Source: Ornithinibacter sp. (GTDB lineage Bacteria > Actinomycetota > Actinomycetes > Actinomycetales > Dermatophilaceae). Taken from it: a DNA stretch of 64,000 bases. A program made the position numbers and the translations under genes. The stretch lies in contig JAQSWG010000034.1 of the NCBI GenBank assembly GCA_029266735.1, forward strand, positions 9,694 through 73,693. Reading direction: 5' to 3'. Below the pieces are notes generated by a model that saw only the letters and a list, made by a program, of their open reading frames with translations, had not been told where the DNA came from and ran no database searches. This document shows, piece after piece, positions 1-64,000 of the stretch; positions within the stretch are counted from its first letter, which is position 1; each line of letters starts with the position of its first letter.

Positions 1-6
1 GCGCGC

Positions 7-315
7 ATGGTCGTGCGCACCATCGCCCGCGCCCGCGCCGCACCCGAGGGTTCGGTCGTCGTCAAGGTCCTCGCCTCCGGCCGACCCGTCACCGTGGGCT
101 ACCTCGTCTCGGAGTCACGGCGGGTCTTCCACCGGCCGTTGCGGATGATTCCCGTCGGCGGCGTGCCTGCCGGTCAGGTGCTCGACCTGCGACTGGAGTC
201 CCGGGTGTGGACGGAGGTCGACGCGCTCGCGACGACCCCGCTCGCTGCGGGCCTCGCCAGCACCTCCGCCGACGTGCGCGCGCGCGTCGTCGCCGGAGGT
301 GCGCTCGACCGCTGA
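7..315 (+). CDS. Hypothetical protein, probably the 3' end of a gene starting upstream of the window
   Basis: Open frame from the window edge to TGA at 313-315, convergent with the methyltransferase; no recognisable motif. Confidence 0.4.
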   Translation: MVVRTIARARAAPEGSVVVKVLASGRPVTVGYLVSESRRVFHRPLRMIPVGGVPAGQVLDLRLESRVWTEVDALATTPLAAGLASTSADVRARVVAGGALDR

Positions 316-355
316 CGACCGGCGCGGCGCGCGGCCCTGCGGCCAGTGACCCTGC

Positions 356-1084
356 TCAACCCGTGCGGGTCGCTGCGACGAACACGGACGACCCGAACGG
401 CAGGTCACCCCGACCCAGGAGCATCCGGTCGAGACGTGAGATCCCGATCAGGCCGATGTTGAGCGGCTTCGGCAGGCGGGGCACCTGGACGATGTCGGCC
501 GGGCCCGTGGCGCCGCGGCCACGCACCTTCCGGGCCAGCCGCTCGGCAGCGAACAACGGGAACACCGACGTGAAGCCGTACGTCGCCCGGTGCACGGTGA
601 AGCCCGCACGCTCCACCGCCGCCACGGCACGCTTGCGGGTGTAGCGGCGATGGTGACCGTTCGCCACGTCGAAGTCGCTCCAGGCCCAGCTGTACGCCGG
701 GACCGACATCACCAGCCGTCCGCCGGGGCGGAGCACGCGGCGTACCTCCGCCAGCGCCTGGTCCTCCGGGTCGCAGTGCTCGATGACGTCGAAGGCTGAC
801 ACGACGTCGAAGACCCCGTCCGCGAAGGGAAGGGCGAGGGCCGATCCACAGACACCGTCCGCATCCAGTCCGCGCGGGTCGATGTCGAGCGAGACGGTGC
901 TCTCGGCCGCGTCCCGGAGCCAGGCCGCGCTCGGTCCGTCGGCGCTTCCGAGGTCCAACGTCAACCGGGCGCCGTCGACGAAGGAGCGCATGGTCACCTC
1001 GAGCAGGTCCGCGCGGACGAGGTACCACCAGTAGTCCGGGACGGCGATCGAGGGGGATCCCCCGTGACCGGGCGCGTTCATCAC
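356..1084 (-). CDS. Class I SAM-dependent methyltransferase
   Basis: LDLGSADG motif I, LPFADGVFDVV, VLRPGG; -10-like TACAGT 6 nt before the GTG (leaderless-like). Confidence 0.85.
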   Translation of the reverse strand: MMNAPGHGGSPSIAVPDYWWYLVRADLLEVTMRSFVDGARLTLDLGSADGPSAAWLRDAAESTVSLDIDPRGLDADGVCGSALALPFADGVFDVVSAFDVIEHCDPEDQALAEVRRVLRPGGRLVMSVPAYSWAWSDFDVANGHHRRYTRKRAVAAVERAGFTVHRATYGFTSVFPLFAAERLARKVRGRGATGPADIVQVPRLPKPLNIGLIGISRLDRMLLGRGDLPFGSSVFVAATRTG

Positions 1085-1153
1085 CGCGTCACTGTAGCGG
1101 CGTGCCCGACCCCCTCCCGACCCGAGCAGGTGACCGGTGAGACCCGACGCCGG

Positions 1154-1810
1154 TCAGGCGGTTGCGCGGACGAGGCGCACGGCGAGGTCACCGTAGGTCT
1201 CCTCGATCCCTTCCGGCGTGCGGCGAACGTCATGGGTGTACCACCGGGCCACGTCGATGGCCATCGACAGCAGCGCCAACGCCGTTCCGGGGATGTCGAC
1301 GACCTCGAACTCGCCGGTGGCCACGCCGTCGCGCAGCACGCCGGCGACCACGTGGTCGATCTCCTTGCGCAGGTGGAGCACCTCGTCGCGGTGCTCGGGG
1401 CGGAGATGACGGAACTCGAACTGGACGATCCGGCCGAGCTCGTAGTGCTCGGCGTGCCACCGGGAGAATCCGCCCACCATCGCCCGGAGCGCCTCGGTCG
1501 GCGTGGCGGCGGCCTGCGCGGCCGCGACGAGCAGGTCTCGAGCGCGGCTGTGACCGCGCCGGCTCAGCTCGAAGAGGAGCACCTCCTTGGAGGAGAAGTG
1601 CACGTAGACCCCCGCGGGCGACAGGCCGGCCCGGGACGCGATGTCGCGGGTGGTCGTCGCGTGGAAGCCTCGCTCGGCGAACGCATCCGCCGCCGCCAGC
1701 ATGATCCGCACCGCCGTGTCGGTGACGTCACCGACGGCCTCGTGCCGCCCACCCTCGGGCGCAAGGGCGGCCAGGACGTCGGTCTCGCTCAGTGGCGTCG
1801 GACTCGGCAC
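1154..1810 (-). CDS. TetR family transcriptional regulator
   Basis: AAADAFAERGFHATTTRDIASRAGLSPAGVYVHFSSKE helix-turn-helix; start set at GTG 1810 (CATGCT 7 nt upstream), alternative ATG 1822. Confidence 0.9.
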   Translation of the reverse strand: MPSPTPLSETDVLAALAPEGGRHEAVGDVTDTAVRIMLAAADAFAERGFHATTTRDIASRAGLSPAGVYVHFSSKEVLLFELSRRGHSRARDLLVAAAQAAATPTEALRAMVGGFSRWHAEHYELGRIVQFEFRHLRPEHRDEVLHLRKEIDHVVAGVLRDGVATGEFEVVDIPGTALALLSMAIDVARWYTHDVRRTPEGIEETYGDLAVRLVRATA

Positions 1811-1838
1811 GGTTGACAGCATGCCGCACTCGCGTGAC

Positions 1839-1856
1839 ACTAAGCAAGCGCTTAGT
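1839..1856. promoter_or_regulatory. Palindromic TetR-type operator ACTAAGC-N4-GCTTAGT
   Basis: Perfect 7-bp inverted repeat between the divergent TetR and acyl-CoA dehydrogenase genes. Confidence 0.7.
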
Positions 1857-1894
1857 CAACGCGTAAGGCCCGCCCGAGTCGTCCGAGGAGATCC

Positions 1895-3040
1895 ATGCCC
1901 CGCAACATCTACGGTCCCGAGCACGAGGACTTCCGCTCGTCGGTCGCGGAGTTCGTCGAGCGCACGCTGAAGCCCCGGGTCGGGCAGATGCTCGAGGTGA
2001 AGTCGATCGACCGCGACATCTGGAAGGAGGCCGGGAGCCAAGGCCTCTTCGGTCTCGGCATCCCCGAGGAGTTCGGCGGCATGGGTGCCGAGGACTACCG
2101 CTTCAACGCCGTTGCGGCGGAGGTCATCAACGGCTTCAACGCCGCCGTCGGGTCGTGCTTCGGCATCCACAGCGACGTCTGCCCGCCGTACATCGTCGAC
2201 CTCGGCACCCAGGAGCAGAAGGAGCGCTGGCTCCCGCCGATGGCTGCAGGGGAGAAGATCTGTGCCATCGCGATGACCGAGCCCGGGGGCGGGTCCGACC
2301 TGGCGGCCCTCAAGACGGTGGCCGTGCGCGACGGGAACCGCTGGGTGCTCAACGGCAGCAAGACCTTCATCACCAACGGCTACCAGGCCGACCTCGTCAT
2401 CGTCGCCACCCGCACCGATCCCAGCAAGGGGGCGAAGGGCATCACCCTCTTGATGGTCGAGGAGGGGATGGAGGGCTTCACCCGTGGCCGCAAGCTCGAC
2501 AAGGTGGGCCAGGAGGAGTCCGACACCGCGGAGCTGTTCTTCTCCGACGTGCGGGTGCCGGACAGCAACCGCATCGGCGAGGAGGGGCAGGGGTTCGTCG
2601 CCATGATGCAGCGCCTTCCGCAGGAGCGTGTCGGCGCTGCCTGCGCCAACGTCGCGCACGCCAAGCAGATCCTCATGGAGACCGTCGAGTACGCCAAGGA
2701 GCGCAAAGCCTTCGGCCAGGCCATCGGCTCCTTCCAGCACAACAAGTTCAAGATCGCCGAGCTCGTGACCGCGATCGAGGTCGCTGAGGCCTACGTCGAC
2801 GACTGCATCGAGGCGCACGCCGAGGGCCGCCTCTCAGCGGTCGACGCCGCGAAGGCCAAGTGGTGGAGCGCCCAGGTGCAGAACGACGTCCTCGACGAGT
2901 GCGTCCAGCTGCATGGTGGCTACGGCTTCATGAACGAGTACCGCGTCGCTCGCGCCTGGCGCGACGCCCGCGTCACGAAGATCTGGGCCGGGTCGAACGA
3001 GATCATGAAGGAGCTCATCGGCCGGGACCTGGGTCTCTGA
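1895..3040 (+). CDS. Acyl-CoA dehydrogenase (long-chain type)
   Basis: CAIAMTEPGGGSDL, LNGSKTFITNG, QLHGGYGFMNEY, KIWAGSNEIMKE; RBS GAGGAG. Confidence 0.95.
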   Translation: MPRNIYGPEHEDFRSSVAEFVERTLKPRVGQMLEVKSIDRDIWKEAGSQGLFGLGIPEEFGGMGAEDYRFNAVAAEVINGFNAAVGSCFGIHSDVCPPYIVDLGTQEQKERWLPPMAAGEKICAIAMTEPGGGSDLAALKTVAVRDGNRWVLNGSKTFITNGYQADLVIVATRTDPSKGAKGITLLMVEEGMEGFTRGRKLDKVGQEESDTAELFFSDVRVPDSNRIGEEGQGFVAMMQRLPQERVGAACANVAHAKQILMETVEYAKERKAFGQAIGSFQHNKFKIAELVTAIEVAEAYVDDCIEAHAEGRLSAVDAAKAKWWSAQVQNDVLDECVQLHGGYGFMNEYRVARAWRDARVTKIWAGSNEIMKELIGRDLGL

Positions 3041-3056
3041 CCCCTCCCGACGTGCG

Positions 3057-3092
3057 GGATGCCGGCGCCGCAACCCCGCGCGGCCGGCATCC
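3057..3092. terminator. Inverted-repeat hairpin between convergent genes
   Basis: GGATGCCGGC (3057-3066) / GCCGGCATCC (3083-3092). Confidence 0.6.
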
Positions 3093-3103
3093 GCCTGGGT
3101 CCG

Positions 3104-3744
3104 TCAGTCCAGCGGCCCGCCTGCGACGTAGATGACCTGGCCCGAGACGAAGCCGGCCTCCTCCGAGACGAGGAAGGCGATCGTGGCAGCGATGTCCTCG
3201 GGCTGGCCCACCCGCTGGACGGGGATCTGCCGGGCCGAGTGCTCGATGAAGTCCTCGAACGACACGCCGAGCCGCGCGGCGGTTGCAGCCGTCATGTCGG
3301 TCTGGACGAAGCCGGGCGCGACGGCATTCGCCGTGACCCCGAACCGGCCGAGCTCGATGGCCAGGGTCTTGGTGAACCCCTGGAGTCCCGCCTTGGCCGC
3401 CGAGTAGTTCGCCTGGCCGCGGTTGCCCTGGGCCGAGGAGGACGAGAGGTTGACGACTCTCCCGTACCGCTGCGTGGTCATGTGGGTCTGGCACGCCCTG
3501 GTCATGAGGAAGGCGCCCTTGAGGTGGACGGCCAGGACGGCGTCCCAGTCGTCCTCGGTCATCCGGAAGAGCAGGTTGTCCCGGATGATGCCGGCGTTGT
3601 TGACGAGCACGACCGGCGGGCCCAGCTCCTCGGCCACCCGTGCCACGCCGCTCTCGACCTGCTCGGCACTCGTGACGTCGACCCGCACGGCGGCGGCCCG
3701 CCCCCCGGAGTCGCGGATCCGCGCGGCCACCGCCTCGGGGACAT
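3104..3744 (-). pseudogene. fabG: FabG-like short-chain dehydrogenase lacking its N-terminal NAD(P)-binding motif
   Basis: NNAG, YSAAK and NAVAPG motifs present, but no TGxxxGIG; the RBS-supported ATG at 3744 is out of frame with the conserved body. Confidence 0.75.
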
Positions 3745-3956
3745 GCGGGCTCCTCGGGGAACGGCCGAGGCCCGACGGCCTCGACGGCGAGGCTGACCCT
3801 ACCGACCGGCCGTGTCGAGCCATGGCTCGGCGGGTAGGTGACGTTTTCGTCGGTCCCCCCAGCCGACGGTAGGTTGACCTCCACTGCGGCGGGCCCCATG
3901 CCCGCTGCGCCCAGCACCGTCGCTGGCCTGTGGTGACCACATACGGAAGGCAAGTA

Positions 3957-6104
3957 GTGGAGATCTGGCCCGGAACGCCCTATCCCCTCGGGGCGACGTA
4001 CGACGGTAGTGGAGTGAACTTCGCGCTGTTCAGCGAGGTCGCCGAGGACGTTGAGCTGTGCCTCATCGACGACGACGGCGTCGAGACCCGCGTGGAGATG
4101 CCGGAGGTGGACGGGTTCGTGTGGCACGGCTTCATCCCGGGCGTGCAGCCCGGCCAGCGGTACGGGTACCGGGTCCACGGCCCCTACGAGCCCGAGCAGG
4201 GACACCGCTGCGACCCGAGCAAGCTGCTGCTGGACCCCTACGCCAAGGCGATCGAGGGGCAGGTGAGCAACGACCGGGCGCTCTTCTCCTACGACTTCAA
4301 GGACCCGAGCAGGCGCAACGCCGAGGACAGCCTGGGCAAGACCATGCTCTCGGTCGTCATCAACCCCTACTTCGACTGGGGGCACGACCGGCCACCGAAC
4401 CACGAGTACCACGACACCGTCATCTACGAGGCCCACGTCAAGGGTCTGACGATGACGCACCCGGAGGTGCCCGAGGAGATCCGTGGGACGTATGCCGCGA
4501 TCGCCCACCCCGCGATCATCGACCACCTCACGACCCTCGGCGTCACGGCGATCGAGCTCATGCCGGTGCACCAGTACGTCCAGGACACCTCGCTCCAGGC
4601 CAAGGGCCTCACGAACTACTGGGGCTACAACACCATCGGCTTCCTCGCGCCGCACAACGGCTACGCCCGGGGCCAGCGCGGCGAGCAGGTCCCCGAGTTC
4701 AAGGCGATGGTCAAGGCCCTGCACGACTCCAACATCGAGGTCATCCTCGACGTCGTCTACAACCACACGGCGGAGGGCAACGAGTTCGGACCCACGATCT
4801 GCTTCCGGGGGATCGACAACGCGGCCTACTACCGGCTCGTCGACGACGCGAAGGAGCACTACTACGACACGACCGGCACCGGGAACAGCCTCCTCATGCG
4901 GCACCCGCACGTGCTGCAGCTCATCATGGACTCCCTGCGGTACTGGGTCACCGAGATGCACGTCGACGGCTTCCGCTTCGACCTCGCCGCCACCCTGGCC
5001 CGCCAGTTCCACGAGGTCGACAAGCTCTCGGCCTTCTTCGACCTCATCCAGCAGGACCCGGTGATCTCCCAGGTCAAGCTCATCGCCGAGCCGTGGGACG
5101 TCGGCGACGGCGGCTACCAGGTCGGCAACTTCCCCCCGTTGTGGACCGAGTGGAACGGCAAGTACCGCGACACGGTGCGGGACTTCTGGCGTGGCGAGCC
5201 ACGCACTCTCGGCGAGTTCGCCTCACGGTTCACGGGCTCCAGCGACCTCTACGAGCACAGCGGTCGCAAGCCCATCGCCTCGATCAACTTCGTCACCGCC
5301 CACGACGGCTTCACGCTGCGAGACCTCGTGTCCTACAACGAGAAGCACAACGAGGCCAACGGCGAGGACGGCCGGGACGGCGAGAGCCACAACCGCTCGT
5401 GGAACTGTGGCGTGGAGGGCCCGTCCGACGATCCGGAGGTCCAGGCCCTGCGCCTGCGGCAGCAGCGCAACTTCCTCACGACGCTGCTCCTGAGCCAGGG
5501 CGTCCCGATGATCGCCCACGGTGACGAGATCGGCCGCACCCAGCAGGGCAACAACAACGTCTACTGCCAGGACAACGAGCTCTCCTGGGTGAACTGGCAG
5601 CTCGAGGACTCCCAGAAGGAGCTGTTCGCCTTCACGGCCGCCCTCACGACACTGCGGCGGGAGCACGCGGTCTTCCGTCGGCGGAGGTTCTTCGCCGGGA
5701 GCGCCCAGCACGGCGGCCAGTCCGAGATGGGCGACATCGCCTGGTTCCAGCCCTCGGGCGAGCCGATGTCCGAGTCGCACTGGTCGGTCGGCGAGGCGAC
5801 GGTGTCGGTGTTCCTCAACGGCCGCGCCATCCCCACCCCCGACAACCGGGGCCGACGGGTGGTCGACGACGACTTCCTCGTCCTCTTCAACGCCGACCAC
5901 GAAGAGAGAAGCTTCCGCCTCCCTGGGCAGGAGTGGGGCGAGCACTGGCTCGTCGAGGTCGACACCGGGGTGAGCGTCGTCGACCCCGGCTGGCACGAGC
6001 CCGGCAGCGAGCTGTCGGCCAAGCCGCGGTCCGTCATCCTCCTGCGCAGCCCCAGGGAGACCCCGACGGCGCCCTCCGGAGTGGCGACGACGAATCGGAC
6101 GTGA
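3957..6104 (+). CDS. glgX: Glycogen debranching enzyme GlgX/TreX
   Basis: WPGTPYPLGATYDG, YWGYNT, DVVYNH, DGFRFDLA, NFVTAHDGFTL; GTG start after GGAAGG. Confidence 0.95.
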   Translation: MEIWPGTPYPLGATYDGSGVNFALFSEVAEDVELCLIDDDGVETRVEMPEVDGFVWHGFIPGVQPGQRYGYRVHGPYEPEQGHRCDPSKLLLDPYAKAIEGQVSNDRALFSYDFKDPSRRNAEDSLGKTMLSVVINPYFDWGHDRPPNHEYHDTVIYEAHVKGLTMTHPEVPEEIRGTYAAIAHPAIIDHLTTLGVTAIELMPVHQYVQDTSLQAKGLTNYWGYNTIGFLAPHNGYARGQRGEQVPEFKAMVKALHDSNIEVILDVVYNHTAEGNEFGPTICFRGIDNAAYYRLVDDAKEHYYDTTGTGNSLLMRHPHVLQLIMDSLRYWVTEMHVDGFRFDLAATLARQFHEVDKLSAFFDLIQQDPVISQVKLIAEPWDVGDGGYQVGNFPPLWTEWNGKYRDTVRDFWRGEPRTLGEFASRFTGSSDLYEHSGRKPIASINFVTAHDGFTLRDLVSYNEKHNEANGEDGRDGESHNRSWNCGVEGPSDDPEVQALRLRQQRNFLTTLLLSQGVPMIAHGDEIGRTQQGNNNVYCQDNELSWVNWQLEDSQKELFAFTAALTTLRREHAVFRRRRFFAGSAQHGGQSEMGDIAWFQPSGEPMSESHWSVGEATVSVFLNGRAIPTPDNRGRRVVDDDFLVLFNADHEERSFRLPGQEWGEHWLVEVDTGVSVVDPGWHEPGSELSAKPRSVILLRSPRETPTAPSGVATTNRT

Positions 6105-6106
6105 GG

Positions 6107-8602
6107 ATGCCGTCCCCCCACCGCCCGGACCCGGGCCGCGTCGTGCCCGTCGCGACCTACCGACTCCAGATCCACGCGGGCTTCGGGTTCGACGCGGCGG
6201 CCGAGCACACGGCATACCTGGCCGCGCTCGGCGTCTCGCACCTCTACCTCTCACCCGTCCTCCAAGCTGTCCCGGGGTCGACGCACGGCTACGACGTTCT
6301 CGACCACACCCGGATCAACGAGGAGGCCGGAGGTCGCGAGGCGTTCGAGCGTCTCGTCACGGCGTGCCGGGAGGCCGGCCTCGGCATCATCCTCGACGTG
6401 GTCCCGAACCACATGGCGGTCCCGCGGCCGGCTCACCTCAACGCGCCGTTCTGGTCCCTCCTGCGCGACGGCGCACGCTCATCGTATGCGGGGTGGTTCG
6501 ACGTCGACTGGGTGGCCGAGGACGACCGCATCCTCATGCCGGTCCTGGGCGGCACGCTCGAGCAGGCCGTGGAGTCGGGGGAGCTGGTCGTCGCCGACGA
6601 CGGAGGACCGAGCGGGTCCGAGCACGTCCTGCGCTACTACGACGCCGAGTTCCCGGTGGCACCCGGCACCGAGGACCTCCCCCTTCCGGAGCTGCTCGGT
6701 GCACAGGCCTACCGCCTGTCCAGCTGGCGGGAGGCCGGTGAGGCCCTCAACTACCGGCGCTTCTTCGACGTCACGTCGCTCGTCGCGGTGCGGGTCGAGG
6801 ACCCCGTCGTCTTCATGGCGACGCACGCCCTCCTTCTCTCGCTGCACGGCCACGGCGAGGTGGACGGCTTCCGGATCGACCACCCCGACGGGCTCGCTGA
6901 CCCGCAGGGCTACCTCGACCGGCTCGCCGACGCGACCGGGGGGGCCTGGGTCGTCGTCGAGAAGATCCTCGAGGGCGAGGAGGCCCTGCCCGAGTCGTGG
7001 CGCTGCGCCGGGACGACGGGGTACGACGCGCTTCTCCGGGTGCAGCAGGTGCTCACCCCCACAGCGGGCCTCGAGGTGCTGGACCGGCTGTGGGCCGAGG
7101 CGGCGCCGGACCGTGCGAGTCTGGACGACGTCATCACCGACGCCAAGCGCCTCGTCGTCGACGACGTCCAGGCGGCCGAGGTGGACCGGCTCATGCGGCT
7201 CGTGCGGCGGGTGCTCGGGGACATCGACACCGCCGCGGTCCGCCGCGCCCTCGAGGCGCTCCTCGTGGCCATGGACCGCTACCGCGCCTACGTCCCCAGC
7301 CGCGGCGTCGACCCCGAGCAGCAGGCGGTCGTCGAGCAGGCGGCGGAGCGGGCGCAGCGGCTCCTCGCGCCCAGCGACCTCGACGCACTGGGCCTGGTCG
7401 TCGACCTGGTCCTCGGCCGAGACCTCCCCGAGGCACAGCTCGACACCCGCGCGGTGGCCGACGACTTCCGGCTGCGGTTTCAGCAGACCTGCGGACCGGT
7501 GATGGCCAAGGGCATCGAGGACACCGCCTACTACCGCTGGTTCCGGCTTGCCGGTGCCAACGAGGTGGGCGGACACCCCGACCACCCGTCGATCACCGTG
7601 GAGGAGTTCCACGCCTGGTGCGAGCGTCTCGTGAGCACCTGGCCGACCTCGATGACGACGCTGACGACCCACGACACCAAGCGGTCGGAGGACGTGCGCG
7701 CCCGGCTCATGCCGCTGGCCGAGGACGGCGAGGGGTGGGCGGCCTGGGTCGCGCAGGCCCGCACGATCGCTGCTCCCTACCGCGTGGAGGCGCTCGACGG
7801 TCCCACCGAGTACCTCCTCTGGCAGACGCTCATCGGCACCTGGCCCATCAGCGGTGCGCGTCTCGAGACGTACGTGCTCAAGGCGGTCCGCGAGGCCAAG
7901 GTGCACACCGCGTGGGTCGACGGGGACGCCCACTACGAGGACATGGTCGTCGCCTACGCCAGGGCGCTTGCCCGCGATGGTGCGGTGAAGAGGCACCTCG
8001 ACGCCTGGACCGCTGCGCACGAGCCGTCGGTCCGGGCGAACATCCTCGGCCAGAAGCTCCTCCAGCTGACGATGCCTGGCGTCCCCGACGTCTACCAGGG
8101 GTGCGAGATCGGGATGCTCTCGCTCGTGGACCCGGACAACCGGCGGCCTGTGGACTGGACCGACCGGGCCGAGCGCCTCCACCGCGTGCTCGCCGACGAG
8201 CCGGCGTTCGACCTCGACGACGAGAAGCTGCGCGTCACTGCACGGGCGCTCGCGGTGCGTCGTGAGCTCGCCGAGGTCTTCGTCGGTGAGACGACGACGT
8301 ATGCCGGGCTGCCCACCGGCAGCGAGCACGCCCTCGCCTTCACCCGAGGGGATGGCGACGGGCCGAAGGTCGTCACGGTGGTGACCCGGGCGGCCGGCCT
8401 GCTCGAGGCCGCCGGCGGCTTCGGTGACACCACCGTGGAGCTGCCACCCGGGGAGTGGAGCGATGTCCTGACGGCACGCCGGGTCACCACGGACGGGTCG
8501 GGTGTCCGCCTCGCGGGCCTCCTGGACGACGGTCCGGTGGCCCTTCTCGTCCGCAGGGACGCTGGGCCGGTGGATGGCGTCGGATCTCCCGTCGAAGGGT
8601 GA
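6107..8602 (+). CDS. treY: Malto-oligosyltrehalose synthase
   Basis: ATYRLQ, STHGYDV, DVVPNHM, NYRRFFDV, RIDHPDGL, THDTKRSED. Confidence 0.95.
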   Translation: MPSPHRPDPGRVVPVATYRLQIHAGFGFDAAAEHTAYLAALGVSHLYLSPVLQAVPGSTHGYDVLDHTRINEEAGGREAFERLVTACREAGLGIILDVVPNHMAVPRPAHLNAPFWSLLRDGARSSYAGWFDVDWVAEDDRILMPVLGGTLEQAVESGELVVADDGGPSGSEHVLRYYDAEFPVAPGTEDLPLPELLGAQAYRLSSWREAGEALNYRRFFDVTSLVAVRVEDPVVFMATHALLLSLHGHGEVDGFRIDHPDGLADPQGYLDRLADATGGAWVVVEKILEGEEALPESWRCAGTTGYDALLRVQQVLTPTAGLEVLDRLWAEAAPDRASLDDVITDAKRLVVDDVQAAEVDRLMRLVRRVLGDIDTAAVRRALEALLVAMDRYRAYVPSRGVDPEQQAVVEQAAERAQRLLAPSDLDALGLVVDLVLGRDLPEAQLDTRAVADDFRLRFQQTCGPVMAKGIEDTAYYRWFRLAGANEVGGHPDHPSITVEEFHAWCERLVSTWPTSMTTLTTHDTKRSEDVRARLMPLAEDGEGWAAWVAQARTIAAPYRVEALDGPTEYLLWQTLIGTWPISGARLETYVLKAVREAKVHTAWVDGDAHYEDMVVAYARALARDGAVKRHLDAWTAAHEPSVRANILGQKLLQLTMPGVPDVYQGCEIGMLSLVDPDNRRPVDWTDRAERLHRVLADEPAFDLDDEKLRVTARALAVRRELAEVFVGETTTYAGLPTGSEHALAFTRGDGDGPKVVTVVTRAAGLLEAAGGFGDTTVELPPGEWSDVLTARRVTTDGSGVRLAGLLDDGPVALLVRRDAGPVDGVGSPVEG

Positions 8603-8653
8603 CCCGGCATCCATCGGGTAGGACGGCCGGAGTACGCAAGGACAGGAGGGACC

Positions 8654-10513
8654 GTGGAGGATCGACGCTGGCCAGCCGGCCAGGTGCCGATCGCGGTGTG
8701 GGCCCCCGCGGCCACCCGGGTGGAGCTGGAGTGGGCACCGGTCGGTGGCCCGGCCCGGCGCGACCCGATGACCGCGGTCGGGAAGGGCTGGTGGTGCTGG
8801 GAATCCCAGGGGGCCGCGTCCGCCGCGGGGACGGCATACCCGATCGACTACGCGTTCGTGCTCGACGGGGACGAGCCAGCGCTTCCTGACCCTCGCGGCG
8901 CGTGGTTGCCGTACGGCGTCCACGGTCCGAGCCGGACGTTCGACGCAGGCGCCTTTCCCTGGAGCGACGGCGCGTGGCTCGGACCCCGTTCGGGTGCAGG
9001 CGTCCTCGGTGGCGTGTTCTACGAGCTGCACGTCGGCACCTTCACCGCGGAGGGCACCCTGGATGCCGCGCTGGGTCGGCTGGACCACCTCGTCGACCTG
9101 GGCGTCGACGTCGTCGAGCTCATGCCGGTGGCCGAGTTTCCCGGCCGGTGGAACTGGGGCTATGACGGCGTGGCTCTCTACGCCGTGGACGACGGCTACG
9201 GCGGCCCGCGGGCGTTGCAGCGCTTCGTCGACGCCTGCCACACCCGAGGGCTGGGAGTGTGCCTGGACGTCGTGCACAACCACCTCGGTGCCAGTGGCAA
9301 CTACCTCTCGCGGTTCGGGCCGTACTTCACCTCGGCGCACGAGACCCCGTGGGGCCCGGCCGTGAACCTCGACAACGAGGGGTCCGAGCAGGTGCGGGCC
9401 TTCCTCCTCGAGAACGCCGTGCGCTGGTTCCGCGACTTCCACCTCGACGCCCTGCGCCTCGACGCCGTTCATGAGCTGAAGGACGACTCGGGACGGCACT
9501 ACCTCGCCGAGCTCTCCGACGTCGTCGCCGGCCTGGCCCACGAGGTCGGCCGCCCCCTCGACCTCGTGGCCGAGAGCGACCTCAACGACCCGGTCATGGT
9601 GACCCCGACGAGCGAGGGTGGCCGCGGCATGACGGCGCAGTGGGACGACGACATCCACCATGCGCTGCACGTGTCACTGACGGGCGAGCGGCACGGGTAC
9701 TACGCGGACTTCGCCGGCGGTGGTGGGCGGGACGAGACCGGCCCGCTCGACGTGCTCGCCAAGGTGCTGACCCGCGGCTTCCTCCACGACGGCACGATGT
9801 CGACGTTCCGTGGCCGTCCGTGGGGGCGGCCGGTGGACGTGGACCGCCTCGACGCACGTCGGCTGCTCGGCTACCTGCAGACGCACGACCAGGTCGGCAA
9901 CCGGATGGCGGGTGACCGGATCACCGCGTCCCTCGCTCCGGGCCTGCAGGCCGCAGGTGCTGCGCTCTACCTGCTGGCTCCCACGACGCCGATGATCTTC
10001 ATGGGCGAGGAGTGGGCCGCGTCGACGCCGTGGCAGTTCTTCACGAGCTTCGAGGAGGAGGTGCTCGCGGATGCCGTCCGGCGCGGCCGGCGGGCCGAGT
10101 TCGGCTCGCACGGCTGGTCGGAGGACGAGGTGCCGGACCCGCAGGACCCGGCGACACGAGACCGCTCGGTGCTCGACTGGTCCGAGGTGGAGGAGCCGGC
10201 CCGGGCGCGGGCCCTCCGGTGGTACACCGCGTGCACGCGCCTGCGCCGCGACCTCCTCGCACCGGCGCCGACGCGCTTTGCCGATGTGTCCGTCGACGTC
10301 GACGAGGACGCTCGCTGGGTGGTGCTGGTCCACGCACCCGCCGACCGACCGGCATACGCCGTGGTGGCGAACCTCGCCGAGCGCGAGCAGGCGCTGCCCC
10401 TGGCCGCGGGTCCCGCTGAGCTGCTTCTCGCGTGGGAGGAGGACGGCACGGTCGCCGGCGACGGGGTCGTCATCCTGCCGCCGCACGCGGTGGCCGTCCT
10501 CCGCCTCCGCTGA
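8654..10513 (+). CDS. treZ: Malto-oligosyltrehalose trehalohydrolase
   Basis: YELHVGTFT, WGYDGV, LRLDAVH, THDQVGNR, FMGEEW. Confidence 0.95.
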   Translation: MEDRRWPAGQVPIAVWAPAATRVELEWAPVGGPARRDPMTAVGKGWWCWESQGAASAAGTAYPIDYAFVLDGDEPALPDPRGAWLPYGVHGPSRTFDAGAFPWSDGAWLGPRSGAGVLGGVFYELHVGTFTAEGTLDAALGRLDHLVDLGVDVVELMPVAEFPGRWNWGYDGVALYAVDDGYGGPRALQRFVDACHTRGLGVCLDVVHNHLGASGNYLSRFGPYFTSAHETPWGPAVNLDNEGSEQVRAFLLENAVRWFRDFHLDALRLDAVHELKDDSGRHYLAELSDVVAGLAHEVGRPLDLVAESDLNDPVMVTPTSEGGRGMTAQWDDDIHHALHVSLTGERHGYYADFAGGGGRDETGPLDVLAKVLTRGFLHDGTMSTFRGRPWGRPVDVDRLDARRLLGYLQTHDQVGNRMAGDRITASLAPGLQAAGAALYLLAPTTPMIFMGEEWAASTPWQFFTSFEEEVLADAVRRGRRAEFGSHGWSEDEVPDPQDPATRDRSVLDWSEVEEPARARALRWYTACTRLRRDLLAPAPTRFADVSVDVDEDARWVVLVHAPADRPAYAVVANLAEREQALPLAAGPAELLLAWEEDGTVAGDGVVILPPHAVAVLRLR

Positions 10514-11471
10514 CGCGGAGCATGCCCTCCTGGGCGACCGTCGCGACGAGGGTGCCCTCCTGCGTGAACATGCGGCCGATGCCCAGCCCGCGACCGCCCT
10601 GGGCGGACGGGGAGTGCTCGGCATAGAGGAGCCACTCGTCCGCACGGGCCGGGCGGTGGAACCACATCGCGTGGTCGAGGCTCGCGGCCCGCAGCCCGGG
10701 GGTCCGCCATGTCTTGCCGTGCCGACGCAGGATCGACTCGAGGAGCGTGTAGTCGGAGGCATAGGCCAACACGGCGTCGTGGACCAGCGGGTCGTCGGGG
10801 AGGTCGCCGATGGCCCGCATCCAGACCCGCTGGTCGGCGACGAGGTCGGTCGCCGGGGTGACGAAGAGGTTGCCCTCGACGTGGCGCTGCTCGATGGCCC
10901 GGTCCTCCGCCAGGTGGCGGGCGGCTGGGTGGTCCACGCCGGCGAAGACGTCGGCGAGGGACGGCACGGCGAGCGGGTCCGGTGCGTCGGGCACCGGGTC
11001 CTGGTGGTCGACACCACCGTCGGGCAGCTGGAAGGACGCGCTCATCGAGAGGATCGGCTTGCCGTGCTGGATCGCGTGCACCCGGCGCGTGGAGAAGGAC
11101 CTGCCGTCGCGCATCCGCTCGACGCTGAAGGTGATCGGCTGCGTGTCGTCGCCCGGGCGCATGAAGTACGCGTGCATCGAGTGCAACCGCCGGTCGGCGC
11201 CGTCCTCGAGCGCGAGAACGGTACGGCCGCACGCGATGACGCCCTGGGCGAGAACCTGACCGCCGAACACCCGTCCATGGGGCTGCTTCTGGCTCTGTCC
11301 GCGGAACAGCGTGATGTCCTCGGCGAACGTCTCGGGCAGCGGGACCCGCTCGTCGCCGGACAGCCCACCCGCGGTCGAGAGCGGCTGGACGCTCACCTGC
11401 GCCGAGCCCAGCTCTTCGAGGTCGAGAGTGGCCAGCAGGTCGAGGAGCGGGGCCGGCTGCGGGGTCGTCAC
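10470..11471 (-). CDS. tesB: Acyl-CoA thioesterase II
   Basis: GRVFGGQVLAQ, HSMHAYF, RDGRSFSTRRV, ASLDHAMWFH, QEGMLR. Confidence 0.9.
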   Translation of the reverse strand: MTTPQPAPLLDLLATLDLEELGSAQVSVQPLSTAGGLSGDERVPLPETFAEDITLFRGQSQKQPHGRVFGGQVLAQGVIACGRTVLALEDGADRRLHSMHAYFMRPGDDTQPITFSVERMRDGRSFSTRRVHAIQHGKPILSMSASFQLPDGGVDHQDPVPDAPDPLAVPSLADVFAGVDHPAARHLAEDRAIEQRHVEGNLFVTPATDLVADQRVWMRAIGDLPDDPLVHDAVLAYASDYTLLESILRRHGKTWRTPGLRAASLDHAMWFHRPARADEWLLYAEHSPSAQGGRGLGIGRMFTQEGTLVATVAQEGMLRVSGGGGRPPRAAAG

Positions 11472-11556
11472 CGGGGCAACGATAGCCAGCGGCGCCGAGC
11501 CTCCTGCGCCCGCCGCCTCTCCCGGGTGGATAGCGACCGCCGCGTCGCCCGCCGAG

Positions 11557-13038
11557 TCAGGCCACGAGCGGACGGCGCGTCCTGTCGCCCGTCCCGGGGG
11601 ACGGCGGCGGCCTCCGTGTGCCGGCGCGGCGCGACCCCGGGAGGCGGGTCGCCTCGACCGCCCGGGCGAACCGCTCGACGGCCTCGGTCATCACCTCGGG
11701 TGCGAGGACGTAGGGGAGCCGCACCCACCGCTCCAGCCCCCCGACCACGGCGAAGCGGGGCCCGGCCGCGACGAGGAGCTTCTCGTCCTCGGCGGCGACC
11801 GTGACGCCGGTGGCGTCGACGCCGTCGGGCAGCTCGCACCAGAGGGACAACCCGCCGCGTGGCACCTGGAAGCGGACGTCCGGAAGGCGCGCCCGGAGGG
11901 CCGTCACGAGCGCGTCGCGCGACGCGCGCAGGTCCTCGCGCCGCTCCGCGGTCAACCCGGGGGCGAGCCGCATCAGCTCGAGGAGGACGAGCTGCTCGAG
12001 CACGGGCGCGCCGAGGTCGGTCGTGACCCGAGCCTCGACGAGCGCGGGGAGGGCCGACCGGGGGGCGCGCACCCACCCGGTGCGCAGGCCACCCCAGTGC
12101 GACTTCGAGGAACTGCCCACGCTGATCGTCCGCGGGTCATGGACGCCGAACGGCAGCGGACGTGGACCCTCACCGAGGTCGATCTCGGCGATGGTCTCGT
12201 CGACGATCGGCAGCGTCCTCGCCGTCCGCAGTGCACGGGCGAGCTGGGCGCGCTGCTCGTCGCCCATGAGTGCGCCCGTGGGGTTGTGGAAGTCGGGGAT
12301 GAGGACCGCCGCCGTGGCCCCCGCCGCGCGCACCGTGCGCGCCGACTCGGGCACGTCCCACCCGTCGGGATCCATCCCGAGGGTCACGAGACGTGCCCCG
12401 CTCCGCCGGAGGGCGTCCACCGTGTTGGGGTACGTCGGGTTCTCGACGACGACCCGGTCGCCGTGGGCGAGCAGTGCTCGCAGGACGATGCCGATGCCCG
12501 CGACGGCTCCGGAGGTCACGAGGACCTCGTCCGGGCCCGTCGGCAGCCCCCGTGCGGTGTAGCGGTCGGCGATGACCTCTCGGAGCTCCGGCACGCCGAG
12601 GGTGAGGTAGCCGGCCCCCGCGAGGTGCGCCGGCAGCTGCCCCACCGCCCGCTCGTACGCCTCGACGACGCCGGCGGGGGCGCGGGTGGCGGCGCAGGTC
12701 AGGTCGATGACGTCCTCGGAGGCGTCGGCCGGGAAGAGCGAGCCCGTGCCGCGCCGCCGGCTCCCCGATGGGAGGGTCGCGACGGAGCCGGACCCCCGAC
12801 GCGAGGTGAGGTACCCGCTGTCCCGCAGCACGGCATACGCCCTCGTCACCGTGGTGCGGCTGACGTCGAGGGCCGCCGTGAGCTCGCGTTCGCTCGGCAG
12901 CCGGGCACCGACGGCGATGCGGCCGTCGGCGACGGCGACCCGGAGGGCGTCGGCCAGGGCGCGGTATGCCGGGCGGCCGGGCGAGAGCTCGCCGACGAGC
13001 CGGGCGGTGCGGGCGGCCGAGACGGGAGGCGTCGACAT
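11557..13038 (-). CDS. MocR/GntR family PLP-dependent regulator (YczR-like)
   Basis: N-terminal GntR HTH (LPSERELTAALDVSRTTV), aminotransferase-like domain (PDFHNPTG, SSSKSHWGGLRTGW); divergent from a YczE-like gene. Confidence 0.9.
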   Translation of the reverse strand: MSTPPVSAARTARLVGELSPGRPAYRALADALRVAVADGRIAVGARLPSERELTAALDVSRTTVTRAYAVLRDSGYLTSRRGSGSVATLPSGSRRRGTGSLFPADASEDVIDLTCAATRAPAGVVEAYERAVGQLPAHLAGAGYLTLGVPELREVIADRYTARGLPTGPDEVLVTSGAVAGIGIVLRALLAHGDRVVVENPTYPNTVDALRRSGARLVTLGMDPDGWDVPESARTVRAAGATAAVLIPDFHNPTGALMGDEQRAQLARALRTARTLPIVDETIAEIDLGEGPRPLPFGVHDPRTISVGSSSKSHWGGLRTGWVRAPRSALPALVEARVTTDLGAPVLEQLVLLELMRLAPGLTAERREDLRASRDALVTALRARLPDVRFQVPRGGLSLWCELPDGVDATGVTVAAEDEKLLVAAGPRFAVVGGLERWVRLPYVLAPEVMTEAVERFARAVEATRLPGSRRAGTRRPPPSPGTGDRTRRPLVA

Positions 13039-13082
13039 GTGGCCACTGTGTCAGAATTGGCCATCGAAACCAAGGCCACTTT
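13039..13082. promoter_or_regulatory. Three GGCCA repeats, candidate MocR/YczR binding sites
   Basis: GGCCA at 13041, 13059 and 13074 in the 62-bp divergent spacer. Confidence 0.5.
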
Positions 13083-13100
13083 CGGGCGAGGATGGCTTGC

Positions 13101-13847
13101 ATGACTCCGATCCAGGCGCTGCGCCGCGGGGCGGGCCGCCGCGTCGAGCTCGTCCCCATGAACCCCGTCGAGCAGCTGCGGGCCGGCCGGCTGGTGCACC
13201 GGGTGGCCCAGCTGCTCGTGGGGCTCGTCCTCTTCGGGGTCTCGATGGCCCTCCTGCTGCGCGCCCAGCTGGGCCTCGAGCCGTGGGGGGTCCTCCAGTA
13301 CGGCCTCATCCAGTACGTGCCGATGTCGTACGGGCTCATGAGCATCGCCGTGTCGTTCGTCGTCCTGCTCCTGTGGATCCCCCTCCGGCAGTGGCCCGGC
13401 CTGGGGACCGTCCTCAACGCCGTCGTCATCGGCGTGGCCATCGACGCGACGCTGGCCGTGGTGCCCGAGGTGCACGGGATCGGCTGGCGTGTGGTCGTCA
13501 TGCTCGCGGCCATCCTCGGCAACGGGGTCGCCGGAGCGATGTACATCGGCAGCCAGCTGGGTCCTGGACCGAGGGACGGACTGATGACCGGGCTCTCCCG
13601 CCGAACCGGGCGCTCGATCCGGCTCGTGCGGACCGCCCTCGAGGTCACCGTCGTCCTCCTGGGCTGGATGCTCGGCGGCATCGTAGGGATCGGCACGGTG
13701 CTCTACGCCCTGCTCATCGGTCCCGTCGTCCAGCTCTTCCTGCCCGTGCTCACGGTGCGCGTCCAGCCGCCGACGACGCGAGAGAGTGCCGTGACCACCC
13801 CGCCGACCGCTCCCCGGGCGGGCGACCCGGTGGCCGTGCGGGACTAA
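13101..13847 (+). CDS. YczE/YitT-like membrane protein
   Basis: LGLEPWGVL, PGLGTVLN, LGPGPRDGLMTGL, GIVGIGTV; alternative start ATG 13158. Confidence 0.85.
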   Translation: MTPIQALRRGAGRRVELVPMNPVEQLRAGRLVHRVAQLLVGLVLFGVSMALLLRAQLGLEPWGVLQYGLIQYVPMSYGLMSIAVSFVVLLLWIPLRQWPGLGTVLNAVVIGVAIDATLAVVPEVHGIGWRVVVMLAAILGNGVAGAMYIGSQLGPGPRDGLMTGLSRRTGRSIRLVRTALEVTVVLLGWMLGGIVGIGTVLYALLIGPVVQLFLPVLTVRVQPPTTRESAVTTPPTAPRAGDPVAVRD

Positions 13848-13856
13848 GGCCCGCCG

Positions 13857-16007
13857 TCAGCCGTCGACGGCGAGCGCGAACGGCAGGACGTCCGGCGCGC
13901 CGGCGCGGCGAAGGGCCCGGCCCGCGACCGTGAGGGTCCATCGAGACGACACGAGGTCGTCGACGAGGAGCACCGGCCCCCGGAGCTCGTCGAGGGCCGT
14001 CGCGAGGCCGGGACCGACGACGAGCCGCTCCCACACGCCGGCGAGACGGAACGCACTGTTGCCACCCGGCTCACCGGCTGGTCCGCCGTGTGCGAGGTCG
14101 AGGGCACCCAGGAGGGGGAGCCGGCCCACCTCGGCGAGACCGGCAGCGAGCGACCCGACCAGCACGGGCCGGGAGCGAGAGGGGACGAAGGCGACGGCAA
14201 CCGGCCGCCGGGCCCAACCCCATTCCGCGAGGACGGGCACACACGCACCGATCAGCTCGGGTGAGGCGGGCAGGTCGTCGCGAAGCAGCTCGCGCAGCCG
14301 GTGACCCCACCCCAGGTCCGAGAGCCGCGCGAGGGCCCGGCCGGTCAACAGAGCCTCCTCCGCTCCGATCCGCCCCTTCACCGGCACGCCGAGACGGTCC
14401 ATCCCCGTCGGCCACTGGACCCGCGGCTCGAGGTCGACGCCTGCCCGGGCGAGACGCTCGCGTGCCGCACCGACGACCCTGTCGGGCACCTGGGTCGAGT
14501 ACCACGGCCCGGCGCACCCGTCGCACCGCCCGCAGGCGGCGGCGGAGTCGTCGTCGAGGCACTCCTGGAGGAACGCCATCCGACAGGCATCGGTCCGCTC
14601 GTAGCCCAGCATGAGGTCCTGCTCGGCCGCTCTGGCCTGCGCGACGCGCTCGTAGCGCTCGGCGTCGTAGGTCCACGGCTGTCCCGTGGCGACCCAGCCG
14701 CCTGACACGCGCCGTACGGCGCCGTCGACGTCGAGCACCTTGAGGAGCAGCTCCAGCCGGGTGCGGCGCACGTCGACGGCCGTCTCCAGGGCAGCCGTCG
14801 ACAGGGGCCGGCCGGCCTCGGCGAGGGCACGGAGCACGGCATCCGCCTGCTCCTCCCGAGGCATGGACACCGAGGCGAAGTACGTCCAGATGTCCCGGTC
14901 CTCGGGACCGGGGAGGAGGAGCACGTCCGCCCGCTCGGTCGCGCGCCCCGCGCGGCCGACCTGCTGGTAGTACGCCACCGGTGAGCTGGGGGCGCCGAGG
15001 TGCACGACGAAGCCGAGGTCGGGCTTGTCGAAGCCCATCCCGAGCGCCGACGTCGCGACCAGCGCCTTGACCTCGTTGCGGCGCAGCGCCCCCTCCAGGC
15101 GCTCTCGGTCCGCGGGGTCCGTGCGGCCGGTGTACGACGCCACGGCGAGTCCGGCCTCGGAGAGCGCGGCGGCGACGTCCTCCGCGGCCGACACCGTCAG
15201 CGTGTAGACGATGCCGCTGCCCGGGAGCTCCGGGAGGTGCGCCACGAGCCAGCCGAGGCGCTGTTCCGGGGACATCGAGCGGAGGACACCGAGGCGCAGG
15301 GAGTCGCGCGCGAGCCCGCCCCGCACCGTGAGCACCGAACGGCCGCCGACGCCGAGCTGCTCGACGACGTCGGTGACGACGCGCGCGTTGGCCGTGGCCG
15401 TCGTCGCGAGCACCGGGGTGTCCTCCGGGAGGCCCGCGAGCAGGTCGCGGATGCGGCGGTAGTCCGGGCGGAAGTCGTGGCCCCAGTCGCTCACGCAGTG
15501 CGCCTCGTCGACGACGAGCAGCCCGCAGCGGCGCGCCAGGTCGGGCAGCTGCTCGTCCCGGAAGCGGGGGTTGTTGAGCCGCTCGGGGCTCACGAGGAGC
15601 ACGTCGACCGCGTCGGCGACGAGCGCGGCGCGCACCTCGTCCCAGTCCTGGGCGTTGGCCGAGTTCATGGTCACCGCCCGGATGCCGGCCCGCTCTGCGG
15701 CCGCGATCTGGTCGCGCATGAGCGCGAGCAGCGGACTGAGGATCACGGTCGGGCCCGCGCCCTGGGCACGGCGCAGCGCCGTCGCGACGAAGTAGACCGC
15801 GGACTTGCCCCACCCGGTGCGCTGGACGACGAGGACCCGGGAACGGTCGGCGACGAGGGCCGACACCGCCTCCAGCTGGCCCTCCCGGAAGTCGGCATCC
15901 TCCCGACCGACCAGCGCGCGCAGGGCCCTGCGCGCGTCGTCCGTGAGGTCGGCACTCGGCAGGGACGAGGCAGGCGGCAGGGTCACGGCATCCGTCGGGT
16001 TCGTCAT
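13857..16007 (-). CDS. RecQ-like ATP-dependent DNA helicase with C-terminal PRTase-like domain (RqlH type)
   Basis: QRTGWGKS, DEAHCVSDWGHDFRPDY, ATSALGMGFDKPD, QQVGRAGR, Cys cluster CRM...CGRCDGC, C-terminal LLVDDLV. Confidence 0.9.
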   Translation of the reverse strand: MTNPTDAVTLPPASSLPSADLTDDARRALRALVGREDADFREGQLEAVSALVADRSRVLVVQRTGWGKSAVYFVATALRRAQGAGPTVILSPLLALMRDQIAAAERAGIRAVTMNSANAQDWDEVRAALVADAVDVLLVSPERLNNPRFRDEQLPDLARRCGLLVVDEAHCVSDWGHDFRPDYRRIRDLLAGLPEDTPVLATTATANARVVTDVVEQLGVGGRSVLTVRGGLARDSLRLGVLRSMSPEQRLGWLVAHLPELPGSGIVYTLTVSAAEDVAAALSEAGLAVASYTGRTDPADRERLEGALRRNEVKALVATSALGMGFDKPDLGFVVHLGAPSSPVAYYQQVGRAGRATERADVLLLPGPEDRDIWTYFASVSMPREEQADAVLRALAEAGRPLSTAALETAVDVRRTRLELLLKVLDVDGAVRRVSGGWVATGQPWTYDAERYERVAQARAAEQDLMLGYERTDACRMAFLQECLDDDSAAACGRCDGCAGPWYSTQVPDRVVGAARERLARAGVDLEPRVQWPTGMDRLGVPVKGRIGAEEALLTGRALARLSDLGWGHRLRELLRDDLPASPELIGACVPVLAEWGWARRPVAVAFVPSRSRPVLVGSLAAGLAEVGRLPLLGALDLAHGGPAGEPGGNSAFRLAGVWERLVVGPGLATALDELRGPVLLVDDLVSSRWTLTVAGRALRRAGAPDVLPFALAVDG

Positions 16008-16242
16008 GGTTCGTCCACCGTATGCCGCGCCGCCGACGTCACCGTCGCACCGTCCACAGGGCGGGGTGAGCCGTCGAGCGCTGCTCCACCGACCCCCGGG
16101 CTCCGGTATCACTTCGCGGTCGGGTGGGTGCTTCGCGGACGTCGTGCGGGTTTCCGGACCCTCGGAACAGGGCACTGCGTGGACATCCGCTCGACCTGGC
16201 GGGCCGTGCCCGGGCCCGCACCGACCCACGGAGAGGACCGCC

Positions 16243-16572
16243 ATGGAGGCGACGCCCCTGCCCGCGCTCACCGACCACCTGCTGCAGGAGGCGCGCACGG
16301 ACTCCGCCCGCCGAGCCGCCCGGACGGTGTGCGGCGGCAGCGACCACACCCTCCGCCAGACCGTCATCGCCCTGGTCGCGGGTGCCGACATGTCGGAGCA
16401 CGAGAACCCCGGCGAGGCGACCCTCCAGGTGCTCGTCGGGCGCGTCCGGGTGCACTGGCGCGCCGGGTCCGGTGAGCTCGAGGCCGGAGACCACGCCGAG
16501 CTCCCGCAGGAGCGGCACTCCGTCATGGCCCTCCAGGACTCCGTCATCCTCCTCACCGCGGCGAACCTCTGA
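16243..16572 (+). CDS. Cupin domain protein
   Basis: MSEHENPGEATLQVLVGRV...RHSV; RBS GAGAGG. Confidence 0.8.
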   Translation: MEATPLPALTDHLLQEARTDSARRAARTVCGGSDHTLRQTVIALVAGADMSEHENPGEATLQVLVGRVRVHWRAGSGELEAGDHAELPQERHSVMALQDSVILLTAANL

Positions 16573-16621
16573 GGCGCGGCTGCGCGGGCAACCGACCTCT
16601 CGCCCCGACACCCGAGTGGGC

Positions 16622-17977
16622 TCAGGTCCATCCGCCCGGGTCGATGCCCCCCGGCAGGTCCGCGTCCGGGTCGTACGGCGTCCGCGTGAGCCGGAACGAG
16701 GCGACGTCCAGGTGCGAGACCGTCCCGTTGCCGCGGCGGACGACGCGCATCGGCTCACCGGCGAAGTAGCTGTCCAGCCCGACCCACTCGTCGGCGGCCA
16801 CCCGCCGGAACCGTGAGCCGCGGGCCGCTCCCGGCTCCCCGAGCACAAGGTGCTCGCCGTCGACGCGTGCGGTCTGGGTCGCCGCGCCCCAGTGCCACGT
16901 CCCGACGAGCTCGAGGAGCGACGGGTCACCGCCGGCGGTCCACGTCTCCGGCATCCGTGGCTCCCGCTCCGCGAGCCCACGGAGCAGATCGCGGGTGAGG
17001 TCCCCGGTCACCGGGCTCGCCGTCGTGTTGGTGAGCACGACGACGCCGTCCCCGCCCTCGAGGCGGACCGCGAGGAGGGCGAGGAAGCCCGGCATGGACC
17101 CCCCGTGCCCGGCGTACCGCACGCCCGCCTCGTTCCATACCGAGAAGCCGAGGCCGTGAGCGGCCACCCAGGGTTTTCCCGGCTCGTCCACGACGTGGTG
17201 CGGCTCGAGCATCTCGGCGAGGGTGTCGGCCGACAGCAACCCGGCCGTGTCACCGGCGAGGAACCTCGCCCACCGGGCGAGGTCGTCGAGGGTCGTCCAC
17301 AGCTGCCCCGCTGGGGCCATCGCCCCGGCATCGTGCTCCGGCTCACGCAGGAGGACGTCGGCGAAGGGGTGCACCGCGAGGCCGGGCGCCGCGTCACCGG
17401 TGGGGCGAAGCGTCGTCCGCCGCATCCCCAGCGGCTCCAACAGGTCCTTCTGGACCACGTCGAACCACCCACGGCCGTGGTGCACCTCGAGGAGGCGACC
17501 CAGGCCGGCATACCCGACGTTGGAGTAGTGGAACCGCCGACCGGCGCGGAACCGCGCTCCGACGGGCTGGGCGACGAGCGCCTCCCAGTCGCCGCCGGCG
17601 GTGCGCTCCCACCACGGGCCGGACGTCTCGGCCTGCACCCCGCCGGAGTGGGTGAGGAGCTGCTCGACAGTCGCCACCCCGAGCGGCGTGCCGGGCACGA
17701 GGTCCTCGAAGCGGTCGCTGAGGTCGAGCCGCCCCGCGTCACGCAGCCGGAGCACGGCGACGGCGACGAACGTCTTCGTGATGGACCCCATCCGGTACTG
17801 CGTGTCGGCGTCCGGGGGCGGGCCCCCGGCACGGCCGTCGACGGTCCCGGCGGCACCGCTCCAGACCAGTTGCCCATCGCGGACGAGACCGGCGACGACG
17901 GACGGCAGCCGCGCGTCGTGCTGGGCAGTGGCGAGGACGTGGTCGAGGTGCGCGGACGTCGTGGGCTGCAGCGGCAT
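16622..17977 (-). CDS. Serine hydrolase (beta-lactamase/AmpC family)
   Basis: SxxK (GSITKTF), YSN, LLTHSGG, GHGG. Confidence 0.9.
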   Translation of the reverse strand: MPLQPTTSAHLDHVLATAQHDARLPSVVAGLVRDGQLVWSGAAGTVDGRAGGPPPDADTQYRMGSITKTFVAVAVLRLRDAGRLDLSDRFEDLVPGTPLGVATVEQLLTHSGGVQAETSGPWWERTAGGDWEALVAQPVGARFRAGRRFHYSNVGYAGLGRLLEVHHGRGWFDVVQKDLLEPLGMRRTTLRPTGDAAPGLAVHPFADVLLREPEHDAGAMAPAGQLWTTLDDLARWARFLAGDTAGLLSADTLAEMLEPHHVVDEPGKPWVAAHGLGFSVWNEAGVRYAGHGGSMPGFLALLAVRLEGGDGVVVLTNTTASPVTGDLTRDLLRGLAEREPRMPETWTAGGDPSLLELVGTWHWGAATQTARVDGEHLVLGEPGAARGSRFRRVAADEWVGLDSYFAGEPMRVVRRGNGTVSHLDVASFRLTRTPYDPDADLPGGIDPGGWT

Positions 17978-18049
17978 CGAACCACCCTAGGTGTGAGGAG
18001 CGCCCGTCGGCGTGGGCGGTCCCTCGCGCCGGCTGGGAGGATGGGTGGC

Positions 18050-18511
18050 ATGCCCGACCTTCCCGCGCCCCAGCCGTACCGCGTCCAGGTGCCGCTGCGC
18101 TGGTCCGACATGGATGCGTACGGCCACGTCAACAACGTGCAGTACCTCCGGCTCCTCGAGGACGCCCGGGTCGTCGGCATCCGCGAGTGGTTCGAGGGCC
18201 GGGCGTCGATGGTCGACGAGGGGATCGTGGTGTCCCGGCACGCCATCGAGTACCGCGCCCCGCTGACCTACCGCCCGGCGCCCGTGGAGGTCGACATGTG
18301 GGTGACCACCGTGCACGGGGCGGGCTTCGACCTGGGGTACGTCGTCCGCGACCCCGAGGATGCCGGCGACCAGGTCTACGCCGTCGCGGAGACCGGGCTC
18401 GTCCTCTACGACTTCGCCAGCGGTCGGCCGCGCCGGCTCACACCCGAGGTGCGGGCGGGCCTGGCGGAGCACCAGGGGGACGCCGTGCGCTTCCGGTGGG
18501 CCGGACGGTGA
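18050..18511 (+). CDS. Acyl-CoA thioesterase (4HBT/hotdog family)
   Basis: LRWSDMDAYGHVNNVQY. Confidence 0.9.
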   Translation: MPDLPAPQPYRVQVPLRWSDMDAYGHVNNVQYLRLLEDARVVGIREWFEGRASMVDEGIVVSRHAIEYRAPLTYRPAPVEVDMWVTTVHGAGFDLGYVVRDPEDAGDQVYAVAETGLVLYDFASGRPRRLTPEVRAGLAEHQGDAVRFRWAGR

Positions 18512-19185
18512 CGGACGTGCTGCGGTTTCACGACGTCGCGTCCTTGTCCGACCTGGGCCGGTATGCCGTGCGCGCGCGCTCCGTGGACGGTGAGGGTGCG
18601 ATGCGGCTGCAGGCCGCCGGTGACGTGCTCGCCGCATGGGTCGGCGTGCTCCCCGGGTCGGGAATCCTCGCCGAGGGAACGGTGCTCGGCCTGCGCACCT
18701 TCGCCCTCGCCGAGGACGCCGAGATCGACGTCCTCGTCCCGCTCGGTGCAGTGGTCGACCGGACCGCCCACGCGACATCGACGGCCGACCTCCACGTGCC
18801 CCCGACGCGGGCACTTGCACCCTGGTCCGCCCTCACGCCGCCCCGGGGGCCGTGGGAGCCGGTCGGTGTGCTGCCCGGTGACCTGCTGGCAAGTGTGGCG
18901 CGAGACGGGGTCGCCGAGGTCGCCGCCGCGGTGCGCGAGCGGGGCGCCGCAGCCGGCTTCGCCCGGGACCGGGTGTGGTCACGCGACGTCCGCGAGGCCG
19001 CAGGCCCGCACCCGGACCTGCTGACGGCGGACGGCATCCCGACCGACGGCATCCCGGTTCGCACGGGAGGGGCGTTCGCGGCCTACGCCCTCGGCTTCCT
19101 GGCCCCCGGCAGCACCGTGCAGGTCCTGCGCTGCAACCGGTGGACGAGGTTGAGCGCCCCCGGCGGGCACGTCGTCCTGCGGTGA
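18508..19185 (+). CDS. Conserved actinobacterial hypothetical protein
   Basis: GTGA overlap with the thioesterase stop; GC3-biased frame; ends GGHVVLR; occupies the usual slot next to the thioesterase in this conserved block. Confidence 0.75.
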   Translation: MTDVLRFHDVASLSDLGRYAVRARSVDGEGAMRLQAAGDVLAAWVGVLPGSGILAEGTVLGLRTFALAEDAEIDVLVPLGAVVDRTAHATSTADLHVPPTRALAPWSALTPPRGPWEPVGVLPGDLLASVARDGVAEVAAAVRERGAAAGFARDRVWSRDVREAAGPHPDLLTADGIPTDGIPVRTGGAFAAYALGFLAPGSTVQVLRCNRWTRLSAPGGHVVLR

Positions 19186-19201
19186 ACGACAGGGCCTTCT
19201 C

Positions 19202-20014
19202 TCAGGACGGCGGATCGAGGGGATGTCCGCGCTCGGCCAGCACGTCACGCAGGACGTGGATGTGGTCGGTGACGATGCCGTCGACCCCCAGGTCCAGCAG
19301 CCGGTGCATCTCGGGGGCGTCCTCCTGCGACCAGGGGTGGAACCACACGTGCACCTGCTTTCCCAGGCCGTGGGCACGGCGCACGAGCCCCGGGGTCACG
19401 AGCGTGACCGTTCGGCCGCCGAGGCGGTGGAGCGCCGGGATCTGGAGCACCGGTGCAGGCGTGTGCAGCAGCCGGCTCACCAACGACGGCGTGAACCTCA
19501 GCAGGGCGGTGCCCACCTGCCCGGCCGCGGTGGCGACGCGAGGTCCGAGGGCGGCCCGGGCGGCGCGGAGCCGCCGCTCCGAGAACGACGCGACGCAGAC
19601 GCGCTCCGCCGCCCGGTGCCGCAGCACCTCACGGATCGTCGGCGCCACCGCCGCGTCGGACTTGATGTCGATGTTGACCCGGACGTCCGGGAACTCCTCG
19701 AACAGCTCGGCGAGGAGGGGGATGGGCTCCGCGCCGGCGATCCGAGCCTCACGGACGGCGTCGTAGGTGAGCGCCGCGATCGCCCCGCGGGTGTCCGACA
19801 CCCGGTCGAGCACGCTGTCGTGGAACGCGACGAGCCGGCCGTCGGAGGTGGCGTGCACGTCGGTCTCGACATAGCGGTAGCCCATGTCGATGGCCCGACG
19901 GAACGCCGCCAGGGTGTTCTCCAGTCCCTGGTTCGGCCCGTAGGCGGCACCGCCCCGGTGCGCCAGGGCGTGGGGGATCGGCGCGTCCAGGTAGGGGAAG
20001 TCGGCTGCGCGCAC
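19202..20014 (-). CDS. Glycerophosphodiester phosphodiesterase family protein
   Basis: AHRGG, ENTLAAF, ETDVHAT, HD, NIDIK, DGIVTD. Confidence 0.9.
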   Translation of the reverse strand: MRAADFPYLDAPIPHALAHRGGAAYGPNQGLENTLAAFRRAIDMGYRYVETDVHATSDGRLVAFHDSVLDRVSDTRGAIAALTYDAVREARIAGAEPIPLLAELFEEFPDVRVNIDIKSDAAVAPTIREVLRHRAAERVCVASFSERRLRAARAALGPRVATAAGQVGTALLRFTPSLVSRLLHTPAPVLQIPALHRLGGRTVTLVTPGLVRRAHGLGKQVHVWFHPWSQEDAPEMHRLLDLGVDGIVTDHIHVLRDVLAERGHPLDPPS

Positions 20015-20015
20015 G

Positions 20016-21824
20016 TCAGGTCACCGGGAGCCGGACCCACGCCGTGGTGTCCGACGGAAGGGTCCCGTCGTCGGCGAGGGGACCCGAGGAGATGACCACC
20101 TCGCCCACGGGCAGCCGAACCGGCTCGGCACCGAGGTTGGTGACCGCGACGAGGGTCAGCCCGCGGCCCTCCGGGGTGTTGCGCAGGGCGATGACGGTGT
20201 CCGAGGACAGCGCGTCCCAGGTGAGGCTGCCATGGCCGATCCGGTGCGTGCGCCGGTAGTGGAGCAGGGCTCGGTAGAGCTCGAGGGTGGATCCGTCGAC
20301 TCCCTCCTGCTGGTCGACGGCCAGGTCGGCGTACGCCTCGGGCTGGGGGAGCCAGGGCGAGCCTCCGGGGCCGAAGCCCAGGCTGGGTGCGTCCTTCACC
20401 CACGGCATGGGCACCCGGCATCCGTCGCGGCCGGTGACCTGACCCTTGGTCCGGTGGAAGGTGGGGTCCTGCCGGTACTCGTCCGGCATCGTCGTGTGCT
20501 CAGGAAGGCCCAGCTCCTCGCCCTGGTAGAGGTAGGCACCACCGGGCAGCGCGAGCATGAGCGCCGTGGCGGCTCGCGCCCGGCGCAGGCCGAGCACGGC
20601 ATCCGGCTGGGGATCGTCGGCTCGGATGCCGTTCGGGCGCGGCCTCGACTGGTCGAGGCCGAGGCGCGAGGCGTGGCGGATGACGTCGTGGTTGGACAGC
20701 ACCCACGTCGTCGGCGCACCCACGACGTCGTTGGACCGCAGGCTGGCCTCGATGACCGTCCGCAGCTGCCGGGCGTCCCAGTGCGCGTCGAGGAAGTCGA
20801 AGTTGAACGCCTGGTGCATCTCGTCCCCACGGACGTACCGGGCGACCCGTTGGACGGGTTTCACCCACGCCTCCGCGCAGAGGATGCGATCGGGCTCGCC
20901 GTAGGAGTCGAGCACCTTGCGCCACCCCCGGTAGATCTCGTGCACGCCGTCCTGGTCCCACATGGGCGCCTCGCCGGTCGCGCCGTGGGGGAGCACGTCG
21001 CTGTCGGGGGACCACAGGTCCTCGACGTCCCGGCCGACCCCGAGAGGCCCTTCCTCGTCGATCTCGTCGTAGAGCCCCACGGCTCCGTGCCAGTCGGGGA
21101 GACCGTCACGCTTGATGAGCCCGTGCGCGACGTCGACGCGGAAGCCGTCGACCCCGCGGTCGCACCAGAAGCGGAGGATGTCGTGGAACTCCTCACGCAC
21201 CTCCGGGTGATGCCAGTTGAGGTCGGGTTGCGAGACGTCGAAGATGTGGAGGTACCACTGGCCGGCGGTGCCGTCCTGCTCGGTGACCCGGGTCCACCCC
21301 GGGCCACCGAAGACGGAGGGCCAGTTGTTCGGCGGGTCCTCGCCGCCGGATCCCGTGCCGTCCCGGAAGATGTAGCGGTCCCGTTCGGGACTGCCCGGGC
21401 CCGCCGCCAGCGCCGCCCGGAACCACTCGTGCTCCGTGCTCGTGTGGTTCGGGACGAGGTCGACGAGCACCTTCAGGCCCAGGTCGTGGGCGGTGTCGAC
21501 GAGGCGGTCGGCGTCGTCCAGCGTGCCGAAGCACGGGTCGACGGTGCGGTAGTCGGTGACGTCGTATCCCGCGTCCCGCATCGGCGAGACGTAGAAGGGG
21601 CTGAGCCAGACCGCCTCGACGCCGAGGTCCCGCAGGTAGGGCAGCCGCGCGGTGATGCCGGGCAGGTCGCCGATCCCGTCGCCGTCCGAGTCCGCCCACG
21701 AGCGCGGGTAGATCTGGTAGATCACGGCATCGCGCCACCAGGGGGCGTCCGGGGAGTCAGCCCGGTGCACGATGGCGCCGGGTGCCGTCACGGTCTGGGG
21801 AGTGGCGTCGCTCACCGCGCCCAT
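20016..21824 (-). CDS. GH13 alpha-glucosidase
   Basis: YQIYPRSWADSDGDGIGDL, DLVPNHTS, GFRVDVAH, SNHD, YQGEELGL; alternative start GTG 21815. Confidence 0.92.
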   Translation of the reverse strand: MGAVSDATPQTVTAPGAIVHRADSPDAPWWRDAVIYQIYPRSWADSDGDGIGDLPGITARLPYLRDLGVEAVWLSPFYVSPMRDAGYDVTDYRTVDPCFGTLDDADRLVDTAHDLGLKVLVDLVPNHTSTEHEWFRAALAAGPGSPERDRYIFRDGTGSGGEDPPNNWPSVFGGPGWTRVTEQDGTAGQWYLHIFDVSQPDLNWHHPEVREEFHDILRFWCDRGVDGFRVDVAHGLIKRDGLPDWHGAVGLYDEIDEEGPLGVGRDVEDLWSPDSDVLPHGATGEAPMWDQDGVHEIYRGWRKVLDSYGEPDRILCAEAWVKPVQRVARYVRGDEMHQAFNFDFLDAHWDARQLRTVIEASLRSNDVVGAPTTWVLSNHDVIRHASRLGLDQSRPRPNGIRADDPQPDAVLGLRRARAATALMLALPGGAYLYQGEELGLPEHTTMPDEYRQDPTFHRTKGQVTGRDGCRVPMPWVKDAPSLGFGPGGSPWLPQPEAYADLAVDQQEGVDGSTLELYRALLHYRRTHRIGHGSLTWDALSSDTVIALRNTPEGRGLTLVAVTNLGAEPVRLPVGEVVISSGPLADDGTLPSDTTAWVRLPVT

Positions 21825-22054
21825 GTTTCCGTATGCCGTGCCCAGCCACGAAGTACGGTGCGCTCCGATGCCGTCATGATCCGGCTGCCGGCGTCGGGCG
21901 GCTGCACGTCGGGTCGAAGGGCCGGGCGACGAGGACGATCTCCGTCCCCGTGAGCGTCCGCGCCGACCGGCTCAGAAGGACGTCACCGCGCACGCCGCCA
22001 GGAGAGGCGTACGACACCTGGACGCAGATCGGGGACTCCGGGAAGACGACGTCC

Positions 22055-22462
22055 TCACTCAGCGGGGACCTGTGCAGGCGGCGGGGGTGGCCCGTGGCCG
22101 GTGTTGACCATCATGTGTGCTGCCCGCTGGAAGTAGTCGCGCATGAGCTCGGCCTTGTCCTCGGGCAGGTCGAGGCTCTCCATCGCGGCCAGCATGTGCC
22201 GTAGCCAACGGTCACGCATGTCGGCGGTCACCGGATAGGGGACGTGCCGCATGCGCAGCCGCGGGTGACCGCGCTCCCGGCTGTATGCCGGCGGTCCGCC
22301 GAAGTACTGCTCCAGGAACATGCGCAGGCGACGTTCGGCGGGCTCGAGGTCCTCGTCGGGATACAGGGCCCGCAGCTCGGGGTCGCTCGCGACTCCCTGG
22401 TAGAACGCGTGGACGAGCCGCTCGAACGTCGGCGCCCCACCGACCTCCTCGTAGATGCTCAC
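22055..22462 (-). CDS. glbO: Group II truncated haemoglobin
   Basis: YEEVGGAPTF, FLEQYFGGP, RGHPRLRMRH, RDRWLRHM. Confidence 0.9.
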   Translation of the reverse strand: MSIYEEVGGAPTFERLVHAFYQGVASDPELRALYPDEDLEPAERRLRMFLEQYFGGPPAYSRERGHPRLRMRHVPYPVTADMRDRWLRHMLAAMESLDLPEDKAELMRDYFQRAAHMMVNTGHGPPPPPAQVPAE

Positions 22463-23289
22463 GGGGGACCTCCCACGGGGCCGCTCAACGGACCGAGCTC
22501 GACCCCCAGGACGGTCGGTGGCTCGACGAGCCGTTCTTCCCACTCGGGGTCGGACCCCATCGCCTCCGTGACCTCGCGGATCACCGAGACGACCCGCTCC
22601 ACGTTCTCGGCGTAGGAGACGGGCATGTCGACGATGGCCGTGGAGTACCCCTGGGACCGGTTGCCGATGCGGATGATCTCACCGTTGCGGACGTACCAGG
22701 TGACCCCGTTCGCGTCGCGGAGTCGGGTGATCCGCAGGGTGACCTCCTCGACGGTCCCTATCGCCTCGCCGGTGTCGACGACGTCACCGACGCCGTACTG
22801 GTCCTCGAGGATCATGGAGATGCCCGCGAGGAAGTCCTTGACGAGGCTCTGGGCGCCGAAGCCGAGCGCGACCCCGGCCACGCCGGCGGACGCGAGGAGC
22901 GGTCCGAGGGGGATGCCGACGAGTGCCATGACGGTGAGCACGGTCAGGGTCACCACGACGAGGGTGACGATGCTGCGCAGCAACGACGCCATGGTCTCCA
23001 CGCGCTGCCGGTGCCGCTCGCTCGCGAGGCCGGCGGCGGATGCGAGGACCCGGCCGGCAGGGCTGGACTCGGCGAACCTCCGGGCGGACGTCGATGTCGT
23101 CGTCACCACCACCCGGTCGATGAGCCGGTGCGCCAGCCAGCGGACCAGGACGGCGAGGACGATGGTCACGAGGATCCGGGCGCCGTCGGTGACGAGCCAG
23201 TCCTGCACCTGCTCCAGCGTCACGGTGGCGGCCTCGAGGCCGCCACGCACGAGGGGTGCGGCGGCGGTCGGTGCCTCAGTCCCGGGCAT
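22459..23289 (-). CDS. MscS family mechanosensitive channel, apparently lacking most of the C-terminal segment
   Basis: GVALGFGAQSLVKDFLAG, EDQYGVGDVV, GTVEEVTLRITRLRD; ends shortly after PPTVLGVE. Confidence 0.85.
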   Translation of the reverse strand: MPGTEAPTAAAPLVRGGLEAATVTLEQVQDWLVTDGARILVTIVLAVLVRWLAHRLIDRVVVTTTSTSARRFAESSPAGRVLASAAGLASERHRQRVETMASLLRSIVTLVVVTLTVLTVMALVGIPLGPLLASAGVAGVALGFGAQSLVKDFLAGISMILEDQYGVGDVVDTGEAIGTVEEVTLRITRLRDANGVTWYVRNGEIIRIGNRSQGYSTAIVDMPVSYAENVERVVSVIREVTEAMGSDPEWEERLVEPPTVLGVELGPLSGPVGGPP

Positions 23290-25828
23290 CGCGTTCCTGG
23301 GCCGCCAGGGCTCGGGCGACCGGGTCCCGGTTCTCCAGGACGAGGCGGCGAAGGGCGGCGTGTGCCTGGGGGTGGGTGTCGAGCCAGCCCTGGGTGGCTG
23401 CGAGCAGCTCCGGCTCGGCCAGCGGCCTGGGGTAGAAACCGTGGACGAGGCTCTGGACGAGTGCGTGGGACCCCCGCCGCTCCACCGTGTCGAGCATGGC
23501 GTGGTAGCGACCGACGAAGGGCCGCAGCAGCTCGGCCGGCGTCCCCGGCCGGGTGAACCCGTGCGCCACGGCGTCGAGCACGGCGTTCGGCAGGCCGGAG
23601 CCCTCGACCGCGGCCGCCCACGCCTCCTCCTTCGCCTCGGCCGTCGGCTGCGCGGCGCGGGCGCGCGCCGCCCGCTCCCGGCCGGTCGCGGTGTCCTCGC
23701 GGGCGCGTTCGGCGTCGATCTCGTCAGGACCGGCCGCACCGGCGGCGACGAGGGCGGTGAGCAGCGTCCAGCGCATCTCGAAGTCGACGGTGAGGCCCTC
23801 GAGGACCTCGGTGCCGTCGAGCAGCCCTCGCGCGTATGCCGTGTCGTCACCCGCCGCGACGAGCGCAGCCGCAGCGCTGACGAGCTGCAGCTGGGCGTCA
23901 CCCCCCGGCTCGGCGGTGCGCGCCAGCTCCCAGAGCCGGTCCCGGCTCTGGGACCGGGCAGCCTCGCGGTGCTGGGGCGCGGTGTAGGACAGCACCGCCG
24001 TCTGGAGCTGGCCCAGCAGCGTCCGCAGCAGCGTCGAGTCCGACTCACCGGGCAGTGTGTCGAGGACGAGGGCCGCGAAGCGTCTGGCCCCCATCTCCGC
24101 GTCGCGGGTCATGTCCCATGCGGACGCGAGGAACAACGAGCGGGGGAGCGACGACGTGAAGCCACGTGGGTGCGCCAGCGCCGTTGCGAGCGACCGCTCG
24201 TCGAGGCGGATCTTGGCGTAGGCGAGGTCGTCGTCGTTGACGAGGAGCAGGTCGGGCTGCTCCTGACCGACGAGCTGCGGGATGTCGGTGCGTTCACCGT
24301 CGACGTCGAGCTCGAGGCGGTCCGTCCGGTGGAGGACGCCGTCTCGCGCGGCATACAGCCCGATCGCCAGCCGGTGGGGGCGCGCGGTCACGAGGCCCGG
24401 CGCCGAGAGCTGCTCGAGGACCGCGGAGGTGATGCGGCCACGGTCGTCGACGGCGAGCACGGGGCGGAGGGTGCTCACCCCAGCCGTCTCCAGCCACAGC
24501 TTCGACCAGGTCCGCAGGTCACGGCCTGACGTCGCCTCGAGCTCGGAGAGGAGGTCGTCGAGCGTCGTGTTGCCCCAGGCGTGCTTGGCGAAGTAGGCGC
24601 GAAGGCCGTCCCGGAAGGGCTCGCGGCCGACGTACGCGACGAGCTGCTTGAGGACCGAGGCGCCCTTGGCGTAGGTGATGCCGTCGAAGTTGACCTCGAC
24701 GTCCTCGAGGTCGTGGATCTCCGCGACGATGGGGTGGGTCGTGGACAGCTGGTCCTGGCGGTAGGCCCAGTCCTTCTCGTGCGTCCCGAAGGTGGTCCAG
24801 GCGTCGGTCCACTCGGTGGCCTCGGACTGACAGGTCGTCGATGCCCACTCGGCGAACGACTCGTTGAGCCACAGGTCGTTCCACCAGCGCATCGTCACGA
24901 GGTTGCCGAACCACATGTGCGCCAGCTCGTGGAGGACGGTCAGCGCTCGACGCTCCACGAGGGCCTCGGTCACCTTGGAGCGGAACACGTACATCTCGTT
25001 GACCGTCACGCAGCCCGCGTTCTCCATCGCGCCCATGTTGTACTCCGGCGTGAAGATCTGGTCGTACTTCTCGAAGGGGTACGCGCAGTCGAACTCCTCC
25101 TCGAAGAACGCGAACCCGCGCTTGGTGACGTCGAACAGGTGGTCGGCGTCGAGGTAGGGGGTGAGGGACCTTCGGCAGAAGATGCCGAGCGGCACCTCGC
25201 CGCGGCGACTCGGCACCACGTCGCGCACGACGTCGTAGGGGCCGGCGACGAGGGCCGTGATGTAGCTCGAGATCCGGGGGGTGGGAGCGAACCGCCACAC
25301 CGCCGTCTCCTCACCGGTCGGTTCGGGCTCCGGTGTGGGGGAGTTGGAGACGACCTGCCAGTGGCGGGGGGCGGTCACGGTGAACGTGAAGGGCGCCTTG
25401 AGGTCCGGCTGCTCGAACACCGGGTACATCCGCCGGCTGTCCGGGACCTCGAACTGGCTGTAGAGGTAGACCTCGTCGTCGACCGGGTCGACGAACCGGT
25501 GCAGACCCTCGCCGGTGTTGGTGTAGCGCCCGGTCGCGGTGACGACGACCTCGTTGTCGGCGGCCAGCCCGGTCAGGCGGATGCGGCTGTCGGCATAGTG
25601 GTCCCGGGGGTCGAGGTCCGAGCCGTTGACGCGGATGCCCTCGACCGTGCCGCCGACGAAGTCCAGGAACGTCTCGTCCTCCGGGTCCGAGCACCAGAAG
25701 TGGATCGTGCTCCGGGTCGCGAACGTCTCCGGTCCGGTCGTGACGTCGAGGTCGACGGCATGGGATTCGACCGTGACGAGCGCCGCGCGGGCGGCGGCCT
25801 CCTCACGGGTGAGGTTCGTGCCGGGCAC
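23276..25828 (-). CDS. pepN: Aminopeptidase N
   Basis: PGTNLTREEA, GAMENAG, HELAH...WLNESFAE, FDGITYAKG; RBS AAGGAG. Confidence 0.95.
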   Translation of the reverse strand: MPGTNLTREEAAARAALVTVESHAVDLDVTTGPETFATRSTIHFWCSDPEDETFLDFVGGTVEGIRVNGSDLDPRDHYADSRIRLTGLAADNEVVVTATGRYTNTGEGLHRFVDPVDDEVYLYSQFEVPDSRRMYPVFEQPDLKAPFTFTVTAPRHWQVVSNSPTPEPEPTGEETAVWRFAPTPRISSYITALVAGPYDVVRDVVPSRRGEVPLGIFCRRSLTPYLDADHLFDVTKRGFAFFEEEFDCAYPFEKYDQIFTPEYNMGAMENAGCVTVNEMYVFRSKVTEALVERRALTVLHELAHMWFGNLVTMRWWNDLWLNESFAEWASTTCQSEATEWTDAWTTFGTHEKDWAYRQDQLSTTHPIVAEIHDLEDVEVNFDGITYAKGASVLKQLVAYVGREPFRDGLRAYFAKHAWGNTTLDDLLSELEATSGRDLRTWSKLWLETAGVSTLRPVLAVDDRGRITSAVLEQLSAPGLVTARPHRLAIGLYAARDGVLHRTDRLELDVDGERTDIPQLVGQEQPDLLLVNDDDLAYAKIRLDERSLATALAHPRGFTSSLPRSLFLASAWDMTRDAEMGARRFAALVLDTLPGESDSTLLRTLLGQLQTAVLSYTAPQHREAARSQSRDRLWELARTAEPGGDAQLQLVSAAAALVAAGDDTAYARGLLDGTEVLEGLTVDFEMRWTLLTALVAAGAAGPDEIDAERAREDTATGRERAARARAAQPTAEAKEEAWAAAVEGSGLPNAVLDAVAHGFTRPGTPAELLRPFVGRYHAMLDTVERRGSHALVQSLVHGFYPRPLAEPELLAATQGWLDTHPQAHAALRRLVLENRDPVARALAAQERDARD

Positions 25829-25958
25829 GGGATCTCCTTGCGTGGCGTGCGGTACCTGAGGGCTCCGGTGAGGGGTCACCTCCCTGGGGCGGCGACCATC
25901 CTGTCACGGCTGGATCGGCGCGGTCGGCTCCCCGTCCACAGGTGGCAGGATGATCCGC

Positions 25959-26576
25959 ATGACGCATCGCGACGCCGCCGAGTTCTGGTTCGACCCCCTG
26001 TGCCCCTGGGCGTGGATGACGTCTCGCTGGATGCTCGAGGTGCAGAAGGTCCGTCCCGTCGACGTCACGTGGTCGGTGATGAGCCTCTCCATCCTCAACG
26101 AGGGCCGGAACGACTCGGAGGACCATCGCGAGCGCACCGAGAAGGGCCTGGGGCCGGTGCGTGTCGTCGTCGCCGCCCGCGAGGCGCTCGGCGACAAGGT
26201 CGTCAGGCCGCTCTACGACGCGTTGGGGGAGCGGATCCACCACCGGGGCGAGCAGGACCTCGACGAGGTCATCGTCGCCGCGCTCGACGAGGTCGGCCTT
26301 CCGGCGGAGCTCGCCGACGCCGCGCACCACGACGACCACGACGCGCGGCTGCGAGCCAGCCACCAGCGCGCGATCGACCTCGTCGGAGACGACGTCGGCA
26401 CCCCCGTCGTCGCGGTCAACGGGACGGCGTTCTTCGGGCCCGTCGTGAGCCCTGCCCCTCGGGGCGAGGCGGCCGGCCTGCTGTGGGACGGGTGCGTGCT
26501 CGTCGCCAGCACCCCCGGCTTCTTCGAGCTCAAGCGCAGCAGGACCGTCGGCCCCATCTTCGACGCGGCGGCCTGA
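25959..26576 (+). CDS. DsbA-like / mycoredoxin-2-like oxidoreductase
   Basis: FWFDPLCPWAWMTSRW, VGTP, FFGPV, FFELKRSR; divergent from pepN. Confidence 0.85.
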   Translation: MTHRDAAEFWFDPLCPWAWMTSRWMLEVQKVRPVDVTWSVMSLSILNEGRNDSEDHRERTEKGLGPVRVVVAAREALGDKVVRPLYDALGERIHHRGEQDLDEVIVAALDEVGLPAELADAAHHDDHDARLRASHQRAIDLVGDDVGTPVVAVNGTAFFGPVVSPAPRGEAAGLLWDGCVLVASTPGFFELKRSRTVGPIFDAAA

Positions 26577-26577
26577 G

Positions 26578-27045
26578 GTGCGGGTCCACCTCGGCGGCGA
26601 CCACGCGGCATACGACCTTCTCGTCGACCTCGTCACCTTCCTCCAGGGCGAGGGCCACGAGGTGACCAACCACGGTCCCCACACCTACGACGAGGTCGAC
26701 GACTACCCGGTGTACGTCCTGCGCGCCGCACAGGCGGTCGCGGCCGACCCGGGGTCGTTCGGCGTCGTGCTCGGCGGGTCGGGCAACGGGGAGCAGATGG
26801 CGGCCAACAAGGTCGCCGGCATCCGGGCGGCCCTGTGCTCGGACGACGAGCTGGCCCGTCTGGCGCGAGAGCACAACGACGCCCAGGTCATCTCCATCGG
26901 TGCCCGCATGACCTCCGTCGACGAGGCGCGCTCGATGCTGCGGGTGTTCCTGACGACGCCCTTCAGTGGCGACGAGCGCCATGCGCGAAGGATTGCCATG
27001 GTCAGCGCCTACGAAGCGGACGGATCCCTTCCTCCGCTGCCGTGA
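26578..27045 (+). CDS. rpiB: Ribose-5-phosphate isomerase B
   Basis: GGDHAA, DDYP, GGSGNGEQMAANKV, HNDAQV, RHARRI. Confidence 0.92.
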   Translation: MRVHLGGDHAAYDLLVDLVTFLQGEGHEVTNHGPHTYDEVDDYPVYVLRAAQAVAADPGSFGVVLGGSGNGEQMAANKVAGIRAALCSDDELARLAREHNDAQVISIGARMTSVDEARSMLRVFLTTPFSGDERHARRIAMVSAYEADGSLPPLP

Positions 27046-27217
27046 GGGCGCCAACGCCCGTCGCGACGTCGAGCCGCCCGCGACCCCGCCAAACCTGAGC
27101 CGTGACCTGCGCTGACGCGCCGGCGCCTGTAGCGGAGACGCCGTAGCAGCACTACTGTGAGCGCGACTCGGTCGACCAGTGCAAGGGGATGGGAATGGCG
27201 CGAGTGGACGCATCGCG

Positions 27218-28330
27218 ATGACTGCGCCGCCCGTCACCGGCAGCGACGGCGTCGCCGTCGCCGTGATCCGCCCTCGGTGGCTGCGGTCACGGGTCTCGGA
27301 CGTCAACGAGGACCGCGTCTACACCGCCGTCTGCCTGACCGCCGTCGTCGTGGCCGGGGCCGCCGCGATGGCGTGGCCCGACGACGTGCCGAGCGCCCTG
27401 CAGTTCCCCATCATCGTCGTGGCCGGGCTCCTCCTCGCGGGCCGCCGCCTCCTCGTCGTGTACGGGGTGGCCCTGGCGATCATCCTCGTCTGGGCGCCCG
27501 TCACCTCGGACCTGTCCGTGAGTCGCGCCTCTCTCGTCATCCTCTCGTTCGTCGCGGTGATGGCCGTCATGTACGTCGCCGCCGAGTCCCGGGCCCTCGT
27601 CGGCACACGCGGCTTCGGCGGTGACCGCATGTTCGCCGAGCTGCGGGACCGCATCTCCTCCGGTGGCCACCTCCCGGATCTGCCGGAGGGGTGGCGTTCG
27701 ACATCCGAGGTCCTCTCCGCACACGGCGACCGCTTCTCGGGTGACTTCGTCGTGGCCCACCTCAGCCCGTCGGGGAACCGCCTCGAGATCGTGCTCGTCG
27801 ACGTCAGTGGCAAGGGCACCCGTGCCGGCACCCGGGCCCTGCTCCTCTCCGGTGCGCTGGGGGGCCTGCTCGGCTCCATCCCCTCGGCCGACTTCCTCCG
27901 GGCCGCCAACGAGTACCTCATCCGGCAGGGGTGGGAGGAGGGCTTCGCCACGGCCGTGCACCTGGACCTCGACCTGCGGACCGGTGAGTACTCCATCGCC
28001 AATGCCGGCCACCCCTCACCCGCCTGCTACACCTCCGGGCGCGGGAGGTGGACGGTCCTCGACGGTGCGCGCGGGCCCCTCCTCGGCGTCGTGCCGGGGG
28101 TCTCCTTCGCTCGGCAGACCGGCCGGTTGGACCGCGGTGACGCGCTCCTCCTCTACTCCGACGGCATCATCGAGTCCCGCGGACGCGACCTCACCGACGG
28201 CATCGACCGCATGCTCGGCGTGGCCGCGATGTCCGTGCTCCGTGACGGCGACATCGCGCACGACGTGTGTGAGACGGCCCGCTCGGGAGAGGATGACGAC
28301 CGGGCGGCGTTCGCCGTCCTGCGTCTCTGA
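27218..28330 (+). CDS. Membrane PP2C/SpoIIE-type (RsbU-like) serine phosphatase
   Basis: N-terminal hydrophobic segments; GDF, VDVSGKG, NAGHP, YSDG, DD motifs. Confidence 0.85.
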   Translation: MTAPPVTGSDGVAVAVIRPRWLRSRVSDVNEDRVYTAVCLTAVVVAGAAAMAWPDDVPSALQFPIIVVAGLLLAGRRLLVVYGVALAIILVWAPVTSDLSVSRASLVILSFVAVMAVMYVAAESRALVGTRGFGGDRMFAELRDRISSGGHLPDLPEGWRSTSEVLSAHGDRFSGDFVVAHLSPSGNRLEIVLVDVSGKGTRAGTRALLLSGALGGLLGSIPSADFLRAANEYLIRQGWEEGFATAVHLDLDLRTGEYSIANAGHPSPACYTSGRGRWTVLDGARGPLLGVVPGVSFARQTGRLDRGDALLLYSDGIIESRGRDLTDGIDRMLGVAAMSVLRDGDIAHDVCETARSGEDDDRAAFAVLRL

Positions 28331-28341
28331 GAGGACCTGAG

Positions 28342-29022
28342 GTGAGAGCCGGACCCCTGCTCGACCACGCACCGCGGGAGGGGGTGCGCACGTTCACGCC
28401 GCGCTGGCGGAACAGCGCGCTGACCGACTCGCGCATGGCGAACCTCCTGCCGGCTCGCGCCCTGCCTGAGGGTCCGCTCGTCCCGAGCGTGGCGTTCGGA
28501 CGGGAGGGGCCCGTCGTCGTGGAGATCGGCTCGGGTCACGGTGCGGCTGCGATCGCCTTCTGCCTGGCGCGCCCCGACGCCGACCTCGTGGCGGTCGACG
28601 TCCACGTCCCGGGCGTCGCCCGCATGCTGGCCGCCGCGCAGGAAGCCGGTGTCGACAACCTCTGGGTCCACCCCGGGGACGCCCTCCCGTTCCTCACCGA
28701 GCGGGTTGCCCCCGACTCGCTCGACGCCGTGCACCTCTTCTTCCCCGACCCCTGGCCCAAGCAGCGGCACGCCAAGCGACGGTTCCTGCAGCAGCACACG
28801 CTCGAGCTGCTCGCGTCCCGGCTCGTGCCCGGCGGTGTGCTGCTCGTCGCCACGGACTCGCAGGCGTATGCCGCGCACGCCCGCTCCCAGCTCGCCCGGC
28901 ACGGCAGGTGGTCGGTCGTCCAGGGCGAACGGCCGGACTGGCGCCCCGACGACGGCTTCGAGGCCAAGGGCGTCCGGGCGGGCCGGGCCGTCACCGAGCT
29001 GGCCTGCACCCTGCGGCCGTAG
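28342..29022 (+). CDS. trmB: tRNA (guanine-N7)-methyltransferase
   Basis: VEIGSGHG, LFFPDPWPKQRHAKRR, ATD, FEAKG. Confidence 0.9.
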   Translation: MRAGPLLDHAPREGVRTFTPRWRNSALTDSRMANLLPARALPEGPLVPSVAFGREGPVVVEIGSGHGAAAIAFCLARPDADLVAVDVHVPGVARMLAAAQEAGVDNLWVHPGDALPFLTERVAPDSLDAVHLFFPDPWPKQRHAKRRFLQQHTLELLASRLVPGGVLLVATDSQAYAAHARSQLARHGRWSVVQGERPDWRPDDGFEAKGVRAGRAVTELACTLRP

Positions 29023-29030
29023 CCGTCTCG

Positions 29031-29104
29031 TCGGGGTAGCCGGATTTGAACCGGCGGCCTTCCGCTCCCAAAGCGGACGCGCTACCAACCTGCGCCATAC
29101 CCCG
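29031..29104 (-). tRNA. tRNA-Pro (TGG)
   Basis: CGGGGTATGGCGCAGGTTGGTAGCGCGTCCGC-TTTGGGA-GCGGA...GGTTCAAATCCGGCTACCCCGA; CCA not encoded. Confidence 0.95.
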
Positions 29105-29211
29105 CGGCCCTGGGCACCGGCACACGTCATCGAGTCGATGATCGGATTTCGGATCCCGCAAGCGCGGCCACTAGGCTAGCGCTGCCCTCGGGGTGACAGC
29201 TCACGAGGTGT

Positions 29212-29285
29212 GCGGGTGTAGCTCAATGGTAGAGCCCCAGTCTTCCAAACTGGCTACGCGAGTTCGATTCTCGTCACCCGCTCCA
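29212..29285 (+). tRNA. tRNA-Gly (TCC)
   Basis: GCGGGTGTAGCTCAATGGTAGAGCCCCAGT-CTTCCAA-ACTGG...GTTCGATTC...CACCCGCTCCA. Confidence 0.97.
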
Positions 29286-29523
29286 GCGCCCCGGACATCG
29301 GCCGGAGGTCTGCGGTGATGCGTCGGACGCCGCGCCGACCCGAAGGGCCGGGACCAGCGCCCGCCGTCGATTGGGTGCGCCCCAGCGCGGCCGCTAGCAT
29401 GGGCCCTTGGTGCCGATCCGGTGTGCCGCACCACCGCGTGCCGCTGGAAGGCCCGGTCCGCTGAGACCGGCCCGCACGGCATCCGAACTGATTCCCCGAC
29501 CCCCATGCTGTGGAGTGCCTGAA

Positions 29524-30903
29524 GTGAAGAGTGCCGTCGAGACCCTCAGTCCGACCCGGGTGAAGCTCACCGTCGAGGTGGCCTTCGAGGAGCTGAAGCC
29601 GATGCTCGACGAGGCCTACCGCACCATCGGGGCCTCCGTGCAGATCCCCGGCTTCCGCAAGGGCAAGGTCCCGAGCCGGATCATCGACCAGCGGGTGGGG
29701 CGGGGCGCCGTCGTCCAGGAGGCCGTCAACGAGGCGCTTCCGCGGTTCTTCGCCGAGGCCGCCGAGGCGGAGAACGTCCGCGTCATCGGAAAGCCCGAGG
29801 TCGACGTGACCGCGGTGCCGCTCGAGGAGGGACAGGACCTCGAGTTCACCGTGGAGACCGACGTCCGACCCGAGATCGAGCTGCCCGACCTCGAGGGCAT
29901 CGCCGTCGAGGTCGACGAGGTCACCGCGTCGGAGGAGGACATCGAGGAGCGGCTCACCGCACTGCGTGAGCGCTTCGGCTCCCTCGTCGGCGTCGAGCGG
30001 GCCGTCGAGGACGGCGACTTCGTGAGCATCGACCTCTCCGCCCGCATCGGCGACGAGGAGATCGACTCGGTGACCGGGGTGTCCTACGAGGTGGGTTCCA
30101 ACAACATGCTCGAGGGGCTGGACGAGGCGCTCCTCGGCATGAGTGCGGACGAGAGCACCACGTTCACCGCCCCCCTGGCCGGCGGCGACCACGAGGGCGA
30201 GGAGGCCGAGTGCTTCGTCACGGTGCAGTCCGTGAAGGTGCGAGAGCTGCCCGAGCTGGATGACGAGTTCGCCCAGCTCGCGTCCGAGTTCGACACCCTC
30301 GAGGACCTCCGCGTCGACGTCAGCAGGCAGGCCGAGCAGGCGAAGAAGTACGAGCAGGGTATCCAGGCCCGCGACAAGCTCCTCGAGCAGCTTCTCGAGG
30401 CCGTCGACGTCCCGGTTCCGGACGGCATCGTGGAGGCGGAGGTCCACCAGCACCTCGAGGGGGAGAACCGGCTCGACGACGACGAGCACCGGGCCGAGGT
30501 CCAGGAGAGCACCCGCCGCGCGCTGCGCGCCCAGTTCCTCCTCGACGCCGTCGCCGAGAAGCTCGAGGTCCGTGTCGAGCAGCCGGAGCTCATCGAGTAC
30601 CTCGTGATGAGCGCGCAGCAGTACGGCATGGACCCCAACGAGTTCGCCCAGGCGATCGACCAGCAGGGCCAGATCCCCTCGATCGTCCAGGAGGTGGCCC
30701 GGCGGAAGGCGCTCGCGGCCGTCCTCGACCAGGCGAGGGTCACCGACAGCGCCGGTGCCCAGATCGACCTCGACGAGCTCGTCCCGCAACCCCAGACGGA
30801 GCCGGTGTTCGCGGAGGCCGCCGAGGACGCCAGCTCGACAGCCGAGGCGGACGTTCCCCCCACGGATGCCGAGCTCGCCGCCGACGGGGCCGCGAAGGCC
30901 TGA
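29524..30903 (+). CDS. tig: Trigger factor
   Basis: KSAVETLSPTRVKLTVEV, IPGFRKGKVP, FKBP-like domain. Confidence 0.95.
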   Translation: MKSAVETLSPTRVKLTVEVAFEELKPMLDEAYRTIGASVQIPGFRKGKVPSRIIDQRVGRGAVVQEAVNEALPRFFAEAAEAENVRVIGKPEVDVTAVPLEEGQDLEFTVETDVRPEIELPDLEGIAVEVDEVTASEEDIEERLTALRERFGSLVGVERAVEDGDFVSIDLSARIGDEEIDSVTGVSYEVGSNNMLEGLDEALLGMSADESTTFTAPLAGGDHEGEEAECFVTVQSVKVRELPELDDEFAQLASEFDTLEDLRVDVSRQAEQAKKYEQGIQARDKLLEQLLEAVDVPVPDGIVEAEVHQHLEGENRLDDDEHRAEVQESTRRALRAQFLLDAVAEKLEVRVEQPELIEYLVMSAQQYGMDPNEFAQAIDQQGQIPSIVQEVARRKALAAVLDQARVTDSAGAQIDLDELVPQPQTEPVFAEAAEDASSTAEADVPPTDAELAADGAAKA

Positions 30904-30927
30904 CGAGGCCGTCGCCCGCAGAACCGC

Positions 30928-30967
30928 TGAGAACCCGCCCCCGACGCCTGTCGGGGGCGGGTTCTCA
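30928..30967. terminator. Bidirectional terminator-like hairpin
   Basis: Perfect 18-bp inverted repeat TGAGAACCCGCCCCCGAC-gcct-GTCGGGGGCGGGTTCTCA between convergent tig and lacI. Confidence 0.8.
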
Positions 30968-32080
30968 CGTCTCGGTCGCGGCGACCGGACCGCGCGGCGC
31001 TGACAGCGGTGGGGCGGACGTCGTGCCCACGCTCAGTCGGACCTCGAACGGCTCGTCCCCGACCGGACGGCCCTCGATGGCACGGCGGACCAGTCGCCCC
31101 ATGCGCCGGCCCTTCTCCGCGCCCGGCTGCACGACGGTCGTGAGCACGTGGTCGAGCCACGGGATCTCCACGCCGTCGAAGCCGGTCACCGTGAGGTCCT
31201 CGGGCACCCGGATGGACAGCGACTCCGCGGCGCGGACCACGCCGGCGGCGAGCAGGTCGGCCTGCGCCACGACGGCGGTGGGTCGGTCTCCGACCGGCCG
31301 GTCGAGGAGGAGCCGGGCCGCCGCCTCGCCGGCCTCCACGGTGAGGTCGTGCGCCTGGACGATCGGCGCATCGTCGCCGACGATCGACCGGAACCCGGCC
31401 ACGCGCCCTGCGGCGTCAGGGTATGCCGCCTCCCGGACGTCCTCGTCGGTCACCCACCCGGTCCCCGACGAGGGCCGGAGAGGCATGGTGAGGTGGGCGA
31501 TGCGCGAGTGCCCGAGGTCCACGACGTGCCGGGTCACGAGGGCCATGGCCGCGCTCTCGTCGGTGAGGACGTGAGCGACGTCGGGGTGCAGCGGGGCGCC
31601 GCCGGCGACCAGCGGTATGCCCCGGGCCCTGAGGTGGCCGACGAGGGGGTTGTCGCGGTGGCCGCACAGGGGGAAGACCGCGGCGTCGACGGCCTGGGTG
31701 GCGAGCTGGGCGACTGCGCGCTCGGGATCGTCGAGCGGCTGCGCGACGAGGAGCATGGTTCGTCCTGCCGCGTCGAGCTCCTCGGCCAGACCGTCGAGGA
31801 CCGCCAGGGCGAAGGGGTCGTGGAAGGCGTACCGCAGTGGCCCTTCGACGACGACCGCGACAGTGCCGACCCGGCCCTGGCGCAGCGACGAGGCGAGAGG
31901 GTCCGGACCGGCATACGCGAGGGCGCCGGCCGCGGCCCGAACCCGGTCGGCGGTCGCCGAGGCGACCGGTCCCTTGCCGCTGAAGACGAGGGAGGCGGTG
32001 GACGTCGACACCCCGGCTCGCCGCGCGACGTCGCGCAGGGTCGGCCGACGGGGCGGCCTGGTTTGACGTCGCGAGTCCAT
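30965..32080 (-). CDS. LacI family transcriptional regulator
   Basis: TLRDVARRAGVSTSTASLVFSG, DLTVTGFDG, LTTVVQP; TATTGT 7 nt before the ATG. Confidence 0.92.
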   Translation of the reverse strand: MDSRRQTRPPRRPTLRDVARRAGVSTSTASLVFSGKGPVASATADRVRAAAGALAYAGPDPLASSLRQGRVGTVAVVVEGPLRYAFHDPFALAVLDGLAEELDAAGRTMLLVAQPLDDPERAVAQLATQAVDAAVFPLCGHRDNPLVGHLRARGIPLVAGGAPLHPDVAHVLTDESAAMALVTRHVVDLGHSRIAHLTMPLRPSSGTGWVTDEDVREAAYPDAAGRVAGFRSIVGDDAPIVQAHDLTVEAGEAAARLLLDRPVGDRPTAVVAQADLLAAGVVRAAESLSIRVPEDLTVTGFDGVEIPWLDHVLTTVVQPGAEKGRRMGRLVRRAIEGRPVGDEPFEVRLSVGTTSAPPLSAPRGPVAATET

Positions 32081-32093
32081 GCGGTCCACAATA

Positions 32094-32121
32094 TCGAATC
32101 GATTCGATCGAATCGATTCGA
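32094..32121. promoter_or_regulatory. Tandem pair of perfect 14-bp palindromes TCGAATCGATTCGA, candidate LacI operators
   Basis: Exact copies at 32094-32107 and 32108-32121 between the divergent lacI and MFS genes; central CG typical of LacI operators. Confidence 0.8.
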
Positions 32122-32171
32122 CCCGCCGCTTCGGGCGCACCGGCGATCCCCTGCGCCGACCACGACCTCGG

Positions 32172-33395
32172 ATGGAGCTGACGTTGTCCGCCACCCCCAC
32201 GACGACGGTGACCCTTCGTGAGCTCCCGCGCCACCGGGTGACGAGTGCCCGCACGGCGGTGTTCGTGGCCTTCGCGCTCGCCGGGCTCGTCTTCGCCTCC
32301 TGGGCGTCACGGATCGCGGACACCAAGGCCGCCCTCGGGCTCACCGCCGGCGAGCTCGGTGTGACGCTCCTGGCCGCCAGCGTGGGTTCGGTGACCGGTC
32401 TGCCGCTCGCCGGCCGGGTGTCCGACCGGATCGGTGCGACGAGGACCGTCGGGACGGGGATGGGACTGGCGCTCGCCGGCCTGCTCGCTGTGGCCCTCGT
32501 CGTCGACGCCCGTGGCCCTCGGCTCGCCCTCGCGGCCGGGCTCTTCCTCATCGGTCTTGGCGTCGGGTTCTGGGACGTCGCGATGAACCTCGAAGGTGCC
32601 GACGTCGAGCGGCACCTCGGCGAGTCGGTCATGCCGCGGTTCCACGCGGCCTTCAGCGGGGGCACCGTCGTCTCGGCGCTCGTCGGGTCCGCGATGTCGT
32701 GGGGGGAGGTGTCCCTGTTCGTGCACTTCCTCGGCGCCACCCTGGTGAGCGCGGGATTCGCGGTGTGGGCGCTGCCCCGGTTCCTGCCGCGCGCCGCCGA
32801 GCACCACGCACAGGCCAAGGCGGCTCGCTCGAAGCACCGTTCCGCGTGGCTCGAGCCACGGACCCTTCTCGTGGGAGTCGTCGTCTTCGCATCGGCCTTC
32901 ACCGAGGGGACGGCCAACGACTGGCTGGCGGTCGCGTTCGTCGAGGGACACGGCCTCCCCGCGTGGGCCGGCGTCCTCGGCTTCGCGACCTTCCTCACCT
33001 TCATGACCCTCGCGCGACTCGTCGGCACCCGTCTCCTCGACCGGCACGGGCGCGTGCCCGTCCTCCGGGTGAGCTTCGCGCTCGCTGCGGCCGGTGCGGC
33101 CCTCGTCATCCTCGGTACCCCGTGGCTCGCCTTCGTCGGTGCCGCGGTCTGGGGCGTCGGCGCGGCCCTGGGGTTCCCCGTCGGCATGAGCGCGTCGGCC
33201 GACGAGCCCGCACGGGCCGCAGCCAGGATGTCGGTCGTCGCGACGATCGGCTACGTGGCGTTCATCGCCGGACCGCCTGTCCTCGGCTTCCTCGGTGACC
33301 ACGTCGGGGTGCTCCGCTCCCTCACGGTCGTGGGTGCACTCGCCCTTCTCGCCCTTGCCGTCGTCCCCTCCGTGCGCGAGCCCGCATCCCGGTGA
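32172..33395 (+). CDS. MFS transporter
   Basis: About 12 hydrophobic segments, GRVSDRIG and RLLDRHGR loop motifs, MPRFHAAFS, EGTANDW. Confidence 0.9.
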   Translation: MELTLSATPTTTVTLRELPRHRVTSARTAVFVAFALAGLVFASWASRIADTKAALGLTAGELGVTLLAASVGSVTGLPLAGRVSDRIGATRTVGTGMGLALAGLLAVALVVDARGPRLALAAGLFLIGLGVGFWDVAMNLEGADVERHLGESVMPRFHAAFSGGTVVSALVGSAMSWGEVSLFVHFLGATLVSAGFAVWALPRFLPRAAEHHAQAKAARSKHRSAWLEPRTLLVGVVVFASAFTEGTANDWLAVAFVEGHGLPAWAGVLGFATFLTFMTLARLVGTRLLDRHGRVPVLRVSFALAAAGAALVILGTPWLAFVGAAVWGVGAALGFPVGMSASADEPARAAARMSVVATIGYVAFIAGPPVLGFLGDHVGVLRSLTVVGALALLALAVVPSVREPASR

Positions 33396-33502
33396 CCACC
33401 GCCGCTCACCCCTCGGGGGTGATGCGGCGGCTGCGGCGTCGAGCGAGTATGGCGGGCGCAGGGCCTGGTCAGCAGCGCCCGCGGTCTCCGAAGGCGGGAA
33501 GC

Positions 33503-34051
33503 ATGCTCGGGCGTGACAGGCGAGAGGGTCGCCGCGAGGAGCGGCAGGCCTTCGGCAGGGGCGGGGCCGCCACCCGCTACCAGATGCGCTCCAAGCTGCT
33601 CTCGATCGGGGACGACAGCTGGATCGAGGACGAGTCCGGGCGCCGGGTCTTCAAGGTCGACGGCAAGGCGCTGCGGGTCCGCAAGACCCTCGTCCTGGAG
33701 GACGCGCAGGGCAACGAGCGGCTGAGGATCCAGGACCGCCCGATCCACCTGCGTGACGTCATGGAGATCGAGGGACCCGACGGATCCTCCCTCGCCACGG
33801 TGAAGAAGGCGATGATCACGCCGCTGCGCGACCGCTTCACCATCGACGTCACCGGAGGCCCTGAGCTGTCGGCCCACGGCAACATCGTCGACCACGAGTT
33901 CGAGATCGAGGCCGAGGGCACGAAGGTCGCCGAGATCTCGAAGAAGTGGTTCCGAGTCCGCGACACCTACGGCGTCGAGGTGGCGCCCGGCCAGGACGAC
34001 GCCCTGATCCTGGCCGTCACCGTCTGCATCGACGAGCTCGCGTCGCACTGA
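33503..34051 (+). CDS. LURP-one/scramblase (tubby C-terminal-like) protein
   Basis: YQMRSKLLSIGDDSWIEDE, GNIVDHEFEI, ISKKWFRVRDTYGVEV; start uncertain. Confidence 0.8.
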   Translation: MLGRDRREGRREERQAFGRGGAATRYQMRSKLLSIGDDSWIEDESGRRVFKVDGKALRVRKTLVLEDAQGNERLRIQDRPIHLRDVMEIEGPDGSSLATVKKAMITPLRDRFTIDVTGGPELSAHGNIVDHEFEIEAEGTKVAEISKKWFRVRDTYGVEVAPGQDDALILAVTVCIDELASH

Positions 34052-34146
34052 CGTGAGTGCGCCGCGCCGTGGTGCCTCAACGACCACCGGCACCACCAGC
34101 GCTACGCTCACCACCAACACCACCACCTGAAAGGTGACTCAAGAAG

Positions 34147-34545
34147 ATGGGTACCAACAACATCGACAGCTTCTGGGACGTTCTGCTCTGGAGCTTCTGG
34201 ATCTTCATCTGGGTCGCGGCGATCATGATCTGGTTCCGCTGCGTGTTCGACCTGTTCAGCGACAACACGCTGAGCGGGTGGGGCAAGGCCGGCTGGGCGA
34301 TCCTGCTGATCTTCGTCCCGTGGCTCGGCGCGCTGATCTACCTCATCGTCCGCGGTCGGAGCATGGCCGAGCGCCAGATGGCCGCCGCCGCCGACGCCCA
34401 GGTGCAGCAGGAGAAGTACATCAAGTCGGTCGCGGCCTCCTCGGCGAGCCCGGCGGAGCAGATCACCCACGCCAAGTCCCTGCTCGACTCCGGCACGATC
34501 ACCCAGCAGGAGTTCGACTCCCTCAAGGCCAAGGCACTCGCCTGA
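34147..34545 (+). CDS. PLDc_N + SHOCT domain membrane protein
   Basis: DLFSDNTLSGWGKAGWAILLIFVPWLGALIYLIVRG; C-terminal AKSLLDSGTITQQEFDSLKAKAL. Confidence 0.85.
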   Translation: MGTNNIDSFWDVLLWSFWIFIWVAAIMIWFRCVFDLFSDNTLSGWGKAGWAILLIFVPWLGALIYLIVRGRSMAERQMAAAADAQVQQEKYIKSVAASSASPAEQITHAKSLLDSGTITQQEFDSLKAKALA

Positions 34546-34558
34546 CCTGAGTACCCAC

Positions 34559-34594
34559 GAGCGGGGGCGGAGCCACACGGCTCCGCCCCCGCTC
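34559..34594 (+). terminator. GC-rich hairpin after the SHOCT gene
   Basis: GAGCGGGGGCGGAGCC-acac-GGCTCCGCCCCCGCTC, 16-bp stem. Confidence 0.7.
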
Positions 34595-34630
34595 GCGTGC
34601 GCGCGGTGGCGACCCGTGCGCGGCATCCGC

Positions 34631-34648
34631 GTTGTGCTCAGGGCGAAC
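34631..34648 (+). promoter_or_regulatory. Candidate ClgR activator site upstream of clpP1
   Basis: GTTGTGCTCAGGGCGAAC resembles GTTCGC-N5-GCGAAC; lies 40 bp upstream of a TAGGGT -10 (34688-34693). Confidence 0.5.
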
Positions 34649-34734
34649 ACGCGTCGGACCGGGGAGTGAGCGACCGCGGTCCGGCGTTAGGGTCACTGAC
34701 ACAGCCGCACCGATCCGACGAGGAGCGACCCAGC

Positions 34735-35361
34735 GTGACCAGCACCGAGATCGCCGCCAACGGCCCGGGCCCCCAGGCCGGGCTGGACGACCACATCTAC
34801 AACCGTCTCCTCAAGGAGCGGATCATCTTCCTCGGGTCCGACGTCCGCGACGACAACGCGAACGCGATCTGCGCCCAGATGCTGCTCCTCGCCGCGGAGG
34901 ACTCCGACAAGGACATCTGGCTCTACATCAACTCGCCGGGTGGCTCGGTCACTGCGGGAATGGCCATCTTCGACACCATGCAGTGGGTCCCGAACGACGT
35001 CGCGACGGTGGCCATGGGAATGGCGGCCTCGATGGGCCAGTTCCTCCTCTCGGCCGGCACCCCCGGAAAGCGCTACGCCACCCCCCATGCGCGGGTCATG
35101 ATGCACCAGCCGTCCGGTGGCATCGGCGGCACGGCGTCCGACATCAAGATCCAGGCCGAACAGCTGCTCCACATCAAGAAGCAGATGGCCGAGCTCATCG
35201 CCCAGCACACGGGTCAGACCATCGAGCAGATCGAGACCGACTCCGACCGCGACCGCTGGTTCACCGCCGCCGAGGCGAAGGACTACGGCTTCGTCGACAA
35301 GGTCATCACGAAGGCCGACATGGCCGGCCCGAAGGCCGACAACCCGGTGACCGCTGACTGA
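34735..35361 (+). CDS. clpP1: ATP-dependent Clp protease proteolytic subunit 1
   Basis: [40 protein letters not shown]. Confidence 0.95.
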
Positions 35362-35389
35362 CCCGGCCGAGACGACGCGAGAGACAGAC

Positions 35390-36034
35390 ATGAACCCAGA
35401 CCTGACCGGCCGCCTCCACGTGCCCGGCCCCTCCAGCCGCTACATCCTCCCGCAGTTCGAGGAGCGCACGTCGTACGGGATGAAGCGCCTCGACCCCTAC
35501 ACGAAGCTCTTCGAGGACCGCATCATCTTCCTCGGCGTGCAGGTCGACGACGCGTCCGCCGACGACGTCATCGCGCAGCTCATCGTGCTCGAGTCGCAGG
35601 ACCCCGACCGGGACATCCTCATGTACATCAACAGCCCCGGTGGTTCCTTCACGGCGATGACGGCGATCTACGACACGATGCAGTACATCCGTCCCGACGT
35701 GCAGACCTTCGTCATCGGCCAGGCCGCCTCCGCGGCGGCGGTGCTCCTGGGCGCCGGCGCGAAGGGCAAGCGGTTCGCCCTCCCGAACAGCAGGGTGCTC
35801 ATCCACCAGCCCGCGATCGAGGGGACGGGCGGCATGGCGTCCGACCTCGAGATCCACGCCAACGAGATCATCCGGATGCGAGGGTGGCTCGAGGAGACGA
35901 TCGCCCTCCACTCCGGTCGGGACGTGGAGCTCGTGCGCAAGGACATCGAGCGCGACAAGATCCTCTCGGCCGAGGCGGCCAAGGACTACGGCCTCATCGA
36001 CGAGGTCCTCGGCTCCCGCAAGGCCTCCACCTGA
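35390..36034 (+). CDS. clpP2: ATP-dependent Clp protease proteolytic subunit 2
   Basis: [45 protein letters not shown]. Confidence 0.95.
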
Positions 36035-36058
36035 CGGAGCAACCACCGAACACCCGAC

Positions 36059-36112
36059 GGATGCCGTCCGCTCCCCCTCCGCACAGCGCGGGACCTGGAG
36101 CGGACGGCATCC
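36059..36112. repeat. 16-bp inverted repeat after clpP2
   Basis: GGATGCCGTCCGCTCC (36059-36074) / GGAGCGGACGGCATCC (36097-36112). Confidence 0.75.
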
Positions 36113-36154
36113 CCGTGTGGGGAACCGGACCGTCCGGTATCTCGTCCAAGCGGC

Positions 36155-36802
36155 ATGCCTCGCCGACACCTGTCGAGGACCTCGCGGCTCGTCCACGTCC
36201 TCACGGTCGCTGTCTGCGTGCTTCCGGTCGCGGCTGCCACGCCGTGTGCGGCCTGCTCGTGCGCAGCGGCCACCTCCCTGGCTGACAGCGCTGCCCGCGC
36301 CGATGTCGTCTTCGTCGGCACCTTCGTGGACACCATAGAACCGGTCCCCTCCATTCCCGGGCTCCGCTCCAGCGCGGACGAGGTCGGCCGGGTCTTCGAG
36401 GTCACGGAGGTCAGGAAGGGGGCCGCCGCCGTCCGGACGGAGGTGCGCACGGCCGCAACGGGAGCATCGTGCGGACTCGAGGTCATGGAGGACGGCGTCT
36501 ACGTCGTCGTGGCCACCACGACGCCCACCGGCCTGACCGGTGGGCTGTGCGACGGAACCCGGCTCCTCACCGCGGTCACGGCCTCCGACCTCGACGTCGT
36601 CGGGGCGGCGCAGGCCCCGGGACCGGTTGCCCTGACCGCTGGGTCGCTCGACGTCACGTCGCCCGTTGGCGACGCCCTCGGCTCGCCGCTCGGGCTGGGC
36701 GCCGTGCTCGCGGTGGTGACCGGGCTGATCGCGCTCATGGCCACGCTCGTCGCGCGCCGCCGTCGCAGCGGCTCCGAACCCCCTGGCGACCCGTTGCGCT
36801 GA
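36155..36802 (+). CDS. Secreted, membrane-anchored protein with a TIMP/NTR-like domain
   Basis: Signal peptide followed by CSC, ADVVFVGT, FEVTEVRKG, ASCG, GLCDG; C-terminal TM plus RRRR. Confidence 0.7.
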   Translation: MPRRHLSRTSRLVHVLTVAVCVLPVAAATPCAACSCAAATSLADSAARADVVFVGTFVDTIEPVPSIPGLRSSADEVGRVFEVTEVRKGAAAVRTEVRTAATGASCGLEVMEDGVYVVVATTTPTGLTGGLCDGTRLLTAVTASDLDVVGAAQAPGPVALTAGSLDVTSPVGDALGSPLGLGAVLAVVTGLIALMATLVARRRRSGSEPPGDPLR

Positions 36803-36911
36803 CAGCGGACAAGGGCGACGCGCCCGGCGCGTGCGGGCTTCAATGGGTGCGGTGGGAAAGCCCGGCCGGTAGCGTCGGGCGTGTTGTCCGAGGCGAGGGA
36901 AGGGTGCACCC

Positions 36912-38198
36912 GTGGCACGCGTGGGAGAGACCAGCGACCTGCTGAAGTGCTCCTTCTGTGGCAAGTCGCAGAAGCAGGTCAAGAAGCTCATCGCCGGCCC
37001 GGGCGTCTACATCTGCGACGAGTGCATCGACCTGTGCAACGAGATCATCGAGGAGGAGCTCGCCGAGTCGAGCGAGCTCGGGCTCGACGAGCTCCCCAAG
37101 CCCCGTGAGATCTTCGAGTTCCTCGAGCAGTACGTCATCGGTCAGGACGTCGCCAAGAAGGCACTCGCCGTGGCGGTCTACAACCACTACAAGCGGATCC
37201 AGGCGGGAGAGTCGGCCCTCGGGAAGAAGGACCCCGACCACGTCGACATCGCCAAGTCCAACATCCTCCTCATCGGGCCGACCGGCTGCGGCAAGACCTA
37301 CCTCGCGCAGACGCTCGCGAAGATGCTCAACGTGCCGTTCGCCATCGCCGACGCGACGGCCCTGACCGAGGCGGGATACGTCGGCGAGGACGTCGAGAAC
37401 ATCCTCCTCAAGCTCATCCAGGCGGCGGACTACGACGTCAAGAAGGCCGAGACGGGGATCATCTACATCGACGAGGTCGACAAGATCGCCCGCAAGAGCG
37501 AGAACCCGTCGATCACGCGCGACGTCTCCGGCGAAGGCGTCCAGCAGGCGCTCCTGAAGATCCTCGAGGGCACGACGGCCTCGGTGCCGCCGCAGGGTGG
37601 GCGCAAGCACCCCCACCAGGAGTTCATCCAGATCGACACGACGAACGTCCTGTTCATCGTCGGTGGTGCGTTCGCCGGGCTGGAGAAGCTCGTCGAGTCG
37701 CGCAACGGGAAGAAGGGCCTGGGCTTCGGCTCCGAGCTGCACACACCCAAGGACCTGGCCGAGAGCATCCACGAGGTCATGCCCGAGGACCTCATGAAGT
37801 TCGGGCTCATCCCCGAGTTCATCGGCCGGCTCCCGGTCATCACGACCGTCGCGCCGCTCGACACCTCGTCCCTCGTGCGCATCCTCACCGAACCCCGCAA
37901 CGCGCTCGTCAAGCAGTATCAGAAGATGTTCGAGATCGACGGCGTGGCACTGGAGTTCACCGGGGACGGTGTCGAGGCGGTCGCCGACCAGGCCCTGGCG
38001 CGGGGCATCGGCGCCCGAGGCCTGCGCGCGATCATGGAGGAGGTCCTCCTCCCGGTGATGTTCGACGTGCCGAGCGACGACGAGATCGCCAGGGTCGTCG
38101 TCAGCCGCGACGTCGTCCTCAAGAACGTCAACCCCACGATCGTGCGGCACGACGAGGACACCGGACGCAAGCGGACGCCGCGCAAGCGCTCCGCCTGA
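36912..38198 (+). CDS. clpX: ATP-dependent Clp protease ATP-binding subunit
   Basis: [26 protein letters not shown] zinc domain, [19 protein letters not shown]. Confidence 0.97.
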
Positions 38199-38250
38199 CC
38201 TGGGGGGCCGGGCGGCGTTCACCGTCCGTCGTCCGCGCGGTGCAAGATCC

Positions 38251-38769
38251 TCAGGCGCGTCGCGTGAACGCCCGCACCTGCCAGAGGAGAACCCCGACGA
38301 ATCCCAGCGCGAGCGCGCCGAGCCAGGGCCCCCATCCCTCCGGAGTGCGTGTCGCGAGTGCGCCGATGACGGCTGCCGTGATGCCGGCCCAGACCAGGGA
38401 TGCCGCCTGCTGCACCCACCGACGGGCCGTGTCCGGGGCGAGGTCGGCTCCTGCCGGCCAGGACCCCAGCAACGTGAGTGCGAGGTGGGTGATGATCACC
38501 GCCGCGGCCGCCGCCGCCGCGAGCGCCCAGTCGAGGACGGTCGTGGGGACGCCACCGGGAACGGCGACACACAGGAACTGAGCGAGCAGCAGGGCGAAGG
38601 CACCCCAGCCGCCGGGCTGCGCCAGGGCCCAGAGCGTGGTGACGACGAGGACGCCGAGGGCGATCGGCGCGAAGGCCGGCAGCCCGGCACCGGCAGCGAG
38701 GAGGACGACGAGGTCAGCCCCGAGAACGGTGCCGACGGCGGTGCGACGCCAGGTGCGGTTGGGGATCAC
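38251..38769 (-). CDS. Hypothetical membrane protein of the MoxR cluster
   Basis: Multiple hydrophobic helices; overlaps the DUF58 stop by 4 bp. Confidence 0.7.
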   Translation of the reverse strand: MIPNRTWRRTAVGTVLGADLVVLLAAGAGLPAFAPIALGVLVVTTLWALAQPGGWGAFALLLAQFLCVAVPGGVPTTVLDWALAAAAAAAVIITHLALTLLGSWPAGADLAPDTARRWVQQAASLVWAGITAAVIGALATRTPEGWGPWLGALALGFVGVLLWQVRAFTRRA

Positions 38770-40148
38770 CGGGACACCATCCGCGGCGCCCGGGCGCGTC
38801 GGGTGACTCCGCGCAGCACGGTGTCGAGCGAACCGGGGCCGCGCCAGGGGATGATCGGGACACCGGCCTCCGAACAGCGCCGGGCCTCGCGCTCACGGTC
38901 GAGGAGCCGGAGCCGCCACACGAGCTGGGCGACCCTCCCATCCTCCACACCGGTTGCCGCGCGGACCGCCTCGTCGGGGGCGTCGCTCCGCGCGAGCTCC
39001 GGGGGCAGCGTGTCGACGACGATCACCACGTGGCCGCTGCGCGAGAGCCGTACCGCGTGCGAGAGGGGCTCGGCGGAGACGAGCGAGCTCAGCAGGACGA
39101 CGAGCGCGCCCGGCGGGATGCTCCGCCCGAGCTGTGCACGCAGCTTCTTGTGCTCGCCGACGGTGCCGCGACTGGGCTCGGCTCGGCCGAGGCCCAGGAG
39201 GACACGAGCGAGCTGACGGTGCCCACCGACCGCGGGCACCTCGACGATGTCGGCGCCACCGAGGACCGAGAGGCCCACCCTGTCGCCGGTCGATAGGTAG
39301 TGCGCCGCGACGGCTCCGGCCGCCTCGACCGCCACGTCGAGGCTGGAGCGGCGTCCGCTCTCGACGTCACGCTCGCCGAGGTCCCGGAGGGCGTCGAGCA
39401 CGAGACGCACCTCGGCGTCCTGGTCGGCGTACGTCGTCGTCACGTGCAGCTCCCCGGTGCGGAGCGACACCGGCCAGTGGATCCGGCGCAGCCGGTCGCC
39501 GGTGCGGAAGGGACGGATGTCGGCCAGCTCCGTGCCGCCGCCGGCCCTGCTCGACCGGTGCTGTCCGACGAGTCCCACGGGGTGGGGCAGAGCGGCTCGC
39601 GAGGTGAAGGCGCCCGGCGTCGGCACCGTGGCGATCGACTGGGTCCGCTGGTCCGGCCAGAACCACGTGAACGCGGCGAAGTCCCCGAAGGCCCGCACCT
39701 GGGCCGGGCCCAGTCGTCGGACACCCCAGCGGTCGGCTCGCACCAGTATCCCCACCGGCACGGTGTGGACGGTCGTCGTCGAGCCGGACCTGTCCAGCCG
39801 CGCAGCGCGTCGCGGTATCGCACGGGACACGTGGCCGTGCGACGGCGTCGTCGTCGACCAGTCGTCTGCCGCAAGGTGCGCCACGACGTCGCGCAGGCCT
39901 GGAACCGGTGTCACGTCGACCCGCCAGGTGACGGTCTCACCCTCGCGGGCCACGTCGTCGCTGAGTCCGGTTCCGACCGCCGGTGCGTCATGGGGCCGGG
40001 TCACGAGCGACCAGACGACGAGGGCCACGAGGGGAACGCCGATGACGGCGAGGTCGCCGCGCCCCCCCACCGCGGCGGCCGCCAGGGCGAAGACGCCGAT
40101 CGCGGCGGCCCTGCCCAGTGCCCGTGTCGGGCGCCAGGCCGATCTCAT
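38766..40148 (-). CDS. DUF58 domain protein
   Basis: ELADIRPFRTGDRLRRIHWPVSLR, LVLD, GDRVGL, VIVVDT. Confidence 0.85.
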   Translation of the reverse strand: MRSAWRPTRALGRAAAIGVFALAAAAVGGRGDLAVIGVPLVALVVWSLVTRPHDAPAVGTGLSDDVAREGETVTWRVDVTPVPGLRDVVAHLAADDWSTTTPSHGHVSRAIPRRAARLDRSGSTTTVHTVPVGILVRADRWGVRRLGPAQVRAFGDFAAFTWFWPDQRTQSIATVPTPGAFTSRAALPHPVGLVGQHRSSRAGGGTELADIRPFRTGDRLRRIHWPVSLRTGELHVTTTYADQDAEVRLVLDALRDLGERDVESGRRSSLDVAVEAAGAVAAHYLSTGDRVGLSVLGGADIVEVPAVGGHRQLARVLLGLGRAEPSRGTVGEHKKLRAQLGRSIPPGALVVLLSSLVSAEPLSHAVRLSRSGHVVIVVDTLPPELARSDAPDEAVRAATGVEDGRVAQLVWRLRLLDREREARRCSEAGVPIIPWRGPGSLDTVLRGVTRRARAPRMVSR

Positions 40149-40232
40149 GGCCGCGCCGTCCGGCCGCCCGGCTGTGGCGGACGTGACCGGCGGACGGGGC
40201 GGTGGAAGGGACTCACGGGATGGGCGTGCCGA

Positions 40233-41213
40233 TCAGCGGGCGGCCTGGGGCCCCGACGCCACCGCGGTGCGGGGTGTGCGGACGGTTCGGAGCAGCTCGG
40301 CCACGACGGTGCGGGAGGACACCTCGCTCATCCACAGCTCGGGACGGATGACGACCCGGTGCTCGAGCACTGCCGGGGCCACCGCCTTGATGTCGTCCGG
40401 GGTGACGTAGTCCCGCCCACGCACCACGGCATACGCGCGCCCGACGAGGAGCAGCGCGAGCGATCCCCTCGGGGAGGCGCCCATGAGCGTCTGCTCGTGC
40501 TCTCGCGTGGCGCGAGCAAGGCCCACGCAGTAGCGCCCGACCTCCGGCGAGACGGTGACGTCCTCCATGGTCGCCTGCAGCTCGAGCAGCTCGGTGGCGT
40601 CCACGACCTGACGGGCCTGCTGCTCCTCCCGCCGCCGGGCCATCCGGCGGCCGAGCACCTCCCACTCGTCATCGGCGCCCGGATAGCCGAACGCGACCCT
40701 CACGAGGAAGCGGTCGAGCTGTGCCTCGGGCAGCGGATAGGTGCCCTCGTACTCCACCGGGTTCGCGGTCGCGAGCACGTGGAAGGGCTGCGGCAGGGGG
40801 AACGTCTGCCCTTCCACGGTGACCTGGTGCTCCTGCATCGCCTCGAGCAGGGCCGCCTGGGTCTTCGGTGGCGTCCGGTTGATCTCGTCGGCGAGCAGCA
40901 GACCGGTGAAGACGGGACCCTTGCGGAACTCGAAGACGCCTCGCCCCTGGTCGTAGACGAAGCTGCCCGTCAGGTCGGACGGCAGGAGGTCGGGGGTGAA
41001 CTGGGCCCTGGTGAAGTCGAGCCCGAGCGCCTGTGCGAAGGTCCGCGCCGCGAGGGTCTTTCCGAGCCCCGGGTAGTCCTCCATGAGGACGTGTCCACCG
41101 GCGAGGATGCCGGCGAGCACGACCTCGGTGGCCGCGCGCTTGCCGACGATGACGGTGTCCACCTCGTCGAGCACCGCGGTCACGCGTCGGTGGGCAGTGG
41201 CGATGTCGCTCAC
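40233..41213 (-). CDS. MoxR family AAA+ ATPase
   Basis: EDYPGLGKT, QFTPDLLPSD, ADEINRTPPKTQAALLEAM, NPVEYEGTYPLPEAQLDRF, SPRG. Confidence 0.95.
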   Translation of the reverse strand: MSDIATAHRRVTAVLDEVDTVIVGKRAATEVVLAGILAGGHVLMEDYPGLGKTLAARTFAQALGLDFTRAQFTPDLLPSDLTGSFVYDQGRGVFEFRKGPVFTGLLLADEINRTPPKTQAALLEAMQEHQVTVEGQTFPLPQPFHVLATANPVEYEGTYPLPEAQLDRFLVRVAFGYPGADDEWEVLGRRMARRREEQQARQVVDATELLELQATMEDVTVSPEVGRYCVGLARATREHEQTLMGASPRGSLALLLVGRAYAVVRGRDYVTPDDIKAVAPAVLEHRVVIRPELWMSEVSSRTVVAELLRTVRTPRTAVASGPQAAR

Positions 41214-41665
41214 GACGTCTCCTTCGGTTTCAGCGCCTCGAGCTCGGTGATGAGGCGGTCGACCTCGTCGAGGTCCAGGGAGCGGGGAGGGCCGGAGAGG
41301 TAGGCGGCGAGCCTGCCCCCGGTGAGGGGGCGACCTCTCGTCCGGTCGTCGGCGATGGCGCGGACGAGCTGGTGCAGCTCGACGGCTGCCGTGGCGTCGT
41401 TCGCGGCCGGGCCCAGCAGCCGGCGGAGCGTGGCGATGCCGGGCTCGGGTGGGACGTCGTCGGTGCGGCCGGACCGCCACGTCCAGTCGATGCCGTCGTG
41501 GCGGAGCAGAGGAGGGAGCCCGAGGACGGCGCCGACGAGAAGCGCGAGCGTGGCCGCTGCAAGCAGCGCGACCGGGCCCCGCGCCACCGTGACGAGGACG
41601 AGGGCGCAGGCTGCCGCCGCGACGCCGAGGAGGATCCGCCGGTTCGGCGACGGCGGCTCAGCCAC
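41210..41665 (-). CDS. Hypothetical membrane protein of the MoxR cluster
   Basis: Two N-terminal TM segments; overlaps both neighbours. Confidence 0.7.
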   Translation of the reverse strand: MAEPPSPNRRILLGVAAAACALVLVTVARGPVALLAAATLALLVGAVLGLPPLLRHDGIDWTWRSGRTDDVPPEPGIATLRRLLGPAANDATAAVELHQLVRAIADDRTRGRPLTGGRLAAYLSGPPRSLDLDEVDRLITELEALKPKETS

Positions 41666-42401
41666 GGCTGTGGGGACCGACCTGCTGGCGGCTTCCCCGG
41701 ACGTCCACCTCGAGGGCTCGGTAGGCCTCCTCGGCGCGTGCCCGGTCCTCCTCGGTGAGCGAGTGGCGCGACCAGCGGGCCTCCCGGTAGAGATCCGCGA
41801 GGGTCCCCAGCGTCTCCGGGTCCACCTCGAACCGCCGTAGCGCGTCGAGTGTCACCTCGGTCGCCGTGCGGGAGGGGGACAGGGTCACGCCGGCGTCGTG
41901 GAGGGTCGCTTCGAGGTGCACCCACGCGGCGACCACTCCCTCGGCGGGTGTGCCCGCCGACAGCGCGTCGATCCTGGCACTCGAGCCGCTGGTCACCGCC
42001 ACCGCGAGTGCGTCGAGGTCCAGGTCGGTCACGGTGTCGGTGGGCGGCACGAACCGATCGCGGCGGGCGGCGAGGACTGCCCGGACGAGGAACCACAGGC
42101 AGACTGCGGCGAAGAGCCCGAACAGGGCGAAGGCGCCCCAGCCGAGGACGCCGGCCACGACGTCACTGGTCTGGGCACCGGGGGTGGGGTCCCTCTCGAC
42201 GACGACGTCGGGCGTATACCCGCCGAAGCCCTCTGGGGCAACCTCCTGATCGACCTCGAGACCCGGTCTCAGGGAGGGGATGACGTACTCGGGTCGCGGG
42301 ACGGCGGCGGCCCAGACGACGGCGAGGAGGCTGAGCACCCCGATCGCCGCGATCGCGGGTTGGCGGCCCAGTGTGCTCGTGACGGCGGTGGTTGACGGCA
42401 C
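41658..42401 (-). CDS. DUF4129 domain membrane protein
   Basis: VVAAWVHLE...PSRTATEV...LADLYREARWS; start uncertain. Confidence 0.75.
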   Translation of the reverse strand: MPSTTAVTSTLGRQPAIAAIGVLSLLAVVWAAAVPRPEYVIPSLRPGLEVDQEVAPEGFGGYTPDVVVERDPTPGAQTSDVVAGVLGWGAFALFGLFAAVCLWFLVRAVLAARRDRFVPPTDTVTDLDLDALAVAVTSGSSARIDALSAGTPAEGVVAAWVHLEATLHDAGVTLSPSRTATEVTLDALRRFEVDPETLGTLADLYREARWSRHSLTEEDRARAEEAYRALEVDVRGSRQQVGPHSRG

Positions 42402-42468
42402 GCAACACACCCAACCAGACCGGATGTGGCGCCGTGGGGCTTTGGGCGGTAACGATTGGGGGGTGGTG

Positions 42469-43137
42469 ATGGCCTACCGACTGCGCGCCGGTGACACCGG
42501 ACCGGTGCAACAGTCGCCGGTCACGTGCGGGTCCGCCTGCCTGACCGTCGCCCGCATGCTCGTCGACCCGCACTTCGCGTCGTGGATCCGGACCGGCAGC
42601 CCGGTTCTTCCCGGATCGCCCGCTGGGGCAACCGAGGCCGAGCGCTTCGCGGCCTACGAGCGGGTCGTCATGAGGAGGACCAACGGGATCCTCGGCGGTG
42701 GTCGGCCGTCGGTTCCGTGGCCTCGGCGCCTCGGGACCCCGCCCTGGGGGGCGCTGCGGGAGCTCGAGCTGGGTGCGGCCCGACGCGGCACCGAGTACAC
42801 GATCGAGGTGCTACGCACCGATGACGAGACCGAGCTGGTGCGGGCGTTCGACACCCTCGTCGACGTCGTGGCCGAGGGTGAGCCGGCGCTGCTGTACGTC
42901 GGCAGCCGGCTCCTGCCTCGTCACGTCGTCCTCGTCCTTCCGGGGGACGGCGACCGGATGCTCGACGTCTACGACCCGACGACGGGCCGGGTCGACCACC
43001 TGCGCCGGGACACGGTCGTGCATCGACGACTCGGCCTCAGCGGCTGGGACATCCCCTGGGTCGTCGTGCGGCCCACCGGTCTGCGGACCGTCCGGTCGCT
43101 GGCCTACGCCGCGGACCTCGGTCCGGCCCCGGCCTGA
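42469..43137 (+). CDS. Putative papain-like (C39-like) cysteine peptidase
   Basis: [11 protein letters not shown] (Gln/Cys), PRHVVLV (His), YDP (Asp). Confidence 0.6.
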
Positions 43138-43167
43138 CCGGTACCAATCCCGCCCAGGCGTGCGGCG

Positions 43168-45697
43168 TCAGGCGACCGGCTTGGCGACCGGCACGAGCTC
43201 GACGTCCCGCGCCCCCAGCTCCTCGCCGAGGGCGTAGTCGAGCGCCCCGGTGAGGCGACCGGCAGCCCGGAGGTCGGGCTCCGCGACGCGCACGTGGGCG
43301 AGCACCTCGTCCGATCCGACCAACGTCATCGACGGAACCTCGGCCCGCATGCCGACCTTCGCCTCGGACTTCGCCTTGCGGATGGCGGCCAGCGCGGCAC
43401 CGACGGCTCCGAGCATCTCCGGCCGGCGCGAACAGCCGGAGGACCACGTCGAGCGCGAGGCGCAGGGTGGCGCGTGCGCTGGCCGCGGCGGCGTCGCCCT
43501 GCGCACCGTACGCGCGGTCCTTGACGAGCTCCAGGTAGTCGTCGCAGAAGCTCCAGAAGAACTGCTCGGTGACCTCGAGGGCGCGCGTGAAGTCCCACGC
43601 CTCGAAGCTCTCGGTGGCCCGCTCGACGACGTCGCGCAGGCCCGCGAGGAGGGCCAGGTCGAGCGGATGGCTGACCTGCGCGCGCGGGTCACCGGCGACG
43701 TCGCCGAACGACAACGCGAACTTGCTCGCGTTGAGCACCTTGATCGCCAGGCGACGGCCGACCTTGATCTGGCCGGTGTCGTACGCCGCGTCCGTGCCGA
43801 GGCGACCGCTGGCCGCCCAGTAGCGCACGGCATCCGCACTGTGCAGCTTGAGGACCTCCTCGGGCGTGACGACGTTCCCGCGCGACTTGGCCATCTTCTT
43901 CCGGTCGGGATCGAGGATCCAGCCGCTGATCGCGGCGTGCGCCCATGGGACGCAGCCGTGCTCGAAGTGCGAGCGCACCACCGTGGAGAAGAGCCAGGTC
44001 CGGATGATGTCGTGCCCCTGGGGGCGCACGTCCATCGGGAAGACCTTCTCGAACAACGGGTCCGGTGAGGAGCCGTCGCTCCCACGCCAGCCGCCGGCGA
44101 TCTGAGGGGTGAGCGATGACGTCGCCCACGTGTCGAAGATGTCGGCGTCGCCCACGAAACCGCCGGGCACGCCGCGCTGGTCCTCGGTGAAGCCGGCCGG
44201 CGGGTTCGCCGCCGGGTCCACCGGCAGCTCGGCCTCCGAGGGGACGATGGGGTGGTCGTAGTCGGTCTCCCCGTCGGCTGCGACCGGGTACCAGACCGGG
44301 ATCGGGACACCGAAGAACCGCTGCCGCGACACGAGCCAGTCACCGTTGAGGCCGCTGACCCAGTTGGCGTACCGCGAGCGCATGAAGGAAGGGTGGAACT
44401 CGATCTCCTCACCGCGCCGGATGAGAGCCGCGTTGAGGTCCGCGTCCCGGCCGCCGTTGCGGATGTACCACTGGCGGGAGGTGACGATCTCCAGGGGCTT
44501 CTCGCCGCGCTCGTAGAAGTTGGCCATCCGCTTGGTCGGGGTGGGCTCGCCCTCGAGGTCGCCGGACTCACGGAGGGCGGCGACCACGGCCTCACGCGCC
44601 CCGAACGCGCTCTTCCCGGCCAGCTCGCCGTCGTACAGGTGCTCACCCGGCCCGCCGAGCAGCCACTCCGGCACCTCGCGCTGGAGGCGGCCGGTGCGCG
44701 TGATGAGCGAGCGGGTCGGCAGCCGCAGCTCACGCCACCAGATGACGTCGGTGAGGTCACCGAAGGTGCAGCACATCGCGATACCGGCGCCCTTGTCCAT
44801 CTCGACGGCCGGGTGCGCCAGGACCGGCACCTCGACGCCGAAGAGGGGAGTGCGCACGGTCGTGCCGAACAGCCGCTGGTAGCGCTCGTCCTCGGGGTGG
44901 GCGATGAGGGCGACGCAGCTCGGGATGAGCTCGGGGCGAGTCGTCTCGACGTGGACCGGACCGTCGGCTGCGTGGAAGGCGATGCGGTGGTAGTGGCCGG
45001 GATAGTCGCGCGCCTCGAGCTCCGCCTGGGCCACCGCGGTCTGGAAGGTGACGTCCCACAACCCCGGAGCCTCCGCCTGGTACGCCTCACCCCGGGTGAC
45101 GTTGCGCAGGAACGCCTGCTGGGCGGTGGCGCGTGAGGTGTCGTCGATCGTCCGGTAGCTGATGGACCAGTCATAGCTGTGACCGATCCGCCGGAAGAGC
45201 GACTCGAAGGTCGCCTCGTCCTTGACGGTGAGCTCCTCGCAGAGCTCGATGAAGTTCTGGCGCGAGATGGGCGTCTCGTCGGCGGCCCTCGTGCTGCGGG
45301 CGTCGCCGCGGAACGGCGGCTCGAAGTCGGGGTCGTGGTGCAAGGTGGCGTCGCCACGCACGCCGTAGTAGTTCTGGACGCGCTTCTCGGTGGGGAGACC
45401 GTTGTCGTCCCACCCGATGGGGTAGAAGACGTTGAAGCCGGCCATCCGCTTGTAGCGGGCGACGCAGTCGGTGTGCGTGTAGCTGAAGACGTGGCCCATG
45501 TGGAGAGAGCCGCTCGCCGTGGGCGGAGGGGTGTCGATGGAGAAGACGTCCTCCCGCGGTCCTGCCAGCGCCGCCTCACGGTCGAACGCGTAGGTGCCCT
45601 CCTCCTGCCAGACCGGGCCCCACTTGTCCTCGAGACCGTCCAGTGACGGCCGGTCCGGCACGGAGGCAGCGCGGGGCGAGGGGAAGGGCTCGGTCAT
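43168..45697 (-). CDS. valS: Valine--tRNA ligase (type 2/archaeal-like) with an apparent frameshifting deletion near the 3' end
   Basis: [18 protein letters not shown]; main frame loses homology after LRLFAP (about 43424); native C-terminus [14 protein letters not shown] continues in another frame to the stop at 43168. Confidence 0.9.
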
Positions 45698-45805
45698 GGC
45701 CGACATCCTCCCAGACCTCCGGGCAGGTGCTCACCCGGGTTCGGCCCCGTGGGGCGCTGCGGGACGCTGGCACCGGGGAGCGGACGCTGGCCTAGGGTGA
45801 GGGCC

Positions 45806-46561
45806 ATGGAGCCCGTGTACCGGCCCGTCATCTCGGCGGCCAAGACCCTGTTCTTCGTCCAGGGCACTCGCTTCACGATCACCGGGGAGGAGCACGTGCC
45901 ACGCGTGGGAGGCGCGGTCATGGCGATCAACCACACCTCCTACCTCGACTTCATGTATGCCGGCCTGCCGGCCTGGCCGCACCGGCGATACGTCCGCTTC
46001 ATGGCGAAGAAGTCGGTCTTCACCCACCGCGTCACCGGTCCGCTCATGCGGGGGATGCACCACATCCCGGTCGACCGCCACAAGGGTGGCGAGGCCTTCA
46101 CCGCTGCCATTCGCGCCCTGCGTGCGGGCGAGATCGTCGGTGTCTTCCCGGAGGCGACGATGTCCCGCTCGTTCGAGCTCAAGGAGTTCAAGCCGGGCGC
46201 GGTGAAGATGGCGCAGGTCGCCGGCGTGCCGTTGCTCCCGACGACGATCTGGGGCGGCCAGCGGGTCTGGACCAAGAACTTGCCCAAGCACGTGCGCCCC
46301 GGCTCGCGGGTGCCGGTGAGCATCACCGTGGGCGCCCCCATCCAGGTGGAGCGACGCGAGGACGTCGCCGCGGCGACGGAGCGGCTCAAGGCCGCGATGC
46401 AGGCCCAGCTCGACGTCCAGCAGGCCGTCTACCCGACGCTGCACGGCGAGGACCTCCGGTACGTTCCCGTACGCCTCGGTGGGACGGCGCCCACGCCCGA
46501 GGAGGCCCACGCGGCGGACCTCCACGACATGACCCGCACGCGCGACAAGTTCACCGGCTGA
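45806..46561 (+). CDS. 1-acyl-sn-glycerol-3-phosphate acyltransferase family protein
   Basis: NHTSYLD, FMAK, IPVDR, VFPEAT. Confidence 0.9.
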   Translation: MEPVYRPVISAAKTLFFVQGTRFTITGEEHVPRVGGAVMAINHTSYLDFMYAGLPAWPHRRYVRFMAKKSVFTHRVTGPLMRGMHHIPVDRHKGGEAFTAAIRALRAGEIVGVFPEATMSRSFELKEFKPGAVKMAQVAGVPLLPTTIWGGQRVWTKNLPKHVRPGSRVPVSITVGAPIQVERREDVAAATERLKAAMQAQLDVQQAVYPTLHGEDLRYVPVRLGGTAPTPEEAHAADLHDMTRTRDKFTG

Positions 46562-46642
46562 CGAGCTGCCCCAGCCAACCCTTGTCGTTTCTCCACGGCG
46601 TCGGGCACAGTGGGCCGGAGGCCGAGTGAAGGGTGGAGGGCC

Positions 46643-47470
46643 ATGGCGGCACGTCGGCCGACAGCCGCTCGTGGGACGTTCCGGAACGGGATGGAGTTCC
46701 TGACCTGGGGCGCCGGCCCGAAGACCCTCCTGTTCATCCAGGGAGGTCCCGGGAGTGCCCTCCCCACCGGGCTGTCAGCACGCGTGTCCCAGCGGTGGTT
46801 CGACCCCTTCCTCGACGCGGGGTATGCCGTGTGGATCGTCACCCGTCGGAGGAACATGCCGCCCGGGCACACGGTCGCCGACATGGCCGGCGACTACGCC
46901 GGCATGATCTCCGAGGAGTTCGGCGGACACGTCGACCTCCTCGTGGGCGAGTCCTTTGGCGGCATGGTCGCCCAACACCTCGCCGGACGTACCGGCGTGA
47001 CCTTCGGTCACGTCGCCCTGGTGGCGAGCGCGGCCGGGGTCAGCGCGTGGGGCAAGACGGTGGACTCCCGCCTCGCGGCCGCCATCGCCCGGGGTGACCG
47101 GGTGGGCACGGGGATGGCGTTCACCGAGTACGTGCTGCCGGGTGAGCGGAGCCGGTGGCTGCGTCGCCTGGTCGGCGGCTGGATGGGGCGCAGTCTCCTG
47201 TCCGGGAAGAGCTATCCGGCGTCGGACCTCCTCGTCGAGACCGAGGCGGAGATGTCGTTCGATGCCCGGCCGGTGCTACCGCTCATCGCGGCGCCGGTCC
47301 TGGTGGTCTGTGGTGACCGTGACCGGTTCTTCCTGCCCGACGTGGTCGACGGGACCGTCTCGACGATCCCCGACTGCACTCTGGACCGGTACGAGGGGAA
47401 GGGCCACGTGGCCGTGGCGTCGAGCCGACGAGTTCCGCGCGACGTGCTGGCCTTCGTCAGCCGGATGTGA
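46643..47470 (+). CDS. Alpha/beta hydrolase
   Basis: GESFGG nucleophile elbow, CGDRD, KGH. Confidence 0.85.
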   Translation: MAARRPTAARGTFRNGMEFLTWGAGPKTLLFIQGGPGSALPTGLSARVSQRWFDPFLDAGYAVWIVTRRRNMPPGHTVADMAGDYAGMISEEFGGHVDLLVGESFGGMVAQHLAGRTGVTFGHVALVASAAGVSAWGKTVDSRLAAAIARGDRVGTGMAFTEYVLPGERSRWLRRLVGGWMGRSLLSGKSYPASDLLVETEAEMSFDARPVLPLIAAPVLVVCGDRDRFFLPDVVDGTVSTIPDCTLDRYEGKGHVAVASSRRVPRDVLAFVSRM

Positions 47471-47517
47471 CCACGTGGCCCGTCGGGTGGCAGCAGTCGG
47501 TGGGACGGCGGCGACGG

Positions 47518-48057
47518 TCAGACCGGGTGGCCGAGGTGGGCGAGGGCCTGCCGGAGCAGCACGCCGTGGCCGCGGTCCATCTCCGCCTGCACCCCGGGAT
47601 CGAGCGCCTGGTCCGGAGTGAACCAGGTGAGGTCGAGCGAGTCGTTCTGGGGCGCGCAGTCGCCGGTCACGGGCACGACGAAGGCCAGCGACACGGCGTG
47701 CTGACGCGGGTCGTGGAACGGCGTCACGCCGGGAGTGGGGAAGTACTCAGCCACCGTGAACGGCTGCGGGCTCACCGGGACCTGCGGAAGCGCCATCGGA
47801 CCGAGGTCCTTCTCGATGTGGCGCAGGAGGGCATCGCGGACCCGCTCGTGGTGCAGGACCCGGCCGGACACGAGCTCACGGCTCACGGTTCCCTCGGCTG
47901 CGAGCCGCAGGAGCACCCCGACGGCGGTGACGGAGCCGCGCTCGTCGACCCGCACCGGGACGGCATCCACGTAGAGGATCGGCAGCCTCTCCCGGGCCGC
48001 GTCGAGGTCCTCGCGGCTCAGCCAGGCGGGGTCTCGGTCCAGCTCGAGGGGACTCAT
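47518..48057 (-). CDS. NUDIX-like protein (DUF4916 type)
   Basis: LPILYVDAVPVR, LVSGRV, AEYFP, DPRQHAVSLAFVVPV. Confidence 0.8.
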   Translation of the reverse strand: MSPLELDRDPAWLSREDLDAARERLPILYVDAVPVRVDERGSVTAVGVLLRLAAEGTVSRELVSGRVLHHERVRDALLRHIEKDLGPMALPQVPVSPQPFTVAEYFPTPGVTPFHDPRQHAVSLAFVVPVTGDCAPQNDSLDLTWFTPDQALDPGVQAEMDRGHGVLLRQALAHLGHPV

Positions 48058-48914
48058 GGCGACGATGGTGCCACGTCGGCCGCCTCGAACTGGACCGGCT
48101 CCTCGAACGCCGCTCGTCGAGCGGCCCGCCGCAGCGCTCCCAGGACCGCACGACCGGTGACGAGCACGAGCACCCCGGTCGTCACCGCCCGGCCGATGTC
48201 CCATCCGAGACTGGTGGCGAGGGTGAAGACGAGGAACCGGTGGAGGTTGTCCAGCAGCGGAGCGCCGGGCACGAAGGACAGCTCGCTGGCCAGCCCGGTC
48301 GCAAACGGCCAGAAGGAGAGGTTGAGCAGGAGCCCGTAGCCCAGTCCGGCCAGGGCGCCGTAGGCGGCGAGGAGCAGCACCTCGGCCCGCCCCCGTGCGG
48401 GTGGCAGGAGGCCCGCGCCCCAGCCGACCCATGCCGCCCCGAGCATCTGGAACGGCAGCCACGGCCCGACACCTCCGGTGACCAGTGCTGAGGCGAACAG
48501 GGTCACCGCTCCGAGCACGAACCCGAAGCCGGCGCCGAAGACCCGCCCGCCCAGGACGAGGAGGAAGAACACCGTCTCGAGACCGGCAGTGCCGGCGCCG
48601 AGGGGCCGGAGGGCGGCGCCTACCGCCGCCAGGACCCCGAGCATCGCGACGGCCTTGACGTCCATCCCTCCCTCGCTGATCTCGGCGAGGACGACGGCGA
48701 GCAGCAGGGGGAGGATGAGCGCGAAGACCAGGGGTGCGTCGCCCCCGTGGGCGAGTCCGGACCCGGGCGACACGAGGAGCGGCCAGCAGAAGGCCACCAG
48801 TCCCGCGGCGCTGACCAGCCCGACCGCCGCGGCGGAGCGCGGCCGCAGGGCGAGCACCCGCGTCCGACGACGTCGACCCGGCGAACCGGCGTCGCCGACC
48901 CTGCGCTCGCTCAC
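48054..48914 (-). CDS. ECF transporter S component (CbrT-like)
   Basis: AMLGVLAAVGAALR, GFGFVLGA, GGVGPWLPFQM, SLGWDIGRA. Confidence 0.85.
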   Translation of the reverse strand: MSERRVGDAGSPGRRRRTRVLALRPRSAAAVGLVSAAGLVAFCWPLLVSPGSGLAHGGDAPLVFALILPLLLAVVLAEISEGGMDVKAVAMLGVLAAVGAALRPLGAGTAGLETVFFLLVLGGRVFGAGFGFVLGAVTLFASALVTGGVGPWLPFQMLGAAWVGWGAGLLPPARGRAEVLLLAAYGALAGLGYGLLLNLSFWPFATGLASELSFVPGAPLLDNLHRFLVFTLATSLGWDIGRAVTTGVLVLVTGRAVLGALRRAARRAAFEEPVQFEAADVAPSSP

Positions 48915-50647
48915 GCGGGCACCCCCTCGAGGGCGGCTCGCACGTCTGCGACCGTGAGCCAGGGGCCGGGGCCCGTCACCTTGGACACCTGCGGGGCGAA
49001 CGCCGGGGAGGACGTGACGACCTCGGCGGTCGGGCCGTCGGCGACCACCTCACCCGCCGCCAGCACGACCACGCGGTCGGAGCACTCCGCGACGAACTCG
49101 ACGTCGTGCGTCGACACGACGATCGACCGACCGCGCGCCGCGAGGTCGCGCAGGAGGCGGCTCAGCGCGGCCTTGGCCGTCGGGTCGAGGCCCCGAGTCG
49201 GCTCGTCGAGCAGCAGCACCGGCGGGTCCGCGGTCAGCTGGACCGCGAGGACGAGGGCGAGCTGCTGTCCCTCGGACAGGTCGCGTGGGTGATGGTCCGC
49301 GAGGACTCCGGGGGCGATCTCGACGAGCAGGTCGGCGCACGTGCCCGACAGCCTCCCGCTCTCACGGTCCGCCTGGTGACACTCCGCGCCGACGGTGTCG
49401 AGGTACAGCAGATCCGCCGCGGACTGCGGCACCAGCCCCACGAGCGCCCGTCGCTCAGCGGCCCCGAGGACGCGGGGGTCCACGCTGTCGGATGCCGTGC
49501 CCCCGGTTCCACCCGAGGCGGCCGTCTCGGGTGTCGGGGCCCGCGTGGCCGGGGGCACGACCCGGACCGTCCCGCTGCTCATCGTTCCGCTTCCCTGGAG
49601 TGCCCAGAGGAGAGAGGACTTCCCGGACCCGTTGCGCCCCATGACGGCGGTGACCTCCCCGGGGAACAGGTCGAGGTCGACGCCCGCGACGGCGACGACG
49701 TCCCCGGGGTGACGGACGACGACACCCCGAGCAGACAGCACGCCCCCCTGTCGGGCGACGTGGCCGCGACGGCGGCGCTCTCCGGAGGCCGACCGGTCCG
49801 CGGGCGACGACCTCTCGAGCGTCCCGAGGAGGTCAGCCCGCAGGTCGCGAGCCGCCCGGCGCGCGTCGCGCACCGACAGCGGCAGCGGCGCCCACCCGGC
49901 ATACCGGCCCAGCTCGACGACAGGAGAGGTGATGTCACTCTCGACCATGAGGCCCGCCGGCGTCCCGGAGCTGACCGAGCCGTCCCGGGAGACGTGGACG
50001 ACCCGGTCGGCGTAGTGGAGCACCCGTTCGACGCGGTGCTCCGCGACGACGACGGTGACGGCGAGGTCGTGGACGAGCCGGGTGATGGTCGCGAGCACCT
50101 CCTCAGCGCCGGTCGGGTCGAGGGCGGAGGTCGGCTCGTCGAGCAGGAGCACCCGCGGGTGCGCGGTCAGCACCGACCCGATGGCGACACGCTGCTGTTG
50201 CCCACCCGACAGGTCGCGCAGCGGCGCGTCGCGCAGCTCGGCGATGCCGAGGAGGTCGAGGGTCTCCTCGACCCGTTTTCGCATCGTCGTGCCGGGTAGC
50301 CCCAGCTGCTCCATGCCGTAGGCGAGCTCCTCCTCGACCGTGTCGGTGACGAACCCCGCCACGGGATCCTGCCCCACGACACCGACGACGTCGGCGAGGT
50401 CGCGCGGACGGTGGTCGCGGGTGTCGCGTCCATGGAGGAGCACGTGTCCGGTGAGGACGCCCCCGGTGAAGTGCGGCACCCGCGCGCACATCGCACCGAG
50501 CAGGGTCGACTTGCCGGACCCCGTGCGTCCGACGACGAGAGCGAGCTCGCCCTCCTCCACGGTGAGGTCGACCTCACGCAGCACCGGTCCGTCGGCCCCC
50601 GGAAGGGTGACCGACACTCGCTCGAGGGAGATCGCGTGGTCAGCCAC
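48911..50647 (-). CDS. ECF transporter tandem ATPase
   Basis: GRTGSGKST / LSGGQQQR / LLDEPT and GRNGSGKS / LSEGQ / LLDEPT. Confidence 0.92.
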   Translation of the reverse strand: MADHAISLERVSVTLPGADGPVLREVDLTVEEGELALVVGRTGSGKSTLLGAMCARVPHFTGGVLTGHVLLHGRDTRDHRPRDLADVVGVVGQDPVAGFVTDTVEEELAYGMEQLGLPGTTMRKRVEETLDLLGIAELRDAPLRDLSGGQQQRVAIGSVLTAHPRVLLLDEPTSALDPTGAEEVLATITRLVHDLAVTVVVAEHRVERVLHYADRVVHVSRDGSVSSGTPAGLMVESDITSPVVELGRYAGWAPLPLSVRDARRAARDLRADLLGTLERSSPADRSASGERRRRGHVARQGGVLSARGVVVRHPGDVVAVAGVDLDLFPGEVTAVMGRNGSGKSSLLWALQGSGTMSSGTVRVVPPATRAPTPETAASGGTGGTASDSVDPRVLGAAERRALVGLVPQSAADLLYLDTVGAECHQADRESGRLSGTCADLLVEIAPGVLADHHPRDLSEGQQLALVLAVQLTADPPVLLLDEPTRGLDPTAKAALSRLLRDLAARGRSIVVSTHDVEFVAECSDRVVVLAAGEVVADGPTAEVVTSSPAFAPQVSKVTGPGPWLTVADVRAALEGVPA

Positions 50648-51779
50648 GCACGACCACCCGGTCCCGGGCGCCTCGGTGCGCGACTCGCGCCGCCGGCCGC
50701 AGCGGTGCGGGGGTGAGGTATGCCGGCAGCGCGCCGACGAGCAGCCCGACGACGGGTGCGAGGGGGAGGGGCGGCACGGCCAGCGGGGTGAGGGGCATCA
50801 CGAGCAGCTCGGGCGTCATGCGAGACACGGTCACCAGCGTGGCGGCGGCGAAGACCCCGCAACCGACGGTCAGCCACTCCGCGCCACGCCAGGGGTCGGG
50901 CCGGTACGTCGTCCGCGGCACGTGCCGCCCGCCGAGCCAGAGGCCCAGGCCGGAGAGGGCCAGGCCCGCGAGGAGGGTCGGGGTGCCCATCATGGCCGGC
51001 GTCGTCGCGTCGAGCACGCCGTAGATGCCGACGGCACTGGCGAGGAGACCCCCGAGGGTCACCGCACCCGTGACGAGCCGGTGCCCCCGGGGCACGTGCT
51101 CGGTCCGGCCGTACCCACGGGAGTCCATCGCCGCGGCGAGGAGCAGGGACCGCTCGAGAGTGTCCTCGAGGACGGGAAGAGCGACGGTGGGGACGGCGCG
51201 GAGCCCACGCGTCGTGTCACCGCGAAGCTGTCGTGCCCGGAGGACCCGCTGCACGCTCTCCGCGAGCTGGGGCGCGACCGACACCGACACCACCACGGCC
51301 GAGCCGATCTCGTGGAGGGCGCCGGGAAGGGCGCGCAACAGCCGTTTCGGGTTCGCGAGCGCGTTGGCGGCACCGATGCAGGCGATCATGACCGCGAGGC
51401 GCAGACCGGCGAGGGCGGCGGCCAGCAGACCTTCCAGGTAGACCGTCCCGCCGACCTGGATGCCGGCCGCCCACGACGGGAGAGTCACCTCGGGGAGCCG
51501 GAGGACCACGATCTCCCCGAACTTCAGGCCCACGAGCACGTGCAGCACGACTCGCACGACGACGATGGCGAGGCCGAGCCAGAGGTACAACCGGAACGCC
51601 CTCGCCCACGGCGACGTCCCGCGGCGGGCGGCGACGACCAGGGCCACCACGCACAGGGCCAGGAGGAGCAGGACGGGGTTCGTCGTCGTGCTGGCCGCGA
51701 CCGCCATGCCGATGGCCCACCCCCACCACGCCGCGGGGTGCACGGCGCGCGGGAGGCTGGACGTCATCGGACCGGTCAT
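50640..51779 (-). CDS. ECF transporter T component (CbiQ/EcfT family)
   Basis: HPAAWWGW, NPKRLLR, RARQLRG, AAAMDSRGYG. Confidence 0.88.
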   Translation of the reverse strand: MTGPMTSSLPRAVHPAAWWGWAIGMAVAASTTTNPVLLLLALCVVALVVAARRGTSPWARAFRLYLWLGLAIVVVRVVLHVLVGLKFGEIVVLRLPEVTLPSWAAGIQVGGTVYLEGLLAAALAGLRLAVMIACIGAANALANPKRLLRALPGALHEIGSAVVVSVSVAPQLAESVQRVLRARQLRGDTTRGLRAVPTVALPVLEDTLERSLLLAAAMDSRGYGRTEHVPRGHRLVTGAVTLGGLLASAVGIYGVLDATTPAMMGTPTLLAGLALSGLGLWLGGRHVPRTTYRPDPWRGAEWLTVGCGVFAAATLVTVSRMTPELLVMPLTPLAVPPLPLAPVVGLLVGALPAYLTPAPLRPAARVAHRGARDRVVVRG

Positions 51780-51783
51780 GGCG

Positions 51784-52650
51784 TCAGGCGCGTCGTTTCC
51801 ACGCTGTCCAGCCGGCCCCGCCGCCGACGAGGGCGAGGAGGGCGGCACCCGCGACCAGGGTGCCCATGCCGGGCGGGCCGTCGTCCGGCTCTGCGGTCGG
51901 TGCCGCGGCAAGCGGGGTCGCGCTCGTCGAGGGCGTGGCCGAAGAGGTCGCCGTCGGCGTCGCCGGGCCGGATGGTGAGGCGGACGCCGATGCCGATCTC
52001 GAGGGGGTTGCCGTGTGCGACGGTGGAACGGAGGCGGTCACGCCCGGTGCCTGCGCGGTCGCCGCGGCACCGGACGAGATGCTTGGAGGTGCACTCGTCA
52101 CCTCAGGTGCGGAGGTCGTCGTCCGGGGCGCCGACGTGGGTTGCGGCTTCGTGGTCGTGACCGCCGGAGCGCTCGTGGCCGTCGGTTCGGGTGGGGCGAC
52201 GCGCGGCTGCTGACCCGCGCCGAAACGGAACCCGACGACCGTTCCGGGGCGGGGGTCGTAGCTGGAGACCCCGCTCGAGCTGTAGGTCCAGCCTCCTCCA
52301 CGCGTCGCATGGAAGAAGGCCCAGTAGGCGTCCGCCGGGGGCATGCGGACGCACGGGTCCGACGCCGGGAATCCGTTGATCCGGCAGACGACACTGCCCG
52401 GATACTGCTGCGGGTAGGTCACCGAGAACCCGGCTGCCGTCAGTGCCCTGAGCCCGGAGGCGGGGTCGCCCGCGGCGCAGCGGGTGTTCACCGAACCCCC
52501 GGTGTCGACGACCACGGTGACGCCTGAGGTGCCCGAGCACGCTGCGGCGCTCGCGGGCGCCGACGTCATGACCAGCCCGGCGAGCGCCAGGCCGGAGGCG
52601 GCGGCGGCGCCCGTCAGGTGGCGCAGAAGGCGGGGTTCGGAGCCACGCAT
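51784..52650 (-). CDS. Secreted, membrane-anchored protein with a transcobalamin beta-domain-like (DUF4430-like) module
   Basis: Signal peptide; VCRING...YWAFFH...SSSGVSSYDPRPGTVVGFRF; P/S/T linker; C-terminal TM plus KRR. Confidence 0.7.
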   Translation of the reverse strand: MRGSEPRLLRHLTGAAAASGLALAGLVMTSAPASAAACSGTSGVTVVVDTGGSVNTRCAAGDPASGLRALTAAGFSVTYPQQYPGSVVCRINGFPASDPCVRMPPADAYWAFFHATRGGGWTYSSSGVSSYDPRPGTVVGFRFGAGQQPRVAPPEPTATSAPAVTTTKPQPTSAPRTTTSAPEVTSAPPSISSGAAATAQAPGVTASVPPSHTATPSRSASASASPSGPATPTATSSATPSTSATPLAAAPTAEPDDGPPGMGTLVAGAALLALVGGGAGWTAWKRRA

Positions 52651-54161
52651 CAGGCGTGCGCCCCCCGGCGTCGTGACGTGCCCCAGACGGCAAGGCCGCC
52701 CACGAGCACGAGCACCAGGCCGAGCCCGAGCGGAAGGAGCAGGTCACTGCCGGTCTGGGCGAGGGAACCGGTGGGGGCGCCTGCGCCGGGTCTGCCGGCT
52801 CCGCCCGCGACTGATCCGGAGGTCGGCGTCTCCGTCGCGGCCGGCTGGGTCGGAGCGGGCGAGGTGGTGGACGGCGGCGGGCTGCTCGTGCCGGCGCACT
52901 CCAGCCCGGTCGTGGTCTCGGCGGCGCCGGCGAGGGTGGCGCTCAGCAGGGACTTGCCCGAGAGCCCCAAGGTGGCCTGCGGCGTCGCGCGCAGGTCGCT
53001 GTCGGTGATCCCCGTCGTGGACCGGGTGGAGGCGGAGAACGCCAGCCCACCGCGCAGGGCCGCGGGTGCCGCACAGCCGTACTGGAGTGACGCGAGGAAC
53101 CCCTGTGCCGCGGCCAGCTCGGCGTCGCGACCCGCGGCGGCGAAGGCCTGCGCTGCGACCCCGGTCGTGTTGGCGTTGGGGGTGCCGTCCGCGCTCTCGA
53201 GCGAGCCGTCGTCGGCCTGCGCAGCCGCGAGCCAGAAAACGGCCTCCTCCGCGGCTTCTGTGGAGCCGGCAGCGAAGAGCGCCTGGACGGCGAAGGCGGT
53301 CGCGTCCGGGTCGCTGACACAGGCGTCCCCCTCGAGGGCGCCGCGGAAACCGCCGTCGGCGCACTGCTGGTCGAGGAGGACGTCCACCGAGGCGGTGCTC
53401 ACGGTCTGCCCCGCCCGGAGAAGCGCGATCAGGGCCAGCGACTGTCCGATGGTGTTGGAGTAGTCCCCGTAGGCGGAGGCGTCACTGAAGCGACCCTCAC
53501 TCTCCAGCGCCTCCAGGTCGGCGACGAGGTCGACCCCGCCGAAGCTCGTCGGGTCGCCGCCCGCGACGACCACGGCGAGGAGCGTCTTGGCCGTGGGGCC
53601 GGCGTAGGCCTCGCCTCCCGAGCCGACGTAGACGTCGAGGTTGTCCTCGACGTACCGGAGGGACTCCGCCGCCTGTGTGGCACCCGTGGCCGAGCCGGCC
53701 AGGGCGATGATCGCGTCGATGGTGTTGCCGCCGTCAAAGTAGGTGCTGTCCGGGTAGACATAGTGGTCGTCCCCGTCGGCCAGCGTACGAGCCACGAAGT
53801 CGGCTGCTGCGACCGTCTGGGGGGCGGCCGTCCCGGTCGCCGCGAGCAGGGAGGTGTCCGACGCGCCGGCGAGGCGGTGGTCGCCCACCGGCGCCGGTGT
53901 CGTCGTCGCGGTGGCGCTCGGCGACAGGCTCGGTGTGCTGGGCGCCGGGACCGATGGCGAGGGCGTGGGCGTCGACGGGGCGGGGCTGGGCTCCGCCGGC
54001 GCACTGGACGGAGGAGCCGCGGATGCGGTCGCGGTCGGCGTCGCCGGGTCGGTCGGGTCGGCGAACGCGCTCGCCGCCGGCGCGCCGGCGAGTGTCGCGG
54101 CGACGAGCAGGGTCCCGACTCGCCGCAGCAGCGCGCCCCGGGTGGTCGTGGTGATGGTCAT
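52650..54161 (-). CDS. Sortase-anchored protein with prenyltransferase/squalene-oxidase-type alpha-barrel repeats
   Basis: Signal peptide; QCADGGF and QADDGSL repeats; LAQTG (52749-52763), TM, RRR tail. Confidence 0.75.
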   Translation of the reverse strand: MTITTTTRGALLRRVGTLLVAATLAGAPAASAFADPTDPATPTATASAAPPSSAPAEPSPAPSTPTPSPSVPAPSTPSLSPSATATTTPAPVGDHRLAGASDTSLLAATGTAAPQTVAAADFVARTLADGDDHYVYPDSTYFDGGNTIDAIIALAGSATGATQAAESLRYVEDNLDVYVGSGGEAYAGPTAKTLLAVVVAGGDPTSFGGVDLVADLEALESEGRFSDASAYGDYSNTIGQSLALIALLRAGQTVSTASVDVLLDQQCADGGFRGALEGDACVSDPDATAFAVQALFAAGSTEAAEEAVFWLAAAQADDGSLESADGTPNANTTGVAAQAFAAAGRDAELAAAQGFLASLQYGCAAPAALRGGLAFSASTRSTTGITDSDLRATPQATLGLSGKSLLSATLAGAAETTTGLECAGTSSPPPSTTSPAPTQPAATETPTSGSVAGGAGRPGAGAPTGSLAQTGSDLLLPLGLGLVLVLVGGLAVWGTSRRRGAHA

Positions 54162-54265
54162 GTGTGCCTCTCCGAGCGGTTCATGACGTGATGCCCGAAC
54201 CACCGGGAGAGCCCCGGCACTCGGGCTCCGTCCCGCATTCCTCGACGGGTGAACTGGAGCCGCTC

Positions 54266-54375
54266 GCACCTGCCGGGCATTCCGACTCGCCACGACGAGA
54301 GGTCGTGACCCACGGCTGCGGGACAGTGCCGGACTTGGACCGGCTTCCCCCGAACAGGTGCGTGTGGGTGCCGCC
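54266..54375 (-). ncRNA. Cobalamin riboswitch
   Basis: GCACCTG/CAGGTGC closing stem, GGGAA-GCCGG-tccaagt-CCGGC-ACTGTCCCGCAGCCGTG core; GTCCCGCA has a perfect downstream complement TGCGGGAC (kissing loop); -10 TAGAGT at 54398-54393. Confidence 0.88.
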
Positions 54376-54480
54376 CTGAGGGCGACGCCGCGACTCTACC
54401 CCGCTTCACCTCCGCGCGTGCACCCTCAGCGGCCACATCGTGGTGGAGACGACCCGGTGGTCGCCGGTAGACTCCCGGCA

Positions 54481-54716
54481 CAGGCGTTCGAGCCGTCATC
54501 AGCGGCGAGCCTCCGGAAGAACGGGACCACTGCTCAGGCTGTGGTCCTCACTAGAACCGGACGTCGGGGTCACGTCACGACCTGGTGCAAGAGCGGCCGC
54601 CTCGGCGGCAAGCGAGGTGGTACCGCGGTGGTGCGCGGCCGGCATACGGGATGCCGTTCACGTGCCGTCGTCCTCGTCCCGGCAGTGACGAGTCGACGAC
54701 CCGCAGGAGCAGCACG
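54481..54716 (+). ncRNA. Actinobacterial ileS translational T-box riboswitch
   Basis: -10 TAGACT at 54468-54473; short stem I with Ile specifier ATC at 54498-54500; T-box AAGCGAGGTGGTACCGCG at 54610-54627; no U-tract terminator. Confidence 0.9.
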
Positions 54717-57700
54717 ATGACGTACCCCAAGGTGTCCACGACCGGTGAGCACACCGGCGCGGCGTTCGGCGTGCCGGCCAGTCCCCGGTTCCCTCAGATC
54801 GAGGATGCCGTGCTCGCCCGGTGGGCGGCCGACGACACCTTCGCCGCCTCGGTCGCGAACCGGCCGACGGGCGAGGACGGCGCGAACGAGTTCGTCTTCT
54901 ACGACGGACCGCCGTTCGCGAACGGCCTGCCGCACTACGGCCACCTGCTCACCGGCTACGTCAAGGACATCGTGCCCCGGTACGAGACGATGCGTGGACG
55001 CCGGGTCGAGCGCCGGTTCGGATGGGACACCCACGGCCTGCCTGCCGAGCTCGAGGCGATGAGCCAGCTCGGCATCAAGACCAAGGAGGAGATCCTCGAG
55101 CTCGGCATCGAGACCTTCAACGCCAAGTGCCGCGACTCGGTGATGAAGTACACGGACGAGTGGCGCGAGTACGTCACCCGGCAGGCGCGGTGGGTCGACT
55201 TCGACAACGACTACAAGACGCTGAACCCCAGCTTCATGGAGTCCGTCCTGTGGGCGTTCAAGACCCTGTACGACAAGGGCCTCGTGTACGAGGGCTTCCG
55301 CTGCCTCCCGTACTGCTGGAACGACCAGACCCCGCTGTCCAACCACGAGCTGCGGATGGACGAGGAGGTCTACCAGAACCGTCAGGACCCCGCCGTCACC
55401 GTGGGCCACCGCCTCGAGACGGGCGAGCTGGCGCTGATCTGGACGACCACGCCGTGGACCCTGCCGAGCAACCTCGCGATGGCCGTCGGGCCGGACCTGG
55501 ACTACGTCGTCGTGGAGTCCGAGTTCTCGGGGCGCACCGAGCGCTACGTCCTCGCCGAGGCCCGGCTGGCGGCCTACGCACGGGAGCTCGGCGACGACGC
55601 CGCGGACCGCATCGTCCAGCGGCTGAAGGGCCGGGATCTCCTCGGTCGCGCCTACACGCCGCCGTTCTCGTACTACCAGGGCCACGCGAAGTCGCACGTC
55701 GTGCTGCCGGCCGACTACGTGACGACGGACGACGGCACGGGGATCGTCCACATCGCTCCGGCGTTCGGTGAGGAGGACAAGCAGCTCACCGACCAGTACG
55801 GCATCCAGCCGGTCGTCCCCGTGGGTCCCGACGGCCGCTTCACCTTCCCCGTCGCCGACTATGAAGGTCTGCACGTCTTCGACGCGAACCCCGTCATCAT
55901 CGGTCACCTCACGTCGGCGACCCGCGGCGAGGGTGGCCGCGGGGCCGTGACCCGGGGGACCGTGCTCCTGCGCCGCGAGACGTACGACCACTCCTACCCG
56001 CACTGCTGGCGATGCCGCGAGCCCCTCATCTACATGGCGGTCTCCTCCTGGTTCGTCGAGGTGACGAAGTTCAAGGACCGGATGGTCGAGCTGAACTCGG
56101 AGATCACGTGGGTGCCCGAGCACGTCAAGGACGGGCAGTTCGGCAAGTGGCTCGAGAACGCCCGCGACTGGTCGATCTCGCGGAACCGGTTCTGGGGGAG
56201 CCCCATTCCCGTGTGGCGCTCCGACGACCCGGCACACCCACGGATCGACGTCTACGGCTCCTTCGAGGAGCTCGAGCGCGACTTCGGTCGGCTTCCGCGC
56301 AACGAGCGTGGCGAGCCGGACCTCCACCGGCCGTTCGTCGACCACCTCACCAGGCCGAACCCCGACGACCCGACCGGCAACTCGACGATGCGCCGGGTCG
56401 AGGACGTCCTCGACGTCTGGTTCGACTCCGGCTCCATGTCGTTCGCTCAGGTGCACTACCCGTTCGAGAACGCGGACTGGTTCGAGCACCACTTCCCGGG
56501 TGACTTCATCGTCGAGTACATCGGCCAGACCCGCGGGTGGTTCTACACGCTCCACGTGCTCGCCACGGCGCTCTTCGACCGTCCCGCCTTCTCGTCGTGC
56601 CTCAGCCACGGCATCGTCCTCGGGAGCGACGGCCAGAAGATGAGCAAGTCGCTGCGCAACTACCCCGACGTCAACGAGGTGTTCAACCGCGACGGTGCCG
56701 ACGCGATGCGGTGGTTCCTCATGTCCTCGTCGATCCTGCGTGGGGGCAACATCTCGGTGACCGAGGAGAGCATCCGCGAGGGTGTTCGCCAGGTCCTGAT
56801 CCCCCTGTGGAACAGCTGGTACTTCTTCTCCCTCTACGCCAACGCCATGCACGGTGGCGCCGGCTACGCGGCACGGTGGTCGACCGACTCGACGGACCCG
56901 CTCGACCGCTACCTCCTCGCCAAGCTGCGCGTCCTCGTCCAGACGGTGCAGGGCCAGATGGACGTCTACGACATCCCGGGTGCCTGCGAGTCGGTGCGCC
57001 AGTTCGTGGATGCCTTGACGAACTGGTACATCCGCCGCTCCCGACAGCGGTTCTGGGACACCGAGACGAGTGCGGGCGAGGCGTCCACTGCTCACGCGGC
57101 GTTCGACACGCTGTCCACCACGCTCGAGGTCCTCACCCGGGTGGCGGCCCCACTCCTACCGCTCGTCACGGAGGAGATCTGGCGGGGGCTGACGGGCGGC
57201 CGCTCCGTGCACCTGGAGGACTGGCCGGATGCGGCCATGTTGCCGGCTGACGACGCCCTCGTCGCCGCCATGGACCAGGTCCGGGCGGTGTGCTCCACGG
57301 CCTCGTCGCTGCGCAAGGCGCAGGGGCTCCGGGTGCGTCTGCCGCTGGCCACGCTGACCGTCGTCACGCCCGACCCGGCAGGACTGGAGCCGTTCACCTC
57401 GATCGTCGCGGACGAGCTGAACGTCAAGACCGTCACCCTGCTGGACGTGCGTGAGGCGCACGAGTCCGACTTCGGCATCCGTTCGCGGCTGGTCGTTCAC
57501 GCCCGTGCCGCCGGCCCGAGGCTGGGCCGGGACGTCCAGGCGGCCATCAAGGGCAGCAAGAGCGGAGACTGGTCCGTGGCCGAGGACGGGACGGTGGTGT
57601 CCGCGGGGTTGCCGCTCGTCGAGGATGAGTACACGCTCGAGACGGTCGTCGACGAGGAGCAGGCCGGTTCGCACGCCACGGCGATGCTGCCGGGCGGCGG

Positions 57701-58016
57701 TTTCGTCGTCCTCGACACCGACGTCTCGCCGGAGCTCGAGCTGGAGGGTGCCGCACGCGACATCGTCCGAGCCGTGCAGCAGGCGCGGCGACATGCCGCT
57801 CTCGACGTGTCGGACCGCATCTCCTTGGAGATCGCCGGTGCCGACTTCGTGCACCGGGCGGTGCTCGCCCATCGCGACCTCGTCACCCGCGAGACGCTCG
57901 CGTTGACGCTGTCGGTCGCACCGGACATCGACGCGCTCGAACCGTCCGACGACGGTGTGAGCGAGGTCGTCGTGGGCGAGGGCCACCGGGCACGTCTCCG
58001 AGTCACGAAGCACTGA
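54717..58016 (+). CDS. ileS: Isoleucine--tRNA ligase (type 2)
   Basis: [36 protein letters not shown]; RBS AGGAG. Confidence 0.97.
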
Positions 58017-58087
58017 GGGGCCGTGAGCGCACGTGTCGCGTGGTCACGTGATGGCAGACGTGTAGCAGCAGACGACACCGTGCAGTG

Positions 58088-58834
58088 TCAGAACTGGGAT
58101 CTCAGCACGTCCACCTCGCAGCCCGGCAAGAACGGGTCGAAGCCGTGCTCGACCAGCCAGCGGACCGCCGTCAGGCACCGCAGCGACCACCACGAGCGGA
58201 TCACATCGAGATCGACCTCATGGCCGTAGCCGGCTAGCAGGTCGCTGAGGTGCTCCCGATGTCCGAGCGTCAAGATGGCGAGGTCGTACATCGGATCGCC
58301 CGGGCCTGCCTCGGTCCAGTCGACCACACCGGTGATCTCGTCACGGTCGACGAACACGTGGTCCACCTGCAGGTCGCCGTGCGTGAACATCGGCGTCCAT
58401 ACCCGGAGCGCAGTCTCGGCCAGTCGGCGGTTTCGTGTGACCAGGTCGGCAGGGAGGACGTCGTTCGTGAGGAGCCACGTGCATTCTCTGTCGAGGCGCG
58501 AGGCGGTCTCGTCGAGGCTTCGACCGGGCCATGGCGGCAGCGGCGCGTCATGCAGTATCCGTACTGCGGCACCCACCGCCCCCCATGTCGTCGGCGACGC
58601 GGTCGATCTCTGGCCGAGGCGGCCGAGTGCCGTTCCCGGCAGGGCGGCGAGCGCAAGCACGGGCGGCTTCCGCCACAGGACTTCCGGAGTCGGGATGGGA
58701 GCCATCCTCATCGCCGCGACCTCGACGCTCGACCGCGTCTGGTCGCCGTCGATCTTCAGGAACACCTCGCCGACGCGAAGCGTCGCGCAGTCCTGGTGCG
58801 CGACGACGACCTCGACCTCCTCCACGGCGGTCAT
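58088..58834 (-). CDS. Aminoglycoside phosphotransferase (APH) family kinase
   Basis: FLKID, HGDLQVDHVFV, GVVDWTEAGPGDPMYDLA. Confidence 0.85.
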   Translation of the reverse strand: MTAVEEVEVVVAHQDCATLRVGEVFLKIDGDQTRSSVEVAAMRMAPIPTPEVLWRKPPVLALAALPGTALGRLGQRSTASPTTWGAVGAAVRILHDAPLPPWPGRSLDETASRLDRECTWLLTNDVLPADLVTRNRRLAETALRVWTPMFTHGDLQVDHVFVDRDEITGVVDWTEAGPGDPMYDLAILTLGHREHLSDLLAGYGHEVDLDVIRSWWSLRCLTAVRWLVEHGFDPFLPGCEVDVLRSQF

Positions 58835-59074
58835 TGTTCCCGGAGGGCCACGATGTCCCCACCGAGTTGTCGCGTTGGGCCCGTGTCATCGCCGTGGCTG
58901 AGGAACGTCATCGATTGTCAGGACGGAGCGTCGCCGGGTGGCGTTCCCCCTGGAAAGCATCAGGCAGGGGCGGCGAGAAGCAGCAACGCCCGCATCGCGG
59001 CAAGAAGAGGACGTTTCGGCAACGATCACATGGACCGGACCCCACGCCCGTGGGCGCGACCTACATTGCGGGTT

Positions 59075-59575
59075 GTGACTCGGCTTCTGGGTGTTCTTCT
59101 TGCGGTGCCCCTCCTGGCCGGATGCACGGTGGAGCCTGTTGGCAAGGCCGGGATCGGCGTGGACGCCGAAGGGGGGCTGATCGGGTACATAGCCGTATGT
59201 GACAAGCACATCGACGGGGCGACGCTCTACTACGACGAGGGGAGCGCGACTGACTCCCAGGAAGTCACCGCCGGAGTCTGGACATCCGACCAACCAGTTA
59301 CAGCGCTGGCCGGGTGGTCACTGGCAGGTCACACGAGTGGATGGACCACGACCACCCCGCTCAAGGCGCTCGAGGCAGACCGCACCTATTCCTTGTACGG
59401 GTGGACCCACCACAACAGCGGCTCAGCAGTGGACGTCAGCCTCACCCCCGCCCAGCTGGAGGATCTCACCCCGGGCAAGGTGTACTTCATCGACCACTAC
59501 GACGTCGCCCAGAACCGGGACGTGTACGCGATGAGGTCACCAGCTGAGTTTCGAAAGGCGGCTTGCAGACCCTGA
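59075..59575 (+). CDS. Hypothetical lipoprotein
   Basis: Lipobox LLAGC after a hydrophobic stretch; alternative start ATG 59030. Confidence 0.7.
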   Translation: MTRLLGVLLAVPLLAGCTVEPVGKAGIGVDAEGGLIGYIAVCDKHIDGATLYYDEGSATDSQEVTAGVWTSDQPVTALAGWSLAGHTSGWTTTTPLKALEADRTYSLYGWTHHNSGSAVDVSLTPAQLEDLTPGKVYFIDHYDVAQNRDVYAMRSPAEFRKAACRP

Positions 59576-59755
59576 GCTCGGGTGTCTGCCGCGCGAGTTG
59601 CGGCACGAGCGCGCGCGTGCGGACCGCCCACCGTCGGCGGCGGCGCCCTGGCATTCCTCTCTTCGCGGCGGGCTCATCGATCTCGGAGCCGGGGGGATGC
59701 TGTTGACTGTGCCTGTTCACGTCCCGCTGTTGCCCGCGTCTGGGCGGAGGCCTCC

Positions 59756-60322
59756 ATGGGTAAGTTGATCTACGCGGCCAACATCTCGCTCGACGGCTTC
59801 CTCGAGGACGAGACGGGTTCGTTCGACTGGTCCGTGCCGGACGAGGACGTGCACGCGTTCTGGAACGAGCACGAGCGGCACATCGGCACGTCGCTCTACG
59901 GGCGACGCATGTACGAGTCGATGCGCGTGTGGGAGAGCGACGACTGGTTGACGAACGAGCCAGAGGTGGTCCGCGAGTACGCCGGGATCTGGCGTGACGC
60001 TGACAAGGTCGTCTACTCCACCTCACTCACCGACGTGTCGACCGCGCGCACGAGGATCGAGCGGCAGTTCGAGCCCGAGGCGGTACGACGGCTCAAGGAG
60101 ACCTCCGGCTCGGACCTGAGCATCGGAGGCGCGGGGATCGCGGCCGAGGCCTTCCGGCACGGCCTGGTCGACGAGTGCGTACTGCTGCTGTGCCCGGTCC
60201 TCGTCGGTGGCGGCAAGCCGGCGCTGCCTCGAGGTGTACGACTCGACCTCGAGCTGCTTGACCATCGACGATTCGACAACGGCGTGGTCTACGTCCGTCA
60301 CGCGGTCCGGCATCCCGCCTGA
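59756..60322 (+). CDS. Dihydrofolate reductase-like (RibD C-terminal) family protein
   Basis: KLIYAANISLDGFL, LYGRRMYE, IGGA, VDE...PVLVGGGKP; RBS GGAGG. Confidence 0.9.
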   Translation: MGKLIYAANISLDGFLEDETGSFDWSVPDEDVHAFWNEHERHIGTSLYGRRMYESMRVWESDDWLTNEPEVVREYAGIWRDADKVVYSTSLTDVSTARTRIERQFEPEAVRRLKETSGSDLSIGGAGIAAEAFRHGLVDECVLLLCPVLVGGGKPALPRGVRLDLELLDHRRFDNGVVYVRHAVRHPA

Positions 60323-60355
60323 CACCTGCGCCGGCCGCGGCATGTGCGTGCGTTG

Positions 60356-60949
60356 CTAGGGCTGGTACCGGAAGCCGCCGTCAGCGCAGAACGCAGTGCT
60401 GGCGTAGTGGTCATTGGTAAGGCATTGGCCGTCTGCCAGACCCTGGCAGTTTGCAGCCCCAGGTTCTCCCGGAGCGACGACGAAGGTGACGATCACGCGG
60501 TCGCGCTTGACCTCGATCTCCGGCTCCTTGACCGTGCCCGTCACGCCGCTGTTGCACCCCACTCGGGTCACGAGGACCTCAAGCTGTTTCGACGTGGGAC
60601 CGACCTCTTGTCCCGGCGCGAGCGTCCACGAGGCGTCGGCGGTGTCGCCCGGCAACGCTCCACAGCCGCCGAGGAGCACGTCCGCGCCTGAGACCCTCTG
60701 TGCGCGGTACGGCCTCAGCCGTCGAGGCTCCGGTGCGTAGGTGACGCTGACACAGTCGTTCACGCGTAGGCGCTGCGTGACCTGGTCCTTTACGAAGCAC
60801 TCGCCACTGGCCTCCGGCCCACCGATACAGACAGTGTGGGTGTCGACCTCAGTCACTGGCCCGACGTAGGTCCGCGTCTCCGCGCCGGACCTGGTGCAGC
60901 CCGCGATCATCACCGAAGCAGCGAGCGCTGCGAGCAGCAGCCGAATCAT
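60356..60949 (-). CDS. Hypothetical lipoprotein, possibly a chimera of two lipoprotein genes
   Basis: N-terminal lipobox IAGC plus an internal lipobox LLGGC at residue 96. Confidence 0.55.
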   Translation of the reverse strand: MIRLLLAALAASVMIAGCTRSGAETRTYVGPVTEVDTHTVCIGGPEASGECFVKDQVTQRLRVNDCVSVTYAPEPRRLRPYRAQRVSGADVLLGGCGALPGDTADASWTLAPGQEVGPTSKQLEVLVTRVGCNSGVTGTVKEPEIEVKRDRVIVTFVVAPGEPGAANCQGLADGQCLTNDHYASTAFCADGGFRYQP

Positions 60950-61207
60950 GGGACCTCCCCGCGACTACACGTTGGAAGTCATGGTCCTCCAGGCGAACCA
61001 CAACCGCACACACATAGTCAGGATCGGTCGCATGGCGCCCATCACGGCTCCTGGTCAGGCAGCCGGCTGCCCGGAGTACGTAGATAAGAGCGCCTGTCGT
61101 CGGACTCCTCATCACGGGAGCAGTCGCCCTTGAGCGCCAGCGACCTACGCGGTTCATCGGATCCGGGCGTGCGTTCCGGCCGGTCGGCAGTGGGGCAGAC
61201 TGGGCCG

Positions 61208-62602
61208 GTGAGTCCTGCACCCGACGGCGTCCAGCGCGAGGCGGCGTACCAGGTCGAGGTCAGCCGGCGGATGCGTGAGGTGGAGGCCTCCATCCTCTCC
61301 CGTGCGCCGGAGCACGACCTCGAGCCGTCCCTCGACCGGATCCGGGCTGTGATGGAGCTGCTCGGCGACCCTCAGCACACCTTCCCCGTCGTGCACGTCA
61401 CCGGCACGAACGGCAAGACGAGCACGGCCCGCATGGTGGAGTCCCTGCTGCGCGAGATCGGCCTGAAGACGGGCCGTTTCACGTCGCCGCACCTGCACTC
61501 GATGCTCGAGCGGATCGCGATCGGAGGCCGGTCGATCGAGTCGCAGCGCTTCCTGGCGGCGTACGACGAGGTCATCCCGTTCGTCGAGATGATCGACGCC
61601 CGTTCCATTCTCGACGGCGGGCCACCGATGACGTACTTCGAGGTTCTTGTCGCAGTCGCCTACGCCGCCTTCGCGGACCTGCCCGTCGACGTCGCCGTCG
61701 TCGAGGTCGGAATGGGGGGATCCTGGGACGCGACCAACGTCGTCGACGCCACCGTGTCGGTGGTCACGCCCATCGCGATCGACCACACGCACTTCCTCGG
61801 CGACACCGTCGAGGAGATCGCCACCGAGAAGTCGGGGATCATCAAGGCCGACGCCATCACGGTGTCCGGCCTGCAGGTCGAGTCGGATGCCGTCGAGGTG
61901 ATCGTCGACCGCGCGAACGAGGTCGGCGCCCGGCTGGTCGTGGAGGGCACCGACTTCGGCGTCACCGCTCGTGACACCGCGGTCGGCGGCCAGCAGATCT
62001 CCGTTCGCGGACTCGCCGGGGACTACGAGGACCTCTTCCTGCCGCTGTACGGCAGCCACCAGGCGCAGAACGCCGCGGTCGCCGTCGCCGCCGTGGAGGC
62101 TTTCCTCGGTGGCGGCGAGCAGCCGCTCGACATCGAGGTGGTCCGGGCCGGGCTCGCCGCCGTCGAGTCGCCGGGTCGGCTCGAGATCGTGCGTCGGAGC
62201 CCCACCGTGCTCGTGGACGCCGCGCACAACCCCGCGGGTGCGCGGGCGCTGCGCGATGCGATGGCCGACTCGTTCACCTTCGCCCGGCTCGTCGGCGTGG
62301 TCGCGGTCATGAAGGACAAGGAGGCCGGGCAGATGCTCGAGGCCCTCGAGCCCGTGCTCGACGAGGTCGTCGTGACGCGCACGACGTCGCCACGCGCGAT
62401 GACGCCGCGGCTGCTGGGGGAGATCGCGTCGGAGATCTTCGGTGAGCACCGGGTCACCGTCGTCGACGAGCTCCCCGACGCCCTCGACCTCGCAGCGGGC
62501 ATGGCGGATGCCGGCGGTGGCGTCAGCGGCGGGGTGCTCGCCACCGGGTCCGTCGTGACCGCCGCCGAGGTGAGGATGCTCCTCGGCACGACCTCGGTCT
62601 GA
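61208..62602 (+). CDS. folC: Folylpolyglutamate synthase / dihydrofolate synthase
   Basis: HVTGTNGKTS, FTSPHL, EVGMGGSWDATN, PGRLE, DAAHNP. Confidence 0.95.
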   Translation: MSPAPDGVQREAAYQVEVSRRMREVEASILSRAPEHDLEPSLDRIRAVMELLGDPQHTFPVVHVTGTNGKTSTARMVESLLREIGLKTGRFTSPHLHSMLERIAIGGRSIESQRFLAAYDEVIPFVEMIDARSILDGGPPMTYFEVLVAVAYAAFADLPVDVAVVEVGMGGSWDATNVVDATVSVVTPIAIDHTHFLGDTVEEIATEKSGIIKADAITVSGLQVESDAVEVIVDRANEVGARLVVEGTDFGVTARDTAVGGQQISVRGLAGDYEDLFLPLYGSHQAQNAAVAVAAVEAFLGGGEQPLDIEVVRAGLAAVESPGRLEIVRRSPTVLVDAAHNPAGARALRDAMADSFTFARLVGVVAVMKDKEAGQMLEALEPVLDEVVVTRTTSPRAMTPRLLGEIASEIFGEHRVTVVDELPDALDLAAGMADAGGGVSGGVLATGSVVTAAEVRMLLGTTSV

Positions 62603-62649
62603 CGACGGGCTGGCTCGGCCGCGCGGCATCGCGGACCTCCGCCCGCGGC

Positions 62650-63276
62650 TCAGTCGTCGAGGTCCTCCCCGGCCAGGGCCCTGGCAGCGAGGCGTTCCTC
62701 CCCGGCGAGCGTCCAGACCTGCCGGGCCGCCCCCACGTTGACGATCACGATGACGCTGCCCAGGACGATGTCGGGCCAGCCCGAGCCGGTCCAGGAGGTG
62801 ACGAGCGCCATGACGATGATCGCCAGGTTCACGGCGACGTCGGCTCGGGCCGAGAGGTAGGCCGCGCCGGTGAGCGAGCCACCGTGGTGCCGGACCCGCA
62901 CGAGGAGGACGGCGCACACGGCGTTGACCGCGGCGGCCCCACCAGCGGTGACGAGCAGTGCCGGGACATCGGGTGCCGTGGGGTCGAAGGCCTTGCTCAC
63001 CGCCTGCCACGCGGCGACCAGCGCCGGGACGAGGATGATGATCGCCATCGCGTGCCCGGCGACGGCACGGCGCGCCAGCGGCCAACCGAGCGCCAGTGCG
63101 ATGAGGAGGTTGATCGCCGTGTCCTCGAGGAAGTCGACCGAGTCGGCGAGGAGTGACACCGAGCCGATGGCGACGGCCACGACCATCTCGATCCCGGCAT
63201 ACCCGAGGTTCAGCCCCGCGACGAGGAGCACGGTGCGCCGCAGGAGTCGGGGGTCGAGCACGGAGGACGACGTCAC
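62650..63276 (-). CDS. Cation diffusion facilitator family transporter lacking the cytoplasmic C-terminal domain
   Basis: SVSLLADSVDFLED, SARAD, WPDIVLG; about 208 aa. Confidence 0.8.
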   Translation of the reverse strand: MTSSSVLDPRLLRRTVLLVAGLNLGYAGIEMVVAVAIGSVSLLADSVDFLEDTAINLLIALALGWPLARRAVAGHAMAIIILVPALVAAWQAVSKAFDPTAPDVPALLVTAGGAAAVNAVCAVLLVRVRHHGGSLTGAAYLSARADVAVNLAIIVMALVTSWTGSGWPDIVLGSVIVIVNVGAARQVWTLAGEERLAARALAGEDLDD

Positions 63277-63366
63277 GTCCACATCACACCAGAGCGCCTG
63301 ACCAGGCAGCCCGCCGCTCGACCCGCACCGATCGGCGACCAGCCGCCCGCGGCATACCCTTGCTGG

Positions 63367-63636
63367 ATGAGTCCGTTCCTCCGGCTGCTCCTCATCCTCG
63401 CCCTCGCGGTGCTCGTCTGGTGGGTCGTGACGTCGTACCGGGCGAGCCGCGGCACGACCGGCACGACGTTCACCCCCGTCGAGGATCTGGCCCCCGAGGT
63501 ACGGAACACCATCGACGCCGCTCTGGCGCGCGGAGAGCTCGTGGGCGCGATCCGGCACTACCGGGCGGCCACGGGCGCCGGCCCCAAGGAGTCGAAGGCC
63601 GCCGTGGAGACCCACCGGTGGAAGAGCGGCGCGTGA
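63367..63636 (+). CDS. Small membrane protein with an L7/L12 C-terminal-like motif
   Basis: N-terminal TM; AIRHYRAATGAGPKESKAAVE. Confidence 0.7.
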   Translation: MSPFLRLLLILALAVLVWWVVTSYRASRGTTGTTFTPVEDLAPEVRNTIDAALARGELVGAIRHYRAATGAGPKESKAAVETHRWKSGA

Positions 63637-64000
63637 GGCGGCTGCCGCTCTACGGGAGGCAGGGGAAGTTCACCTACCGGCTGCTCGCGTTGGCCCTGTT
63701 GGGCCAGTCCGTCATCCTCTCGTTCTTCGCCCTCGTCGCCCGCGGCAACGCCATCGCTGCCGGACGGCCCGAGGAGGGGCAACGGCTCCTCTGGGTGGGG
63801 CTCGGGCTCGCCCTGCTGGCGCTGGTCGCGTCGGGCCTCATGCGCCGTCCGTACGGAATCACGGCCGGCTGGGTGGTGCAGGTGCTGACGTGGGCGAGTG
63901 CGGCACTCGTCACCGCCATGGTCGGCGTCGCTCTCGTGTTCTCCGCCCTCTGGGTGCTGCTCCTCGTGCAGGGGAGGAGGGTCGACGCCATCGTCGCCGA
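63633..64000 (+). CDS. DUF4233 family membrane protein (runs off the window end)
   Basis: GTG overlapping the previous stop; GLMRRPYGITAGWVVQV; usual position downstream of folC. Confidence 0.75.
   Translation, partial: MRRLPLYGRQGKFTYRLLALALLGQSVILSFFALVARGNAIAAGRPEEGQRLLWVGLGLALLALVASGLMRRPYGITAGWVVQVLTWASAALVTAMVGVALVFSALWVLLLVQGRRVDAIVA

Follow-up and report, generated by a model that had tools for sequence, protein, structure and literature searches.

GKATGCCG, a hyper-abundant word on both DNA strands of Ornithinibacter sp. and its relatives, as a candidate self-DNA tag

Self-tags that saturate a genome are known in very few lineages, namely the Neisseriaceae, the Pasteurellaceae and the cyanobacteria. 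The uptake sequences of the Pasteurellaceae (USS, with the 9-bp core AAGTGCGGT) and of the Neisseriaceae (DUS, GCCGTCTGAA and its dialects) are short non-palindromic words with at least 1000 copies per genome; in Neisseria the dedicated receptor is a minor pilin of the ComP type. Chi sites, such as GCTGGTGG for RecBCD of E. coli and AGCGG for AddAB of B. subtilis, are over-represented asymmetric words of 5-8 bases which a translocating enzyme reads on one strand and which mark the DNA as self; the known ones are skewed and co-oriented with replication, and their enrichment is modest. The cyanobacterial octamer HIP1 (GCGATCGC) is 15- to 300-fold over-represented against codon usage (PMC5861425) and is recognised by two orphan methyltransferases (PMC4390886). 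Recent work has tied it to the efficiency of transformation and put it forward as a signal for uptake (PMC5861425, PMC13756078, bioRxiv 10.1101/2024.09.10.611283).

In the window, that is, the whole 64,000-nt stretch of Ornithinibacter sp. DNA that was analysed, the octamer GTATGCCG occurs 26 times, 14 on the + strand and 12 on the - strand, whereas dinucleotide-preserving shuffles gave 0.79 +/- 0.94 copies and a maximum of 4. The sister word GGATGCCG, which together with it makes up the family GKATGCCG, is present in 40 copies against 5.25 expected. The 26 octamer positions given in the preliminary description were all exact, and its account of a strongly over-represented, strand-symmetric octamer accompanied by a recurrent sister word holds for the entire 3.16-Mb genome, where GTATGCCG was found 1218 times (609 on each strand) against a zero-order expectation of 106. 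The octamer is about ten times more frequent than chance, on both strands and against codon preference, and one third of the TAT/ATA triplets of the genome (1218 of 3784) lie inside it. Words that differ from GTATGCCG by a single substitution have 3-372 genomic copies each, with the exception of GGATGCCG, which has 2202; the next most common neighbour genome-wide is GTACGCCG. Density amounts to one copy of GTATGCCG per 2.6 kb in this genome and rises to one per 0.66 kb in the richest of its relatives. Our literature searches for GKATGCCG found no description of it for this bacterial group, in agreement with the preliminary description.

Genome-wide, 950 of the 1218 copies fall into two reading phases and 185 are intergenic, the intergenic density being 0.53 per kb and the coding density 0.37 per kb; Tyr-Ala and Ala-Tyr dipeptides host most of them. 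Copies of GTATGCCG in the sense phase were located in the window on the + strand at 4490..4497 (phase NNG-TAT-GCC-G, in a glgX-like gene), 8299..8306 (TAT-GCC), 18561..18568, 28866..28873, 45955..45962 and 46822..46829, and on the - strand at 12831..12838 (in a minus-strand gene), 17506..17513, 24349..24356 (in an M1 aminopeptidase gene), 40427..40434, 49897..49904 and 63195..63202. The antisense phase is represented on the - strand at 6210..6217, in a treY-like gene that reads nCG-GCA-TAC, at 8832..8839 (GCA-TAC, in a treZ-like gene), at 10350..10357 (GCA-TAC) and at 26606..26613, and on the + strand at 12964..12971, 22283..22290, 23834..23841 (in the M1 aminopeptidase gene) and 50718..50725; the first of these four pairs, in opposite orientation, with the copy at 12831, which lies 133 bp away. 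Intergenic copies were found at 21831..21838 (+) and 63350..63357 (-), and one weakly supported gene call contains both the copy at 31421..31428 (+), of uncertain phase, and that at 31909..31916 (-). Several copies of the two variants form inverted pairs. The pair CGGCATCC ... GTATGCCG at 15986..16027, with its second arm between gene calls, and the tight pair CGGCATAC-g-GGATGCCG at 54640..54656, intergenic and upstream of ileS, both mix the G and T variants. A hairpin GGATGCCG ... CGGCATCC at 3057..3092 lies between two convergent genes (-33.9 kcal/mol for 3045-3105), and the same two words stand at the base of an 18-bp perfect stem at 36059..36112, in a gap between gene calls that end at 36034 and start at 36155. 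A further pair, CGGCATCC ... GGATGCCG at 20597..20631 (-39.9 kcal/mol for 20585-20645), is placed within a called alpha-amylase-family gene (20019-21824).

Codon usage does not account for the word. Coding sequence holds 1011 copies of GTATGCCG, against 105 +/- 10 in within-gene synonymous shuffles and 201 +/- 11 when the shuffles also kept junction dinucleotides, which places the count in genes at 5-10 times that of synonymous-codon shuffles. In G-TAY-GCC-G contexts the share of TAT is 74%, compared with 8% genome-wide and 8-18% in the tested control contexts, and in nCG-GCN-TAC contexts the share of GCA is 59%, compared with 2-3% in controls. Neither of the outcomes that the preliminary description had set against its own claim, counts within a codon-aware expectation or equal use of TAT and GCA in other contexts, was thus observed. 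The pull extends over the word: G at position 1 and C at position 7 are co-enriched (odds ratio 3.2, versus 1.05 in a control context), GTA, ATA, GGG/GGT, CGG and CCG are all elevated in other reading phases, and positions 1, 2, 3, 6, 7 and 8 are shifted toward the word wherever the change is silent. An A is disfavoured on either flank (B-GKATGCCG-B), so that the full preference reads not-A, G, G/T, A, T, G, C, C, G, not-A; beyond this avoidance and a 3-base codon periodicity the flanks show no conservation. Of 2205 synonymously reachable sites, 949 (43%) are occupied by GTATGCCG, and occupancy is reduced only in genes with low third-position GC, that is, of atypical composition. The strength of the pull per site was estimated at about e^4 in the Ornithinibacter sp. 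genome and about e^7 in its richest relative. The K degeneracy is real in the genus Ornithinibacter, where GGATGCCG is both pulled and cross-excluded by GTATGCCG, and went unobserved in the two other motif-rich genera that were sampled. These data show that codon preference is overridden by a force on the word as a whole, which keeps the density of the word high on both strands.

The two strands carry the word equally. The 18 contigs of more than 45 kb showed no strand skew (per-contig chi-square p = 0.64), forward and reverse counts agreed statistically in every motif-rich genome of the family survey, with deviations of at most 1.8 SD, and neither co-orientation with replication or gene direction (p = 0.64) nor replichore polarity was found. 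An apparent Chi- or KOPS-like polarity, suggested by a '+ only' listing of two genomes, was an artefact, as 400 kb of G078 contained 73 + and 82 - copies; the absence of skew also leaves no sign of the polarity toward dif of KOPS/SRS, the guides of FtsK/SpoIIIE. Beyond 2 kb, the distances between copies follow a nearly Poisson pattern overall (coefficient of variation 1.03). At shorter range, in three genera, copies on the same strand avoid one another within about 0.5-1 kb whereas copies on opposite strands do not. Site occupancy is lowered by a same-strand copy 100-1000 bp away, and it was 26-29% with a same-strand copy within 500 bp versus 52% with an opposite-strand copy. In the relative G122, pairs of like orientation are depleted up to a distance of 500 bp, to 0.17-0.57 of the expected number, and 66.5% of adjacent copies point in opposite directions (p = 3e-16); among pairs within 500 bp in G078, 5 have the same orientation and 22 the opposite one. 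Close inverted pairs are in excess, at 2.2 times expectation within 100 bp in G122; the Ornithinibacter sp. genome has 36 at distances of up to 100 bp, and some are intergenic hairpins. Convergent and divergent pairs did not differ in spacing (p = 0.44 and 0.95). These counts show that the interference between copies depends on orientation, and this dependence suggests that the word is read on each strand separately. We found no report in the literature of such orientation-dependent self-avoidance for uptake sequences.

Among the 24 families in the order, hyper-abundance is limited to one, which is Dermatophilaceae-like and, judging by the neighbours of ClpX, appears to be the Dermatophilaceae, and roughly half of the 73 genera sampled in it are rich in the word. 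The word is enriched in each of the 18 congeners. Within the genus, change at four-fold degenerate sites has already reached saturation (51-56% identity), so the force must still be acting in these congeners; for the same reason, shared orthologous sites cannot tell inheritance from re-creation, and only 3-11 sites of Ornithinibacter sp. (G000) per genome were comparable in this respect. The nearest sister genera lack the word and have no substitute for it, and a search for dialects in 340-400-kb samples of the motif-poor genomes G070, G086 and G093 revealed no stand-alone hyper-abundant 8-mer. The trait is evolutionarily labile across the family. The longest copy-free stretches, of 12-22 kb, contain core genes such as uvrA, uvrC, gap and glyS, and their interpretation as foreign DNA was rejected on this ground. 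A scan of viral contigs for inverted motif pairs gave mostly chance matches and one genuine phage, a siphovirus-like record that carries the word at host-like density.

The whole-word pull, the resemblance to DUS and USS, the presence of uptake hardware and the saturation among same-strand copies lead us to favour, tentatively, the reading of GKATGCCG as a lineage-specific self-DNA tag of the uptake or recombination type, read on single strands, with the link to transformation suggested by analogy. The word would be a DNA-exchange signal analogous to the DUS and USS uptake sequences, recognised by a still-hypothetical reader protein during natural transformation, on the single strand imported by ComEC or while that strand is being made. 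Alleles with the word would enter and recombine more often, and molecular drive would therefore accumulate it until each strand held about one copy per length of imported fragment. In H. influenzae, two USS within 100 bp give no detectable increase in uptake (PMC7811141), a diminishing return of the same kind as the same-strand saturation seen here. Uptake in that species is independent of USS orientation (PMC1939737), so the strand-specific interference is not a described property of DUS or USS. Further points against uptake are that pure uptake drive does not predict a phage with host-like word density, unless the phage is temperate, and that the nearest sister genera, instead of using a dialect, lack any substitute word.

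Gene content was compared with motif richness in the same 121 genomes throughout. ComEC was identified in 118 of them and T2SSE/TadA-type (Tad) pilus ATPases in 120, in both cases including Ornithinibacter sp.; these competence genes are equally present in motif-poor genera and neither tracks the motif, which also counts against uptake. Among the gene families compared (methyltransferases, RecC, ComEC and T2SSE ATPases), none identifies a reader. No report of natural transformation in the Dermatophilaceae was found in our literature search. Actinobacterial transformation by means of Flp/Tad pili and ComEA/ComEC is documented in Micrococcus luteus (PMC4322843).

The strand-specific interference would fit equally well a Chi-like reader acting on single-stranded DNA, and this is the alternative that survives best, although we consider it rather unlikely. 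A translocating helicase-nuclease, of the AdnAB type or other, would recognise the word on single-stranded DNA during end resection, switch from degradation to recombination and so mark the DNA as self; both orientations would be needed because double-strand breaks have two ends. An AdnAB-like pair of adjacent helicase-nuclease genes is indeed present in the genome (C8:58010-62115), the mutual interference of same-strand copies and the independence of opposite-strand ones are what strand-specific reading would give, and the word density of the phage suits DNA that must survive a host nuclease. RecC is absent from Ornithinibacter sp. and its genus, so the word cannot be a Chi site of RecBCD, and across the survey genomes with RecC are less often rich in the motif (odds ratio 0.32, p = 0.009), a hint that another system takes its place. 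However, the word shows none of the co-orientation described above for known Chi sites, its pull per site seems to lie far above what would be expected at theirs, and no Chi is known for AdnAB.

Less probable is a HIP1-like role, in which a resident protein would bind or modify the DNA at the word in the service of chromosome structure, of repair or of strand discrimination; such a protein could be nucleoid-associated or be an orphan methyltransferase acting with a partner. As with HIP1, the octamer is hyper-abundant against codon usage, it is present in genes and spacers alike, and an asymmetric signal of this sort would need both orientations at about kilobase spacing, which matches the self-avoidance on each strand. 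Yet the word is not palindromic, its spacing beyond 2 kb is near-Poisson, the 12-22-kb core-gene stretches with no copy are odd for a structural element, and HIP1 itself is now being linked to transformation (PMC13756078). The methyltransferase results also speak against this reading. No association with richness was found for C5 methyltransferases (PF00145; odds ratio 1.03), N6_Mtase (PF02384; 0.66) or N6_N4_Mtase (PF01555; 0.72), and none of the three was matched in nine motif-rich genomes of 95% completeness or more. The Ornithinibacter sp. genome has no match to PF02384 or PF01555, the families assumed here to comprise most of the adenine methylases.

Biased repair or gene conversion devoid of function, in which an enzyme would see near-cognate heteroduplexes and always repair them toward the word, is somewhat less probable again. 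It would account for a strong force on all resident DNA, prophages included, with no fitness benefit required at each site, and for the lability of the trait. Against it, no C5 methyltransferase partner is consistently present and the lower occupancy next to a same-strand copy 100-1000 bp away has no place in it. Vsr-type repair fixes one position, and to our knowledge no repair enzyme corrects mismatches at every position of a word of 8-10 bp.

The preliminary description had offered two options. A selected, iterated recognition site (uptake-sequence-, HIP1- or Chi-like), if taken to include a driven one, fits all the evidence. The other option, that the word is the footprint left by C-to-T decay at the target KA[C]GCCG of a cytosine methyltransferase, is refuted. 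The T at motif position 4 does stand where C would be the preferred codon ending, and the ranking of GTACGCCG among the neighbours agrees with decay, but a single-site mutation process cannot produce a pull on all silent positions; GTACGCCG is at its expected level rather than depleted, GCA in the antisense phase replaces GCC (a transversion away) as much as GCG, and the C5 methyltransferase gene, unrelated to richness, is absent from the congeners G007 and G009. An artefact of codon or dipeptide bias, of a dispersed repeat or of Illumina adapter contamination can be dismissed in spite of the dipeptide hosts and of the occurrence of CGGCATAC in the P7 adapter, since counts exceed synonymous shuffles, intergenic copies are denser than coding ones, the flanks are unconserved apart from the features given above, the word is enriched in dozens of independent assemblies and no extended adapter match exists in the genome.

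Returning to the self-DNA tag, a more specific form of it is possible but doubtful: GKATGCCG may be the first sequence-specific DNA-exchange signal in a monoderm (Gram-positive-type) phylum, recognised, unlike DUS and USS, on single-stranded DNA (either a resected 3' tail or what ComEC imports), with each chromosome strand bearing its own self-avoiding series of tags about 1 kb apart that molecular drive maintains, and with a putative reader repeatedly gained or lost among Dermatophilaceae genera. Each known self-tag system is informative on how bacteria tell their own DNA from foreign DNA, and GKATGCCG would be a new such case in the Actinobacteria. The presence side by side of motif-rich and motif-poor sister genera should make the reader protein findable by phylogenetic profiling, and the self-avoidance on each strand restricts the candidate mechanisms to those in which single strands are handled. 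In practice, including the word in donor DNA may render these poorly tractable bacteria transformable, and the word could be used as a marker, both in binning and to recognise foreign DNA; its overlap with the P7 adapter means that it could also mislead adapter trimmers.

In comparison with the known systems, GKATGCCG shares with Chi sites the over-representation of a short asymmetric word, but it has no polarity, is enriched far more strongly and occurs in a host that lacks RecC. HIP1 is a case of like kind, an octamer whose function has been debated for decades and which is maintained by selection or drive; however, HIP1 is a palindrome with orphan methyltransferases and is distributed phylum-wide, whereas GKATGCCG is asymmetric, is tracked by none of the three methyltransferase families tested and is patchy within one family. 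Differences also exist with respect to DUS and USS. The host of GKATGCCG is a monoderm, high-GC actinobacterium of another phylum, the word is shorter (8 bp plus two A-avoiding flanks), the interference between its copies, known from their genomic distribution, depends on orientation while USS uptake is reported not to, and the sister genera tested have no word where DUS has dialects. Still, like DUS and USS, GKATGCCG is a short non-palindromic word with upward of a thousand copies per genome, equal on both strands and unbiased around the chromosome, lying mostly inside genes in permissive frames and in a minority of cases as inverted-repeat hairpins, restricted to one family, of an origin proposed to be molecular drive, and with little added by a second nearby copy (PMC1939737, PMC7811141).

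The window corresponds to positions 9694-73693 of contig C45. All 26 copies of GTATGCCG/CGGCATAC located there by eye in the preliminary description proved exact (+ strand 14, - strand 12), whereas dinucleotide shuffles of the window gave a mean of 0.79 and a maximum of 4. The GG variant GGATGCCG occurred 40 times in the window against 5.25 expected. The whole assembly of this genome (3.16 Mb in 161 contigs, 71.6% GC, metagenome-style and about 94% complete) contains 1218 copies of GTATGCCG, 609 per strand, where a zero-order model predicts 106. Its 24 single-substitution neighbours are found 3 to 372 times each, with the exception of GGATGCCG (2202 copies). The octamer accounts for about one third of the TAT/ATA triplets of the genome (1218 of 3784), and a maximal-order Markov model ranks ATGCC first among 5-mers and ATGCCG first among 6-mers for over-representation. 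The same model revealed a second word family, AGCGNCT/AGNCGCT, represented by AGCGGCT (1101 copies, 612 expected), AGGCGCT (1236, 751 expected), AGTCGCT (382, 174 expected) and AGCGTCT (397, 186 expected); CTAGGCT was found 57 times with 10 expected. CGGCATAC is contained in the Illumina P7 adapter (...TCGTATGCCGTCTTCTGCTTG), and the genome has 148 copies of GTATGCCGTC. Adapter contamination was rejected, as the genome showed neither extended P7 matches nor enrichment of octamer copies toward contig ends. Adapter trimmers with a short minimum overlap could cut real reads of motif-rich genomes.

Our own heuristic gene calls comprised 2886 coding sequences spanning 88% of the genome. Most coding copies lie in the sense phase NNG-TAT-GCC-G (569) or the antisense phase nCG-GCA-TAC (381), with 60 in the remaining four phases; another 185 are intergenic, where the density is higher than in coding regions (0.53 vs 0.37 per kb). 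Codon usage, against which the preliminary description proposed to test the excess, does not explain it: the 1011 coding copies compare with 105 +/- 10 in within-gene synonymous shuffles and with 201 +/- 11 when the shuffles also keep codon-junction dinucleotides, and TAT and GCA usage is far above that in control contexts. The shuffle null is conservative because the rare codons reused are themselves inflated by the motif. The octamer occupies 949 of the 2205 sites (43%) reachable by synonymous changes, 45% in the sense and 40% in the antisense phase. Occupancy is reduced to 27% in atypical genes, with third-position GC below 0.86, and is 36%, against 45-47%, in the fifth of genes with the best-adapted codon usage, suggesting that the pull of the octamer competes with translational selection. 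The copy-free stretches of 12-22 kb are not foreign islands, as they hold core genes. One gene call, at positions 31148-32221 of the window, scores very poorly as coding sequence (34 for 357 amino acids), and the two octamers that it includes have unusual phases; a different frame or the opposite strand probably holds the true gene.

The pull acts on the whole word, each silent position included, and not on one base. Of 771 G-TAY-GCC-G contexts, 569 (74%) use TAT, compared with 8% genome-wide and 8-18% in the tested control contexts. When TAC and TAT are summed, G at motif position 1 is found with GCC 771 times and with GCG 82 times, and C 359 and 122 times, respectively, a co-enrichment with an odds ratio of 3.2 (1.05 in a control context with C as the next base). 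Antisense-phase contexts use GCA at 59%, versus 2-3% in controls, and GCA replaces GCC, by a transversion, as much as GCG. Silent positions in other phases are likewise shifted: GTA-TGC-CG 18% vs 0.4%, ATA 2.8% vs 0.5-0.8%, GGG and GGT before ATG-CCG 72% vs 35% and 10% vs 3%, CGG in 8 of 8 cases and CCG in 19 of 22 vs 24 of 46. A process altering the fourth base alone cannot account for such shifts at other positions. An A directly 5' or 3' of the word lowers occupancy to 17-35%, whereas with non-A flanks it is 75-84% (sense phase) or 50-74% (antisense phase). This makes B-GKATGCCG-B the preferred site, a flank rule obeyed by the 26 copies of the window, with K (G or T) as second base in this genome since Asp codons are shifted (GAT 54%) but His and Asn codons are not. 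For this genome the pull works out at about e^4.3, and for the richest relative sampled at about e^7.

ClpX neighbours place this genome in Micrococcales, near Knoellia and Ornithinimicrobium. In all 18 congeners the octamer exceeds its reversed control word 7- to 15-fold. In a sample of the family (121 genomes, 73 genera) its density is bimodal, with about 39 genera at 133-1506 copies per Mb and a second group of about 33 at 2-85; the split is a density cut-off, by which one low-GC genus is "rich" with only a 2.3-fold enrichment. Strand counts are statistically equal in all rich genomes of this survey. Outside the family, enrichment stayed at or below roughly 4-fold in about 283 genomes drawn from 23 families of the same order. 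The trait is labile within the family: the nearest genera by IleRS (84% and 80-81% identity) are motif-poor and more distant genera are rich. No substitute hyper-abundant word was found in 340-400 kb samples of three poor genera. Four-fold degenerate sites are saturated within the genus (51-56% identity) and poor relatives show ordinary codons at the motif sites of this genome, such as GTACGCCG, CTACGCCG and CTACGCGG; the force is therefore current, and the word is gone where the force is absent. In a motif-rich relative of another genus (G078:C1:1-400000) we noticed overlapping, strongly one-stranded 8-mers, among them GGAAGCAC, GAAGCACT, AAGCACTC (62 vs 2 by strand), AGCACTCC and GCACTCCC. 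They point to a longer repeat, separate from the octamer and present about 60 times in 400 kb, that may be dispersed or form a CRISPR array. A single incomplete IMG/VR record (G149; 27,290 bases, about 70% GC), siphovirus-like in its tape-measure, major-tail, neck and head-protease genes, constitutes the phage evidence and bears 5 + 5 copies of GTATGCCG at host-like density, some inside structural genes, and none of the reversed control word. Its source phage may be temperate.

Six gene families were scored as present or absent in the 121 genomes by six-frame HMM searches. ComEC (PF03772, 118 genomes) and T2SSE/TadA-type ATPases (PF00437, 120 genomes) are near-universal and uninformative on richness: uptake hardware is encoded, but it does not tell rich from poor genera. 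Richness showed no association with C5 methyltransferases (PF00145; 52 genomes, odds ratio 1.03), N6_Mtase (PF02384; 74 genomes, not in this genome or its congener G009) or N6_N4_Mtase (PF01555; 40 genomes, not in this genome or its congeners G007 and G009), and nine rich genomes at least 95% complete had no match to any of the three. RecC (PF04257; 36 genomes, none in this genus) was negatively associated, with 23 of 54 motif-poor and 13 of 67 motif-rich genomes encoding it (odds ratio 0.32, p = 0.009). RecBCD may be an alternative to the motif system, or the pattern may only reflect phylogeny. Methylation-based and RecBCD-Chi explanations are thus disfavoured or excluded. The C-to-T decay footprint of a C5 methyltransferase, the second option of the preliminary description, is rejected, since other silent positions are shifted, GTACGCCG is at its expected level in this genome with no depletion, GCC is replaced as much as GCG and PF00145 is unrelated to richness.

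None of the 18 contigs of this genome longer than 45 kb showed strand skew (heterogeneity p = 0.64), including contigs with strongly biased gene orientation; an apparent + only polarity in some surveyed genomes was an artefact of + matches being listed first. In this genome orientation changes in 59.4% of adjacent octamer pairs (51.3 +/- 1.4% under random placement). Of same-orientation pairs less than 500 bp apart, 115 are expected and 48 occur, whereas opposite-orientation pairs reach or exceed their expected number. With eligible sites controlled, occupancy is 26-29% with a same-orientation copy within 500 bp and 52-53% with an opposite-orientation copy 100-500 bp away. Two motif-rich relatives of other genera behave alike. 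G122, with 607 copies in 400 kb, alternates in 66.5% of pairs (p = 3e-16); its same-orientation pairs are at 0.17-0.57 of expectation to 500 bp, 0.8 to 1 kb and 1.0 beyond, and opposite-orientation pairs reach 2.2 times expectation below 100 bp but show no excess farther apart. Pairs within 500 bp in G078 comprise 5 of the same and 22 of opposite orientation. Neighbours in the order "+ then -" are spaced no differently from those in the order "- then +" (p = 0.44 and 0.95), and the two strands therefore form independent series, each self-avoiding. GGATGCCG is at 0.6-0.7 of expectation within 500 bp of a same-orientation GTATGCCG and not depleted near an opposite one, which makes at least part of the GG copies functional equivalents in the genus. 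No enrichment of GGATGCCG was found in G078 or G122. Inverted octamer pairs within 100 bp number 36, some being long intergenic hairpins, and several hairpins in the window are built from the GG variant.

What the evidence calls for is a still-operating force that favours a complete, asymmetric 8-10-bp word on either strand. Along a single strand this force reaches saturation within about 0.5-1 kb, and it is unrelated to replication direction, to methylation and, because sense and antisense occupancies are 45% and 40%, to transcription strand. Such a whole-word force on both strands fits the iterated recognition site (uptake-, HIP1- or Chi-like) of the preliminary description and not its alternative of methylcytosine decay. 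The simplest explanation of strand-specific self-avoidance is that one DNA strand is the unit read; candidates for that strand are single-stranded DNA imported during transformation and resected tails. The reading that we place first, at somewhat less than an even chance, is that the word would be a transformation-linked self-tag kept by molecular drive, a link to process that we infer from sequence. A Chi-like signal for an AdnAB-type enzyme comes next and seems unlikely; adjacent AdnAB-like helicase-nuclease genes in this genome favour it, as does the self-avoidance in pointing also to resected tails, but its RecBCD form lacks RecC in the genus. HIP1-like and biased-repair models follow.

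Our literature searches found no description of the octamer, nor of uptake specificity in the family. It resembles the DUS/USS uptake sequences, which are also hyper-abundant, free of orientation bias and mostly within genes. Roughly 10% of DUS/USS copies lie in inverted repeats and a second close copy brings no benefit (PMC1939737, PMC7811141), two further features in which the octamer is similar. Besides DUS/USS, the closest known phenomena are Chi and HIP1, the latter recently proposed as an uptake signal too (PMC13756078).

Follow-up and report, generated by a model that had tools for sequence, protein, structure and literature searches.

A 101-base gap in valS of a draft actinobacterial genome is probably an error of assembly

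In the stretch of 64,000 nucleotides analysed here (the window), the gene for valine-tRNA ligase, valS, does not read through to its end. The open reading frame as it stands spans 45706..43037 on the minus strand: it runs in good order as far as LRLFAP, and then passes into arginine-rich nonsense. A second frame takes up the protein again and ends at 43168 with the residues VPVAKPVA and a stop codon. Does this break belong to the organism, or only to the sequence that was assembled from it? The source genome (161 contigs, 3.16 Mb, no Ns, 94% complete) appears to have been assembled from a metagenome and to represent a Dermatophilaceae bacterium close to Ornithinibacter.

Apart from the break, the gene is easily recognized. 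It starts at 45697, with an alternative ATG upstream at 45706. The N-terminal part, codons 1-758, comprises the catalytic and editing parts along with the first half of the anticodon-binding domain, and both class I motifs, HMGH and KMAKS, are legible in its translation. The reading frame as it stands scores 1295.7 bits against the NCBIfam profile alt_ValS (NF000540; cut-off 900), with profile positions 1-730 matched by the first frame and 760-824 by the second. Its score against TIGR00422 lies below that profile's cut-off, which assigns it to the alt_ValS type rather than to the canonical bacterial one. The break itself falls within the anticodon-binding domain: the window's product covers positions 3-77 of the 148 in PF08264, as against 3-144 in the intact allele described below, and a complete anticodon-binding domain joined in one frame to the C-terminus is not present in the window's valS. 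The read-through tail, which is an artefact of the frame change, enters the 3' end of the convergent neighbouring gene.

Table 1. Parts of the broken valS gene and the other deletions private to the window, in window coordinates.
Feature	Position	Strand	Size	Microhomology	Remarks
valS codons 1-758, alt_ValS-type valine-tRNA ligase	43424..45697	-			Profile matches; 100% identical to intact 876-aa allele P0005
valS deletion junction	43423..43424		101 nt absent between the two bases	0 nt (blunt)	Segment present in all relatives and same-strain contigs
valS codons 793-876 and stop	43168..43422	-			Out of frame with N-terminal part; same as intact allele, no decay
Read-through tail of valS reading frame	43037..43423	-	~128 codons		Out-of-frame translation
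Short-chain dehydrogenase (SDR) deletion	3737..3738		115 nt	1 nt	Gene 3104..~3860 (-), 251 aa in same-strain contigs
Intergenic hairpin deletion	10516..10517		93 nt	2 nt	Between convergent genes
mscS deletion	22498..22499	-	132 nt, in frame	1 nt	319-320 aa in same-strain contigs
Predicted lipoprotein deletion	60440..60441 (reading frame 60356..60949)	-	54 nt, in frame	0 nt	

The break can be placed to the base. A preliminary description, made from the letters of the window, had noticed that the main frame drifts after LRLFAP while a second frame resumes, and had put the junction at about 43423; it lies exactly between 43424, the last base of codon 758 (Pro), and 43423. The assembly reads CATCTCCGGC up to this point and CGGCGCGAAC beyond it, and the junction cannot be slid either way, hence the absence of microhomology. 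What is missing are codons 759-791 and two bases of codon 792: in all, 101 nt (72% G+C) and 34 residues. The earlier estimate of roughly 30 missing codons comes close to this, and the pattern is not due to chance: the segment is present in all the relatives and same-strain contigs examined. The contention that a frameshift alone could not restore the protein is also borne out, since residues and frame are both lost with the 101 nt.

Relatives of the organism do not share this arrangement. Each of the 20 searched has one valS locus, at the syntenic place, and in every one the DNA alignment to the window breaks at 43423. The 101-nt region is kept in 12 loci from same-genus and same-order relatives. 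All of the same-genus loci aligned at the junction (nine of nine) have a net 101 nt more than the window, and one same-order locus, L014, has 110 nt more. Every intact valS of the relatives runs in one frame through the pattern LRL[F/L]AP-[IV]...WP....VP.GG....L..VG, and the frame change is common to none of them. The preliminary description would have fallen if close homologues had been without the same segment; all homologues have it.

One same-genus relative presents a split valS of its own, spread over three frames (G006:C7:29259-31480; matches at 29259-30311, 30316-30612, and 30605-31480). This suggests that the assembly of that relative also contains frameshift errors.

Other assemblies of the same strain allow a closer comparison. 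A protein search returned eight intact valine-tRNA ligases of 876 or 879 aa (P0003-P0008, P0010, and P0011), all from JGI and ENA metagenome assemblies and all 100% identical to the window over residues 300-761. One of these, the 876-residue P0005, is the same as the window before and after the break, over residues 1-758 and again over 793-876; it differs in having residues 759-792 (101 nt), which the window is without. At the DNA level, six contigs, each from a different ENA metagenome assembly, align to the window with 99.8-99.95% identity over up to 22.5 kb, the exception being L028 (ERZ27298496), with 98.0% identity and 12 small gaps on the downstream flank. Five of the six encode P0005 and one encodes P0006. 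The 101-nt segment is present in all six, L028 included, and in the five others it is the sole gap relative to the window. Gene order is the same as in the window where the P0005 allele occurs (ERZ28613402, ERZ27298496, ERZ28613565, ERZ28621297, and ERZ27298500). The only recorded source of the frameshifted product, P0009, is the 80,689-nt contig to which the window belongs, and none of the other same-strain assemblies has a contig break at the valS site. A scan of JGI metagenome contigs for an exact match to the left flank gave no matches.

The valS gap is not the only one of its kind. The window was first compared with three congeners, revealing sharp window-specific losses at about 3737, 10516, 22498, and 43423. 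It was then compared with same-strain contigs obtained through neighbouring genes, covering window positions 1-31695 and 33168-64000 as well as 4.8 kb of the contig. Over this extent, gaps of at least 10 nt amount to only five deletions, all of them private to the window (Table 1). The deletion in the SDR gene takes the start codon along with the N-terminal TGxxxGIG Rossmann motif. That in mscS, seen against eight same-strain contigs and the three congeners, costs the gene 44 codons close to its C-terminus; a truncated-globin gene, with its start at 22462, lies directly downstream of mscS. The predicted lipoprotein has lost 18 codons, and has 197 aa in the window versus 215 aa in five same-strain contigs. 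(The globin gene has three substitutions of its own within window positions 22341-22355, at -157, -156, and -143 relative to 22498, which are private to the window against eight same-strain contigs.)

The intergenic deletion removes a perfect or near-perfect hairpin of about 30 bp, with a predicted DNA fold of -53 kcal/mol (z = -9.35). In four other assemblies, contigs stop here, and one MEGAHIT contig is missing 66 nt of the hairpin; the site is therefore demonstrably hard to assemble.

A further deletion was found on another contig of the same genome (C152 of G000, about position 51553), where 21 kb were compared: a private, in-frame loss of 39 nt in a MatE transporter gene. This spot is variable between strains, with two diverged haplotypes among the same-strain contigs, and the sequence after the deletion mixes both. 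In a third contig, C46, 21 kb compared with same-strain contigs contained no private deletion. The count therefore comes to six deletions of 39-132 nt in about 109 kb compared, otherwise with no gap of 10 nt or more, and their spread is uneven. Contig C45 accounts for five of them within about 67 kb; the 21 kb of C152 hold a single one, and the 21 kb of C46 hold none. They strike unrelated sites irrespective of function, namely SDR, the intergenic hairpin, mscS, valS, the lipoprotein, and MatE.

Do the junctions have anything in common? The microhomology of 0-2 nt at the five window junctions looks like chance level for DNA this rich in G+C. Short inverted repeats are created at three of the five: CCGGCCGG at valS, CGAGCTCG, and CTGCCAG-ACC-CTGGCAG (7 bp) at the lipoprotein site. 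The valS palindrome is unremarkable alone (P = 0.14), and the lipoprotein one, at the 60440 junction, has P of about 0.006 versus random positions. Summed over the five junctions the palindromes reach P of about 0.016, a post hoc figure that is driven by the lipoprotein site.

Three candidate causes for the losses were tried and rejected. Collapse of a SNP bubble of fixed k-mer size does not agree with sizes that range from 39 to 132 nt, nor with the placement of strain SNPs, which lie inside the segments and not at their edges, with none at 22498. No clear change from one strain haplotype to another was seen at the junctions. Strong secondary structure in the lost segments is confined to the 93-nt intergenic hairpin. 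For the valS segment in particular, nothing was found that would predict trouble there: its structure is ordinary (z = 0.27), no breaks occur at it elsewhere, and there is no haplotype switch.

Together, these comparisons make it very probable that the valS deletion arose through a local error of assembly, or of contig joining, in a metagenome-assembled genome. This reading is the best supported because at least six same-strain assemblies have an intact allele that is identical to the window to either side of the break, and because the same assembly has five further blunt deletions. Independent assemblies of the same population do not have the lesion, and similar lesions recur within this one. 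The pattern fits errors made in building the draft: a genome diverged from intact strains by about 0.1% in substitutions would hardly carry blunt deletions of 40-130 nt every 15-20 kb, irrespective of gene function and with its sole valS included. Judged from these alignments, the valS of the organism is almost certainly an ordinary, intact gene of 876 codons.

How might such an error arise? Two stretches of sequence would have been joined directly during assembly, and the 101 bases of valS between them dropped. One candidate step is the direct joining of adjacent contigs where a short interval had not been assembled, without Ns to mark it; alternatively, consensus without mapped reads may have been removed. 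We infer an assembly process, rather than mutation, as the cause; the exact step is a guess. The preliminary description had proposed two causes, an assembly error or a second valS copy elsewhere. The first has been strengthened, by at least six intact same-strain assemblies and five further deletions, and the second has not, none having been found in the genome.

The alternative that survives best, although it is unlikely, takes the 101-nt deletion as real: the sampled population, or a sub-lineage dominating the reads, would carry a freshly inactivated valS, for example through end joining after a double-strand break. Actinobacteria possess end joining of the Ku/LigD type, with which blunt junctions without microhomology are compatible, and the total absence of decay downstream would suit a very recent event. 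If the deletion were true, however, half of the anticodon-binding domain would be lost and everything downstream put out of frame; valS is essential and here single-copy, and the frameshift would be lethal. The deleted form is found in no other assembly, and the intact form in many. Moreover, six deletions in about 109 kb would extrapolate to well over a hundred genome-wide at a divergence of only about 0.1% from intact strains, which does not fit a viable lineage.

A broader version of the same idea, with rather poorer prospects, is a natural lineage that accumulates blunt deletions of 40-130 nt, some with palindromic junctions and one in its sole valS. Such a lineage, if it were true, would mean either that deletions arise by an unusual process or that the DNA came from a subpopulation that was dying or non-viable.

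Less probable still, the valS of the window might be a true pseudogene with a functional counterpart elsewhere, either on another replicon or in the 6% of the genome that was not assembled. Completeness of 94% does leave room for a missing gene. Within that 94%, however, neither a valS protein query nor PF00133 found a second valS: the protein query matches only valS itself and ileS, the latter being the only other strong match, and PF00133 adds only weak matches, on other contigs. The single syntenic valS in each of the 20 relatives likewise speaks against a second copy. A pseudogene would also be expected to decay downstream of its lesion, but the 84 codons after the break are those of the intact allele.

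Finally, programmed ribosomal frameshifting or some other recoding, which the meeting of two open frames at one point might bring to mind, is effectively excluded by the alignment to relatives, which read in one frame, and by the loss of 34 conserved residues, the LPYVTEEVW helix among them, that no frameshift can supply.

If the gap in valS is an assembly error, as seems by far the best account, then it is not a biological feature, and its value lies in the warning that it gives about the quality of this genome. The genome serves as a species representative, and there is about one such deletion per 15-20 kb in the parts examined. Apparent pseudogenes, truncated proteins, and "missing" domains here need checking against other assemblies of the same strain; SDR (about 3737), mscS (about 22498), and the lipoprotein (about 60440) are examples.

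Two known systems offer points of comparison, one for the protein and one for the error. The valine-tRNA ligase of Thermus thermophilus (PDB 1GAX, 1IVS, and 1IYW) aligns to residues 144-820 of the intact allele, although the enzyme encoded here belongs to a different type, alt_ValS (NF000540), from the canonical bacterial one. On this alignment, the segment lost in the window corresponds approximately to 1GAX residues 682-716 (PMMPFLTSELYQ...), which make up the final helix in the anticodon-binding bundle and the linker after it.

It is documented that metagenome-assembled genomes contain local assembly errors, and that these corrupt gene sequences in public databases (PMC7111523). Chen et al. 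(2020, Genome Res) reported 13 such errors in a single genome of 1.13 Mb (PMC7111523). The deletions described here resemble those errors (PMC7111523) in being private to one assembly, in occurring several to a genome, and in yielding incomplete or incorrect protein-coding sequences. They differ in how they were recognized, the errors of Chen et al. (PMC7111523) being defined by absent perfect read support and those here being recognized by comparison between assemblies. They also differ from those of Chen et al. (PMC7111523) in form: all of the errors here are clean deletions, of 39-132 nt.
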